Below, one piece after another: positions 1 through 64,000 of a stretch of DNA of 64,000 bases (position 1 is its first letter; each line of letters begins with the position of its first letter). A program made the translations under genes and the position numbers. The DNA is taken from positions 102,114,001 through 102,178,000 of the forward strand of contig OZ296650.1 in NCBI GenBank assembly GCA_965655095.1, in the 5' to 3' direction. The DNA comes from Haplodiscus bocki (taxonomy: Eukaryota). A model generated the notes under the pieces. It had not been told where the DNA came from, did not search any database, and was given only the letters and a program-made list of their open reading frames with translations.

Positions 1-1929
1 GAAGATTTCACCCAAGTTAGAAAATGCCGTTGAAAAGCGCGTGCTCATCAAGAGTGTGTCACGATATCTCAAGATTTTTACACAGAGGAGAAGCGGAACT
101 TAACAACAGATTCTGATTTGTCAGTTGAGATCAAAGATCCTGAAAGACAGATGAAACCATCATCAGGGACGTGATTGATACTTTTATATATATACTGCAC
201 CAGCTGTCAATAAAAAGTTTGATCGAAAAAGTCGAATTGAAACAAGTGCCTGTCACTGGGTCTGCTGCTTGAGATGCTAATCTGTCAATCATGTTTTTCT
301 AGGTCATTTTGCAACCCAATTTTTAAGAGTTTAGCACAGTGAAAAACAGGAAAGATGAGCAATTTCCCGCCCATACTGCCTCCTTATTCAAGACATAAAT
401 ATAGAAAACACAACCTTTTCGGTACCATTGGTCGGTCAATGTTTCAGGCCAATGTTTAAAAATCAGCACTCCTTAGAACAACAAATAAACAAGTACCTCC
501 CAATGTATAAAAAGTGGTCGTTTTCGACCATTCGCACTAGATGATGACTACATTTTCTGGTGACGTCCAGAAATGCAAGTTTTAGACAGGATGAAAACTC
601 GGCAAAATCCGGTTTCTATACACAATCGCCCTCCCAGTCAGCATGTGTAAAAGGGGAAATCCAGAAAAATTGACGAGTAAGAATGAATCCAGGTCCACAG
701 CACTTGTTGATTTAATAACCCAGGTTTTCTATCTGACAAAATACCCCTGGCGAGACTCGAATATCGAAGCGAACTTAATGAAATTTATATTTAAGTATCC
801 TGGCTATATTTATTCAAAAAATAGATCATACCGAGGCGTAGGTGCCACAATAAAAAACTGAAAATTGAAGTATCATAAAAATTGCGAAACTCAGCTCAAA
901 TTTCAAGTTTCTTACCCAAAAATTGCCAGAAAAACTTGACCCTCAACAAAACAGTTGATAAAAAGTGGAGCCTGCTTGTAATGCTTATGAAAAATTCAAG
1001 TGATTTGAAAATATAGGTGCGAAGATATAGCACTCAAATCTGAAGAAAATTCAATAAATAGCCGATATTAGCTCTATATTCCGTCTCACTCAGAAAACCC
1101 ATCAAAAAAATTTAAGCCACGACCAAGACTTTAAAAAAATTTAAAATAGAAGCCTGCTTGCAATGTTTCTGTCATATGAATTAAACTAAAAACCGACTAA
1201 AAATGCCATTTTTGAACCAAACTATCAAAATAGTGAAAACTCCCCAAACCTCACGCTTTGTAATGATTACTGCAGGTTGCGTATAAAAAGAGATTAATCC
1301 TGAGGAAAAAATAGAAAATTGTGGAAAAACAAAATTTAATTTTTTGGACGACTCACTTTAAAACACTACAAACGCCATTTTTCCGAGGAACTTTGAAAAC
1401 TTTTTCCGAATTTAACGTTATCTACTGATTTATGTCAGTTGCGTGGCGAAATAGATAGATGGTAAGGCAACAGAGCAAAAATCTTGGAAAAAACCGAAGA
1501 TTGGGCATTTTTGTAAAAAAAAGACACGCAAATTTCAATTGTTACCTCAAAAATATCTTTATACTTTGATAATTTAGTTCAGTCCTGTGTTAAAAGTAAT
1601 ATGTGCGGAAAAGTATGGAAAATAGCAAACTTGACGTTTTCCTGGCTCACTTTAGACTATGGAATATAGCAAGAGTTCCAAAAGACCGTCTTGTACGCTT
1701 TAAGACGTTTCTCATGTCTTTCAGTTGATTAGTTAATCAGTATTAGCAACTGTACGCTGAATTGCAGCTGAAACGTCAACTGAGGTTGAAATTGTAAAGC
1801 AAGAAAAAAGTTCCCCATTCCGCTGGGTCCGATCTGAGAAAAAAGGTCGACGTAGTCCCAATAATTTCTTTGGCTTTCAGCTACGATTTTATAAGACTCA
1901 CAAGTAAAGTTTTCTGAAATTGTAATTCA

Positions 1930-2310
1930 AGTGAAAATATTTCTCGGAAAAAGTATAACACGCAAAATACCAGCTACTCCAGTGACTCTCGATACTGCGG
2001 GATTACGAATGGACACTAGATGATTGCAATCCAACCGGTAGTCTCTGAAAACAAAACAACTTTCTAAACAAAGAATACCTAGTTTGAATTTCAAACATCA
2101 TGGCAAAATATTTTGGATGCAAAGTATGATACAGGACATCTCTATGTTGTTGTCGATTCTGCAAATACTCCGCTTTTGAGCAAGCTCTGCAAGCCAGCAA
2201 TCCTACCGGCAGTCTTCGACGAAAACGATTTTCAAGGCAGAGCCTAGAAAACTTCGAATTTCAAACTACAAGTAAACATATTTCGTGAGAAAAGTATGAT
2301 ACGAGAACAC
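1930..2310. repeat. Degenerate ~171-bp tandem repeat (2-3 copies)
   Basis: AAGTAT(G/A)A(T/C)AC recurs at 1951, 2122 and 2292. CAATCC(A/T)ACCGG(T/C)AGTCT recurs at 2027 and 2198. Period 170-171 bp. Confidence 0.55.
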
Positions 2311-5300
2311 CCTGCTCTTCCAAAGATAGTTCTCTGCTATCAAACATCATATTGGACCAGGTCGCAAATGTCCAAAAGAGGGTAAAAACGAGTAGCACAA
2401 TCACGCATACAGGACGAGGCAGTTCACCCGCGAGGAGCTGAACAAGCTCCACCAAGCATGAAGTTTGATTTCCTATGTGCAATTCGGTAGCTGTCCACTG
2501 TCGGACAACGGTACCACCTTATCCAAATTCGCGATATTTGCTATCGCAGGTTCAACACAGGGGCGAAGCGGCGCAACGCGCAGATGACAATACGACGAGA
2601 GTTGATTGAAGAATTTTCCGATCACCTAGTAATCAAAAACTCATTTTCGAATCCATTATTATGCTACAAGTTGCATTTCAATCACAGCAGTTCAGAAAAA
2701 TCACTTTCGAACTCAACATTCTGTGTTGGAAAAAAATTCGAACTGCAAACTGCGGCAATTTCTGGATATGAATGGAAACGAATATCCCTGGCTACCAGCG
2801 GTCAATTTCTGAGAGCAAGAACTTCAAATGAACGTTGAATATTGGAAAGAGAAGAGCACTGTATAAAGTCATTTGCGAAGTCATCGTTTTCCTTTTAAAA
2901 CATATCTCAAATTGGACGTTTAAGTCGGAACATCTTCTGGATATTGAATGAAAAAGACGATCCTTCACTAGAGTTCCTACACTGCCACAGCTTGAAATAA
3001 AACTAGCAGGAAATTAAGCAATGGTGTAAAAGAAAGTCAATTCCGAGAACCTAATTTAACCAAAAACATAGGCATCAAGGATGATACGAACTAAGCGCTA
3101 GGACTTTAGGATGGAAAAATTCAAGTTGATCAAACTGACTCGAAAAAAATGCAAAATAGGCAAAAATTATCATTTCGTTGAACATTCGAAGCGTTGAAAT
3201 GTCAGAGCATTTCAAAATTTGAAAACTTTGCAGGCACTAAATGTTTTGCATATTTTCAACGGTTTGAGAATCAGCAATGTTTCGATGCCATGAATGATCT
3301 CATTCTGAAAACGCAAAAAATGCTATGTGATTTCAGTTGACAAATTGGAGAATTTTTGAAATCGGAAGCACAAGAGAAGAGAGTGGTGTCCACATTAGCT
3401 TGAGGAAATGAAAGAATACGGAAAAACGAATAAAATTAAATATGAACTGTGCATAACTATCGCTCAGCTTGCCTAAATTGCTCATTCACAGCACGTTGGC
3501 GAAGGAAAGTAAAATCCATAGTCATTAAGCCTAAAAAATCATCTGAATTTCGAAGTTTAAAAGAAATAATAACCTCTAGAAAGCGTCGGAAAATGAAAAA
3601 CCAAAAGTGCAGATTTTCCGAAAGGCAGGTAGTTCAAATAAAAGAGGATGATTGCAATCGGATCGCAACTTGACGGAAAAAATCATTTGAAAAATAGTTC
3701 GTAAAAGTTATTGACTGTGCCTTTCAGCAGTTCCATCTATTGTTCCGTCCTTTTCGCCTAAATATCTACAATGAGAAAGCGAAAAAGTATCCCATTTCAA
3801 AATTTTCGAACTGTTGCGCGACCACCTCTGCACTGTAAACAGAGCAAGTAAAAATTGTCCCTAATTGAGGCAACTTGTTAACGACCAGACAAAAAAAACA
3901 GCGTCAGTAGTGAAAGCAGGCATGCCAGCTTGACCATGAGAATAACAATGAGACAGCGTTCCCCTATAACTTAAACATTGACAAATATCCCATCATGACG
4001 ATGCCCCACAGATCAGCAAACCTATTGCAATTTAACTTATCAGGAAAAAACTGAGTTGTTGTCAAATTGGAAAAACTATTTCCGAATTTAATTGCATGTA
4101 ATTCAATTTTTTCAAAATTCGTCACAAGCTCTGATGGATACATCAGACCACAAGTCAATTCGCTAGCAAAAACAATTTTTCGTGGAAATGCAGGATTGAC
4201 ATGTTTTCTCGATAAACAGTTGAAGCATCCCAGCCCATGTTACAGCTACTCCACTCTTTGAAACAGATTCAACCTATCCGATGGCTCTGATTTCAACTAC
4301 TTGGGATCAACTATAAGTCAGTTCTTCTGATGGAAAGACTGCATTAGGACTTCTTTGATGGAATAGTCTTCAACCACTCACAGGTGTTGATAACTTCAAT
4401 ATCCGTAATCTCAGATATTGTTTTTTCGAACGAATTAATCTAGTGATATCAATTCTTCTCGGCATTGAAGAACGGCTTCCTGGTTCGATTCTGAGAATAT
4501 GGAGAAGAGACGTTGTAGTTATTAAGCACCTTTTGTCTAAAAGTTAAAACTGGTTGTTGTCAAGATTATAAAATTTTACATATTTTTTAGACTGAAATCT
4601 GATTAAAGTCCATTGCATTCCTTTCGATAAAGGTAAATATTACCTTCCAGATTACTTCAATCTAGGTGCAAGTAACGCACTATCACCAGAAAGTGCAATG
4701 ATAAAAATCTGCTCACCCAATAAATATTGTTCATCAGAATCAGTTATAAGGTATAAAGTAAGTTGACGTATTTGTTTACATAGGCGATAAACTAAACTTG
4801 AACATGACAGTGACATTGACGGAGCACCATTTCATCTCAACTTTAAACTAATGACATCTTCAGGCTGAAAAGCGTTAATTGATCGATTGGTCTATATTTG
4901 TCAAGTTAGCATCAAATCGTAAAAAAATTTGAAGGAATCGGTAATTTCCTTCAATCAAAGAATATCTAGATAATCACGATGTAAAATCAGTAGACTCTGA
5001 GCTTACTGAAGATGCAAGGAGCAATTCTGAAAATGCAATGTTGTTGAAACATTGACTTTTAGTTTCGCATGGTAGTACAGAATTTCGATTCATGTAGCTG
5101 GAAAAGCTTTGAATAACCCAGGTAAGGCAGAAAGAAAAGTGCCACAAAAAATTAACGCTATGCTCTGGGAAAAAAAAGCCAGTACTGCAACGTTTTTCAA
5201 TCAGCAATGTGGTAGAAAAACTACCGTTTTTACATTCAAGAAATGTTCACATTTATTTCCATTTACATAAAACAATTTACAATTGTACAATATTACAATA

Positions 5301-5807
5301 AGTAAAATAACTCTGACAGGGCCAAATATCCAGCAAATGGCATACACTACAGAGGAAACCATTTTTCCCAGACATTGAGCTCACTTTGCAGGTATTGAAT
5401 GTGACAGTTTCAAAAAACTCACATCTTCACAGTCCTGAAAAACTTTAACTCAAATCAAAATGCATTCAAAAGACAGTTTGAACTATTAATGCTGCCGAAG
5501 AACAATCTCACAGATCTTTCGTTGCTAATGTCGCGAATTGTCGTCCAGCACCTGGAAACAATTTCACAGGGATGCTTAAAGTTTCGAAAGGACACTATTG
5601 TTAAGTTCAAGCGAGTTGGGTTGCATCGAAAATCCAGCTGTCTCCTGCATTTCAAAATCCTCTTACAGTTTGACGGGAAAACATGAGGACTTGCCTCTGA
5701 TATACCATGGAGGTTGGCATTTTTTCTCATTTTGTCCCATAGCACTGTTGAAAAGCTTGTCGCGATGCAGGAGCAAACAGCCCAGCTGAGCCATAAGGTT
5801 TGACACA

Positions 5808-6000
5808 AGTGGTTAATAAATGGCTATTCTATATAAAATAGACATTATTCTCACTTATGAAGTTTATCTCATTTCGTTCCTGTCAAAATTATCCCCAATG
5901 TCCGTTTGTCAGGAAAATATAAAACTTTTATATAGAAATGCCACTTATTAACTACGTCTATGCAAAGGTTAACGTATATGTTAGCATACCTGTGATTGTT
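5808..6000 (+). repeat. Left TIR of Maverick A
   Basis: Aligns by eye with the reverse complement of 37690-37877 (shared blocks GTCAAAATTATCCC, GCCACTTATTAACTAC, GGTTAACGTATAT, TAGCATACCTGTGATTGT). Confidence 0.8.
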
Positions 6001-6879
6001 TCTAGGTACATCTCAGAATTATTTGAAAGCAATCCATAGGCGTTCTTTTGAAACGGTTGAGCGTTTGGAAGATTCCAATTTTGTTTGAAACTAATTGAAG
6101 ACAAAAATTAACGCTTGAATGGGTGCTTTACACGTAAACATACCACTTTTCATGAAATTAGGTTTTTGATATGTCAATGTAAACAGAACCGAGACTAAGA
6201 CTAGAGACCAAGACCAACTGGTCTAATTCGATGTGAGACCAACTGGTCTCGAATTGTGGTCTCCACCAAGTTGCACTCAAACTTTCCTTACTTTCCGCAC
6301 AAATATTTATGAGGTTGACGTCAAACAAAAACAATTATAATCTACATTGAATTTGAAAATTAAATATATATTTCACATGGAAAAACTATGTCACATGGAA
6401 AAATTGTCATTTGGAAAAAAATTGGGAAAACAGGGAAAATTATGGCAATTTTCTTTAAAGTGTTGGGTCGCTATGAGTTTTCTAACACAACGGAAAGGTG
6501 TGTGTAGGATATACAGCTGTTGATTGTTTCGAGATTGGTTAAAAAAATGTCTCCTGATAAAATTTTTTCGGTGCTTCACACCGACCGCTTTTTTCTGTTG
6601 ATCAGAAAATTTTTGTTGATATAGGTCCTTCGGACCCCCGTTGTTCGCTTCTGATGTTGTTTATGTAATTGTGTTTCTCATTGAGTGCATTCAGGGAATG
6701 TAAACTTTTCATGTTTGTGTAGACTAAGGGCTAAAGGATTGATTTTGTTGATAAAACATTATCTGACCTAATCTGAAAACATTTCCCAATCTGGTTCTTC
6801 AACTATACCTGAAAACTGGTCATCATGTCCAAAGGGATAGAGATTTGTATATGCAAAACCTTCATCCATTTTCTATATG

Positions 6880-7250
6880 CAAATCCTCGGATTTTCTCAT
6901 GTTCTATACCATCTATTGGTATAAATTTCTGATCTTATAATAAATATCCGTTTTTCTCTCCAAAACTAATTGGATAAGGGGCAACGCTATTTCCCATATC
7001 TGAAAAATATTGATCAACTTTCTCTTCTGTATAGAAGGTGAAGTTAAACTCAGCCACGAACAGATACTTGTACCTGTCATCTTGTGATTCTAACAGAAGT
7101 AGAATGTTTCCATCCCAAATAGATAGTTCTTTTTCAACTAAAATTTATATAGAGAATTTCAGAGCATAGTTTATGACCTTCAAGCTTATAGATAGCTGCC
7201 TCAGGCTTTCCTTCAGAGTCCGTCACTACATAACAAGGTTGATGATTAAA
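6880..7250 (-). pseudogene. Maverick accessory gene fragment, unknown function (copy 1)
   Basis: Minus-strand translation WDGNILLLLESQDDRYKYLFVAEFNFTFYTEEKVDQYFSDMGNSVAPYPISFGEKNGYLL with stops. Paralogous to 7560-8055. Confidence 0.5.
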
Positions 7251-7559
7251 TTTTGTTACATAGGCAGCCATTTATCTACGATAAAATATAATAAGCTCAA
7301 CAAACAACACATCTTTATCAAGGGATTGTAACAACTCTCCCACAAAAAATGACAAACAGACTGACGAAAAGCATATACACTAACTTTCCCTAAAGGCATA
7401 ACACATTTCTGACTTAGGATTTTTATTTCATTCGTACCATTACAGGATTTTATTTCCTATAAATCATCTTCGCTTTCCACATATATGATTTCTTCAATAC
7501 CATTCTCGACTTTCTCTGAAAACCTTTCAGCTATCATTTTCTAACAGCTAATTTCGGTC

Positions 7560-8055
7560 CCTCAAGACGGTCTCTCGAAGAAACTCAAACAAGAACCTAC
7601 AACATTCAGAGGATACATCCATTTCACAAAATTCTCTGCGGATGTTTTCATTGTGTATAAAATCACATGGTATGCAACTATTTTCAATCAAAAAGTATAT
7701 AATTTTTAACATACGCAACTGCATAAGGTACACAAGTATTTCTCATATTAGAAGTGAACTTAAAAGATTTACTCTCAGGGGTTTCAAAAGTATTTACAGA
7801 ATCCGCAACAAACATTTATGTAGGGCTGCAATGCAATCCACTAAATCAAAGAAACTAGAATACCCATACCTTATAGGATTATCTCAAGCACCAAAAAATT
7901 CAGTCATTTCTTTTAAATATCTTCTACCTATCAAAATATTCAACACTTCTTCCCATACTTTATCCCTATTCTCAATTCTAATAGTAAAAACTTTAGAGTT
8001 ATTGATATTAACTGAAAATCTTCTTCAATAAAAATCTTTTGTGCAAGCGTAATCC
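7560..8055 (-). pseudogene. Maverick accessory gene fragment, unknown function (copy 2)
   Basis: Minus-strand ILIGRRYLKEMTEFFGA*DN... then, after a frameshift, MFVADSVNTFETPESKSFKFTSNMRNTCVPYAVAYVKNYIL, which aligns with copy 1. Confidence 0.5.
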
Positions 8056-8259
8056 ATTTATTATGTATATAAAATGTAGAATAAAACAAATTCACTTGAA
8101 AGACATGTTAAAGTTTAAGACAGCAAAACAAAGAAAAAAACACATAATTTAAAACATATTGTTTGTTTTATTTCATCTTTGTTCTAATCATTTCTTTTAT
8201 TTAATTACCTGAACTGGTTCGGAGAACCGTACATTTTCTTTAGAACAAAAATCAAAAAT

Positions 8260-8440
8260 GGGAACTCTCGACGCCATTTGTTACTACGCCCAAACAAATT
8301 AGACTTAATGTTTCGGTTTATGGGGATTAAACCTATCAATCCAAAATTAACACAAAAAGTAATAGCAAAGGAATTATGTTAATCCGATTCTACAATTGAA
8401 TGACATAGAACTGATATAAAATTGAATAGCACCTACCGGT
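8260..8440 (+). pseudogene. Small helix-turn-helix protein remnant (Maverick accessory gene)
   Basis: KLDLMFRFMGIKPINPKLTQKVIAKELC*SDSTIE*HR shows an HTH pattern (TQxxIAKELxxSxSTI) with in-frame stops. Confidence 0.5.
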
Positions 8441-8608
8441 TCTCAATCTCGTAGGGCCTCCCAAGGAGACCCCAAAGGAGACAATATTGACCCCACAAGA
8501 CCTCCAAAGGCGTCCACTTCAACTAATTCTAAAGGAGGTGGAAATACAGCTATCGATGAGATAGATGAAACGCATTTAGAAAAAATCCTCCAAAATGAAT
8601 ATTAAATT

Positions 8609-8950
8609 ATGGAATTAGCAATGCAACTTACCTCAAATGACAAAACTGTAAGAAGTAATACAATACAAGATTTGGAAGATTTCAACTCACACTCACTATC
8701 CACACAAGCTGGGAAAGGGGAGCAATTAGTTTCCAAGATGCCCTCTATCAAAAAAGCTTTTGACATAATGGGTGGTGATAAAGTCGAGCTATCTACCGAA
8801 AATGAAACATTGAAAAATTAGGTTCCTACGATGAAAATTGCTTAGGAGAATCAGATGTAAACCTGTTCAAAAAGATGGAAAAGATAGATGATGAAAAAAA
8901 AGCAGCTATTAAAAACGACAAGAATGAGAAAACAGCTATTAAAACAAAGT
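8609..8950 (+). pseudogene. Maverick accessory ORF, unknown function (stop at 8821)
   Basis: ORF 8609-8821 plus a Lys/Glu-rich continuation, lying between other Maverick genes. Confidence 0.35.
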
Positions 8951-9539
8951 AAATGAACTGAATAACGGCATATATCTTACGATAAATTATGGTGAAGCGA
9001 GTTTCATATTATTGTGTCTGCAAAAGATAGACTACAAGACATATATTTTAACCAAATAAAACTTGAGGTAAACGAAACTTACAAGGAAGATAAAACCTCT
9101 AATGATCCAGATGTTGTAAATAAAGCTCACCTAGATACAAAAAGAATCAGAGCACAGGGACAATTAATGTTTATAGAATAAAAACATAATGAATTTTAAG
9201 GTCCGATAACAGAAGGCTCACATGGCGAGCGCAAACTTTTAATTGAAAAATGTTCAGATACACTCATTGAACAAACAAAGACTAAGCCACAAAAAACTTT
9301 AGAAAACAAACTAATTAAGCATATGGATACTTTCTCATTTTCTCCTCCCATTAACCATATAGGGCCCCATTGGTTGTAGCGGTACGAGGTTTCGAGGCAT
9401 TTAAATCTGTTTCTAATATAATTGATGGGAACAAGAGTTTTCAAAATCTACACCAGGTTATTGGGCCTCCAAGGGTGCAGAAAACACTGAAAAACTAAAA
9501 GAATTTTTAGAGCTTAGAAGCCAGAATTATATTGAATTA

Positions 9540-10187
9540 TATGTGAAGGAAGTTGAGGAAACAGGGTGGCGGATGGAAATAGGCTTCCAAAAATATCGTT
9601 TAGACTGTCTTGATATATGTAAGAAAGCAAGAATTGAAGAATTGAGAAAAATAAACTATAATGATCTTGAAGATAGGGTTCATCGAATGAAAATAACAAA
9701 GTACGAAAATTTAACTATATTAAAAAAAATATCGTGCTGCTGTAAAAATTACAGTTGATGATATTAGAATGACGACAAACCTAACCATTACCAAAACCAT
9801 AAAATTTACCGATAAATATTTTTTTCTACACCATATCAGGCTCCAGTGGTCTGAAGGACCACCCTGCCGGAGCAGTCGTCAAGAAGACTCCAGGAACCTA
9901 TTCATCAGAGAAACACATTAACATTACTGGAATTGATAAAAATCATTTAAAATGTGATTGCAGTGATGGAAGTATTGTGATTGGTGTCCGAGAACCCATA
10001 TCTTACAGTTTTGCATAAGATAAATCCTCCGGACATAAAATTCAAAAAGAATTTAGAATCAAACATTAAAAAAACAAAAAAATCTGTTTTGTCTCATAAC
10101 ACATTTTATCTAGAGGATGATGACTTCAAACCAGTTGATTTTAATGGAGAAACGGTAATATTTACTTGTCAATTAGTCAAAAAGTAG
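9540..10187 (+). pseudogene. Minor capsid (penton)-like gene remnant 1
   Basis: Frameshifted INITGIDKNHLKCDCSDGSIVIGVREPI...SVLSHNTFYLEDDDFKPVDFNGETVIFTCQLVKK, a C-terminal pattern typical of Polinton minor capsid proteins. Confidence 0.55.
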
Positions 10188-10269
10188 GTCGCTTTGAGAC
10201 TCCCAATAGGACCCAAAAAGGGATCTTTTTTAGCGACCCTAAATGGATATGGATATTTTCATGCCTAAA

Positions 10270-11360
10270 AATGAAACTGAAGAGCTACTACTTTAAATAA
10301 ATAAGAATCTCGCAGCGCTCATTGAACAAATTCACAAGCCATGAGAAACACTAAAATTTAAGCCGACCCATTCAAGGGACACCTTCTCATTTACACCAAC
10401 TGTCAAATTAGGCCACGAAGGGGCCTGGCTGATAGGATTAATAAATTTAGAAGTACATAATTCTATTTTTAAAAGAACTGAAGAAAATAATGGTTTTTCA
10501 ATTTTGCAATTCACTTCCGATTTTCTTTTTGAAGAAGCTGTGGATAATGAAAACCTAAAAACATTATTGAAACAAAATACACCTGAGTATATAATACATC
10601 TCGAAATAGCTTTAGCAAACAAATGTGAAGCTAAAGTAGTTATTGATTATAGGGGGTCTGACCCAAAGAAGAAGAAGTATCATTTGTCAGATCTTGAAAC
10701 TAGAAAAACTACGATTAAGGGTTCAAAAACCATGAAAATGGGCGACATAATAAAGATGAAGATACTGATATGTAATAAAGAACGAAATGAACTTTGAAAG
10801 AAATGGAATATGTCTTAGGTGCTATTTATATGGAACCATGAACAGAAGAATCTACTATTCCACCAGGTGTATATGAATTTAAAGACTTTAACAAAAGTCT
10901 CTCATTCTTGAATAAATGTTAAGCTGAATGATATTACCATGAAAACCAAATCGTTTTAAGTGGTCGTTCATCTAACTCGGATGCGAGTGAAGGGTTTGAT
11001 GAAAAATCTTTCTTCAGTACGATACCAGGTTTTACCCCAAACATAGTTCACAAACCTAATAAAGAATTTATCAGTCGAATAACTACGAATAAAAAAATAA
11101 CTACAATAGATAGGATTCATTTGAAGTGCGATTGTATAGATCGGACTGTAGTAAATGGCGTCTGGGAGGGAACCCAAACGGTTCCGTTTTGTTTCAGATA
11201 AACCTCCAGTATATAAAGTTTTTTGTGAGGCTGGAACCATACATTATATAAATACATATAAAAAAACAAATATAATTTGAAAACCATTAGATTTTACTTA
11301 GAGGGGTCCGAAGGACCTAACAATTCAGTCGACATCTAAGGCAAAACAATGACAAAAAAT
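10270..11360 (+). pseudogene. Minor capsid (penton)-like gene remnant 2
   Basis: Second copy of the motif: IDRIHLKCDCIDRTVVNGV...DKPPVYKVFCEAGTIHY...IRFYLE, with many stops and frameshifts. Confidence 0.5.
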
Positions 11361-11379
11361 TTAGTTCGTGGGAGACACC

Positions 11380-11711
11380 ACTCTTCGACAACAATCATTG
11401 TTGGTCATATGACTTATAATTTTCGAAAATTAGTAAGTTGGCCAATGCTCCAAATGTTAAAAAAATCTACGACTGTTAGTGACAACACAATAGCAGAAGG
11501 TTTAGGCAGCTTCCTTGCATAACTTGGAAAATCTTCTACCAAAGCGGCTAAAAAGATGGCCAAAAATGGATCCAAAAACTCTGGAAGGGCTCTGAATATT
11601 GGGACAAAAAATGGTAGAAAAACAGCATCAAGGAGTCCTAGGACAGCTTCATCAACAACACCAGATGTCATAAATTTTTATCAAACTGGGAAAGGAGTAT
11701 ACTTAGGATAA
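11380..11711 (+). pseudogene. Small basic/amphipathic virion core-like protein remnant
   Basis: VSDNTIAEGLGSFLA*LGKSSTKAAKKMAKNGSKNSGRALNIG...PDVINFYQTGKGVYLG; a basic amphipathic helix follows a GxG motif. Function is inferred. Confidence 0.4.
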
Positions 11712-11889
11712 ATTATATACCTTTCGTGGACATAAATGAAGCAAAACATCCAGAACCTTTAGACCCTTTGGGGACCGAAGACAGATTAGAAAGGATAATG
11801 AATGAAAGAAATAATTTTAATAACTCAATTATTAAAATTAAGGAAATGACTACCTACTTCTAAAACTATAATCAAAAATAGTATAATCA

Positions 11890-12271
11890 AACCTTCGGAG
11901 GTATACGTAGAGAATCTTTTGATTTTATTGATATTTAGGAAATTAGTACAGATTTTGTTTACAAAACCCTTTCCCATGATATGTCTCAATTAACTTTGGT
12001 TGGCGTTTGGAAGTTGTGAGGATGGTTTCAAATGAGTCTTTTATTGTTTGTGCATTTTTATTTTTTTCAGAGAAACTGTCCGATCAGGATTGCTCAAATT
12101 GAAGATTAGTACCAAAACATAACTATAGCCTCTACTATTTAGAGGACCAAATTCGCTTAAGTCTAACAAATCTAAACTCCAAGTATCATCAATGTGACAA
12201 TTATCCGTTTAGTTGGTAACAAAGATAATCCTAGGTGGTTTCGAATAAATCTCACTGATGAAGGTTTCCAT
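11890..12271 (-). pseudogene. Polinton retroviral-like (rve) integrase, N-terminal part only
   Basis: METFISEIYSKPPR...IDDTWSLDLLDL...GYSYVLVLIFNLS...KNKNAQTIKDSFETIL...PKLIETYHGKGF. One stop; second catalytic Asp (TDxG) appears mutated; truncated near 11890. Confidence 0.85.
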
Positions 12272-12284
12272 TAATTTTATCTAA

Positions 12285-13269
12285 TTAAGCCCATGATTCG
12301 CTTCCGATGTTGTTCAGGTATCTGCGTTCGTCATCGAATGCATTCAGAGCTAAATTGTCAACTTTTTGAAAATAGATTTCATGATTTCTGTTTCGAATAA
12401 AGTAATTGTCTCCGTTTTCATCGAAGTTTTTTTCTGCCAAAGGGGTTCCTGTAGAAACCCAATTAAGACATTTAAGATACTCACTAAACATTTTTGTTTT
12501 TGGAGTACTTTTTCTATTAATTTCAAGTTTTGTCTTTTCGGTGTTTTCCACTAAAACCCTTCTATCATTATATTCATTACATGTAAACCAATAAGCTTTG
12601 CTTTTATTAAAGTTACGAAGTCGTTTATAGATAGGGAATCAGGTGTTTCAATTTCGAACTTATCCATAACTTCCACTTTTGGGATTGCATAATGGGTGTT
12701 TCTAATCACGGTTGCTGAAACAAGAAGGTTCTCCAAAACCTTTTTCTTCTTTTAACCTCCCTAGGTTCTCAATCAAATCAATACTTTTTATACTCAACAG
12801 AGACAAATCACTATCCATAAAATGCGATTGAGCGTTGTTCAAACCAAAGAATCGTTGTGAAACATCATATTAGGTTTGATACAGAAACAACTAAGACAAT
12901 TCCAAATATGTGGGCTTATCAAACATTACCTCTTTTTGTTTAAATCTAGAAACTTCAAAATTATTATATAGGACTTTACTTCAACAAAACTTAATTTGCT
13001 ATGCCTTTTGACTTGGATCTTTCAATCCAGGAGGAATTCTCAAAATTTGGGAAAAATAGTAATTCCAATCTATTCCTACCGTTTTCCATTGTCTTTCCAT
13101 AGAATGCAGTTTAATTTGTAAAAGTCTTGTTCGAATTTATTTTCTGTTGCTGCTCTCTACTTTGTATTAAATGAGATACATGTTTTCAACCAATGCTTTT
13201 GCCTAAAATTCATAACTCTAATAGCTTCATCAAAAATCATTCCATGTCTCACCAAAAAATTTATATGTC
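12285..13269 (-). pseudogene. Protein-primed DNA polymerase B, C-terminal part
   Basis: KFLVRHGM...FEQDFYKLN../FYGKTMEN (motif B), HFMDSD (YxDTDS-like motif C, ~12810) and the terminal LALNAFDDERRYL...ESW. Confidence 0.9.
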
Positions 13270-13339
13270 AGTAGTAAGAGTGTGAGCTGAGGTGATGATG
13301 GGGATGGAAGACCCTCATGTATTGAGATAGGCTAAAGCG

Positions 13340-13640
13340 AGCCGACTCGAGCCGAGAAGGGTCTTCCAGGCGCCGAGAGCTCTCGGGTGACGACTCGGGT
13401 GCTCGATTCTGATTGGCTTGACGACTCGGGTGACGTAATTCTCGATTCTGATTGGCTGACGACTCGGTTTACGTAATACTCGATTCTGCCGAGAACCGAG
13501 GGTGCTCGATTCTGATTGGCTGACGACTCGGGTGACGTAATACTCGAATCTGCCGAGAACCGAGGGTGCTCGATTGTGATTGGCTGACGACTCGGCTGAC
13601 GTAATACTCGATTCTGAGTGGTTGCCGAGAGCCAAGGGTT
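13340..13640 (+). repeat. Subterminal repeats of element B (CTCGATTCTGATTGGCTGACGACTCGGGTGACGTAATA)
   Basis: Copies start near 13402, 13441, 13505 and 13569. Fewer inverted copies lie at ~34140-34262. Confidence 0.85.
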
Positions 13641-14014
13641 CTCGGGTGCTGCCGAGTCGTGTCGGTCCAATGTATTAAGATATGGATCGGAGAGCCGAAA
13701 GCCGAGTTAATATATTAAGATAGGTAATGCATGTTTTAAGATAGGGGATGCATGTATTAATATAGACAATAGCATTCGGTAAGGTAAAAGCATAGGCTAT
13801 AGTTCGTCTCAATGTATAAAGATATTCAATGGTTCATTTTCGACACTGTGCGACAATTTTCGGCAGTGAGACTTTTTCGAAAAGTTTCAAAAATTTTTGG
13901 GTGCCCACCGCCCGCGCGGATAATTACTACGGTGCGGACTAATTATGACGCCCGCGGTTAATTTTTACGTCTGCGGATACTGTTTTGACTTAAGGCAATG
14001 TGAAAAGATACTTC

Positions 14015-14215
14015 GGCAATGTATTAAGATAGGGTATAGTTCGGTAATGTAATAAGATAGTCTATAGTTCGGTAATGTAATGAGATATGGTATAGTTCGG
14101 CTCAATGTATTAAGATAGGGTATATATCAGCTCAATGTATTAAGATAGGGTATAATTCGGCTCGATGTATTAGAATAGGGCATAATTTGGTTCCATGTAT
14201 AAAGATAGGGAGTGG
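14015..14215 (+). repeat. 28-bp minisatellite block (GGCAATGTATTAAGATAGGGTATAGTTC-like)
   Basis: Tandem ~28-bp units, mirrored at ~33560-33757. Confidence 0.8.
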
Positions 14216-15944
14216 ACTGAATGACTCTGTTTCGGTACTGTGAGACTTTTTCGCAATTTTTTCTTGGACCCTCGTCGCGCGAACTAATTATGACGGGTAC
14301 CGCCTCCCGTACGCTTGCGCTCCCTTCCGCTGACGCTCGCTTATAATTTTTACACCTACGGATACTGTTTTGACTCAATGCAATGTGAAAAGATACTTCG
14401 GCATTGTAGTAAGAAAGGGTATAGTTTGGTAATGTATTGGGATTGGTTATTATATTAAGATAGGGTTCAGTTTCGCAATGTAAGATCTGATATAGCTCGG
14501 TCACGCCTACCGCACAGTAGTTTCACAGGAAAATCTCAAACATACAAGAAGATTGTAGCAATTGGACTGTGGCAACGCAAAAAAATAAAAATCGCGAAAA
14601 ATCTGTAGCATGTGTTGTCTCTTAATATACCCTATATGGAAAGACCAGTCATATAAGGAAAGGCTAACCATAAAAACACAAAAAACTGCACGAGCTGTCA
14701 ATCACCTTCTGTTACGATGGCGCTCCCTACCGCCTCGGCTCCCTCATACTGTTCTGACCTAAAGCTATTTAAAAAAATTGATTTTATTTTCGGAAAAGTT
14801 TAAGAGAGAACAAATGCAAACAAAAACATTGTGTAACCTGCATATTTAAATTGATGCAGACTACAAAAAAGATAATTTTTCACGTCTGGACCTGTATTGT
14901 ACGCCTGCAGGTACTCATTTGCTACGTCAACACACGTTTGCTGCGTATTATCAATAGATTTTGTTAAAAAGTTCGGGATTGACTGCTGTCTCTGATCCGC
15001 GCAATGTCCTGAGATACAAGCGAAGACGTCTGACATTGCAAAAATTTGGGTTCTTATTTCGATCAATGTATAATGATGGTTTTTATAGATGATGTTGTGT
15101 AGTGCAAAATTTTACATTCAAATAAAGCCGCATTTCTTGAACTAGAAAAGCAATGTTCACCGGCGCAACCCTTGTTCCGACGTTTACCATCATCACTCCT
15201 GGCCCTTATACTCACAGTAAACAATCAAAGACATTTCTTGCTAAATGTAACTTGAAAGTAAATTGTGAGAAAAAATGGGTTTGATAACCAAAAGTGATTG
15301 TATTAGTGTTACACATCTCAATCATGCAGTCAGACATTTATGCCATGTAGTTGACGTTTGTTCTACATTGCTGAAGGATTTTCATGACTTTTGTCTCTTT
15401 AACATGTCTGACCAAATAGTCGTGGGAATTTTTAGTTGTTTCTGGTTGAAAAACTACAAAAACATAGTTTTGCGCTACAGCATGACCATTAAGCAGTACT
15501 TTTGCGTCGGAGAGTTGTTCAACTATTAAAAAATGGTTTGAATGCACAGCAATGGAGACTGCACCACTGTAAGATACCACACAAAAATTTATGAAAATTG
15601 ACAGAAAAACTGTTTTCAGGCTTTCTTTGGGTTTGTCTACACAAATCATGGAGTTTAAGTACAATCAAGCATACAAAGGGATTGAAACAGGAGTCTTAGT
15701 TTGAAAATCAAAGAACATGAAGTCATATCGATCAAGTTTTTTTCTTTTTGCTTTGGTAGCAAAATGCTTAAAGCTAAATGATGAATTCACGTGACTTACG
15801 GCTTCTCCTAAATTGAATGCCAAAAAATGTTGGGACTGTATGCAGGAAAGTGGCCGAAAGAAATGCATTACCGAAGTATACCCTGTCTTAATACATTGGT
15901 GGGTAGTGTACGCTATATTATTACTTTGCTGAAGTACAGCCTGT

Positions 15945-17020
15945 TTCATTACATTGTTGAGCTTTACCCAACATTTTTACATTGCTGAGCTATACCCAAT
16001 TCTAACACATTGTTGAGGTACACCCCATCTTATTACATTGCTAAGCAATTCCCAAATACTGATACATTGCTGAGCTATACTCAATCCTAACACATTGTTA
16101 AGATATACCCTATCTCAATACATCACTGAGCAATTCCCAATTTCAATATTAACTGAGCTATACCCAATCCTAACACATTTTTGAGGTATACCCTATCTTA
16201 TTACATTGCTAAGCAATTCCCAAATACTGATACATTGCTGAGCTATACTCAATCCTAACACATTGTTAAGATATACCCTATCTTAATACATCACTGAGCA
16301 ATTCCCATTTTCATTAATAACTGAGCTATACCCAATCCTAACACATTGTTGAGGTATTCCCTATCTTATAACATTGCTAAGCAATTCCCAAAAATTGATA
16401 CATTGCTGAGCTATACTAAATCCCAACACATTGTTAAGATATACCCTATCTTAATACATCACTGAGCAATTCCCAATTTCAATAATAACTGAGCTATACC
16501 CAATCCTAACACATTGTTGAGGTAAACCTTATCTTATTACATCGCTAAGCAATTTTCAAAGACTAATACTTTGCTGAGCTATAACCAATCCTAACACATT
16601 GTTAAGATATAGCCTATCTTAAGACATTGCTGATCAATTCCCAATTTCAATACATACTGAGCTATACCCAATCCCAACACATTGTTGAGGTATACCCTAT
16701 CTTATTGCATATCAAAGCAATTCCCAAATACTAATACTTTGCTGAGCTACTCCCAATCCTAACACATTGTTAAGATATAACCTGTTTTATTACATTGCTG
16801 AGCATTTCCCAATTTCAATACAAACTGAGCTATACCCAATCCTAACACATTGTTGAGGTATACCCAACTTTGATACATTGCTGAAGTAAACCCTAACTCA
16901 TTACATTACCGAGTTATACCCAATCCTAACACCTCGTTGAGGTAGACCAAAAATTAATCCATTGGTGAGTTGTACCCGATCTTAGTACATTGTCGTACCA
17001 TGGCTGATCTTAACATACTG
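15945..17020 (+). repeat. 28-bp satellite with a 168-bp (6-mer) higher-order repeat
   Basis: ACATT anchors at 16035, 16064, 16092, 16120, 16175 and 16203. The six-unit block recurs every 168 bp. Confidence 0.9.
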
Positions 17021-17559
17021 CATGAAGGATGCTTTGTATTTGTTATTTGTAAGGCAATAATTTCCAGCCTTCAGGAGTGATCAATTGTTCAGAACCACCT
17101 GCCTGTTGTCAAGGAAAGGTGCAGTCAGGTTTCAACGGTCATTTGAGATAAATAAAGAAGTAAAGAGAGGAAAGTCTGGGAAGCTGTTGAGAAATTGGGA
17201 CACTGAGTAAAATGAAGCGCCCCAGTTTAACATCTCCTCTTATGCTGTCACAAAAGGCTTATTATACTTTGTGTTCCACATTTTCCACAAGTAACTTTTT
17301 CGCTGCGTTAGAGGGAAGAAATTTAAATCATAGTAATATAACATAAGTTTCTGAAGTAAACATATATTTTGTAACAACTTGACTGAACCAATGCAAAAGA
17401 AATAATGGCGAAAAAATGTAGCAAGTGCTACTCTTTACTTTATACCATATACGGAAAGACCATAAAAGGAATTATCAAAAATAAAGGGAAAGACCAACCG
17501 TAAAGGGAGCTGTCAATTAGTTTCTTTTGTTTTAAAAACCGACTATATACATTTAAAAA

Positions 17560-18751
17560 TTAGTTAAATGGATGAAAGAGTTTGTATGTCAAAACAACTC
17601 AAGTGGAACAAGTTCCCCTTTTATGGTGACAGACTGTCTGGGAAAATTTTTCGAGGGGATTAACATCGCCAGACAGCGTGTCTGAGAAAATCACTCAACA
17701 GGAACAAAGTCCCCTGATAAGGCGACAGGTTGACTGGAGAAATTACTCTGAACAAATGACTGAAAAAGAAAATAGTGTTAAAACTTGCACCAAGTCCCCA
17801 AAAAGAGAAACAACTCCCATTTACGGAAATCGTTGTAGCTTTGACCAAAAATGGAAAAGTTGTCCATATAAAGCAGGTATGAAGCGGTTAAAATCGTATA
17901 AAAGCAGCAACTTGCTACTCTGAAAATTCATTCTTCAAAAATCTTCCTCAACAGCAGCAACTCGCTTCTTGCAGCTACCAACGTACCCAACCGCTGGTGA
18001 AATTTCTCAACAATACCTGCCTACGATCAGATTTCAGTACTCAACCTTTGTCGAAATAGAATAACTTTTACTTTTGCAAGAAGCGATGTACAACTACAAT
18101 AAATCCGTACACTCTCCTTATGATCCTACAAAGCTTGCAATTCATTCTATTTTGCGTCCGGAAGATGATCTCATATCGAATTGTGGTCCGACTTTGAAAA
18201 AGACTTTCTTTTGATGACGTTGTACACTTCATTGACGAGGAGAACATGGTGACTTATGTAGATTTTGAGTGTGGCATTACGTTCTTCCCTGAAACTCCTA
18301 CGAAAGTCAGACAGATCAACCGAGAACGGAATTACATTTCCAGATCCTGTGAAAAACCCCAATGCATTCCCCGCAACGATCAACATACCTGTTTTGTTGA
18401 TGAGCAGCATAGCTCTAATGTCTTTCTGAACTCGTACAATTTATGGGACATGGTTCCAGCAGCTCTTATGTCACTCAGCCACACTATTGATACATACTCT
18501 ATGTTCAATCAGTACCTCAACCAACAACTCAACAACCTAGAGCAGACCCATATCCGGTGTTCTCTTCATTACGAACGATGAACAGTAAAAGGAAGGGATT
18601 GCGTGTCAGCTTTGCATTCTTTCAAAGAAATTACTTACCGGACGGACGAATAAACGAAACAGTTGCTAAGGTTGAAGAGTTGAATGATCTCTGCAAGCCA
18701 GGAGCAATGGATGGAACTCCACCTTTTGTGATGAACTGTAATTGTATCTAA
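17560..18751 (+). pseudogene. Degenerate ORF cluster of unknown function in the element B arm (mirror ~28440-29620)
   Basis: Overlapping short ORFs 17678-17923, 18246-18581 and 18557-18751 read like a frameshifted coding region. No recognisable domain. Confidence 0.3.
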
Positions 18752-19344
18752 GTGTAGCTATTTGTTTCACTTGTTTGATTTCTTTTGTTGCTGGTGTATT
18801 ATTTGTTGTTTTTTCGAAAATTTACCTTTTTGTTCCCTTTCTTTGATGACTTTGAGTGGGCAGTAAAAATTCATTGACATTTTGTATGTAAGGTAACACT
18901 CCTTTAGGTAACTGAAGCCGCAACCTATCTTAGTACATTGCAGAAGTTCACCCTAGCGTAACACATAAGTGCACCCCCTCCTGAGACACCACTCTCTATG
19001 ACCTACTTCAATACTTGATCAGGTCGGTTCTCTGCCTGATCAGAGGACATGACGTCATCAAAAATGAATCCTTGACTTCAGACTACTTATCTCTGTACGT
19101 TGCAAACCTCATAGTCTCTAGTAAAACCTTGTTAAATAGCATTCCTTATCTACGTATATCAATGAACAAACTCGAATCGGATTGGCTGTCTTAATGCGTT
19201 TTGTTACATTGATCACAGTTAAGGTACACAAAGCCTATCCTAACAGAATAACTTGACTAACCGAACCCACACCATACCTTAAAACATTACGGAAACGTGG
19301 CCTCTTAAGATAAACGCATGAAAATTTGGCAAACTGCAAAAGAA

Positions 19345-19940
19345 GTACACTCAAAATCTGACACGATGTAAAATTTTCAATTCAAAATCTGACGCGTTGT
19401 TAAAAAGTTGATTTCAAATGTGACAAGATGAAAAACTTTTATTTCAAAATCATGCTTTTTACAAAAACTTTTCCATTCAAAATCATGCTTTTTAGAAAAA
19501 ATTTTACATTCAAAATCATGCTTTTTAGAAAAAAAATTTTCTTCAGAATCGTGCTTTTTAAAATTGCACGTAATATGCAAAAAATGCGCATTTTACGGGG
19601 TAAATTGAATCAAAACGTGATTTTTGTGTGCAACAATTTTTTCAAAATCTGCTCTTTAAAATTAATTTGTTCTTCAAAATCGTGCTTTTCAGAAAATTTT
19701 TTTTCTTCACAATCATGCTTTTCAAAATTATATTTTTCTTGAAAAACTCACGCGTCCTAAAATTTTCAATTCAAAATCTAACGCGTTGTATTTTTCTCAA
19801 TCGAAAATCGTACGCGTTGTAAAACTCTGAAATCAAAATCTGACGCGTTGTGGAAACTTTGTTTCAAAATCTGCCCCGTTAGAAAATTTTAACTCAAAAG
19901 CCGACAAATTTTTGAACCTTTTTCCTTGAAATCTGATTTT
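19345..19940 (+). repeat. Low-complexity repeat built of TCAAAATCTGACGCGTTG and TCAAAATCATGCTTTT units (mirror ~27570-28150)
   Basis: Many short tandem degenerate copies. Confidence 0.75.
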
Positions 19941-20857
19941 CATCTTGTTTTTCAGCTTCTGACTGGATGATGAGATCTTCTGTCAACGTTGATACCAAAT
20001 TTGCGTTAAAGAGGAGAATTAAAAGAGAATGCGTGTTATAGATTTAGTCGTCAGATGTACAACTGAAACCTGCCACACGTCAATTCGTCTCTCAATGTGT
20101 GAGGATTAGCAATATGACAACACACAATTTTCACAGTAGTTACGGACAGAAGTCTATGGAGCATAAAATGAAGCAGATCAGCAGTGTTTCTCAAAATACA
20201 CCTTTGTGAAAACAAAAGAAAACGCTGTTTGGTTAGAATTCTATCCATTTTCTCCAACGTTTTTGTGTGAGCAACAAGAAAAGCGATGGAAAGAAGCTGA
20301 CACCTACACAGCATCTACCCAATATTGGCTGCGGGACGTTACCTACCACAATCTTGACACATATCAAAACTGACAATGCTTAATCGAAAATCTAATTTCA
20401 AGACATGTGTGACTCTAAACATACCTTAGGTGGTCCCATAAATTACCGAACCCTATACTGATCTTCAAAATTTGCAGAATTAAAGCATACTTCGATTCAT
20501 AAGTGTACAACCTTCTCAGCTTCAAGGCTAGTTCACCGTTTTTTAATGTCTGCACGATCTGGCTCTACACTCTATCACGATGCATTGCCGAACAAAATCA
20601 GCTCGGATTGCACAACATAATACATTGTTGGTCTTATGCACTCGGTTTTTGCCGAACACTCAAACTTGTCTAAAAGTAAGGACTTGGACAATCAAATCCA
20701 TACCTTACATTAATACATCGCGGAAAAATACCCTGTCTCAATACATTGTGAGACAGGGTATTTTCTCTCTCTGTCTCTGTTTAATAATAATGAGATATTA
20801 TTAAATAGTGTTTTTCAGTTGAAATGTTTGGGGCAGCCGTGGTGGCCCCATCTAGAA

Positions 20858-21562
20858 ATGAGATACCATCTCTTCAGATCCTCACCGAAGAAGTCTCTCT
20901 TCATTGCGGATTCTCAAACAAGAGATTTGGAAGTCCCCAACATAAATATCTTGACTTTACCTGGAGCCAAAGTCAACGACGTGCAGAGGTTCATCCCACC
21001 GAAAGGCAAATACGAGCTCATCGCCATATTTGTCGGTGGAAACGACTTGTACAACTACTGTCTCCCTTCCGAGTCATCAGTTGAGCAGGTTGCCGAGCGA
21101 ATTTGTGCCCTAGCTGACCAGCTGCTCCTGGTAACTGAAAGTGTGTTTGTGTTAGCTGTTCCCCCCCGCTTTCCAACCAGAAGGCAGATTAGAGCCTACG
21201 GACTCACTGAGGAGCAACTTCAACGCCACACGCAGGTCACCAAAATCCTGGGTGAACGGTCGCTGAAGTCCAAGTGGGGCTATCGAGGCATCTCCCAGCA
21301 CGTTTATTGTGAAAGTCACGTGTCGGAGTGGGACCATTATCACTTGAATTCAATTGCACTCAGTGGAATCAAGACAATCCTCAAAAACCGTGTTGTTTAC
21401 AGAAAACGATATTCCAAGAAATTGGCCAAAAAACAGCACCTCGCCTTCTATGAGTGTCAAAGCTACGAGAAGTGCAAGTGCGGATCCTTCAGGGAATATT
21501 ATTCCATAGGTTCCTTTCACAGGATCCACGGTAATACTACCCCTACAAAACCCAGTGGATAG
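20858..21562 (+). CDS. LINE-A ORF0: SGNH/GDSL esterase with C-terminal Cys cluster
   Basis: Blocks IADSQ, LPGAK, FVGGND and DHYH; C-terminal HLAFYECQSYEKCKC. ATG 20858 chosen by alignment with 43019-43630 (MRYHLFRSS vs MRFHILKSS). Confidence 0.85.
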   Translation: MRYHLFRSSPKKSLFIADSQTRDLEVPNINILTLPGAKVNDVQRFIPPKGKYELIAIFVGGNDLYNYCLPSESSVEQVAERICALADQLLLVTESVFVLAVPPRFPTRRQIRAYGLTEEQLQRHTQVTKILGERSLKSKWGYRGISQHVYCESHVSEWDHYHLNSIALSGIKTILKNRVVYRKRYSKKLAKKQHLAFYECQSYEKCKCGSFREYYSIGSFHRIHGNTTPTKPSG

Positions 21563-21678
21563 TTTTCCATAGGTTCCTTTTACAGGATCCACGGAAATAC
21601 TATCTCTGTACACACTGCTGTCCTCAAAAATCAAGTTGGGTTGCATAGGTTTCTTTTACAGAATCCATCGTAACATCA
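21502..21678 (+). repeat. Three ~38-bp hairpin repeats with unique 25- and 38-bp spacers
   Basis: TTCCATAGGTTCCTTT(C/T)ACAGGATCCACGG(T/A)AATACTA at 21502 and 21565, with a variant at 21641. Confidence 0.85.
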
Positions 21679-21809
21679 ACTTGAGAAAAGTTTGCCAATA
21701 AGCGAACGGTCGTTACGCTTAGTGAACCAGACCCTGAAATTCACTGTTTTACTTGTTGAATCCAACTCTTAAACAACTTATTGACAACAAAGCCAATTCC
21801 CCATCAACC

Positions 21810-22649
21810 ATGAACGAAAACTGTTTTACTTGTACCCACAGGATTGGGAAAGGAGAGAAATTCTGCTGTGTTTACTGCGACAGAGTCCTCCACTTCACTC
21901 CTGAATGCACTGGCTTCCCTGAACAAAGCATCCAAGTCCTGATCGAGCTGAAGCACAACCTGCTACATGTCTGCAACGATTGCACGCACAAGAAAACGAA
22001 CAGTGAGCCCCTGGAGGAAAAGCAAAAGCAACAGATGCAATTGAACTTCGATGACATCAACAAAAAAAATTCCGATTGCTCTGAGAACGTTCTGAAATCG
22101 TTCAAGATCATGGAGGAACTGCAAAAAGAAATAAACAGTCTCAAAACAAAACCAGCGTATTCTGCTGTAGTTGGCAACGCTACTGCAGGCAAACGTGTAG
22201 TTGTTCCTGTTCTGGAGACCAAAAAGCTTGGAATACGAGTTGAAGGGATTCCGGAAGCTGAAAACGAGAACGCCGACGAACGTCTTGCAACAGATCGGAC
22301 GGAAATCAATTCACTCCTGCATTACTTGGGAGTTGAGAGCAAGATCACCAAATTGAGTAGAGTCGGCCAATACGACAAGAACAAAGGCCCCCGAACAATC
22401 CTCTTTGACCTGGTAACCCAAGTCGACAAAGATCAAGCTGTAAAGTCAGCTTAAAAGTTGAAGACTTACAGAATACAGTCGAAAACCATATTCTTGAGCG
22501 CAGAATTGAACAAGGACGATGCGATGAAAGGAAATGAAGGACTGAAACTTCGGAGACAACTAATAGACAAAGGTATCGATCCAAAAATTCTGAGTAAGAA
22601 ATCTGACACTGCAGAAACTCAGAAACGGACTGTGGAGCACAATCTCTGA
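21810..22649 (+). pseudogene. LINE-A ORF1 (PHD finger, coiled coil, RRM-like/CTD region), premature stop at 22452-22454
   Basis: CFTC...CVYCDRVLH...EC...CNDC PHD pattern; IRVEGIPE...RVG...PRTI...; continues in frame in 22458-22649. Confidence 0.8.
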
Positions 22650-22707
22650 TTTAACAGAAAGCGATTGACTATCTTCAGAACCATCAACTGCACATATCAT
22701 TGCGACT

Positions 22708-25590
22708 GTGACACTCTTATCTTTCAATGTACGCAGTCTGTTGGACCACAAACGACGTGCAGCCCTTGCAAACTGTTTACTTCCTCTTGACTACGACATT
22801 TTATGCCTAACGGAAACCTGGCTCACTGAAAATGTCAGCAACTTCTCTATCTTCCTCAACAATTTTGGAATCTACAGGCGGGATAGGACCCCAACACAGT
22901 CAACCGGTTCCACCAAACACGGAGGTGTGCTAATTGCCATTCGTAAAAACATAAACCACGAAATAGTGTCCCTCGATGTCGAAGCACAAGACTACAAAGT
23001 TATGAAGATTTCATCTCATGACCCAGTACTGCTATGCTGCCTGTACAATCCACCTGCAACAAGTGCATACCACTGGACCAAAGCAAACAACTCGACACTG
23101 CTCCTCGAACTGAAGCAAAAAGAGATACTCCTCAACTGTAGCACAACTATTATAACTGGAGACTTGAACATGAAATCAACAAACTGGGAAACAATGTCCT
23201 CCAGAGACACGAACGAAGACTCACTGCTCACTGATTTACTTGACTCAGGTTTTCACGAATTCCTGCATCATGGTGAAGAAAAACAGCTCGACGTGCGGCT
23301 GACAAACAACCCAGACATTGTTATTAAGGCCAATCCTGACATGAGTGTCTTCAAGAAATACTCAATTGACGAAAAACCCAGCTCCGATCATCTGCCTTAC
23401 CAAACCCTACTAAACCTGACACAAGAGAGATGGCAATCACACACAAACCTGAAAGCATACGGGCTCCGGAAAGCCGACTGGGGAGTGGTTGTAGAGGCAA
23501 TTCAAAACCATCCCTTCAACCCATATTGCTACAGTAATACAAACGTACTGCTCGAATTATGGTACTTCTGGATACGGAAAATAATGGAGGATACCTTGCC
23601 AAAAGTCACAAAACATCTCTCTGAACTGCCTCCTTGGGTGACTAGCCCCACCTCACACAAGATGAAAAAGCTAGAAACGTTCAAGAGGAAAAAGAAAACG
23701 GGAGTACCAAACGTCAAGCTGGAGCTTAAAATAAAACGATTGTCAAAAGAAATCCATAGTGATGTCGAAGCCGACCTGACACATTTTGAGGAAGATGTTT
23801 TCCGCACTCGAGAGTTCAGCAAATTACAGAAATATCTTGCATGTGTTAGAAAGAAACCTGTGATACCCAGCATTGTGAAGCGACAAGGAATTCCAGCAAC
23901 TGACAAAAAACAAAGTGCAGACTTTTTCAACGAGTTCTGCAGCGTTTTCCACAAAGACACTCCAAACATCGTGAAGCCATACTATCCAAATAGAGAAGTA
24001 AAAACAGTCCACATCTCAGAAGAACGTGTCACCGAGCTTCTAGGAACGCTACAGGTTGGAAAAGCAACAGGACCAGATAGGATTGGAAACTTCTTCCTGC
24101 AGAATACAGCAACCGCTCTTGCAAAGTCTCTGGCACTCTTATACCGCACGATGGTCAATAAAGGAATCTTTCCGGCTTCTTGGAAAGTCAGTCAAATCAG
24201 CCCCATCCACAAAGATGGGGAAAAGGACTTTGTTGAGCACTATAGACCTATCAGCTTGTTGTGTTGTGTGTCCAAGGTCTTTGAACGTATAATCTTTCGA
24301 ACACTTTACGAAAATCTTCGCCACAAGCTACACCCAGCACAATACGGTTTCCGTCAAAAACGATCTGCCACCCTACAACTTCTGACCTTTCTCCACAAAA
24401 TCTACACCAACTATGATGACGAAGCAGTGAAAGAACTGGGAGTAATCTATCTCGATTTTGCAAAAGCATTCGACACAGTTCGACATGACATACTGATCAC
24501 AAAATTACAAGAAGTAGGTATTGGAGGCAAACTCCTACAACTACTTGGATCATACCTAAGTCAACGAAAACAATTCGTCAAAGTTGGTGAAGAATCTTCT
24601 GGGCTGAAGGAAGTAACGAGTGGACTACCCCAGGGTTCAATTCTTGGTCCCTTGTTATTTTTAGTTTTCATCAACGACCTGCCGAACAGCATGCAGAATT
24701 GTTACGGTTTTGCCGATGACTTTAAAGTTGTTGTGAAAAGCCAACAAGAACTCAACGAAAGCACTGCCACAATTGACTACTGCTGCGCGACGAACGGAAT
24801 GCAACTGAATGTGAATAAATGTGGCATCCTCGTACTCAGTGGGCAAATGAATGGCAAACTCAGCAACGAGAACATTGCTCTTCTCGAGACTCAGAAGGAC
24901 CTAGTTTTGGTAATAACGAAAAGTTTAACTTGACATAACAACTGTCACCAACGAACAAACAAAGCTCTAAAGGCGCTGTTTAGTCTTAAAAGAAACCTGT
25001 CCAGTAACTGCTCTATAAATGTCAAAATCAATGCCTTCACAGGGTACGTGATGCCAATACTCACGTATTGCTCCTAGTCCTGGCTCCCAAACAACACCTG
25101 TCTTAGAGATATGGAAAGAGTACAGAATATTGCCACCAAATTGTTTTACAGAAGCCATATAGAATACCGCGAACGACTACTTAAATGCAACCTACTGCCA
25201 GTATCAATGTACTATGAATTGCATGACATCCTTTATCTCGACTCACTGCTGAAAGGAAAATACGACATTGACATCAACAAATTCATATCAAAAACATCAG
25301 TTGAATCAACCAGACAATGTTCGCGGAGTGAACTGGAAGTCACTCGAACCAGGACACAGAAAGCTGATGAGAACTTTTTCATTCGATCGAGCATCCTTCA
25401 CAACATCATGTAACGGTCACTTGCGAGAATGTCGCTAAAGTTTAACAAAAGCAACCTAACTTATTTGTACTGGGACTACTTCACGAATAGGTACAGTGAA
25501 ACCAATCTTTGCACATGGGAGAATTATCTGTATATGCAACCATTGCAACCCCACTGGTAAACTCAACCATATCGGGACGATACAATGAAG
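22708..25590 (+). pseudogene. LINE-A ORF2: APE endonuclease plus reverse transcriptase, with stops after 24933
   Basis: SFNVRSL, CLTETWL, TGDLN, SDHLP (APE); YRPISLL, QYGFR, YLDFAKAFDTV, GLPQGSILGP, FADD (RT); terminal CTW...CxCxxC. Confidence 0.92.
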
Positions 25591-25656
25591 GGAGTCAATT
25601 GCCCTAGAGGACCAAACCTCTGAGGCCTCAACTACTACTACTACTACTACTACTAA

Positions 25657-26765
25657 TGTTGGGGAGTGTACGCTATCCTATTACTTTGATGAGGTATACG
25701 CTACCTTATTACTCTGTTGAGTTATACCCAGCATTAATACATTGTTGTCGTATACTCTACTTTAACACATTGCTGGGTTATACCTAATCCTAACACAATA
25801 CTGAGGTAAATCCAATCTCATTACATTGCTCGGTAATTCCCAATTTTAATGCATTGATGAGCTATACCGAATCTTAACACACTGCTGAGGTATAACCTGT
25901 CTTATTACGTTGCTGAGATGTTCCTAATCTCATAACATTGTTGAGACATATCTTGTCTTATTACATTGCTGAGCTATTCCCAACCCTAAAACAGTCGACT
26001 CGCTATGACCTATCATAAAACATAGGAACCTGCACCCTAGTCGACAGCTCTCGGGCTTTTGGGTGACGTAATACTCGATTCCGCTTGGCTGCCGACAACG
26101 TTACGTGAAACCGACAGCAATGTATTAAGATAGACCATAGTTCGACAATGTACTAAGATAGGGTATAGCTCAGCCATGTAAAAGCACAGGGTATACGTAA
26201 GCAATGTTTTGAGATTGGAAACAGCTCAGCAATGTAACAAAACAGGGTATACGTCAGCAATCTTTTAAGATTGGCAATAGCTCAGCAATGTGATAAGACA
26301 ATATATGACTCAGCAATGTTATAAGACTAGGAACAACTCAGCAATGTAATAAGACAAGGTATACATCAGCAATGTTTTAGGATTGGGAATAGCTCAGCAA
26401 TGTAATAAGACAAGGTATACGTCAGCAAAGTTTTATGATTGGGAATAGCTCAGCAATGTAATAAGACAAGATATGTCTCAACAATGTTATGAGATTAAGA
26501 ACATCTCAGCAATGTAATAAGACAGGTTATACCTCAACAGTGTGTTAAGATTCGGTATAGCTCCTCAATGCATTAAAATCGGGAAATACCGAGCAATGTA
26601 ATAAGATTGGATTTACCTCAGTATTGTGTTAGGATTAGGTCTAACCCAGCAATGTGTTAAACTAGAGTATACCACATTAATGTATTAATGCTGGGTATAA
26701 CTCAACAGAGTGATAAGGTAGCGTATTCCTCCCCAAAGTAATAGGATAGCGTACACTCCCCAAAA
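25657..26765. repeat. Central 28-bp satellite blocks in head-to-head orientation around the palindrome centre
   Basis: ACATTGCTGAG-type units to ~25990, then CTCAGCAATGT-type units from ~26115. Confidence 0.8.
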
Positions 26766-29700
26766 ATGTATTGAGACAGGGTATTTTTCCGCAATGTATT
26801 AATGTAAGGTATGGATTTGAGTGTCCAAGTCCTTACTTTTAGACATGTTTAAGTTTTCGGCAAAAACCGAGTGGATAAGACCAACAATGTATTATGTGCA
26901 ATCCGAGCTGATTTTGTTCGGCAATGCATCGTGATAGAGTGTAGAGCCAGATCGTGCAGACACTAAAAAACGGTGAATTAGCCTTGAAGCTGAGAAGGTT
27001 GTACACTTATGAATCGAAGTATGCTTTAATTCTGCAAACTTTGAAGATCAGTATAGGGTTCGGTAATTTATGGGACCACCTAAGGTATGTTTAGAGTCAC
27101 ACATGTCTTGAAATTAGATTTTCGATTAAGCATTGTCAGTTTTGATAAGTGTCAAGATTGTGGTAGGTAACGTCCCGCAGCCAATATTGGGTAGATGCTG
27201 TGTAGGTGTCAGCTTCTTTCCATCGTTTTTCTTGTTGCTCACACAAAAACGTTGGAGAAAATGGATAGAATTCTAACCAAACAGCGTTTTCTTTTGTTTT
27301 CACAAAGGTGTATTTTGAAAAACACTGCTGATCTGCTACATTTTATGCTCCATAGACTTCTGTCCGTAACTACTGTGAAAATTGTGTGTTGTCATATTGC
27401 TAATCCTCACACATTGAGAGACGAATTGACGTGTGGCAGGTTTCAGTTGTACATCTGACGACTAAATCTATAACACGCATTCTTTTAATTCTCCTCTTTA
27501 ACGCAAATTTGGTATCAACGTTGACAGAAGATCTCATCATCCAGTCAGAACCTGAAAAACAAGATGAAAATCAGATTTCAAGGAAAAAGGTTCAAAAATT
27601 TGTCGGCTTTTGAGTTAAAATTTTCTAACGCGGCAGATTTTGAAACAAAGTTTCCACAACGCGTCAGATTTTGATTTCAGAGTTTTACAACGCGTACGAT
27701 TTTGGATTGAAAAAAAATACAACGCGTTAGATTTTGAATTAAAAATTTTACGACGCGTCAGTTTTTCAAGAAAATTATATTTTTGAAAAGGAAGATTTTG
27801 AAGAAAAAAAATTTTCTAAAAAGCACGATTTTGAAAAAATTAATTTTAAAAGCAGATTTTGAAAATGTTGCACACAAATAATCACGTTTTGATCCAATTT
27901 ACCCAGTAAAATGCGCATTTTTTGCGTATTACGTGCAATCTTAAAAAGCACGATTCTGAAAAAAAATTTTTAAAAAGCATGATTTTGAATGTAAAATTAT
28001 TTCTAAAAAGCATGATTTTGAATGGAAAAGTTTTTGTAAAAAGCACGCTTTTGAAATAAAAGTTTTTCCTCTTGTCAGATTTGGAATCAACTTTTCGACA
28101 ACGCGTCAGATTTTGAATTAAAAATTTTACATCGTGTCAGATTTTGAGTGTACTTCTTTTGCAGTTTGCCAAACTTTCATGCGTTTATCTTAACAGGCCA
28201 CGTTTCCGTAATTTTTTAAGGTATGGTGTGGGTTCGGTTTTTCAAGTTATTCTGTTAGTATAGGCTTTGTGTACCCCAACTGTGATCAATGTAACAAAAC
28301 GCATTAAGACAATCAATCCGATTCGAGTTTGTTCATTGATATACGTAGATAAGGAATGCTATTTAACAAGGAAAAAACAAAAAATATTACACCAGCTAAC
28401 AAAAGAAATCAAACAAGTGAAACAAATAGCTACACTTAGATACAATTACAGTTCATCACAAACGGTGGAGTTCCATCCATTGCTCCGGGCTTGCAGAGAT
28501 CATTCAACTCTTCAACCTTAGCAACTGTTTGGTTTATTCGCCCGTCCGGTAAGTAATTTCTTTGAAAGAATGCAAAGCTGACACGCAATCAATTCCTTTT
28601 ACTGTTCATCGTTCGTAATGAAGAGAACACCGGATATGAGTCTGCTCTAGAGTGTTGTTGGTTGAGGGTACTGATTGAACATAGAGTATGTAACATTAGT
28701 GTGGCTGAGTGACATACGAGCTCATGGAACCATGTCCCATAAATTGTACGAGTTCCGAAAGATATTAGAGCTATGCTGCTCATCAACAAAACAGGTATGC
28801 TGATCGTTGCGGGGAATGCATTGGGGTTTTTCACAGGATCTGGAAATGTAATTCCGTTCTCGGTTGATCTGTCTGACTTTCGTAGGAGTTTCAGGGAAGA
28901 ACGTAATGCCACACTCAAAATCTACATAAGTCACCATGTTCTCCTCGTCAATGAAGTGTACAACGTCATCAAAAGAAAGTCTTTTTCAAAGTCGGACCAC
29001 AATTTGATATGAGATCATCTTCCGGACGCAAAATAGAATGAATTGCAAGCTTTGTAGGATCATAAGGAGAGTGTACGGATTTATTGTAGTTGTACATCGC
29101 TTCTTGCAAAAGTAAAAGTTATTCTATTTCGACAAAGGTTGAGTACTGAAATCTGATCGTAGGCAGGTATTGTTGAGAAATTTCACCAGCGGTTGGGTAC
29201 GTTGGTAGCTGCAAGAAGCGAGTTGCTGCTGTTGAGGAAGATTTTTGAAGAATGAATTTTCAGAGTAGCAAGTTGCTGCTTTTATACGATTTTAACCGCT
29301 TCATACCTGCTTTATATGGACAACTTTTCCATTTTTGGTCAAAGCTACAACGATTTCCGTAAATGGGAGTTGTTTCTCTTTTTGGGGACTTGGTGCAAGT
29401 TTTAACACTATTTTCTTTTTCAGTCATTTGTTCAGAGTAATTTCTCCAGTCAACCTGTCGCCTTATCAGGGGACTTTGTTCCTGTTGAGTGATTTTCTCA
29501 GACACGCTGTCTGGCGATGTTAATCCCCTCGAAAAATTTTCCCAGACAGTCTGTCACCATAAAAGGGGAACTTGTTCCACTTGAGTTGTTTTGACATACA
29601 AGCTCTTTCATCCATTTAACTAATTTTTAAATGTATATAGTCGGTTTTTAAAACAAAAGAAACTAATTGACAGCTCCCTTTACGGTTGGTCTTTCCCTTT

Positions 29701-32700
29701 ATTTTTGATAATTCCTTTTATGGTCTTTCCGTATATGGTATAAAGTAAAGAGTAGCACTTGCTACATTTTTTCGCCATTATTTCTTTTGCATTGGTTCAG
29801 TCAAGTTGTTACAAAATATATGTTTACTTCAGAAACTTATGTTATATTACTATTATTTAAATTTCTTCCCTCTAACGCAGCGAAAAAGTTACTTGTGAAA
29901 AATGTGGAACACAAAGTAGAATAAGCCGTTTGTGACAGCATAAGAGGAGATGTTAAACTGGGGCGCTTCATTTCACTCGGTGTCCCAATTTCTCAAGAGA
30001 TTCCCAGACTTTCCTCTCTTTACTTCTTTATTTATCTCAAATGACCGTTGAAACTTGACTGCACCTTTCCTTGACAACAGGCAGGTGGTTCTGAACAACT
30101 GATCACTCCTGAAGGCTGGAAATTATTGCATTACAAATAACAAGTTACAAAGCATCCTTCATGCAATTTTAACCCGAGTTATCTACACAATAATCTTCGC
30201 AGCTTCTTTTGAGTGTCCGGACTTTACAACTTTGACCGTTAAAAACACATCTTATACTACTTTCTAGTTATGCAGTTCAAGTCGGTCGGGTTAATATGTA
30301 TAAATGGAATCGGCTTCCTGGCACAGGTTAAGTCCAATTTATTTAAATAACAATTAACGACGTAGTCACTCCACGCTTTTCTCGCTGTCTGTTGATCGTT
30401 TCTCGCTTCCAACCACATATGGATCTGCTTTTCATACTTGATATTTATGAATCAACTCGTTGAAACTATTGCATGATGATTGGTCTACAGGAATACCTTT
30501 TATGGCAAGGGTTTTAAATTTGTGCCCATATGAGTACATGTAAGTATTAGGTTTTCTGGTTGTAACTTAGTCAGCTTGATTTTTGATTGTGCTATCGGTT
30601 GACGAAATGCTCGATTCTGATTGGCTGTCGACAACGTTTCGTGCAATCTGACGGCAGTATGTCAAGATCACCAATGGTACGACAATGTGCTAAGATCGGG
30701 TACAACTCACCAATGGATTAATATTTGGTCAACCTCAACGAGGTGTTAGGATTGGGTATAACTCGGTAATGTAATGAGTTAGGGTTTACTTCAGCAATGT
30801 ATCAAAGTCGGGTATACCTCAAAAATGTGTTAGGATTGGGTATAGCTCAGTATGTATTGAAATTGGGAAATGCTCAGCAATGTAATAAAACAGGTTATAT
30901 CTTAACAATGTGTTAGGATTGGGAGTAGCTCAGCAAAGTATTAGTATTTGGGAATTGCTTTGCTATGCAATAAGATAGGGTATACCTCAACAATGTGTTA
31001 GGATTGGGTATAGCTCAGTATGTATTGAAATTGGGAATTGATCAGCAATGTCTTAAGATAGGCTATATCTTAACAATGTGTTAGGATTGGTTATAGCTCA
31101 GCAAAGTATTAGTCTTTGAAAATTGCTTAGCGATGTAATAAGATAAGGTTTACCTCAACAATGTGTTAGGATTGGGTATAGCTCAGTTATTATTGAAATT
31201 GGGAATTGCTCAGTGATGTATTAAGATAGGGTATATCTTAACAATGTGTTGGGATTTAGTATAGCTCAGCAATGTATCAATTTTTGGGAATTGCTTAGCA
31301 ATGTTATAAGATAGGGAATACCTCAACAATGTGTTAGGATTGGGTATAGCTCAGTTATTAATGAAAATGGGAATTGCTCAGTGATGTATTAAGATAGGGT
31401 ATATCTTAACAATGTGTTAGGATTGAGTATAGCTCAGCAATGTATCAGTATTTGGGAATTGCTTAGCAATGTAATAAGATAGGGTATACCTCAAAAATGT
31501 GTTAGGATTGGGTATAGCTCAGTTAATATTGAAATTGGGAATTGCTCAGTGATGTATTGAGATAGGGTATATCTTAACAATGTGTTAGGATTGAGTATAG
31601 CTCAGCAATGTATCAGTATTTGGGAATTGCTTAGCAATGTAATAAGATGGGGTGTACCTCAACAATGTGTTAGAATTGGGTATAGCTCAGCAATGTAAAA
31701 ATGTTGGGTAAAGCTCAACAATGTAATGAAACAGGCTGTACTTCAGCAAAGTAATAATATAGCGTACACTACCCACCAATGTATTAAGACAGGGTATACT
31801 TCGGTAATGCATTTTTTTCGGCCACTTTCCTGCATACAGTCCCAACATTTTTTGGCATTCAATTTAGGAGAAGCCGTAAGACACGTGAATTCATCATTTA
31901 GCTTTAAGCATTTTGCTACCAAAGCAAAAAGAAAAAAACTTGATCGATATGACTTCATGTTCTTTGATTTTCAAACTAAGACTCCTGTTTCAATCCCTTT
32001 GTATGCTTGATTGTACTTAAACTCCTTGATTTGTGTAGACAAACCCAAAGAAAGCCTGAAAACAGTTTTTCTGTCAATTTTCATAAATTTTTGTGTGGTA
32101 TCTTACAATGGTGCAGTCTCCATTGCTGTGAATTCAAACCATTTTTTAATAGTTGAACAACTCTCCGACGCAAAAGTACTGCTTAATGGTCATGCTGTAG
32201 CGCAAAACTATGTTTTTGTAGTTTTTCAACCAGAAACAACTAAAGAAATTCCCACGACTATTTGGTCAGACATGTTAAAGAGACAAAAGTCATGAAAATC
32301 CTTCAGCAATGTAGAACAAACGTCAACTACATGGCATAAATGTCTGACTGCATGATTGAGATGTGTAACACTAATACAATCACTTTTGGTTATCAAACCC
32401 ATTTTTTCTCACAATTTACTTTCAAGTTACATTTAGCAAGAAATGTCTTTGATTGTTTACTGTGAGTATAAGGGCCAGGAGTGATGATGGTAAACGTCGG
32501 AACAAGGGTTGCGCCGGTGAACATTGCTTTTCTAGTTCAAGAAATGCGGCTTTATTTGAATGTAAAAAGTTGCACTACACAACATTATCTATAAAAACCA
32601 TCATTATACATTGATCGAAATAAAAACCCAAGTTTTTACAATGTTAAACGTCCTTGCTTGTATCTCAGGACATTGCGCGGATCAGAGACAGCACTCAATC

Positions 32701-34338
32701 CCGAACTTTTTAACAAAATCTATTGATAATACGCAACAAACGTATGTTGACGTAGTAAATGAGTACCTGCAGGCTTACAATACAGGTCCAGACGTGAAAA
32801 ATTATCTTTTTTGTAGTCTGCATCAATTTAAATATGCAGGTCACACAATGTTTTTGTTTGCATTTCTTCTCTCTTAAACTTTTTTGAAAATAAAATCAAA
32901 ATTTTTAAAAAGCATTAAGTCAAAACAGTTTAAGGGAACCGAGGCGGTAGGGAGCGCAAGCGTAACAGAAAGTGATTGACAGCTCGTGCAGTTTTTTTGT
33001 TTTTATGCTAAGCCCTTCCTTTCATGACTGGTCTTTCCACAGAGGGTATATTAACAGACAACACATGCTACAGATTTTTCGCGATTTTTATTTTTTTGCG
33101 GTGCTACAGTCCAATTGCTACAATTTTCACGTTTGTTTGAGATTTTCCTGTTAAACTACAGTTCGGTAGGCGTGACCGAGCTATATCAGATCCTACATTG
33201 CGAAACTGAACCCTATCTTAATATAATACCAAACTAAAACCTTTCTCAATACCTTAACCAACTATAACCAATCCTAATACAATACCCAAACAAACCCTAG
33301 CTTAATACTTTACCCAACTATAACCAATCCCAATACATTACCAAACTATACCCTTTCTTACTACAATGCCGAAGTATCTTTTCACATTGCATTGAGTCAA
33401 AACAGTATCCGTAGGTGTAAAAATTATAAGCGAGCGTCAGCGGAAGGGAGCGCAAGCGTACGGGAGGCGGTACCCGTCATAATTAGTTCGCGCGACGAGG
33501 GTCCAAGAAAAAATTGCGAAAAAGTCTCACAGTACCGAAACAGAGTCATTCAGTCCACTCCCTATCTTTATACATGGAACCAAATTATGCCCTATTCTAA
33601 TACATCGAGCCGAATTATACCCTATCTTAATACATTGAGCTGATATATACCCTATCTTAATACATTGAGCCGAACTATACCCAATCTCATTACATTACCG
33701 AACTACAGCCTATCTTATTACATTACCGAACTATACCCTATCTCAATACATTGCCGAAGTATCTTTTCACATTGCCTTAGGTCAAAACAGTATCCGCAGG
33801 CGTAAAAATTGACCGCGGGCGTCATAATTAGTCCGCACCGTAGTGATTATCCGCGCGGGCGGTGAGCACCCAAAAATTTTTGAAACTTTTCGAAAAAGTC
33901 TCAGTGCCGAAATTTGTCGCACAGTGTCGAAAACGAACCATTGAATATCTTCATACATTGAGACGAACTATAGCCTATGCTTATACCTAACCGAATGCTT
34001 TTGCCTATATTAATACATGCATCCCCTATCTTAAAACATGCATTACCTATCTTAATATATTAACTCGGCTTTCGGCTCTCGGATCCATATCTTAATACAT
34101 TGGACAGACACGACTCGGCAGCACCCGAGAACCCTTGGCTCTCGGCAACCAATCAGAATTGAGTATTACGTCAGCCGAGTCGTCAGCCAATCAGAATCGA
34201 GCACCCTCGGCAGAAACGAGTATTACGTAACCCGAGTCGGCAGCCAATCTGAATCGAGTCGGCTCGCTATAGCCTATCTTAATACATGAGGGTCTCGCCA
34301 CCCCCCCCCCCCCCACCGCAGCTCGCACTCTTACTACT
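26430..34338 (-). repeat. Right arm of element B
   Basis: Mirror of the left arm with indels: lacks the counterpart of ~18815-19125, and has extra ~30165-30655 and ~33228-33320. Confidence 0.9.
30655..31730 (-). repeat. Mirror copy of the 28-bp/168-bp satellite
   Basis: Reverse complement of 15945-17020. Confidence 0.9.
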
Positions 34339-37025
34339 TATGTCTATAATGGACTAAATATCCCAATTTATCACTCTAATCACATATTAGTTTAGCATGA
34401 GCTCTATAGTTTTTGGAATGATGGAAAAAATAAATCCGGTGAAAGTGTCAATGTTAGCTTTGTTTCGAAGACAGGAGGGAAGTTCTTGGTTTTTTGGTAT
34501 TTCATCTGCATATTTCATATCAACTTCGACAAATTATCCAGTTTCTGCATAATCATCTGTCTCGAAAATTTCTTTCAGGGTAACTCGGTCTCTTTGCGAC
34601 GTATATCGAATGTCTGTATAGGAAAAAGGTTGACTTATTGCTCATCCATAGAGATTGCTAGAGTCAATAAATAGCACTTTTCTGGATCCATCGGATGATG
34701 TAATATATCCATCACCCAGCACACTCGAAATACCTTCTCTTATATTATTTTCAAGTGTTAAGTACAAGTCTTGATTTTGAATATTTTCTAGTTCAGGTTT
34801 ACCTGTTTTTCATCCACACTGCCAAGTGCACCCTGGTCAGCTAACATTATATAAGGGACTTAATCCAAAAACTTTAAGAGCTTTTTTTTACGAAATTTCC
34901 AAATAACTCAGCCAAAATCAAGATATCAAATTTCAAGTATAACAAAGTTGGTTCTTTTTCCGTTTCAATTTTCAAAATATTTCGAAGGTTCTATCAATCT
35001 CTTCAGGGTCCGAACGACCCCCAGTTTTTTATTGAATGACTCTTTGATCATATTTTGTATTTTGTTCGGATCAAAGAAGTTTAAAAATTCATATGGATAT
35101 GCTAACTTTTTAGTTAATATTCTTCAAATACGGGAAGCATAATCGGAAGACTTTTGACTGGTTATGAAATCTTTGTAGTCTAAAGTATTACCTAAATCAC
35201 GAAAACTGCATTGTGGGAAACTATATGAATCAATGACTCTTAAACACTCATAACTAGTACTAATAAATGTTTCATCATTCCTTACAAAAACATCAAACTT
35301 GACATTCCTTTTCTTCATTTGCAGTCATGTATCGAAAAATAGATGAGAGTCATAGTTGCTAAAATTATGAAACATAACAGAAAAAACTTTGGTTGTTTAG
35401 TTTTAATATTACATTCGCTATGAGCTGCTCTTCTATACTTTCCTGTTGGATGACAATGATCTCTTACCTTTCCTCCCAGAAGAGTGAATGGTTGTTCACA
35501 AAGGCAACATTCAGTAGCGTTCTCGAAATTCTCCTCATTTCTTTCACATTGTAATAAATTAATCGTTGCAGATAAAATAAAAATTCATTTTACTTTCTAA
35601 TATTAGCATTTCTCCAACAAACCATATAACATTATAAGGAGCAAAACACTCAAGAAAACCTGACTTTAACACATGATTCAAATCAGACTTTACGTAGTAC
35701 CCATTTGCTACTGGTTTTTGATGGGAAACATTTTTAGTTTCGGGTTAAGGTGATTTCGATGAATCAGACGACCGGGCTCCAATGGGTCTAATGGGTTAAT
35801 AATAAAACACTGAAAATCTTAAAAAATTCTGAAACTAACTGGAATCTTTTCTTCATATTTTTCCCAATTGGTTGTAGGTTTAGCAGGAAATTTCGTTACA
35901 CGATGATCATTCAATAAACTTGTGCCTGATATAACTATCCTCCTCGTGAAATAAAGTGAAACAATATCTGCAAACATAAGTTTGATGCAGATCACCTGGG
36001 AAAACATTTATATTCTCATAAAAATGATTTTTATACGAGATTAAATCAACTGGGGGTTCTTTAGCACCCGCAAAATTACAACCTCCTAATTCTGAAATGA
36101 AAATTGGTAAGAGTTAAAGAAATTTGGTTTGCTTATTGAACCCTAATTTAAAAACATTGATATTCAAATTATTCTTAGGTTCTAATTTGGGTATGTCTTC
36201 AATTCTTAAGCCATTACTGGAATCAATACCATCTTTATCTGATTTACTGAAATGGCATTTATAATTAGCTGTACTATCTTGATTTGTTTTTGCAGGGAAA
36301 AGAAAAGCTAATATCGACCACAATGCGAGAAACATATGGATACTTTTAGGGTTTAGAATCGCTTGATTTTTGTTGGGCAACTTAACATAGGTACCACTTA
36401 AGAGAGGATTTGTTTTATACATACTAACTTGCATTGGTGTAATCTTATCAAACACCCAACGAGATGCCTCCATCTGTTCGCCTCCAATTTGTGCTTCCAA
36501 TTCATTTTCTATTTTGGAGTTTGCTGATTTTAATTATGATTGAGTTCTAATATGATCCATTTGTAGCCTAACGAATAGATCTTCTTCGAGTTCGAGGTCA
36601 GTTTTTTTCCAAAGTGACGATTGAAACTTAGTTGAAATTTGGTTGCTCTACTAATCTATTAAATATTTGAGTTTAGTTATATCATTATGATATTCACTTA
36701 TTCATCCAAGGAAAATTTATTTGTAAAAATTGATTTATTAGGGGTCCCGAACGAGTCATTTGTATGGGTATCAAGTAATTGGGTATGCTTGATCTAGACC
36801 TTTAGTTAAAAAATAGGGATTGATTGGGTCTCCTTTGGGGGGGTTTTCAGATCTATTTTCTTCAATAGTTCTAAAAATCAACGCTTTACGAGAAGGTACG
36901 CTCATCAACTGAGTTCTAGGGCGACCATCACCCGCCTTAATTAAATGTTTCTTAGATTTTATATGTTTATCCCAAATAGAGCTTCGGATATCAACCTTAC
37001 AAGTTTCACACTTTCCATTCCCCAT
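34339..37025 (-). pseudogene. Protein-primed DNA polymerase B, N-terminal part (C2H2 finger, N-terminal domain, endonuclease-VII-like Zn motif, exonuclease, motif A)
   Basis: CETC...HIKSKKH (36771-37025); SRWVFDKI...TYVKLP...LWSILAFLFP (36114-36500); CCLCEQ...VRDHCHPTGKYRRAAHSECN...FHNFSNYDSHLF (~35340-35520); IREGISSVLGD and FIDSSNLYG*AISQP (~34620-34750). Joins 12285-13269 across one TSD copy (LVHYRH / KFLVRHG). Confidence 0.9.
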
Positions 37026-37689
37026 TAACCTTATTGAGATGGTTGATATGAGCTAGGTTTCCTAAATGATTTTCATAAATACTCTCATTAACCTCTTTCA
37101 TACAAGTTTTACACCATACTTTATTTTTTAAACCTCTAGTCCGATTCCGAAAATGACTATCACTAAGTAAGTGGCTTTCATACTTTTAAAATCTCTTATA
37201 ATCAATAACTTACAAATATCAAACTTTCTCCTTCCACCAATTTAAAGTAAATGACCATCAAACCTCAAATGGTTTGCGAAACGACTTCGATTGATATCTC
37301 GCTCACATACGCTGCAACGTTTCATTACGTTCTTTGTATTTGAATTTTTGTTCCGTTCATTAAGAAAAACGTTAATTGAAATAAAAATATGAAAACACAT
37401 TTTTCTTTAAAACCTTAATCAATGAAATTTATCATATTGATGCAATAAACTAAAAAATAATTTTTTCAATATTTTGAAATGATTAAAAAACGGAAATTTG
37501 AAATTTGGAAATTGAATTCCTTATTACCACGTGCTTTTTTGTAGGAAGTACCCACACGCATGACCTGAAATATCGAGGATACACAGGAATGACATATTTC
37601 TGAGATTTGTATGTATTTGTGAGAAATCTACAATCACCAGTACGCTTAAATATGCCAAAGACAATCACAGTTATGTCTACATTACCAAA

Positions 37690-37877
37690 CACAATCACAG
37701 GTATGCTAAAATATACGTTAACCTATACATAGAAGTAGTTAATAAGTGGCAATTCTATATATAATATTTATAAATTTCTCACAATCGGACATTCGGGATA
37801 ATTTTGACACGAACGAGGTCAGTGTGATGTGAGAAAATTCTGAATACTTTATATAGAATTGCCACTTATCAACTACT
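37690..37877 (-). repeat. Right TIR of Maverick A
   Basis: Ends ...GCCACTTATCAACTACT (AGTAGT on the minus strand). Inverted homolog of 5808-6000. Confidence 0.8.
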
Positions 37878-38289
37878 GGCAGCGGTTTCAGAAATTGAAT
37901 ATTTTGTCTACTCGTAGTAGTATCAATTTATTACAATACACCCTCATCATTGATTTATTATGAAGAAAATTCATTACAAATTGCAATTTTGGCATATCAG
38001 CTTATCTGGTTTCCAGTGCAGTGACTGGCACCCGCGAAATCCCCACCGAGTGACCTGCACAAAACTGTCGACATTGATTGAAGAAATACTGCCGGTAGTT
38101 AAGAAGATAGATAATTCTATGAGTACTTCGTAAAATTAATTTTCCAAAAAGTCTCAACACATCAAATTTTTCAAAATCATGATAAAATTTTCGTTTCCTG
38201 CAGCCCTCTTGCAACTACTGTAACCGGCTTTCAAACAAACAGACGCAGGTATGCTGTAGCCCTCTAGTAATTATAAGTGTCTCCCAATT

Positions 38290-38710
38290 GATCAAAATTG
38301 AGTATATGCTTCATGTAGCCCACTAGCGACTCTAAGCGACACACACAAACAGTTGACCTGGACCCAAGACTATAGTGAGAGATTCATAAAAGCCATGAGA
38401 CTATTCTACCAGATTAAACACATGTCAGTCTCAAGTACCAAGCAATGCAAGCTAAACACCCATGTCGTGCCAATTGCAACCTGTGGCTCCTAGGCATGGT
38501 ACCCAAGCAAGGCCAACATCTAACTTGTTAAAAATCGAAAAAGACAGCAACCAAATAGATTTCAAACAGCAAACTTGATTACAAAGAACGACTATAAGAT
38601 CTACACCAGCTCCTCCTCAGCGTATACGTCGAGTTCCTTGACACCCTAATCTTTATTGCCCAGGTTGAAGAGCAATACAATGTCCAAATCCACGAATTAC
38701 AGTTGCATGA
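38290..38710 (+). mobile_element. Degenerate CR1/L2 ORF2 C-terminal fragment
   Basis: Remnants resembling LTWT...KAMRLFYQIKH...VVPIATCGS*AWYPSK...DYKERL, similar to the post-RT regions of LINE-A and LINE-B. Confidence 0.5.
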
Positions 38711-38950
38711 AGCCAGCAATTTCTACTGAATCTGTTGACAACACTGTGGGTGAGTGCTCTATTTTTAGTTCTTTCCGCCCATGGGAGTGCAGCGCCCCAG
38801 GGATAGACATTGGGTCGCCGTGGCCGTTAAGTGCTGAGCTAACGAGAAAAGGCCTCAAAAAAGTAATGGTAAACGACTTTTCAGAACAATAATAATAATA
38901 ATAATTATCGGATTTACTGCAGAAAGTTGTAGGGATTTATCCCGGGCAGT

Positions 38951-41760
38951 TTATGAAGTGCATTGAGGGCATCTGCAAGCTATTCGCCAGGTGCACAGGT
39001 TGTTTTCATTGTACTTTGTTTCAAAGAAGTTCCAGAAGTTGCGGAGAATTTTGGGTTTCAACCCAATTGTTTTCGTGATAACAAAACAGGGGAGGAATTT
39101 GATGAGGCGGCAGGTTCTTGTGAAGAATTCTTGTTGAGCATTTTCAAATTTGGGAGTTTGGACGACTGGGATGATGCGATCTTCTCTTCTAGGTCCTTGT
39201 TCGAGGGATAGAAAACCTTCGAGGTTGAAGGCGTACTGTCCGTTGCAGATGTTTGAAAGTAGGAGGATATCTAGCATTTGTAGGTATAGAGGGACTGGGA
39301 GTAAGTCGAGCTTTATGAGGCGGTCTTTGTAATCCTTGATAGATGGGATGATCCAGTTTGTTACTCTTTTCTGGAGTTGCTCAATTTTCTTCATGTCCCC
39401 GCGAGAGGGGAACCAACAGGAAGATGCAAAGCAGAGAACAGATAGGACTGTGCTTTTGTAGAGATTTAGCTTAGAGGAGGTGCTCAAGTTGGGAGAGACA
39501 TTTCGTTTCAGAAGGTAGAAAGCTCCATAAGCTTTTCCTAGGCGGAGTGAGATATGATCGGACCAGGTGAGACTGCTGTCGACGAGGAGTCCCAGGTCGC
39601 GGTGGGAGTCTACGACTTCGAGTTTCACATAGCAGAACGTGTACTCTGGAGGAGGACCGTGGAAGCAGATTACTTTACTTTTGGAGGGGTGGAAGCACAT
39701 TTTGTTGGTCGAGGCCCACTTTTCGAGGACTGGGAGGGCATTGAAGAGGTGTGAGTTTGACGCTATTAATTTCCCATCGTCGGCTAACATGAATATAGTC
39801 GCGTGGACTAACTTGATCAGTTCGGGCAGATAGTCGATGTAAACCAGAAAGAAGAGTATTGCGAGAAGAGCCCCTGTGGGACTCCGCTGGTTACATCTAG
39901 ATTACCGGACACACTACCATCGACGTCGACGTGCTGTTTTCTGTTTGTTAGGTAGTCCTGGATGAGTAGAAGAAGTTTTCCTCGAATTCCCTTTGCATAA
40001 AGTTTCCTTAGTAGAATTGAGTGGTCGACTTTGTCGAAAGCTTTGCGGAGGTCAAGATAGAGCGCGTGGGTTGTTAACCTCTGATCTTTGCTGTTGTAGA
40101 TAATGTTGAGCGAGGCTAGTAATTGGATTATATAGGAGCGCCCTTTTCTGAATCCATATTGGGCGTCGGAGAGGGTAGGGGAGATGATTTCCCAGACATT
40201 GGTGTAGATACATTTTTCGAAGACTTTGCTTGCGCAGGGAAGTAGGGCAACTGGCCTGTAATTGGAGACTGAGTCTTTTGCTCCGTCTTTAAACAGAGGT
40301 TTGATGCTTGCAATTTTCCACTGGGAAGGGAATTTGCCCACTTGTTTGGATTTGGTGAAAATATTGGATATGGGTTTTGCTAGGCCTGTGGAGCAGGTTT
40401 TGAGAAGGCGTGAGGGTAAGCCGTCAGCTCCCGTGGCTTTTGAAGTGTCGAGATTTGATAGGATCTCGGTGACTTTGCTGACTGAGGTGTCGAATGAACT
40501 GTCGGGGTGATAGTCGAATGCTTCGGGAGGTAAGGCTGGCTCGGAGGATTTGGTATTGAATACTGAATGAAAGTATTGATTTAGCATGTGGGCTTTCTCG
40601 AGACTGCTATGTGCAGAGTCGGCACCGTTTTTGAGAACGGGAGGGAGGTGGGCCCCCTTCTTAAGATTCTTCAAATGTTTGAATATGTGTTCGGAGTTTC
40701 GGCTCTCGGAAAGACGTGCCTGGTATGTACACAGGTCATCATCGGCGCTGCAAGATACTCTTTCTTTGAAAGAGAGCAGTTTGGTTTGGTACGATGTGGT
40801 GAGTTTTGGATTGCTTTCGAGCGTGTTGAGTTTCTTCATCAGATGAGAGGTCTCTGGGGAGATCCTGGGTCGTAGTCGAGAGCGATGCACAGATTTCAGA
40901 GGTACGAACTTGTTAAGCAGAGGTTTGAGCCATTCATGCCAGAGGGCTAGGAGAAGCGCGGGGTTTGTCCAGCAGTAGGGCAGGAATGGGGAATCGAGAG
41001 CAGCCCTGTTGAGCCCTTCGTGATCAATTTTGTTGAAATTGAAGGACTTGGAAACCCTTTCGAGGGGTGCTAAGGCATTGACATTTGGTTTGATGGAGAC
41101 AGGGTGGTGGTCTGAGAGTGGCGAGTTGTTTAGATATGCGTCGTCCGTCGCTAGAGAGGATATGACTAGATCGGGGTTATCTGTGAGGCAGAGATCCAGA
41201 GTTTTGGAAGCGGTCGTGATGGAATGATTCAGTTGATGCAGATTGTGCTCCATGAAGAAGTCAATGCAATTTAGTTCGTAGTCCGAGTTTGTCGAGTTGT
41301 CCTCCCAGTTTATCCCTGAGAGGTTGAGGTCTCCTGTTAGAATAACTCGAGGTTTGGAGTTTGATTATTTTACTTGGCACAGAATGGACTCGAAAGTGGA
41401 TGGTTGCCATCTGTAGTTGCTGCCCGATGGTGGGTTGTAAACGTTAACAATTACAAAAGGCTTGTTTGATTGGATAGTGGTAACAACACAGCAGCAGCCA
41501 GTGGGTAGAGAGAGCGGGATTATTTCATGGCTGATAGAGCTTCTGACAGCCGTGAGCACCCCGCCGTGCTGGGATGCATCTCTTTCAGAACGTAGGCAGT
41601 TGCACTTGGGGAGGAAGAGTTCAGTGTCTCTGAAACTGCTGTCAAGCCAGGTTTCGCAGAGGCATAGGATGTCGAAGGGGTTGGCTGAGATGAAGTTTGC
41701 AATGCAGGTTCTTCTTTGCTGAGATATGAGGCTTCGAACGTTGTTGGGATAGTCAAGCAG
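38951..41760 (-). pseudogene. LINE-B ORF2: APE plus RT (stop at 41365, frameshift near 39860)
   Basis: NNVRSL, CLCETWL, ITGDLN, SDHHP; YRPVALL, QYGFR, YLDLRKAFDKV, GVPQG, LADD; terminal CTWRIACRCPQC. Confidence 0.92.
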
Positions 41761-42605
41761 AGGAAGCAGCACTGCCTCCATCAGGAGGCCCCTTCTCGTC
41801 TTCGCATGTAAGGTCATCGAGCAGGACGTTGCCTAGAAACAGTTGAAAGTTTTTGATTTTAAGCGATTTGGCTTGAACGCCTGAGTTTATCAGCTCTCGG
41901 CGCTTTTTGAGGAATTTGCGTTCTTTGATGATGTCTTCTTGAGAGAGACTGGGGGAGAGGAAGGCTTTAAATTTGGTGAAGCCTCGGAGTAGTGAAGCTT
42001 TCCCCAGGATTTGTTTTGCCTCCCAGACGTTTGCCACGGTTAGTAAGGTTGACCGGGGTCGGGTGCGTTTCTCTTTGAATGATGGTTTGAATTTTCCGAG
42101 GCGTCGCGCATCGACAATGGTTGGTCTTTCATCTAAGAAGTCGAGAACCTCTTTGACTTTCGCTGCTTCCTGGTTGACGATGCTGGTAGTGTTATCTGGG
42201 TTCTCCGGAGAGGATGTGGTGGCCTCGGGAATTCCATCGATTCTTATTTGGCACAAAATGCTTTGAGAGACCGCTTTTTGGCCGGGGTACAGCAGGCTCT
42301 TTTTGAGCTTGGTATTGCGCAGAGGGACCTGAGGCTTGAACTGGCATTGCTGATTCTAATTTCTTTATGACCACTTCTTTGATTTCCTCGAACTTGCTTT
42401 CGTTGGAGGCAAGTCTTTGGACGAGTTCGTTGTTTTGCGCTTTGGCATCGGCAAGCTGGGATAGAGCCTCTCTGAGGAGGCATTCTAATGTAGCTTTGTT
42501 GGACCTGCCGGTGAAGCTGCTCAGTTCAGCTGGCTCCACTGTGAGAAGCTCTGCGATGGTGGGATAATAGTTCTTGTCTGAGGGGAGACAAGTTCTAGAT
42601 GTCAT
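41753..42605 (-). pseudogene. LINE-B ORF1 (coiled coil plus RRM-like/CTD region), frameshift near 42250
   Basis: Two overlapping pieces, 42192-42605 and 41753-42256. IRIDGIPE...RRLG...RPRS...LKKRRELI is homologous to the LINE-A ORF1 C-terminus. Confidence 0.8.
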
Positions 42606-42626
42606 TGTGAGGCGGGGATCTTATGC

Positions 42627-43000
42627 TCTTAGGAGGACCCCGGAGGGTGCCCACGAGATGTTCCCGACAGATAACACCAGAGAATTCTCAGAAAGACCCC
42701 GGAGGGTGCCCAGGAGAAATTTTTTGGCGGAGAGGGTGGCAAAGAGTTAGCGGAAGAGAGTTCTCAGGAGGACCCCGGAGGGTGCCCAGGAGAAAGTGGA
42801 GGAGATTTCTCAGGAGGACCCCGGAGGGTGCCCAGGAGAAAATTCTTGGCCGAGACGGTAGGATAGAATGAGGTTTGGTTTGGCTGAGAAGGGAAAAATC
42901 TCGGAAACTCGTGAGGTACCTGGAGGGAGGTGTGCAAGGAACACTAGATACAAGGAAAGAGGCAGCTTCAGAGGACCTCGGAGGGTGCCCGTGGAAGCTG
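42627..43000 (-). repeat. Five ~34-bp hairpin repeats with unique spacers
   Basis: TTCTCAGGAGGACCCCGGAGGGTGCCCAGGAGAA (+ strand) exact at 42761 and 42807, with variants at 42627, 42685 and 42963. A possible degenerate copy lies near 42910. Confidence 0.9.
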
Positions 43001-43018
43001 GGAAAATTCTAACCTGGT

Positions 43019-43630
43019 TTAGGCTGAGTAGAGGCCGCACTTGCACTTGTTGCCCGAGCACTCGTGGCGTTGGATGTCGCCGGCGTTGTGGATGTCCGTG
43101 CTGTGGTTCTCGTAGAGAATGTTGTTTTTGAGGATGCTGCGGAGACCCACTAGACCTTGCTCGCTGAGATGGATATCGTCGGATCCAAGGTGATGACTGG
43201 CGTATATGCGCTTGGATACTCCCCGATATTGGTAGCCCTCTCTTTCCCTTAGGAGCTCGTTGACTGCGGATACACGCTTTTTGGCGGCAGCACCGTCGAA
43301 ACGGAAAGGGATAGCAAGAACGTAAACTTTCCTGGTGAGGAGAAGGGCTTCCTCAGCGAGCTCAATCAGCTCGTTGGCCACTTGAACTGGGGTGACTGAG
43401 CTGAACACAGGGATTCCTGCTCGGGTTGTTGTCTCAAATAGGTCGTTTCCCCCAATGAAGATAATGATAATGTCGTAGGCACCTTTCTTTGGGAGGAAGT
43501 TACGGTCGTGGCAAACTTTTCCACCAGGGATACTTAAGATGTTGAGGTTGGGATAGGTGAGATACTGGGTTTGGGAATCTGAGATGAGAAGGAACTTCGT
43601 TGTTGATGACTTAAGGATGTGGAATCGCAT
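43019..43630 (-). CDS. LINE-B ORF0: SGNH/GDSL esterase with C-terminal Cys cluster
   Basis: ISDSQ, IPGGK, FIGGND and DDIH blocks intact; ends HECSGNKCKCGLYSA. Confidence 0.88.
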   Translation of the reverse strand: MRFHILKSSTTKFLLISDSQTQYLTYPNLNILSIPGGKVCHDRNFLPKKGAYDIIIIFIGGNDLFETTTRAGIPVFSSVTPVQVANELIELAEEALLLTRKVYVLAIPFRFDGAAAKKRVSAVNELLREREGYQYRGVSKRIYASHHLGSDDIHLSEQGLVGLRSILKNNILYENHSTDIHNAGDIQRHECSGNKCKCGLYSA

Positions 43631-43679
43631 CTGCTTTCCGCCTATCTCTGAAATCCTTCAGTCGAAGGCGGTCTCATAG

Positions 43680-46150
43680 GCATAGTACACCATATCACAT
43701 GAAAAAGTCTATTTAATAAGTTTGCCAGTGACATCAATGAAACAACAAATGCCAACAAAAACAGTGACATCACCTTGTGAGCAAACAGATGACGGCGTAA
43801 CGGAACCACGCCCAGCGAGGTCTGTGTTAAGGGACAGGGCACACTTGGTCGTCATCCTGCTACTGTTCCAAGACGGGTGAAGATAGGAATGTGAAAATCT
43901 TCAAGTCGAAAAACTGGAATATGTTAAGGACGAGATGAAGCGTTGGGATGTTGATGTAATGTGCATTGCAGAGATGAGATAGAAAGGATCAGCGTGCAAC
44001 AATAGTGGACAACAGACAGTGATCTACTCCGGTAAAGACAGCAGTGCAGAAAGCGGAGTAGGCGTGATTCTAACTGAGCGCATGTCCAGAACTCTGATAG
44101 GGGGTTTGGCCATCTCAGACAGGCTTTTGGTGCGAACTTCAGCGCGTCACCGTTCGATCTGCTCATAATCTAGATGTATGCACCAATTGCGCAATCGGAC
44201 GACTCCACAGTAGAAATTTCATGAAGAAGCTATGAAACAAGCAAAAAAAGTTGAGATTTTTCGATTGTAATGGGTAATTTTAACGCAAAAATTGGACAAT
44301 CAAGTCCCAGCTAAAAAAGGGCAAAATTTAAGCCATGAATGATGTAAGACAAAATGTAAATGAAATAGCGACGTAACTGCAAACAAAACATCGAAAGATA
44401 CCACGAATTGAACCGATTTGTCAAACTGCTATGTATTGAGAGAAGTTTTGTAAGCGAATCGAGAAAAAATTGAGAAAACCATAAATTGTTCATGGAGAGA
44501 ATGTCATCGACTCATCAGGAAGACGACCCAAAAAAGTACAGCCAGTTAGGTTGCGCAGTAATTGAATATGAGAGAAGACAATTACTCTTTGAGTCGAAAG
44601 ACAACCTACTGCGTTTGGAGATTTATAGTAATTTACTTTACAAAGACGATTCGAAAGATACTGAAACTATAGCTTTCGAGGAGCAACTTTCTAGTGAACC
44701 AATTTTGCGTGAAGAAGTTCAGAGTGCTCTGAGAAGTGAGAGGCTCGTCAAAGCCAGCGGCGAGGATGGAATCACAGCGGACTTCAAGGTGAAAACTTGC
44801 GATCGAGTTATTGACTTTCTCATGTTCTTCAAGGAAACCTACGAAGAAGGAGACATTCCTGGAGAGTTGAGAAAAAACATTATCCCTCTACTAAAGAAAC
44901 CACGAGCACAGGAGTGTAAGGAGTTTAGAGCTATTGCGTCAATGAGTCACAAGACGAAATTTCTGCAGAAGATCCTACTCAAGAGGATAAGATGGTAGAG
45001 AAGCAAACTTATTCAAAACCATGTATGGATTCTTACAAGACAAGGGCACCGGAAAGGAAAATTATGTTTTCAAGACTCTGGCTGAACGCTGTCGTGAAGG
45101 GAATGTCTATCTTACTGTTTCATAGATTACACAAAAGCGCTTGATAGTGCAACATAACTTGTTCGAAATCTTAAGCGGAAGAGATTTGACCGATAACGAT
45201 TTAAAGGTGGAACAAGACTTGTAATTCAACCAGACTGGAGCAATACGAGTGGAAAACGATTTATCTGGTAATCTTCCCCTTGCTATTGATGTTCGGCAAA
45301 GCGACACCCCTCCTCCCGATTTCTTAACACTCTACTCGGAAATGATAAATGCAAGCATTGAAGGCGTTCGAGTTATTGGCATTAATCTCAACAACATCAG
45401 ATATGCAGATGACACAGTTCTAGCGACGAACGGAAAAAATGTCAAAAAACGAACGGAGAAAACATAGATGAACAGAGACAAAATTTTAATACGGAGATGA
45501 ATTCGAAGAAAACGAAAGTTGTGGTAATATCAAGGAATCCAAATGTACCAGCGAACATAACACTCAACAACAAAACGCGAAAACAAGTCAAAGCTCTCAT
45601 AATCATAATTGGTTCAATCATAATTGAAGATAGGAGCCAGCGGGAAAAATTGATCAGAGTTGAAGCTAAATAAGCCTTCCAGAAAATGAAGAGGTTCTTT
45701 CAAAGCTAAAATTGACAATGTGCACAAGATTCAGAACACTCAGATTTTTTTATGAGCCCCTTTTTGTGTCCGGCTGTGAAACCTGGACATTGGTGGCAGC
45801 AGAGAAGAACAAGTTAATGGCCACCGAAATTGGGTTCTTGAGAAGGATGCTGAAAATCAAGTTTACAGACAAAATTTCAAATACTGAAGTCCCCGAAAGA
45901 GCTGGGAAGCAAAGTTGGATCATGAAAACAATAAACAGGCGGCAAACAACCCTCTTTGGGCAAGTTAGGACAAGTGGTTATAACTTGGAAGATCATTGGC
46001 AAAAGATCGAAAGGGAGGCAACCAAGGAAGGTCACCAATCAAATTTGAGAAGGGACTGAGAGTAGTGCAAACAGTGCCGTTTTACCACCTGCAAGAGAGA
46101 GAAAACTCATGGTCGCCTACATCTTTTGACATGGCACTCCATAGAAGAAG
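43680..46150 (+). mobile_element. Degenerate RTE-clade LINE (APE-RT) with a short (AAG)n tail; its 5' part may be 38720-38887
   Basis: KLEYVKDEMKRWDVDVMCIAEMR, IVMGNFNAKIG, ECKEFRAIASMSH, NNIRYADDTVL, GCETWTL...RRMLKI; AGAAGAAG at 46143-46150. Confidence 0.85.
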
Positions 46151-46462
46151 ACACCTGTACAATACAAATTAAAACATCAGTTAAGCATTAGTAAAAAGGT
46201 TGAATTGAAAAGAGTATGAAAATGAGGACATCTGGGAAGAAAAATAGTTCCATAAGAAAAATACAATTGTTTCCATTAGAAGTATCTGAAAAAAAAGGTT
46301 TAGCAATGCAATAGTTATATCCAAATCTTTCGGCTCCGATATCAGAAACCAGATCAAAACGACAGGCGAAAATTATGGATTCAGTGATTGTATTGCATAA
46401 ATTAGTACCTGAAACGACATTAAAAACAGCAATAATCATCATGTACAGGCATGAATTGATAC

Positions 46463-46709
46463 CTTTCGTATACTGGCGTTTGCGGTTGTGTTTCCAATCA
46501 GATCTCGAATTGTGTGAGACATGATTTTCAGTAGCTTCGCAGTCACCAACCTCTGTCACATCTGATTGATTGCTGTCCTCTGTATCAGTCTCACCTTCCT
46601 CGTCATCATCTAACAACATCCCATCTTCGTAATCATCATCGGCATTATTTGTCAGCTCGCCGTCATCACTCAAAATTTCACCCTCACTGATGTCATCATC
46701 GGAATCCAT
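46463..46709 (-). CDS. Probable first coding exon of a host gene with an acidic N-terminus (exon 46463-46750)
   Basis: MDSDDDISEGEILSDDGE...KRQYTK. On the minus strand, acceptor TTTCAG|G at 46750 and donor AAG|GTATCA at 46463/46462. The protein-like composition stops at the donor. Confidence 0.6.
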
Positions 46710-48039
46710 TTTACTCCATTATTTATAATGTAACAACCAAAACATTCATCCTGAAATCAGCGTGAGTGTTAAAGGGACTTCTAGGCACGGATGAACTTTT
46801 GTCTCAAATGTATTCAAGCGTAACCATGAGCGGATAGGCCGCAACGTACAATAATTTTCTTCGCAGTAGACTGAGCAAAGCATGAGCCCCCAATGGGTTT
46901 TACAAAATTCGATTTCTCCGCGATCACAAGAACTGCACAGACTTGAGCTAATTGTAGCCTTTTTGCAGGGTTAGATTTTGCGGCCTTAATTCGAATGAGG
47001 CTTCAAATTCATATGCGGACAGTCGGAAAAAAATTGGGACAGCTAACTTGCCTGTCTCAGGGAAATGAATTACTCTGATCTAATTGCGTCTAGATTAATA
47101 TTGGTTACCGTAAATGCGAATAAATTTTTAAATTCTTACATTTTACACTGTCATTCAGCATCCACTGTCAGGATTCAACCTTCGACTGATTTCTCGATTT
47201 TTGGTTGCAGCTTCTATTAATGTGCGTCTTCAAATACTTTCAATAAACTTTGGTGGGCTTGAATTAGAAAGTGGCCTCAATTCAATTGCGGCTATAACTC
47301 GATTACATACAATCAATCTGACTTCTCAGACTCGAGTCATCGGGAGACACATCATCTTTACCCTGATAATTCTCATCAAATGACTGTTTTAAATGTCACG
47401 TCGCAATGGATACTTGCGATCATCTCCATCAGTTCAAGATCAATCAATTAATAGTAATTTTCAGGTAAAGTGTGCAACGAACTTGTGCAGATAACCCAAT
47501 CGGTATGACCCGTGATCAGGCAGCGTGGTTCAAGAGCAACAGCGCGGTAACCCAGAAAACCATCGTTGGGCAAATATATACCCTCATGAAATAGTTTCCC
47601 ATTGAAGTGTTTCACATTGCGTGATGGCTAAAACAATCAAAGTGACAAATCAGGGCCAACTCAATAATTAGGTGGACGTTTCTGAGCCAGAGGGGCGTGG
47701 CAAGTGGACTTGGTGACGCGGATACACAGTCGATCTTTCAGGGTCGGCCGGGGTGATTCCTGTCAACAATGGTTTCATTATGCGTGCTCCAACCTACCTT
47801 CAACAAATTGGCTTTTCTTGAATTAGAAGCACATTTTATACGATTGCAAGACTTGCATCTCTGAAAAATATGTGTGTAATGTTCGGGAATATCCATTCAA
47901 ACGACCCAGCGGACCGAGTTAATTGTTGCTTGTTTTGTAGTTGCGGAATTCAGATGGAGAGCAACTGAGAAAACTCGCCTACAACATAGTGTCTTTAACC
48001 TACAAAGCCGGTTCGATGAAGAGGGCATGAGAATGAGAG

Positions 48040-48790
48040 AAGTTCTAACTTGTCGACAATAGAGAAAATTTGACTGCTGAACAAAACTTCAGAAAAATTT
48101 GAGCTCCAAATAGTCACAGACATTGGCTTGTCTATGAAATCTTAGTTGACAATAAAACTGTTACTTGAGAACCATGAAGGCTCTTGCGTTGTTGTCCACA
48201 GTGAAACGGATCCCATTTGATATAATTTCAAAGGAGATCTGACTAAATGAAAAGCAATTTGAGAAACCTGGAGCAAGTACAGCGTAAAGCAAACAAGTGG
48301 ATCCTCAAGTCCAATGCAGACAACGAATCCAGATTAGTTACCACCAAATTACTGTCAACCTCCATGTACTGTGAACTTCAAGTAGCCTAGATACCAAACA
48401 AGTGGAGAATTCCGTAAACCTGGAAACGGTACAGGACAATCGATAAACCAGACAAGCAATCAGAAGGGAACTGAAGATCAAAAAAACTAAGTTGAAACAA
48501 GTGACAAAAATATATTTAACAGGGGGACGCCTACTGTACGACGGTATTGAGAAAACTGTGTGAAACAAAAAGGGTTTGGAACAAAAACAGCTCAACGAAA
48601 ATCCACTGGAGTTATTCCGGAAACTTCTACAAAAAGACCACGCAAGCACAAGACAAACCTGGCGTGGAGATGGAGAATGCAACACTGAAAACTTTGAGAT
48701 GACCAGATCAAGAAGGGTGGAAAACCGCTAGCTTCACCTGAATACCTCCCTTACTACTACTAATACTACTAGTAGTACTAGTGCTACTAA
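48040..48790 (+). mobile_element. 5'-truncated degenerate CR1/L2 LINE 3' end with an (ACT)n-like tail
   Basis: NLEQVQRKANKWIL-like post-RT peptide, TWRGDGEC end, and ACTACTACTAATACTACT from ~48753. Confidence 0.6.
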
Positions 48791-49749
48791 AACTGCTAGT
48801 TTTCGATTACAATCAGTGATGTGTCGAAGTGTTATCAAAAGCTTCAATACCTGAGTCAGTCTAAAAATTTTCATCGAAATTGTGATAAACTTAAATAGTT
48901 TCATATATGGCTGATTATCAAGTCAAAACCAGGACTGGGCCCACGACGTCTGGTGTTGGTGGCAAGGACTATTACCAGAGCATTGGCGAGCTTCTCCAGG
49001 CCGGACCAGACCAGTTCCGACTTCTCACTGGCAAAATGACCAAAGACTGGCTGATCTTTCTTCTTAAAGCCTAATTGTTGTGATAAACTTAATAAAAACG
49101 TTTGATGGTTGCTGGGAACGGCCGGCGAGGGTCTAGCCGGGATGACTGTCAGAAGTGTGCAAAGAAGACTGGAGAAAAAGACTACATCCAATCTAAACAA
49201 TTCGAATCATGGTTTCATCTACCCAGTACCTCACTCCCCAGGGAAGTCTATCCATTTGTATCGGTTTCTGAAAATCTTTCCTTCAAATGTGCAACTGTCT
49301 GAAATGTGACCTGAAAGCTGCAACACAAAAAGTTGAAAAAATCTAAAATCCGTGATATCGGACACCCTTACCCAGGAGCTATCAGAAATTTCTCAAGCCA
49401 GCTCCAGTACAGTAAAGTCATTCGCTTCCAATATCGAAACTCAGAAAACAACTTTCGATGAAAAAGATTACTGGAATTCCTATACCCCGGCTGCCTGAAC
49501 AAAGGGGCACAGGCGCGAAGAAATTTCAGGGAATTCAATACTTGAGATTTTTGGTATTGGTATTGAGCACTTTTGGTATTGGAATTGGTATTGGTATTGA
49601 GTCAATACCTGGGTTAGTGAATGGTATTGACCCAATCGTGAACTGGTATTGAAAATACGCATGTACATCAAAAATGGTCTTATCTTACCCCTAATGAAGG
49701 ATTTGTGCTCTAAACAGCCAAAATAAGCATGAACATGAAAAAATGAGTA

Positions 49750-51200
49750 AAATCGATTTTTATTAAAATTTTTTGCTGATTACGATAGAAATAAGCATGT
49801 GCATCAAAAATTGACCTGTATCGATTTTAATTAAAATTTTTACTGATTACGATGGAAATAAGCATGTACATGAAAAATTGACTTGTATCGATTTTAATTA
49901 AATTTTTTGCTGATTACGATAGAAATAAGCATGTGCATCAAAAATTGACCTGTATCGATTTTAATTAAAATTTTTACTGATTACGATGGAAATAAGCATG
50001 TACATGAAAAATTGACTTGTATCGATTTTAATTAAAATTTTTACTGATTACGATGGAAATAAGCATGTACATGAAAAATTGACTTGTATCGATTTTAATT
50101 AAAATTTTTACTGATTACGATGGAAATAAGCATGTACATGAAAAATTGACTTGTATCGATTTTAATTAAAATTTTTACTGATTACGATGGAAATAAGCAT
50201 GTACATGAAAAATTGACTTGTATCGATTTTAATTAAAATTTTTACTGATTACGATGGAAATAAGCATGTACATGAAAAATTGACTTGTATCGATTTTAAT
50301 TAAAATTTTTACTGATTACGATGGAAATAAGCATGTACATGAAAAATTGACTTGTATCGATTTTAATTAAAATTTTTACTGATTACGATGGAAATAAGCA
50401 TGTACATGAAAAATTGACTTGTATCGATTTTAATTAAAATTTTTACTGATTACGATGGAAATAAGCATGTACATGAAAAATTGACTTGTATCGATTTTAA
50501 TTAAAATTTTTACTGATTACGATGGAAATAAGCATGTACATGAAAAATTGACTTGTATCGATTTTAATTAAAATTTTTACTGATTACGATGGAAATAAGC
50601 ATGTACATGAAAAATTGACTTGTATCGATTTTAATTAAAATTTTTACTGATTACGATGGAAATAAGCATGTACATGAAAAATTGACTTGTATCGATTTTA
50701 ATTAAAATTTTTACTGATTACGATGGAAATAAGCATGTACATGAAAAATTGACTTGTATCGATTTTAATTAAAATTTTTACTGATTACGATGGAAATAAG
50801 CATGTACATGAAAAATTGACTTGTATCGATTTTAATTAAAATTTTTACTGATTACGATGGAAATAAGCATGTACATGAAAAATTGACTTGTATCGATTTT
50901 AATTAAAATTTTTACTGATTACGATGGAAATAAGCATGTACATGAAAAATTGACTTGTATCGATTTTAATTAAAATTTTTACTGATTACGATAGAAATAA
51001 GCATGTGCATCAAAAATTGACCTGTATCGATTTTAATTAAAATTTTTACTGATTACGATGGAAATAAGCATGTACATGAAAAATTGACTTGTATCGATTT
51101 TAATTAAAATTTTTACTGATTACGATGGAAATAAGCATGTACATGAAAAATTGACTTGTATCGATTTTAATTAAAATTTTTCAGTGATTACGACCAAACG
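49750..51200. repeat. 67-bp near-perfect tandem satellite (~21 copies) inside the hAT element
   Basis: Unit TTTTTACTGATTACGATGGAAATAAGCATGTACATGAAAAATTGACTTGTATCGATTTTAATTAAAA; starts at 50641 and 50708. Confidence 0.95.
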
Positions 51201-51249
51201 AAGCGTGTATCGCCAAAATGACCTAATATGTTATTTAATCGAAATTAAA

Positions 51250-52240
51250 TTAGAGAAACTTTTCATTTTTCTTCAAGAAAACGTTTCTGGCGTGATGTGC
51301 AGCAGTCATACGACATTGTAAATAATTCTTAGAATATCTACACAATGAAAATAGGCGTTCTGGGTCAACACTGGCGGGTTTAAATGTAATCATATAGGCT
51401 TCAACTTTTCTTAATTCTTTTAACACATAAATTAACTACATGCGCCAAACAAGGAAATGAATACCAACCAAATAACTCAGAAACGGCCTGTACGTCAGCT
51501 CCACAATCAGTAACCGAAATTGTTATGTCACTAGGGGTAAGGCCAAAAAGTGCTAATTGTTTCCGAAGATAGGTTGCAATTTCTTCCGCTCCACAGAAGT
51601 GTTTATAAGGAATTAAACCAAGACAAATGTCGTGCAAATCAACGTATAAATATATACCAATAAACTTCTTCCCATCCTGTGAGGTCCACTTGTCAAACGT
51701 AATTGTTAAAAGCTGTTCCTTGTTTCGCGACTCAATAATTGATTTCAATTTTGAAACAATGCAATGATATTTCTCATCTAATGCTTTGTTCATAGAGTGA
51801 TAAGTAACGCTTCCAAATCCTAATTCACGAAACATACTTTGTAAAGCTTCGCTTTTGGCAACAGCTGTAATAGGAATGTTGTCCTTATACACAAGCTTAG
51901 AAACAGTGTCCATTCCTTTAGTCAAATTAAGCTTGGGACATTTTTTAAAACCAATCTTGGGCTGATTTGTAGGTGCTTTCCGCTTATTGGATTTTGCACA
52001 GGAATCCGCATGTTTTGAAAGACCACTTGTTCCGGAATTCGGGGCCTTGACCAAAGCATCACATTTAATGCATTTTCGCCACTCAGTCTGTACATCGTCC
52101 TTAAATTCCAGCAAAAATAACTTGCACACATTGCTTGAAGTCTTCTTATTGACTCTATATTCAACGACTGGAAGTTTTGGATTTTCAATTACCGTAATTT
52201 CATCAGAAATCGATTGAACGCTAGTACTGGAACTCATCAA
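51250..52240 (-). pseudogene. hAT transposase with internal deletion (BED finger, D, D and CxxH fused out of frame to the C-terminal ERLFS region)
   Basis: CIKC...GTSGLSKH; ITFDKWTS; VTDCGAD; CLAHVVNL in ORF 51401-52240; then PASVDPERLFSLC...* in another frame ending at 51250. Confidence 0.9.
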
Positions 52241-55200
52241 AACTCATCTAAAACGCAAAAAATATTAATTTTCCAAAGTAGAATTTGGTTTTAAAATCAA
52301 GCAAAATAAAATAAAATCTAAAAATATTTTTTATTTTCGTAAAATCAGCTTCGAAAATTTGTAATGCGGAGTTTGAAAAATTCAAATTCAATACCACTTT
52401 TGTGGTATTGAGCCCTCTGGTATTGGTATTGAGGGGTCTAGGTATTGGTATTGGTATTGAGGGTCAAAATTTTGATAGTATTGGTATTGGTATTGGTATT
52501 GAGGGCCCAAGTATTGACTTTTGGTATTGGTATTGGTATTGGTATTGCAATCCCTGAGAAATTTGAAAGACACGTCTGCAATTGAAGATGTTCTGACACA
52601 CATTAGCGTGCCAGCACGCATCGTGGATGTTAAAAGGGTCGGAAAACCGAATGACAAACGTGCAAGTTCACTGATAATTCATGTGGATAGTGTTTGGCAC
52701 GAGAGAATTATACTGCTATCACTCGTCAAAATGGAATGGTACCCGCAAAACCTTTTCATCTCACCAGAAACGACTGCTCTCGAGCGTAAAACAGAAAACG
52801 AATCCTTGAGGAAACGCCGAGAACTGTTACTGAACAACTACCCCGAAGAAGATCTCCGAATGAGCCACATTGTTATACAAGAAAGAAGACGGCCATAGGA
52901 TTGAAGAACGACTAGCACCGATTTTTAACCCAAGGTTTATGTTAACAAACGCGCGTTCGAAAAAAAAAAACAGGACCCCTCGTTGAGCTACCTGCTGACC
53001 TGATTGTATGTGAAAAGTGACGTTTGCCTAGTATCTGAAACATGGTTCAATGTGAAAACCAGATCAGAAAGCATTGAAAACCCAAATTGAACCCTTTAGC
53101 CTGTGGACCGTAACCCTACCAGTTCCGCAGAAGGCATTGGCGGTTATGTAGCATGCTACTAGAAGATAAAAAGGGATGTCATTAAATTAAATGTAGTTGG
53201 ATCTGAGGACTCTGAGCTGATGTGGCTCTTGAGCAAGGAACTGAAGCTCTACCTAGTAATAGTTTACTACACGCCAGAAACAACGAACGGAATTTTGCTC
53301 TAGAGTAATCTGAGAAACAGTATCGAGAAACTAGTGATAGAAACCCCCTTGTACAAATTTGTGATCGGCGGAGATTTTAACCACCTCAAAGCCACCGAAG
53401 TAACAGAAAAAACTCACTGCACTTGGATTAAATTTTCAGGCACTCGAGGCAATAAGTGTCTGGACAAAGTCCTTGTTTCGAATAAAGATTTAATTGATCG
53501 AGCTGAAACCAATAGGACGTCGTTCAACACAGATCATATCGTAACCATACTGCAGCACAAAAAACCACTAAAAGCGGAGTGATGGAAGGTTAAGGTCAGG
53601 GACTATCGCATTCAGAAGCGACAGAGGTTGAACTTAGCGCTAGACAGAGGTGTTTTTGACGCTTTCTTTCCGGTAACGGACCCTTCGACCGCAACAAAAA
53701 TGCTAATGACAGCTATTGCTGAAAAATTGGACAAGCACTGTCCAAAGCGATCGGTAAAAATGTCATCGAAAGACCCACCTTATATGACCCCACCACTGAA
53801 ATTTCTACTACAGATGAAAAACAAACAAAAATCTTCCAGGGGAACACAGAAATTGAAGGTGACGGAAGGAAGAATCCCGGACACGATTATCGCGAAAATT
53901 AAAAGCGCAAAAAACAAACATGGATCTACTTCGTGTTGGAAGAGAACCAATCACATGCTCGTGAAGGGGAAATTATGCTCAACAACGGTGGACTTCGACA
54001 TGGAAGAGATGAATCAGAATTTCGCAGATATTTCCAGGGAAGAGGACTATCAGCCTCCAAGAAAGACAGATACTTGAGGAACGTCACCACTGGAGGTCTC
54101 ACCGCATCTCGTGTATGGAGTACTACACAAAACGAGAGACACTGCGCCTGTGAAAGTTGGAATAACGCCTGGGTTTTCCGCGAGAATGTACATAACCTTA
54201 CTTTCCCACTCAAACACATCCTTGATCACTGTCTCGCACAGGGGAAGTTTCCTGCTTGCCTGAAAAAATCCAAAGTCATTTCTTTACCTAAAGTTGCAAC
54301 GCCGGTAGTCTGAATGATTTTAGACCCATTGCAACTACCCCAATTATGTCCCGGAAAATGGAAAGAATATTGATCAAAAACTTCGTTGCCACAAACTACT
54401 GGGAGAAAATTGAGGCGCGCCAACATGGATTCCGAGTGGGAGGATCAACGGAGAATGCCCCTATACGACTGCATTATGACTGCCGCCACTTTCAATCAGT
54501 GGGATTTGACTATGTTCGGATCATCTCGTTGAACTTTTCAAAGGCATTCGACGAAGTGAAACACAATTTGTTGGTTGAGCAACTTTATGGCTGTTAACTT
54601 CAATACCAAGTCATAAACTTATTCGATGATTTTCTCACTGATCGAAAGTAACACGTTACTATGAACGGTCTCGTCTCAAAAATGCTTTCGTTCGACCTAG
54701 GAGTGACTCAGGGAACAGTGAGTGGACCACGATTTTTCAATTACTACATCAACGATCTCTCCACAGATACGGAAACCACGATGCATTCTAGTTTCGCTGA
54801 TTCCACGACCATTGCTACTGCTGGATACATCGACATTGCAAACGAAAGCTATCAAAGCTTGTGTTTGGTCACAGAATGGTGCCAAGTATACAAATTGAGT
54901 CTCAATACAAGCAACTGTCGAGAACTTCTTGTGCAATTTAGGAAAGGAAAATCAGAGTGCCAGACGAATATTCCACATTGCGACTCATTGAAACTCCTGG
55001 GAGTCCATATTGACACAAACTTCGGCTTGAAAACCCACATGGAGAAATTAATTATCATTGAAATGCAGACAATTAACATTCCAGATTGCCAGGCTCCGAA
55101 AACATGCATATAGCTTCAGAGAAATGCAACATATTTTCAACGCCGTTGTTTCGCTTCACGTTAGATACTGTGTCTCTGTCTACGGAGGAGTCCCCAAGAA

Positions 55201-55533
55201 GCAACTTAAGAAACTTTCCTTAGCCATTAGTCTTGCAAAAAGGTGACTTGACGTCACAGGCGATACTAATTTGTACAGAATTTAACAACAACCTAATTGC
55301 AGAATGCTGAGAAAAATTATGGAAACGGAGAAACACATTCTTGCAGATTTGATTCCTCTTCGAGAGACATACGCAAGCGAGAAACTGAGGAAGACTCCCA
55401 CCAACAAATCCGTTTGGTTTCCAGAATTTCAACATGTTGCCAGATTGCTGACTGAGAAAAGAAGGACTGTAGTGAAAAATATTCTTTGAGTTTTTGCTGT
55501 ACAATTGTTACTTAGAGTATTGGATGTTTTTTT

Positions 55534-55683
55534 NNNNNNNNNNNNNNNNNNNNNNNNNNNNNNNNNNNNNNNNNNNNNNNNNNNNNNNNNNNNNNNNNNN
55601 NNNNNNNNNNNNNNNNNNNNNNNNNNNNNNNNNNNNNNNNNNNNNNNNNNNNNNNNNNNNNNNNNNNNNNNNNNNNNNNNNNN
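55534..55683. other. Assembly gap (150 N)
   Basis: Run of N. Confidence 1.
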
Positions 55684-58600
55684 CTGAAGCAAGCTCAGTA
55701 ATCCAACTCATTAATTTCTTCCATTAATCAAAAACTGGATGACATCAAATCTGTTTGTTCGTCACCCATCGCATCCAATCCTCAAGTGTCTCTGTTGTCG
55801 CACACTAGCTAGAGTGATGTTGTTAAAAAGTCAATGAGTGAATATGACTATGATGTAGCTGCTACAGATTGTGTTTTACTTTATGACGTTGAGGAGAGAG
55901 GTCATGACAACCTCGGCGAGAAATCTGGTAAGGAAGTTCTCAACACTTTAGAAGTTTCATCGAGGATGGTCGTATGTTCGAATCGTTTAGGTGAAACCAG
56001 CACCAACAAGGATTCTAAACCTAGCCTGTTTGAAGTAGAAATAACTTCAAATAACGATAAGAAAACTGATTATGTCTAAAGTGTCACTGCTAAAAAGCTC
56101 AGGAACTTTTGTTAAACATAAGTTGATGTGGAATGATCGACAGAAAGAAAAGTCTCTACTGAGTCTTCGTTTTGCCTTGGTCAACTTGGGTCTCAAGCGT
56201 TATCTGTTGCGAATCAGGGATCTTGAAATATTCTATGATGGCGAAGTATTTGATGAAAACCTCTCGGCGGATGATACAGTTGCATCGTTTTGGTCAGATC
56301 CGACATCTTCCATGGAGACTTCATCCGATTGACTTATCAACAATTTCGTTCTATTGAAAAATCAAAGGATGGCACCTGGAACTAAACACGCCAACTTGCC
56401 AACTCTACTGGAACTTCGAATCATTGATTGACTTTCTTATCTGAGATCTGGTTCAATTCCTCATTTCATGATGATTTTTGTTCGTTATTTGAAATTCTAT
56501 GCGGTGACCAGAGCGGATCGCGTTTATGGTACTCCTGGTGGTGTTACTGCTCTCTGTCGGCGTACTTCGACTCTCAACATTTCTGAAAGAATTTACGACA
56601 GACTATGAATTTGCTGTCGCTGCTACTCTGCAAATTTCTGATAATTCTGTGGCTCTGTACATCCTTTTTTACCTACCTCCTGCCAAGCTCTTATATGATA
56701 CCTTTCGATAGTTTCAGTAGTTGTTTCGAGGATGTTTTTCGGAAAGGTTAAAGCTTCTACCCGCCTTACAAGTTCAACATGTCCCTTATCGTGCTGAGTG
56801 ACTTCAGTTATCGAGACCCAGATTGGTCATCTAAATATACCACTAATAGGCGGGAACTTGAGTTGGGGTATAACAGTTGTGAAAAAGCGTGAATCTGGAG
56901 TATCTCACTTCTTTTGAATTACTACCTCTCATCACTACTGGACCAACGCATCGCCGTGGAATAATTCCTTGACAATATTGTGACTAAAAACAACCTAAAT
57001 CTTGGTTACTCTATTGAAGATAATAGCTTAAGTCACCACTCATCTATCATTTTTAACTACCTTCCCGATTTTATTAAGCCCTGTCAACATCCAACTGAAC
57101 ATTCGTTCAATGACCATACGGACATTGTCACCTTTCATAAATCCCGGGAATGTTTTAGTTTTACTTCATATCCTTCAGCAGGCAACGTAACCGAGCTCCA
57201 TTCGTTCGTTTCATGGAGTTTAAAAAATTGTTTTTCCATCAAAAGGAAAATCGGAGGAAAAACTGTTTTTATTACAGCTCACATACAATTCACTGTTTGA
57301 ACAAGCTGAATACAGTTAGACAAAAGTACTATAAAGACACCATCAAAAACGATCTTGATAGTCTTCAATCAATAGAGGTATTATTGGGATTCTGTGGAGT
57401 TGGATAGGATTATCTACATCAATGGATCATCAATTTCCAGCCGCAATCGATGCTTATCGTTTTTGAATAGTCTCAATACTCCTTTATTGAGGCAAATGTT
57501 TCTATCGCAGGAGAAATTACTCAACTCTGAAATTCCAACCGCTCTGAACAAAAACTGTGCTACAAATTTCATTTTTGATTCGAATGATGGATCGATTTCA
57601 ACTTATGGTGCTCTGGAATTGGATTTTGTTTTAGATTTTATCTGCAGTTCTTCTATCACATATGAAATTATAAGGACTAAAGAGTCCACAGTCTCCACAT
57701 TTGATGGTTTCCCGAAAAAATAATCTAAAAGCTCCAGATCTATTTGGAATATTACTCTATTCTATAGTTTGTTCTATAAATTTGTGTAAATTGTCCCCTC
57801 CATGCGAAAAGTTGCTCGGATAACCCAGTTTTTAAATCAAGATCGCGAAACAGTATAGCGTGTTATCGTCCATTCAAATTACTGCCAAGGTTTTTCTCAT
57901 TTTCTAGGAAATGTTCCATCGTTTCCTTTTTTCAAATCGGAACTCGAAATTTCATCAAAAACGGTTTGACTTTCAGTCTGGCGAAAGTTCTGCTCTGCAA
58001 CTTTTTGACTATCTGGAATGTGTTCATGGCGAGAAATCAATAGATCGATTTTCAGTTTATTTTGACTATGAGAAAGCCTTCGGCAAGTTTCGTCATTCCA
58101 TCCGGCCAGAAAATTTAGCCTCTACCTGGATTACGATTTTTGTTCGATCTTTCAATCTTACGATATGAATAGATATCAATACGTACACGTCATTGATTTC
58201 AGTTCGCATCTCATACATTGTGTCAGTGGTGTTCTTTAGGGCTCTGTTCTCGGGCCTTTTAGGTTTTGGATTTTTGTTAATGATTTACCATCTATCTTTT
58301 TGGACTGCACGGTGTGGTTGTTTGCCGATGATTTGAAACTCTTATTTTCAAACTTCAATTTTCACTATGATCTTTGGCGACTTTATTCCTGGAATCTGGT
58401 AAATGGAATGATCGCGAATTCTGACAAAACCAAATGTATTCACTTCACAGGTACCGCTCAAATAACATTTCCACCTGACCTGTTACTTGAGAACGTGAAT
58501 TCGCACAAAGAATTGGGCGTCTATGTTGAATATGGTCTCAAATGGAACCATCACGTTACAAAAAAACTGCATATGGCCCGCCAAAGCTTCTTTGCTATGA

Positions 58601-59217
58601 AATCTGAAGTACTCTTCAACACCCCCTCCAATATAAAGCTGCAGCTGTACCATAGTATGATGTTATCAATTCTGATTTTTGCCTCCCAGCTTGGTATCCT
58701 GACATTGCAACGCGCGTGGAATCTTTTCAACGTTTCTGTTTCTCCTGGGTTTTTGTACGCAAGCGATGTTACCAAGAGCACCTCAAAAGATCACAGTTTC
58801 TGCCTATTTGTTATCGCCTTGAGTACATTACCTTCTTTTTCCTCTGTCCACTTTTACAATATAAATGCAATTTCAATTTTATTCGTTATTTATTGTTTCA
58901 GGTACCCGAACGACAACTCCGAGCTTCAAGTACCAATATACTCCGCTATCTGAACCCCAAGTGTTATGAAAACGTTTCTTTTTTCGATCGTCCAGTCACC
59001 TTGGCAAACTTCTTGTTAAAAAACAACATAATAGATGGTTTCAATTACTTCAAGAAACATGCAGTCAAAGCCTATCTTCTGCAGAAAGAATTCAACCCTA
59101 TGATGTCTTGTTCGTTTTTTATTTGTTGTAATTGCAGTCAATGTAATATCATCAAGAGTATTTGTTAACGGAATCTGGATCTCGGGAGAGAATCTCTCCT
59201 CTCTCTCTCCCTCTCTC

Positions 59218-59279
<62 letters not shown>
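55684..59279 (+). mobile_element. Highly degenerate CR1/L2 LINE ending in a (TC)n tail
   Basis: ORF1 remnants at 55834-56332; YFDYEKAF; GSVLGP; VWLFADDLKL; terminal CSFFICCNCSQC. Confidence 0.8.
59193..59279. repeat. (TC)n microsatellite
   Basis: Read directly from the sequence. Confidence 0.98.
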
Positions 59280-59282
<3 letters not shown>

Positions 59283-60405
59283 AAAAGATGAATTTTTCAA
59301 AATCAATAAGTTTGGCATATTTGCTGTAGAGTGCGTATCAATTGATAATACTTCCTGAAAAAAAAATTTCCTGCTGATGTGATGGTATCCTTGCAGAATT
59401 TGAAAAATAGATTTGGGAGAATTATCAAAATTTGCTAAAGATAGTCTTTTTTCGAGAAACCGCCTTCATCCTTCTAAGAGGTATATTTAGCAAAGTTAGA
59501 GGGCGCAAAAAATGCCGGAGGTGGCCGGCCGTCTTACTGATCATACAGTGTTTGAAAAAAGCAGAATAGCCATTATGCTTCGTTGTATCGTCAATATTTT
59601 ATGTCAATAAAATAATTGACGTTGGGGTAAGAACTTGTGAGAAGGAATTTGCTTTGATGCAAACAGCTGGGTAGGGTTAAACACTGGCAAAAGAAAACCT
59701 TTGATTTTCCAATGTTGCATAGTGATTCCAGCAAAAATGGACTTCGGTGTGACCGGCAGTCTTGCGGTTGCTACTACTGCAGCTTGTTTTATGATGGTTG
59801 GACAGAAAACACCGCTGTGTTTGGTCAAGCGTCTCAAGTATAAGGATCGGTGATCCTCTGTGTAATGAAAGTATCCGTCGATGGATTGCCAAAGAGACTG
59901 CTTTCGTGGAGAGTTACAGGACTGCCCACGAGCTAACTTTTGTGTGAAGAATTGTTCTTTCTAAATAGGAGCTACAAACTGCAGCCCTTATCTTGCACCA
60001 GGTTGTCCACCCATCCGGACGACAGAAGCATCAATCATGTTTCCTTCTCACTTTTTGGTGAACGGTCTTTTCTTCTGAATTTCAGGTATTAAATGAGCCA
60101 CAACAACCACCTTGTGTTCATGTTGCACATGTGAAAGGTAGTTTTTCTGTCCAATTTTTTCCATCTACATTGGCTGCAAGCGTGTTATTGTGGGACCAAT
60201 CAGTTCTGCATATTGCTTGTTACATTGGAAGGTGATTTCCGTAACGGTAGTTACTCATTTCAGAGGGATTCTGTAAAGCTAGTGGGTTGCTGCAATTTTT
60301 CGCTGGAGGCTTCTTTTTAAAGCATACAAGGCTTTACTTCGGGTGCAGTCTGTCACTTCTTTGCATGCCGATCCTTGTAGAGATGACGAACATCGGAGAT
60401 AGCTC

Positions 60406-62325
60406 ACTGTAAAACCGGCGCGTGCAAAATTAACTGCAAAGGCCGCAGGTAAACTGATCTGCAGGTAAAAATACCTGCGGATGCAGACAAAAATCTCCGC
60501 AGGTACCGATTGCCTGCAGTTTCTGCGCATAACTGCCGGAAATTTACCTGCGCCCGCAGGTAATTCACATGAAGTTTTTATTGTTCGCGTCCGGGCGGAT
60601 TTTTTCAAACCTCGGGACGTTTCCTTTTATCCAGTACCAAACACCTTGACCAAAGTAACCATTTGTTGCCTTTGAAGTCAATGGTGAACCCTTCAAATTT
60701 GATTTTGTTCCAAAAACGTTGAAGTGCTCCTTGCTGGCTCTTCAAACCGTTATCCAAAAAAACAGCTCGCTGAAAAAGTCTTCATTACCATCAAAATGAT
60801 CAGGAACTGGCTGTTGTCACTTAAATCTGAAGAGGAAACAACTTTAAAATGGATCTTATCGGGCTAAATAAAAAAAACTCAAAGCAACTTGAATCTTAAA
60901 ATTGGTGAAGTAAAGGCAAAAGTTTTAAAGTGTACGTTTTAGTCACATGATTTTGTAATATCGATTGATAAGCTTTAGGAATGCAATGCATCCTTACTTT
61001 CTATCTTTTAGTGTCTTCCAGCCTATTCTTGCTGGAAGTAGTGGTAAATGTCTTTGATTACTTCTGAAAACCAAATAGTCTGTTTTCCAAGTTTTGTGTT
61101 AACTGTCTTTTGATGTTCTACTTCGTATACTATAATAGTTGTGCTTTGAAAGATGTTAATGGAGCCTGTTAATGCACCTGCTTGTTGGTGGCCCTGCGCG
61201 TGCCTGAAATGTGTTTCTGGCCAGCGAAGTCTAGAAAAAACCTTGAACTTTTCGAGAAGCATGCATGTCTTTGACCTGGTGCTCAAGTATGGTTCTGACA
61301 TAAATGGAGGAAACTGGTTACAGCTTCTCTTTTGCTTCAATGTGTTGATGGGCATGGATGCCTCCGTTATTCGAATGAGTTTTTTTCAGCTGTGTTTCAG
61401 GTTTTAGATTGAAGTTCTCTCGTATTGCACTTTGACGGAAACGTTTGCCATTGGATTCCAAAAGTGATTTGACCACGAATGGATTGATTTTGGGGTTTTT
61501 GTTGGGAAATGGCTTCTATCGTCGACTTCATATCTGTATGGACTGAAATCTGCAAGAATTGCTCAATTGTTGTTCTTTTTTGACGACATGAATTTTTTTC
61601 GATGTTTAGTTTGAGAGGTATTCTGGTTTGTTCTTTAAAAATGCTTGTACTCTTTAGACATAGGATTTTGTAATATCGATTGATGAGCTTTAGGAATGCA
61701 TTGCAACTTTACTTCCTATGTTTGTGCGTCTTCCCTTCTAGCTTTGCCGCAAGTAATGATAGATTTTCGACAAGATTGTATTACCTGCGAACGCAGGTAA
61801 CTGTACCTGCAGTTCGCAGGTAAAAAGGCCCCTTATGCAGTCTACCTGCGTTACATGCAGTTTAACTGTAAAAACAGGTAATTATACCTGCTTCTACGCG
61901 TCAAGCACTTCACGCAGAATACACGCGATAGTACATGATAAAGCACGCAAGTTGCAGGTAACTTCACCTGCATGATGCAGGCTAACTTACCTGCAATTTG
62001 CAGGTGATTTTACCCGCGGTGTGATAGCAGATTGCCTGCAATTGCAGGTAATTCTGCGTGGAATTGCTGGTTTTTTTGCCCGAGATTTTGCGGGTATTTT
62101 TTTCTGCGTTTGCAGTCATTTTTGCCTGCGTTTGGCGAGTGTTTTTACCTGCGATTCCAGTGTTTTTGCCCCTAAGTTGCATGTATTTTTGCCTGCGGAA
62201 GCAGGTAATTTTGCATGCTAGTCGCGGGCAACTTTGCATGAGTTCCGCATGTAAAACTACCTGTAAAATGCTTGTGGTATTCAGGTAAAGTTACACGCGC
62301 CCGCAGGCAATTCGCGTGTGTTCTG
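60406..62325. mobile_element. Probable non-autonomous DNA element with GCAGGTAA/TTACCTGC subterminal motif arrays
   Basis: Starts CACTGTAAAA. Dense GCAGGTAA/TTACCTGC motifs at 60440-60570 and 61780-62310. No matching right terminus was found; it abuts a LINE tail. Confidence 0.5.
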
Positions 62326-62329
62326 TATT

Positions 62330-64000
62330 ATTTTTCTGTATAAGGCTTTGTATTATTATTTATTAATATGACTTCGTGGATATACCACTGGGCGCACAAC
62401 ATTTGAATGCTGGTGCTAATCCAAGCATTCAAATTCGTAAGTTAGCACGACCGTTTTCGCAAATACAAACAAAAGTCCATGTGCATGGATTCTGCTCATT
62501 CCAATTTCGCTCAAAATAGCTCCACATGTACTGGATTAGTCTGTTCTTCAAGTATTTCTCGTTTAAAAAAGTCCATTCGTTTTTCCATGACATTCACTCT
62601 GAACCCTGTTCTGTACCAGAAACTTAGCCGCTGCACTTCATATCTGATGTCGGGGAGAACTCCTTGCCTGCGACTAGTTCCAGCAAATTGGAGTTCCTGT
62701 GAAAAGTCGACTTTTCCGACTTTGAACTCAGTCAGAGAGCATTTCTCACAATTCAACAGCAGGTCGTTTTGTATACTCCAAAAGTGCAAGTTATTAAAAT
62801 TAATTTTTTAATTTCGTCAAAGTTATGTCGCTCCATTGGAAAATGACTTTGAGATCATCAGCAAAGAGCATTGCAACTGGAGAGTAGACATTGTTGGGCA
62901 AGTCATTTATGTAAATCAAAAAGAGTAAAGGGCAAAAAACGGATTCTTCTGGTACTCCTGATATTATCGCCATACTTTCGGCATTTATTCCGTTTACCTT
63001 TACTTTTTGAACTCTTCCACTCAGATAGTCCCTCACAAGTTCAAATATTCCTTTCGAGATATCCGGCTGCAGACGTTTGGCAAGTAATTGACATTTTTTG
63101 ATTTTGGTGAAAGCTTTCGAAAAATCAAACAAAACAAGTAGGTTGTGAGAAAGAGCAGCTCTAATAATGCTATAGATTTGAGTCAAGCTGTACAGTAACT
63201 GAACAAAAAAAGATCTTCGAGGCCGAAAACCGTATTGGTTATCGCTAATTGTGGTAACAAAACCTTCAGCAATGGCTCGGAAGAAGACTTTCTCAAAAAC
63301 GTTCAAAATTGCCTTATCGAGACTCAGTGGTCTGTATTTTGAAACTTCATTTCAGTCCCCATCTTCAAAAAAATGGGGAAACAATGCCTGTTTTCCCAGC
63401 CGTTGGGAACTTTTGCAGTCATTTAGTTGAAGAGGTTCTTCGGGGATGTCGAAATTACAACCCAAATTTTTTGAGTAATACGGAAGTACCGAGTCATTTC
63501 CTTGGCTTTTGTTTGGGTCTAGCTTCTTCAGATGTCATCCTTCCAGCTTTTCCTTTGTCAACTTCACCTTTTCCGTACAAGCGTTTCTGAGAGGGTTCGA
63601 AGAACGCGTAATATTCGTCGGTAACAACTACGTGCAAAACTCGTTATATATTCTGGCTTTGTGTTCATCAGTAACCGCTTCACCGTTGCTGGCTTCAGAT
63701 TCCATTACAGGTTGTAGGGTGTCTCTTTGAACGCTTCTGAGATACTTGAATTCTTTTCGCTTTTTTCTTGACTCAAAAAGTTCTTTCTCATATTGCTTTC
63801 GGATTTTGTCCTGCATGTATTCAAACATTGCTGTTAGTCTGTTTATTTTTTCAGAAATACTATTGCCTTTTCTCGGAGTCCTTCTGCGCTCTGTGTCCAA
63901 TTGGTTCAGATGATGGAATGTTTTGTTTGATATCCAGGGAGGGTAGCTTCGTCGCATCCTCGTTCTTTTCGAGGTGAATCGATCGATGAGCTGAAAGAGC
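62330..64000 (-). mobile_element. Degenerate CR1/L2 LINE ORF2 (continues beyond the window)
   Basis: QYGFRP, FDFSKAF, GVPEESVFCP, MLFADDLKV, terminal CTWTFVCIC, and a TAA-rich tail near 62350-62370. Confidence 0.85.

Follow-up and report, generated by a model that had tools for sequence, protein, structure and literature searches.

We report here a portable two-part accessory module of retrotransposons, in which a stand-alone predicted SGNH esterase gene (ORF0) is followed by copies of a conserved three-tier RNA hairpin, both placed ahead of the normal first gene of the element. Within the 64,000-nucleotide stretch of Haplodiscus bocki contig OZ296650.1 that was analysed (the window), two decaying LINE copies, LINE-A and LINE-B, each encode ORF0, then 3 or 5 hairpins, then an L1-type ORF1 and an endonuclease/reverse transcriptase ORF2 (Table 1). 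The layout given in the preliminary description was therefore confirmed. Its interpretation as a conserved RT-associated module was only partly supported, as the unit is conserved and transposes together but follows ORF0 and not one kind of RT. No description of the module was found in the papers searched or in Rfam, a search that did not extend to Repbase and Dfam. We place the probability of the overall explanation developed below at roughly 0.6.

Table 1. Features of the two LINE copies, in positions of the window.
Feature	Position	Strand	Observations
LINE-A, whole insertion	20748..25657	+	First ~14 nt (20748-20761) are an inverted copy of the flank at 20728-20741; the right arm of the palindrome near 26760 is the empty site; (ACT)8 tail at 25631-25655
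ORF0-A	20858..21562	+	Stand-alone SGNH esterase, 234 aa from the ATG, TAG stop; intact; one internal ATG (21450) against 10.5 expected
Hairpin A1	21491..21544	+	Inside the last codons of ORF0-A; model R1 hit E 4.5e-7
Hairpin A2	21553..21608	+	ORF0 stop codon lies in its lower stem; -20.8 kcal/mol, z -3.3; R1 E 5e-9
Hairpin A3	21631..21684	+	Lower stem entirely different from that of A2 but still paired; -19.7 kcal/mol, z -4.5; R1 E 4e-5
ATG-poor tract of LINE-A	20859..21809	+	From the ORF0 AUG to the ORF1 AUG; 1 ATG against 12.6 expected; 0 of 300 shuffles as low
ORF1-A	21810..22649	+	Cys-rich PHD-like finger, coiled-coil region, L1-type RRM/CTD; one premature stop at 22452; an ORF1 profile hits L1 ORF1p structures 2ldy, 2w7a and 2yko at E 2e-4 to 1e-3
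ORF2-A	22708..25560	+	AP endonuclease plus reverse transcriptase; in-frame stops at 24931, 25075 and 25411; no frameshift
LINE-B, whole element	38889..43723	-	(ATT)n tail at its 3' end, near 38889-38906; homology with the second LINE-B copy (L002) starts and ends at these coordinates
ORF0-B	43019..43630	-	Stand-alone SGNH esterase, 203 aa; intact; no internal ATG
Hairpin B1	42963..43000	-	Divergent copy; lower stem (CAGCUUC/GAAGCUG) differs from B2-B4; R1 E 0.008
Hairpin B2	42806..42841	-	
Hairpin B3	42761..42794	-	R1 E 1e-12
Hairpin B4	42685..42718	-	R1 E 9e-12
Hairpin B5	42615..42665	-	Conserved 32-nt core ends about 20 nt before the ORF1-B AUG; R1 E 2e-8
ATG-free tract of LINE-B	42606..43629	-	From the ORF0 AUG to the ORF1 AUG; 0 ATG in 1026 nt against 6.9 expected
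ORF1-B	41753..42605	-	Coiled-coil region plus L1-type RRM/CTD; split in two by a frame change near 42256-42286
ORF2-B	38951..41817	-	Endonuclease plus RT; broken by frame changes into three pieces (41817-41365, 41253-39817, 39790-38951)

The two ORF0 proteins were 39-43% identical and carried SGNH blocks I (DSQ), II (PGG/PGA), III (GGND) and V (DxxH). Their matches to the Pfam GDSL profile fell below the curated cut-off (16-22 bits against 32.9), and a profile of ORF0 found no solved esterase by sequence at E<=1, but an AlphaFold model (pLDDT 89) matched PAF-acetylhydrolase and other SGNH structures (E 4e-7, TM about 0.6). The catalytic Ser, Gly, Asn, Asp and His were conserved across 16 sequences, and in family H of the ORF0 lineages (families A to J) dN/dS was 0.10 (12 synonymous and 4 non-synonymous changes), signifying that ORF0 is a functional gene. 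ORF0 is typically about 190-215 aa long, basic (pI 8.8-10.0), and ends in a conserved H-x6-C-x3-4-C-x-C motif followed by aromatic residues. The preliminary description had also pointed to the intact ORF0s beside broken ORF1 and ORF2. This fits chance, as ORF0 is only 0.6 kb with an estimated probability of no lesion of about 0.5 per copy, and the ORF0 of LINE-B differs from that of L002 by 14 non-synonymous and 1 synonymous change, which suggests decay.

To determine whether the layout is a unit of transposition, we compared insertions with empty sites and with related copies. An empty site in the other arm of a palindrome showed that LINE-A was inserted whole. Family D is a 4.6-kb element whose identical ORF0 was present on at least 24 contigs; six loci examined were 99.65-99.93% identical with unrelated flanks, and most kept all three ORFs intact. 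Intact three-ORF copies were also present in family H (locus L017) and family J (loci L019-21). A fusion of ORF0 to ORF1 in frame, set beforehand as a result that would count against the layout, was not seen: 216 relatives were found, and the 150 best were 61-320 aa long, mostly starting at Met1, so none of these is fused to a long ORF1. The alternative that ORF0 is a piece of a longer esterase-ORF1 fusion split by decay, with hairpins as chance repeats, draws only on the decayed state of both window copies and is refuted by the intact copies; moreover, the stop falls at the same place, just after the CxC motif, in 10 lineages of 29-47% identity.

In several related LINE families the gene behind the module is an L1-type ORF1. 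The module was not restricted to LINEs, as ORF0 plus hairpins was also found between the 5' LTR and gag in one Copia-like and one Gypsy-like element. The Copia-like locus (L010) has 136-nt TG..CA LTRs, a 5-bp target-site duplication (ATTAC) and integrase before RVT_2, whereas the Gypsy-like locus (L012) has LTRs, a 5-bp duplication (AACAC) and RT-RNaseH-integrase. Each LTR carrier rests on a single locus, as L010 and a further locus, L011, proved to be the same. A LINE fragment that keeps only its 5' part is not what LINE insertion would be expected to produce, and capture is therefore more likely than nesting.

The repeats are real, with 3 units in LINE-A, 5 in LINE-B and 6 in L002, and each folds into the stacked hairpin of the preliminary description; over 22 units the mean z-score against dinucleotide shuffles was -2.0. 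However, the hairpins of the two LINEs are not unrelated in sequence as had been claimed, since one covariance model built across families (R1) finds both, and the 'unique spacers' are mostly the variable lower stems of the hairpins. The three-tier structure with compensatory changes was seen in 9 of the 10 ORF0 lineages sampled, with or without R1 support, with seven different apical stems (six fully paired 4-bp variants and one 3-bp) and a lower stem unique to each copy. On a plain MAFFT alignment 79.8% of cells paired against 67.6% in shuffles, the covariation score was 0.416 against 0.266 (0 of 500 shuffles), and the apical helix was 90.9% paired. Raw folding energy did not favour the sense strand, but 15 G-U cells in the middle stem would be A-C on the other strand. 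The 31 R1 hits at E<=0.01, in 249 kb, all lay in these arrays except one (locus L004, 4924-4979), a hairpin upstream of the ORF1 of an ORF0-less LINE; four weaker hits (E 0.018-0.51) lay elsewhere. The specificity of the R1 hits counts against the hairpins being chance repeats.

These features fit poorly with a role at the DNA level or in RNA processing, such as internal promoter monomers like the mouse L1 5' repeats, small-RNA precursors or cleavage sites. The units are tandem, their number varies between copies (5 against 6 in LINE-B), and 5' repeat arrays are reported in CR1-group elements (PMC13343379), but those repeats are 100-500 bp and occur in elements without ORF1. Stems that keep pairing through changes on both sides while the sequence drifts indicate selection on a folded single strand and not on a duplex binding site. 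In addition, the apex is conserved and the arms are not, the opposite of a microRNA precursor, and LTR carriers already have LTR promoters. We consider this reading very unlikely.

The tract from the ORF0 AUG to the ORF1/gag AUG was nearly free of ATG in all frames. Tracts of 595-1026 nt held 3 ATGs against 63.2 expected (P 1.5e-23), whereas downstream ORFs carried 10-20 ATG per kb. The first ATG after the ORF0 stop opened ORF1/gag in families A, B, D, E, F, H and J, and the -3 position was a pyrimidine at 8 of 10 ORF0 starts and a purine at 7 of 7 ORF1/gag starts. The ORF0 of family C, the only one with no downstream cistron, had a normal ATG count (11 against 11). This is the signature of leaky scanning, and the IRES or reinitiation device proposed in the preliminary description is not needed. 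An IRES, although the array is structured, directly upstream of ORF1/gag and has pyrimidine-rich loops, is very unlikely, as it would remove the need to purge ATGs from the 600-nt ORF0, the units are short and variable in number (1-6), and in family J they lie 3.8 kb downstream of the ORF1 start. Nevertheless, hairpins of -12 to -28 kcal/mol lie in the scanning path and should reduce flow to ORF1. Families A, B, D and J also have short upstream ORFs, one of which in family D ends in AUGA on the ORF0 start, and sorting by upstream-ORF reinitiation may add to, or replace, simple leaky scanning there.

The role of the hairpins is the least certain step, and our best guess, held tentatively and at less than even odds, is that they are cis-acting RNA tags bound by a protein, most likely the esterase, as it is the only gene product shared by all carriers. 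The support is indirect and comes from sequence alone: the hairpin travels with ORF0 across different backbones, it tolerates 5'UTR and 3'UTR positions, and the ORF0 proteins are basic with a C-terminal His/Cys motif. Position between ORF0 and ORF1 is common but not obligatory, since in family J the hairpins are in the 3'UTR and in family I a single one is in the 5'UTR, while family G (loci L013 and L016) showed none. The ORF0 tree was unresolved as to co-evolution of hairpin and protein.

In 7 of 9 lineages (families A, B, C, D, E, F and H) the array starts 0-40 nt after the ORF0 stop, which fits a position-dependent post-termination role at least as well as a tag. The hairpins might recruit a host factor, for example a pyrimidine-tract binding protein, that would shield the RNA from nonsense-mediated decay, which a stop codon more than 4 kb from the 3' end would trigger, or help post-termination ribosomes resume. 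The apical loops are pyrimidine-rich (UUUAC, UCCG, UUUU, CUUUUC, UCUC, CUUU). In family J, ORF1 starts 3 nt after the stop, leaving no room for hairpins, and a 20-nt 95% complementarity joins the flank of its 3'UTR hairpins (4870-4889) to 1014-1033, just after the stop (estimated chance expectation about 2e-5). Such a need would travel with ORF0 into any backbone, and the Rous sarcoma virus stability element after the gag stop offers a possible parallel. However, families I and G do not fit, the same decay hazard exists at the ORF1 stop of every LINE without such hairpins, reinitiation would not require an ATG-free ORF0, and no host factor is identified. This reading remains possible but is less likely than the tag.

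Alternatively, the hairpins might be a packaging, localisation or export signal read by a host protein or by ORF1p/Gag, unrelated to the esterase. They are repeated and structured, have a conserved internal loop and mismatch, and lie in non-coding parts of the RNA; hairpin pairs between the 5' LTR and gag are classic retroviral packaging signals, and some insect LINE RNAs carry localisation stem-loops. But the carriers have unrelated first genes (L1-type ORF1, Copia gag, Gypsy gag), so a shared element-encoded reader other than ORF0p is unlikely. Different hairpin variants coexist in one assembly (A, B and H in ERZ26859043) and similar variants occur in different assemblies (A/E, C/F), which does not look host-driven. 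The L004 hairpin (minus strand), with no ORF0 detected, is one weak case in favour, but that copy may be 5'-truncated. We regard this alternative as unlikely; of the roles suggested in the preliminary description, binding or packaging sites remain the best guess.

Esterases are already known from type IV ORF1 proteins of CR1, L2 and RTEX LINEs, such as zebrafish ZfL2-1 ORF1p (Kapitonov & Jurka 2003; Schneider et al. 2013, PMC3905857; Metcalfe & Casane 2014, PMC4120745), which share with ORF0 a basic, PAF-acetylhydrolase-like SGNH esterase with intact catalytic residues, encoded upstream of the RT of an endonuclease-type LINE. There the esterase follows a coiled coil inside the only upstream ORF and the class is defined as lacking RNA-binding domains, whereas here the esterase is the whole ORF without a coiled coil, coexists with a full L1-type ORF1, has a C-terminal His/Cys motif, is ATG-free and comes with a hairpin. 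Stand-alone GDSL/SGNH genes shared among unrelated retroelement classes, showing modular exchange, include ORF3 of bdelloid Vesta LTR elements and Athena/Terminons (PMC5408684) and the SGNH ORF of Ngaro elements (PMC9210276). Those lie downstream of pol or the recombinase and were judged independent captures of other esterase lineages, with no linked RNA structure or ATG depletion reported, whereas here one esterase family sits upstream of gag/ORF1 in both LINEs and LTR elements.

For translation, the closest precedent is leaky scanning through ORFs I and II of rice tungro bacilliform virus, which lack internal AUGs over about 900 nt, and of badnaviruses (Futterer et al. 1997, as reviewed in PMC5902531). 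These share with the module about 0.6-1.0 kb of coding sequence kept free of AUG in all frames, with weak upstream and better downstream start contexts, on the RNA of a reverse-transcribing element. They are, however, plant pararetroviruses with different genes, where scanning follows a ribosome shunt and no hairpin array lies between the cistrons. Termination-reinitiation is described for SART1, with UAAUG plus a downstream hairpin (Kojima et al. 2005, cited in PMC5902531), and for human L1 ORF2; a hairpin downstream of a stop codon between LINE cistrons is shared, and family J has UAG-AGU-AUG, but reinitiation does not explain the ATG-free ORF0 and spacers here reach 460 nt. Retroviral packaging hairpins between the 5' LTR and gag and phage coat-protein operator hairpins are likewise repeated small hairpins with a conserved apex and variable stems in the leader of a reverse-transcribed RNA, read by an element-encoded protein, as is proposed for the hairpins here. 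The analogy involves no sequence relation, and the putative reader here would be an esterase and not a nucleocapsid.

Taken by strength of evidence, the layout, its movement as a unit, the LTR carriers, the covarying hairpins and the depletion of ATG are shown by the sequences, whereas leaky scanning is inferred from sequence statistics, and protein binding by the hairpins and the esterase as their partner are inferred still more indirectly. In this view, ORF0 and the hairpin spacer have been kept free of AUG in all three frames and the ORF0 AUG is mostly in a weak context, so that part of the scanning 40S subunits pass it and start at the next AUG, that of ORF1/gag, which would let the cassette sit in front of a gag-like gene without silencing it. 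Placed just after the ORF0 stop codon, the tags would let the new protein load onto the RNA that encoded it and carry a lipid- or membrane-directed activity into the particle.

The stretch is eukaryotic in character, with 33-50% GC, many satellites, several LINE fragments and no clear host gene, and within it we looked specifically at two elements, LINE-A on the plus strand and LINE-B on the minus strand, which are 34% identical in ORF2 and 39-43% identical in ORF0. LINE-A sits in the left arm of a palindrome of about 20 kb whose right arm lacks it, and as the sequence around 26760 reads straight through the insertion point, the 4.9-kb block, ORF0 included, arrived as one insertion. At its 5' junction the first ~14 nt of the insert are an inverted copy of the adjacent flank, forming a perfect 13-bp hairpin with an 8-nt loop without a clear target-site duplication, which looks like a snap-back or template-switch scar. 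LINE-B was bounded by its homology with a second copy of the same element, L002. The arrangement given in the preliminary description, an esterase ORF0 followed by hairpins, ORF1 and reverse transcriptase in both elements, was confirmed.

Coordinates of the features in the window and in the related loci (L-numbers) used for comparison
Feature	Location	Strand	Description
Palindrome	window 13560-34210		Arms 13560-20760 and 26752-34210, 92-99% identical; satellites with 28/84/168-bp and 31-33-bp units in mirror order; centre near 26200; LINE-A interrupts only the left arm
LINE-A, whole insertion	window 20748-25657	+	
LINE-A 5' junction	window 20728-20761		Inverted copy of the flank
LINE-A 5'UTR	window 20790-20857		Like that of family D
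ORF0-A	window 20858-21562	+	
ORF1-A	window, start 21810	+	
ORF2-A	window 22708 to about 25560	+	
Stem-loop before the LINE-A tail	window 25570-25630		10-bp stem, GCCCUAGAGG...CCUCUGAGGC
LINE-A tail	window 25631-25655		(ACT)8
LINE-B, whole element	window 43723-38889	-	
ORF0-B	window 43630-43019	-	
ORF1-B	window, start 42605	-	
ORF2-B	window	-	In three pieces
Satellite	window 49721-51193		67-bp unit, 22 copies at 97% identity, in the most AT-rich part of the window
Other mobile-element remains	window 44486-44998, 51401-52240, 52566-59279, 62459-63990		RT-like ORF next to the 5' end of LINE-B; hAT-like DUF659 ORF (-); third LINE (+) with an ORF1-like piece at 52566 and a (TC)44 tail at 59193-59279; fourth LINE fragment (-)
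Run of 150 N	window 55534-55683		Inside the third LINE
ORF1 duplication in the second LINE-B copy	L002 7433-7889		229-nt tandem duplication
ORF0 of family C	L003 2964-7307		With complete BEL/Pao pol upstream and three hairpins downstream
Hairpin Dx	L004 4924-4979	-	R1 E 0.0055, just upstream of ORF1 of an ORF0-less LINE
Family D 5'UTR	L005 6447-6500		
LTRs of the family E carrier	L010 6294-6429 and 11455-11590		99% identical
LTRs of the family F carrier	L012 about 6333-6482 and 10369-10561		
Intron-like stretch of family G	L013 about 7110-7150 and L016 about 1495-1535		
Single hairpin in another LINE copy	L014 3389-3445	-	R1 E 0.5, just upstream of ORF1
Complementary pair of family J	L019 1014-1033 and 4870-4889		20 nt, 95% complementary

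ORF0 carries the blocks of the SGNH/GDSL hydrolase superfamily, as S19, G60 and N62 are invariant and G36, D151 and H154 are at least 90% conserved across 16 ORF0 sequences (P0001 numbering), and all of them are present in both window copies. The AlphaFold model (pLDDT 89.4, pTM 0.88) has a flavodoxin-like SGNH fold, and a Foldseek search with it placed PAF-AH Ib alpha (1BWR, 1WAB) at the top with E 4e-7 and TM 0.6, followed by further SGNH structures, 106 matches in all at E<=0.001. However, Pfam Lipase_GDSL and Lipase_GDSL_2 scores of 15-22 bits remained below the curated cut-offs of 23.6 and 32.9, and a sequence profile of ORF0 found no meaningful hit and no esterase among solved structures, which marks this as a divergent lineage. 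The ORF0 proteins are basic (pI 8.8-10.0) and end in a conserved H-x6-C-x3-4-C-x-C motif followed by aromatic residues and then the stop. LINE-A carries four nonsense codons and LINE-B frame changes, while both ORF0s are intact; selective preservation of these two ORF0s was considered and rejected, as the ORF is short and the ORF0 of LINE-B differs from that of L002 by 14 non-synonymous and 1 synonymous change, which suggests decay and is consistent with chance. In family H, by contrast, copies from two different sources differ by 4 non-synonymous and 12 synonymous changes in ORF0, giving dN/dS 0.10. The long 'intact' ORF1 of 377 aa in L002 contains a tandem duplication and is therefore not the normal form.

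Downstream of ORF0, a profile of five ORF1s hits the RRM/CTD of mouse and human L1 ORF1p (E 2e-4 to 1e-3), and families A, D and H add a Cys-rich N-terminal finger for which Pfam gave only weak C1_2/zf hits. ORF2 encodes an AP endonuclease plus RT (Exo_endo_phos(_2) and RVT_1 domains), and the elements have no poly(A) but short tandem-repeat tails, (ACT)8 in A, (ATT)6 in B and (AAT)n in J. These features agree with the CR1/L2 group of the Jockey superfamily, although the clade is inferred from them and not from an RT tree, and a search for ORF2 relatives returned nearly all unnamed metagenome proteins and no clade label. A stem-loop lies directly before the (ACT)n tail of LINE-A, where stringent-type LINEs have their RT recognition hairpin, and is unrelated to the hairpins associated with ORF0. 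Apart from these two elements, the other mobile-element remains in the window carry neither ORF0 nor a hairpin of the kind described below.

To determine whether the layout is general, we searched for ORF0 relatives with an exhaustive profile search, which found 216. The 150 best are 61-320 aa long, most begin at Met1 of the alignment and none is long enough to be fused to an ORF1, a fusion that had been named beforehand as a refuting outcome. A profile of a five-sequence subset found only three metagenome loci, and a collection of viral contigs contained no relative. Genomic context was obtained for ten lineages, comparing only natural copies, and the LINE carriers among them are families A and B of the window together with D, H, I and J. 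At least 24 contigs carry an identical family D ORF0, and six loci share a 4.61-kb element at 99.65-99.93% identity with unrelated flanks, which starts 58 nt before the ORF0 AUG and has all three ORFs intact in most copies. Families H (locus L017, a JGI metagenome) and J (three Tara Oceans and other marine assemblies) are also intact, so that ORF0 is a regular first cistron and not a broken piece of ORF1. A BRAP gene flanking family D is at most 40% identical to any named animal protein, its host being a divergent metazoan.

The module is not confined to LINEs. In L010, the locus of family E, ORF0 and three hairpins lie between a 136-nt TG..CA LTR and a 1234-aa gag-pol with integrase (rve, aa 517-587) before RVT_2 (936-1143), a second LTR follows, and the whole is flanked by a 5-bp duplication, ATTAC, as in a Ty1/Copia-type element. 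In L012, the locus of family F, ORF0 and two hairpins lie 18 nt after the 5' LTR and are followed by a 325-aa gag-like ORF, RVT_1 plus RT_RNaseH and then Integrase_H2C2/rve, with a matching 3' LTR and a duplication, AACAC, as in a Ty3/Gypsy-type element, although the pol is in pieces. Each LTR case rests on one locus, as L011 proved to be the same locus as L010. As LINE insertions are truncated from the 5' end, a piece holding only the 5' part of a LINE is not a normal nested insertion, and capture is the simpler reading, though it is inferred. In L003 (family C), ORF0 starts 76 nt after a complete BEL/Pao pol (peptidase A17, RT, integrase, DUF5641) and may be a 3' ORF of a BEL/Pao element, but a search for LTRs around this pol found none.

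Parsing of the minimum-energy folds of 22 hairpin units gave the same architecture in lineages A, B, C, D, Dx, E, F, I and J, where Dx is a single unit in an ORF0-less, D-like LINE on the minus strand of locus L004. From apex to base it consists of a loop of 4-6 nt, mostly pyrimidines; an apical stem of 4 bp, occasionally 3; a 1x1 mismatch, usually U-U but C-C in B, CC/A in D and paired in E2, E3 and F; a GG/CC middle stem; an asymmetric internal loop; and a lower stem of 3-17 bp that differs in sequence in every copy. The apical stem occurs as UCCU/AGGA, UUCU/AGAA, ACCC/GGGU, ACUU/AAGU, UCCC/GGGA, ACCG/CGGU and ACC/GGU. The hairpins of A and B, which the preliminary description had held to be unrelated in sequence, are therefore one structural motif, and a CRISPR-like repeat-spacer reading was rejected because the supposed spacers are variable stems. 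A microRNA-precursor reading was likewise rejected, as the apex is conserved and not the arms.

On a plain MAFFT alignment, 79.8% of cells form standard pairs against 67.6% in shuffles and the covariation score is 0.416 against 0.266, with no shuffle out of 500 reaching either observed value. The apical helix is 90.9% paired and four of its six pairs change on both sides, and the model-fitted alignment gives the same picture. Sliding the partner columns lowers the percentage paired, whereas the covariation score at +1 (0.405) is almost as high because the A and D units are offset by one column. As units within a family are related, these figures overstate independence, and the seven distinct apical stems across families are the firmer evidence. 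Fifteen G-U cells in the middle stem argue for the sense strand, but raw folding energy does not discriminate between strands. A covariance model built from six families (R1) gave 35 hits in 249 kb, of which the 31 at E<=0.01 lie in these arrays apart from the Dx unit, while four weaker hits (E 0.018-0.51) lie elsewhere, one being the 5'UTR hairpin of family I and another lying just upstream of the ORF1 of a different LINE. In the two LINE copies where a single hairpin lies upstream of ORF1 (L004 and L014), no ORF0 was detected; these copies may be 5'-truncated, or the hairpin may exist without ORF0. No Rfam family matched anywhere in the window at the gathering score.

Copy number of the hairpin varies from 1 to 6 and also between copies of one family, as LINE-B has 5 here and 6 in L002. 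Family H has a larger hairpin on the same base, whereas family G (L013, L016) shows none and instead has a conserved GGUAAGU...(about 30 nt)...UUGCAG/ACGUAAAA stretch after ORF0 that resembles a very short intron. Usually the array starts 0-40 nt after the ORF0 stop, but in family I a single hairpin precedes the ORF0 AUG and in family J two hairpins lie in the 3'UTR, where the flank of hairpin J1 is complementary to the site just after the ORF0 stop. This is the longest inverted match in the family J element, and no long-range complementarity between spacer and 3'UTR was found in the other families. An ORF0 phylogeny built to test co-evolution with hairpin type left 8 of 13 inner branches unresolved.

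The first ATG after the ORF0 stop is the ORF1 or gag start in A, B, D, E, F, H and J, the arrangement in J being UAG-AGU-AUG. ORF0 itself is almost free of ATG in all three frames, with internal counts of 1 against 10.5 expected in A, 0 against 7.4 in B, 0 against 9.6 in D, 1 against 10.2 in E, 1 against 7.6 in F, 0 against 7.3 in H and 0 against 9.8 in J, whereas the ORF0 of family C, which serves no downstream cistron, has a normal count of 11 against 11. Over the whole tract of 595-1026 nt there are 3 ATGs against 63.2 expected from dinucleotide shuffles (P 1.5e-23), while the downstream ORFs carry 10-20 ATG per kb. ORF0 starts have a pyrimidine at -3 in 8 of 10 lineages and ORF1/gag starts a purine at -3 in 7 of 7, a mostly weak first and a stronger second start context. 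This is the arrangement described for leaky scanning through the AUG-free ORFs I and II of rice tungro bacilliform virus (PMC5902531), and it would make an IRES or reinitiation signal, the former of which had been suggested initially together with a re-initiation device, unnecessary. Stop-codon readthrough of ORF0 was rejected, since on reading the sequences further stops follow within 3-36 codons. Families A, B, D and J carry short upstream ORFs, and the 5'UTRs of A and D are alike in having TTATTAAATAG...TTGAAATGTTT and then a GGGG...CCCC hairpin just before the ORF0 AUG; in D the upstream AUG opens an 11-codon ORF whose UGA overlaps the ORF0 AUG (AUGA). Sorting by an upstream ORF may contribute there, though either way ribosomes would have to scan linearly through the tract.

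The role of the hairpins is the weak point of the interpretation. All the evidence is sequence-based and comes from metagenome assemblies. What the comparison establishes is a selected RNA structure that travels with ORF0, while its role, its binding by any protein and the production of both proteins from one capped RNA are inferred. The initial interpretation of a conserved RT-associated module with binding or packaging sites is only partly supported, as the module also occurs in LTR elements. We prefer, with a probability of only about 0.35, a cis-acting tag bound by the esterase, since the esterase is the only product common to all carriers, the motif tolerates any non-coding position and the protein is basic with a knuckle-like C-terminus. 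The main rival, which we hold to be somewhat less probable, is a position-dependent post-termination element acting in RNA stability or ribosome resumption, which explains the usual position right after the stop and the family J tether. A localisation or packaging signal read by the host, an IRES, promoter monomers or processing sites are less likely. A further-reaching and doubtful possibility is that ORF0 and its hairpin form a self-contained cassette of enzyme and address tag, in which the esterase would bind the hairpin through its basic surface and C-terminal His/Cys knuckle, loading in cis as it leaves the ribosome. Being AUG-free, such a cassette could be swapped by template switching between co-packaged LINE, Copia and Gypsy RNAs without silencing the recipient's gag, and would be a horizontally exchangeable lipid- or membrane-targeting add-on for any retroelement and a natural protein-RNA pair that had not been recognised.

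Esterase ORF1 proteins of CR1/L2/RTEX LINEs are coiled-coil fusions that replace an RNA-binding ORF1 (PMC3905857, PMC4120745), and a transposon-specific His191/Ser228 pair is reported for ZfL2-1 (Schneider 2013). In that type IV class the esterase is preceded by a coiled coil in the only ORF upstream of ORF2 and no structured RNA-binding domain is present, whereas here the predicted esterase fold starts at residue 4 and fills the ORF, and a separate ORF1 with similarity to the L1-type RRM/CTD follows. SGNH ORFs are also known downstream of pol in bdelloid LTR elements, and in Ngaro elements (PMC5408684, PMC9210276), and a recent survey of CR1-group elements in vertebrates reports only esterase-type ORF1 or none (PMC13343379). 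Literature searches for a 5' esterase ORF, three-ORF LINEs or an esterase upstream of gag returned nothing matching, and in the papers searched, which leaves aside Repbase and Dfam entries, we found no description of a 5' stand-alone esterase cistron, its ATG-free design or the hairpin.

What the esterase of non-LTR retrotransposons does has been open since 2003, as the known esterase ORF1 proteins lack any RNA-binding domain and the zebrafish one is dispensable in human cells. Here the esterase is a separate gene kept next to an RNA-binding ORF1 of L1 type as judged from profile similarity, under purifying selection as seen in family H, and paired with a conserved RNA structure, which gives a concrete and directly testable protein-RNA hypothesis. 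The ATG-free design would also be a clear animal-retroelement case of long-range leaky scanning, so far a textbook feature of plant pararetroviruses, and would explain how a 600-nt gene can be placed in front of gag without silencing it. ORF0 and the hairpin model are new markers for annotating a LINE lineage that is abundant in marine metagenome assemblies but almost absent from named protein databases. The same cassette in LINE, Copia-like and Gypsy-like backbones, each LTR case being a single locus, is direct evidence of gene exchange across retroelement orders.
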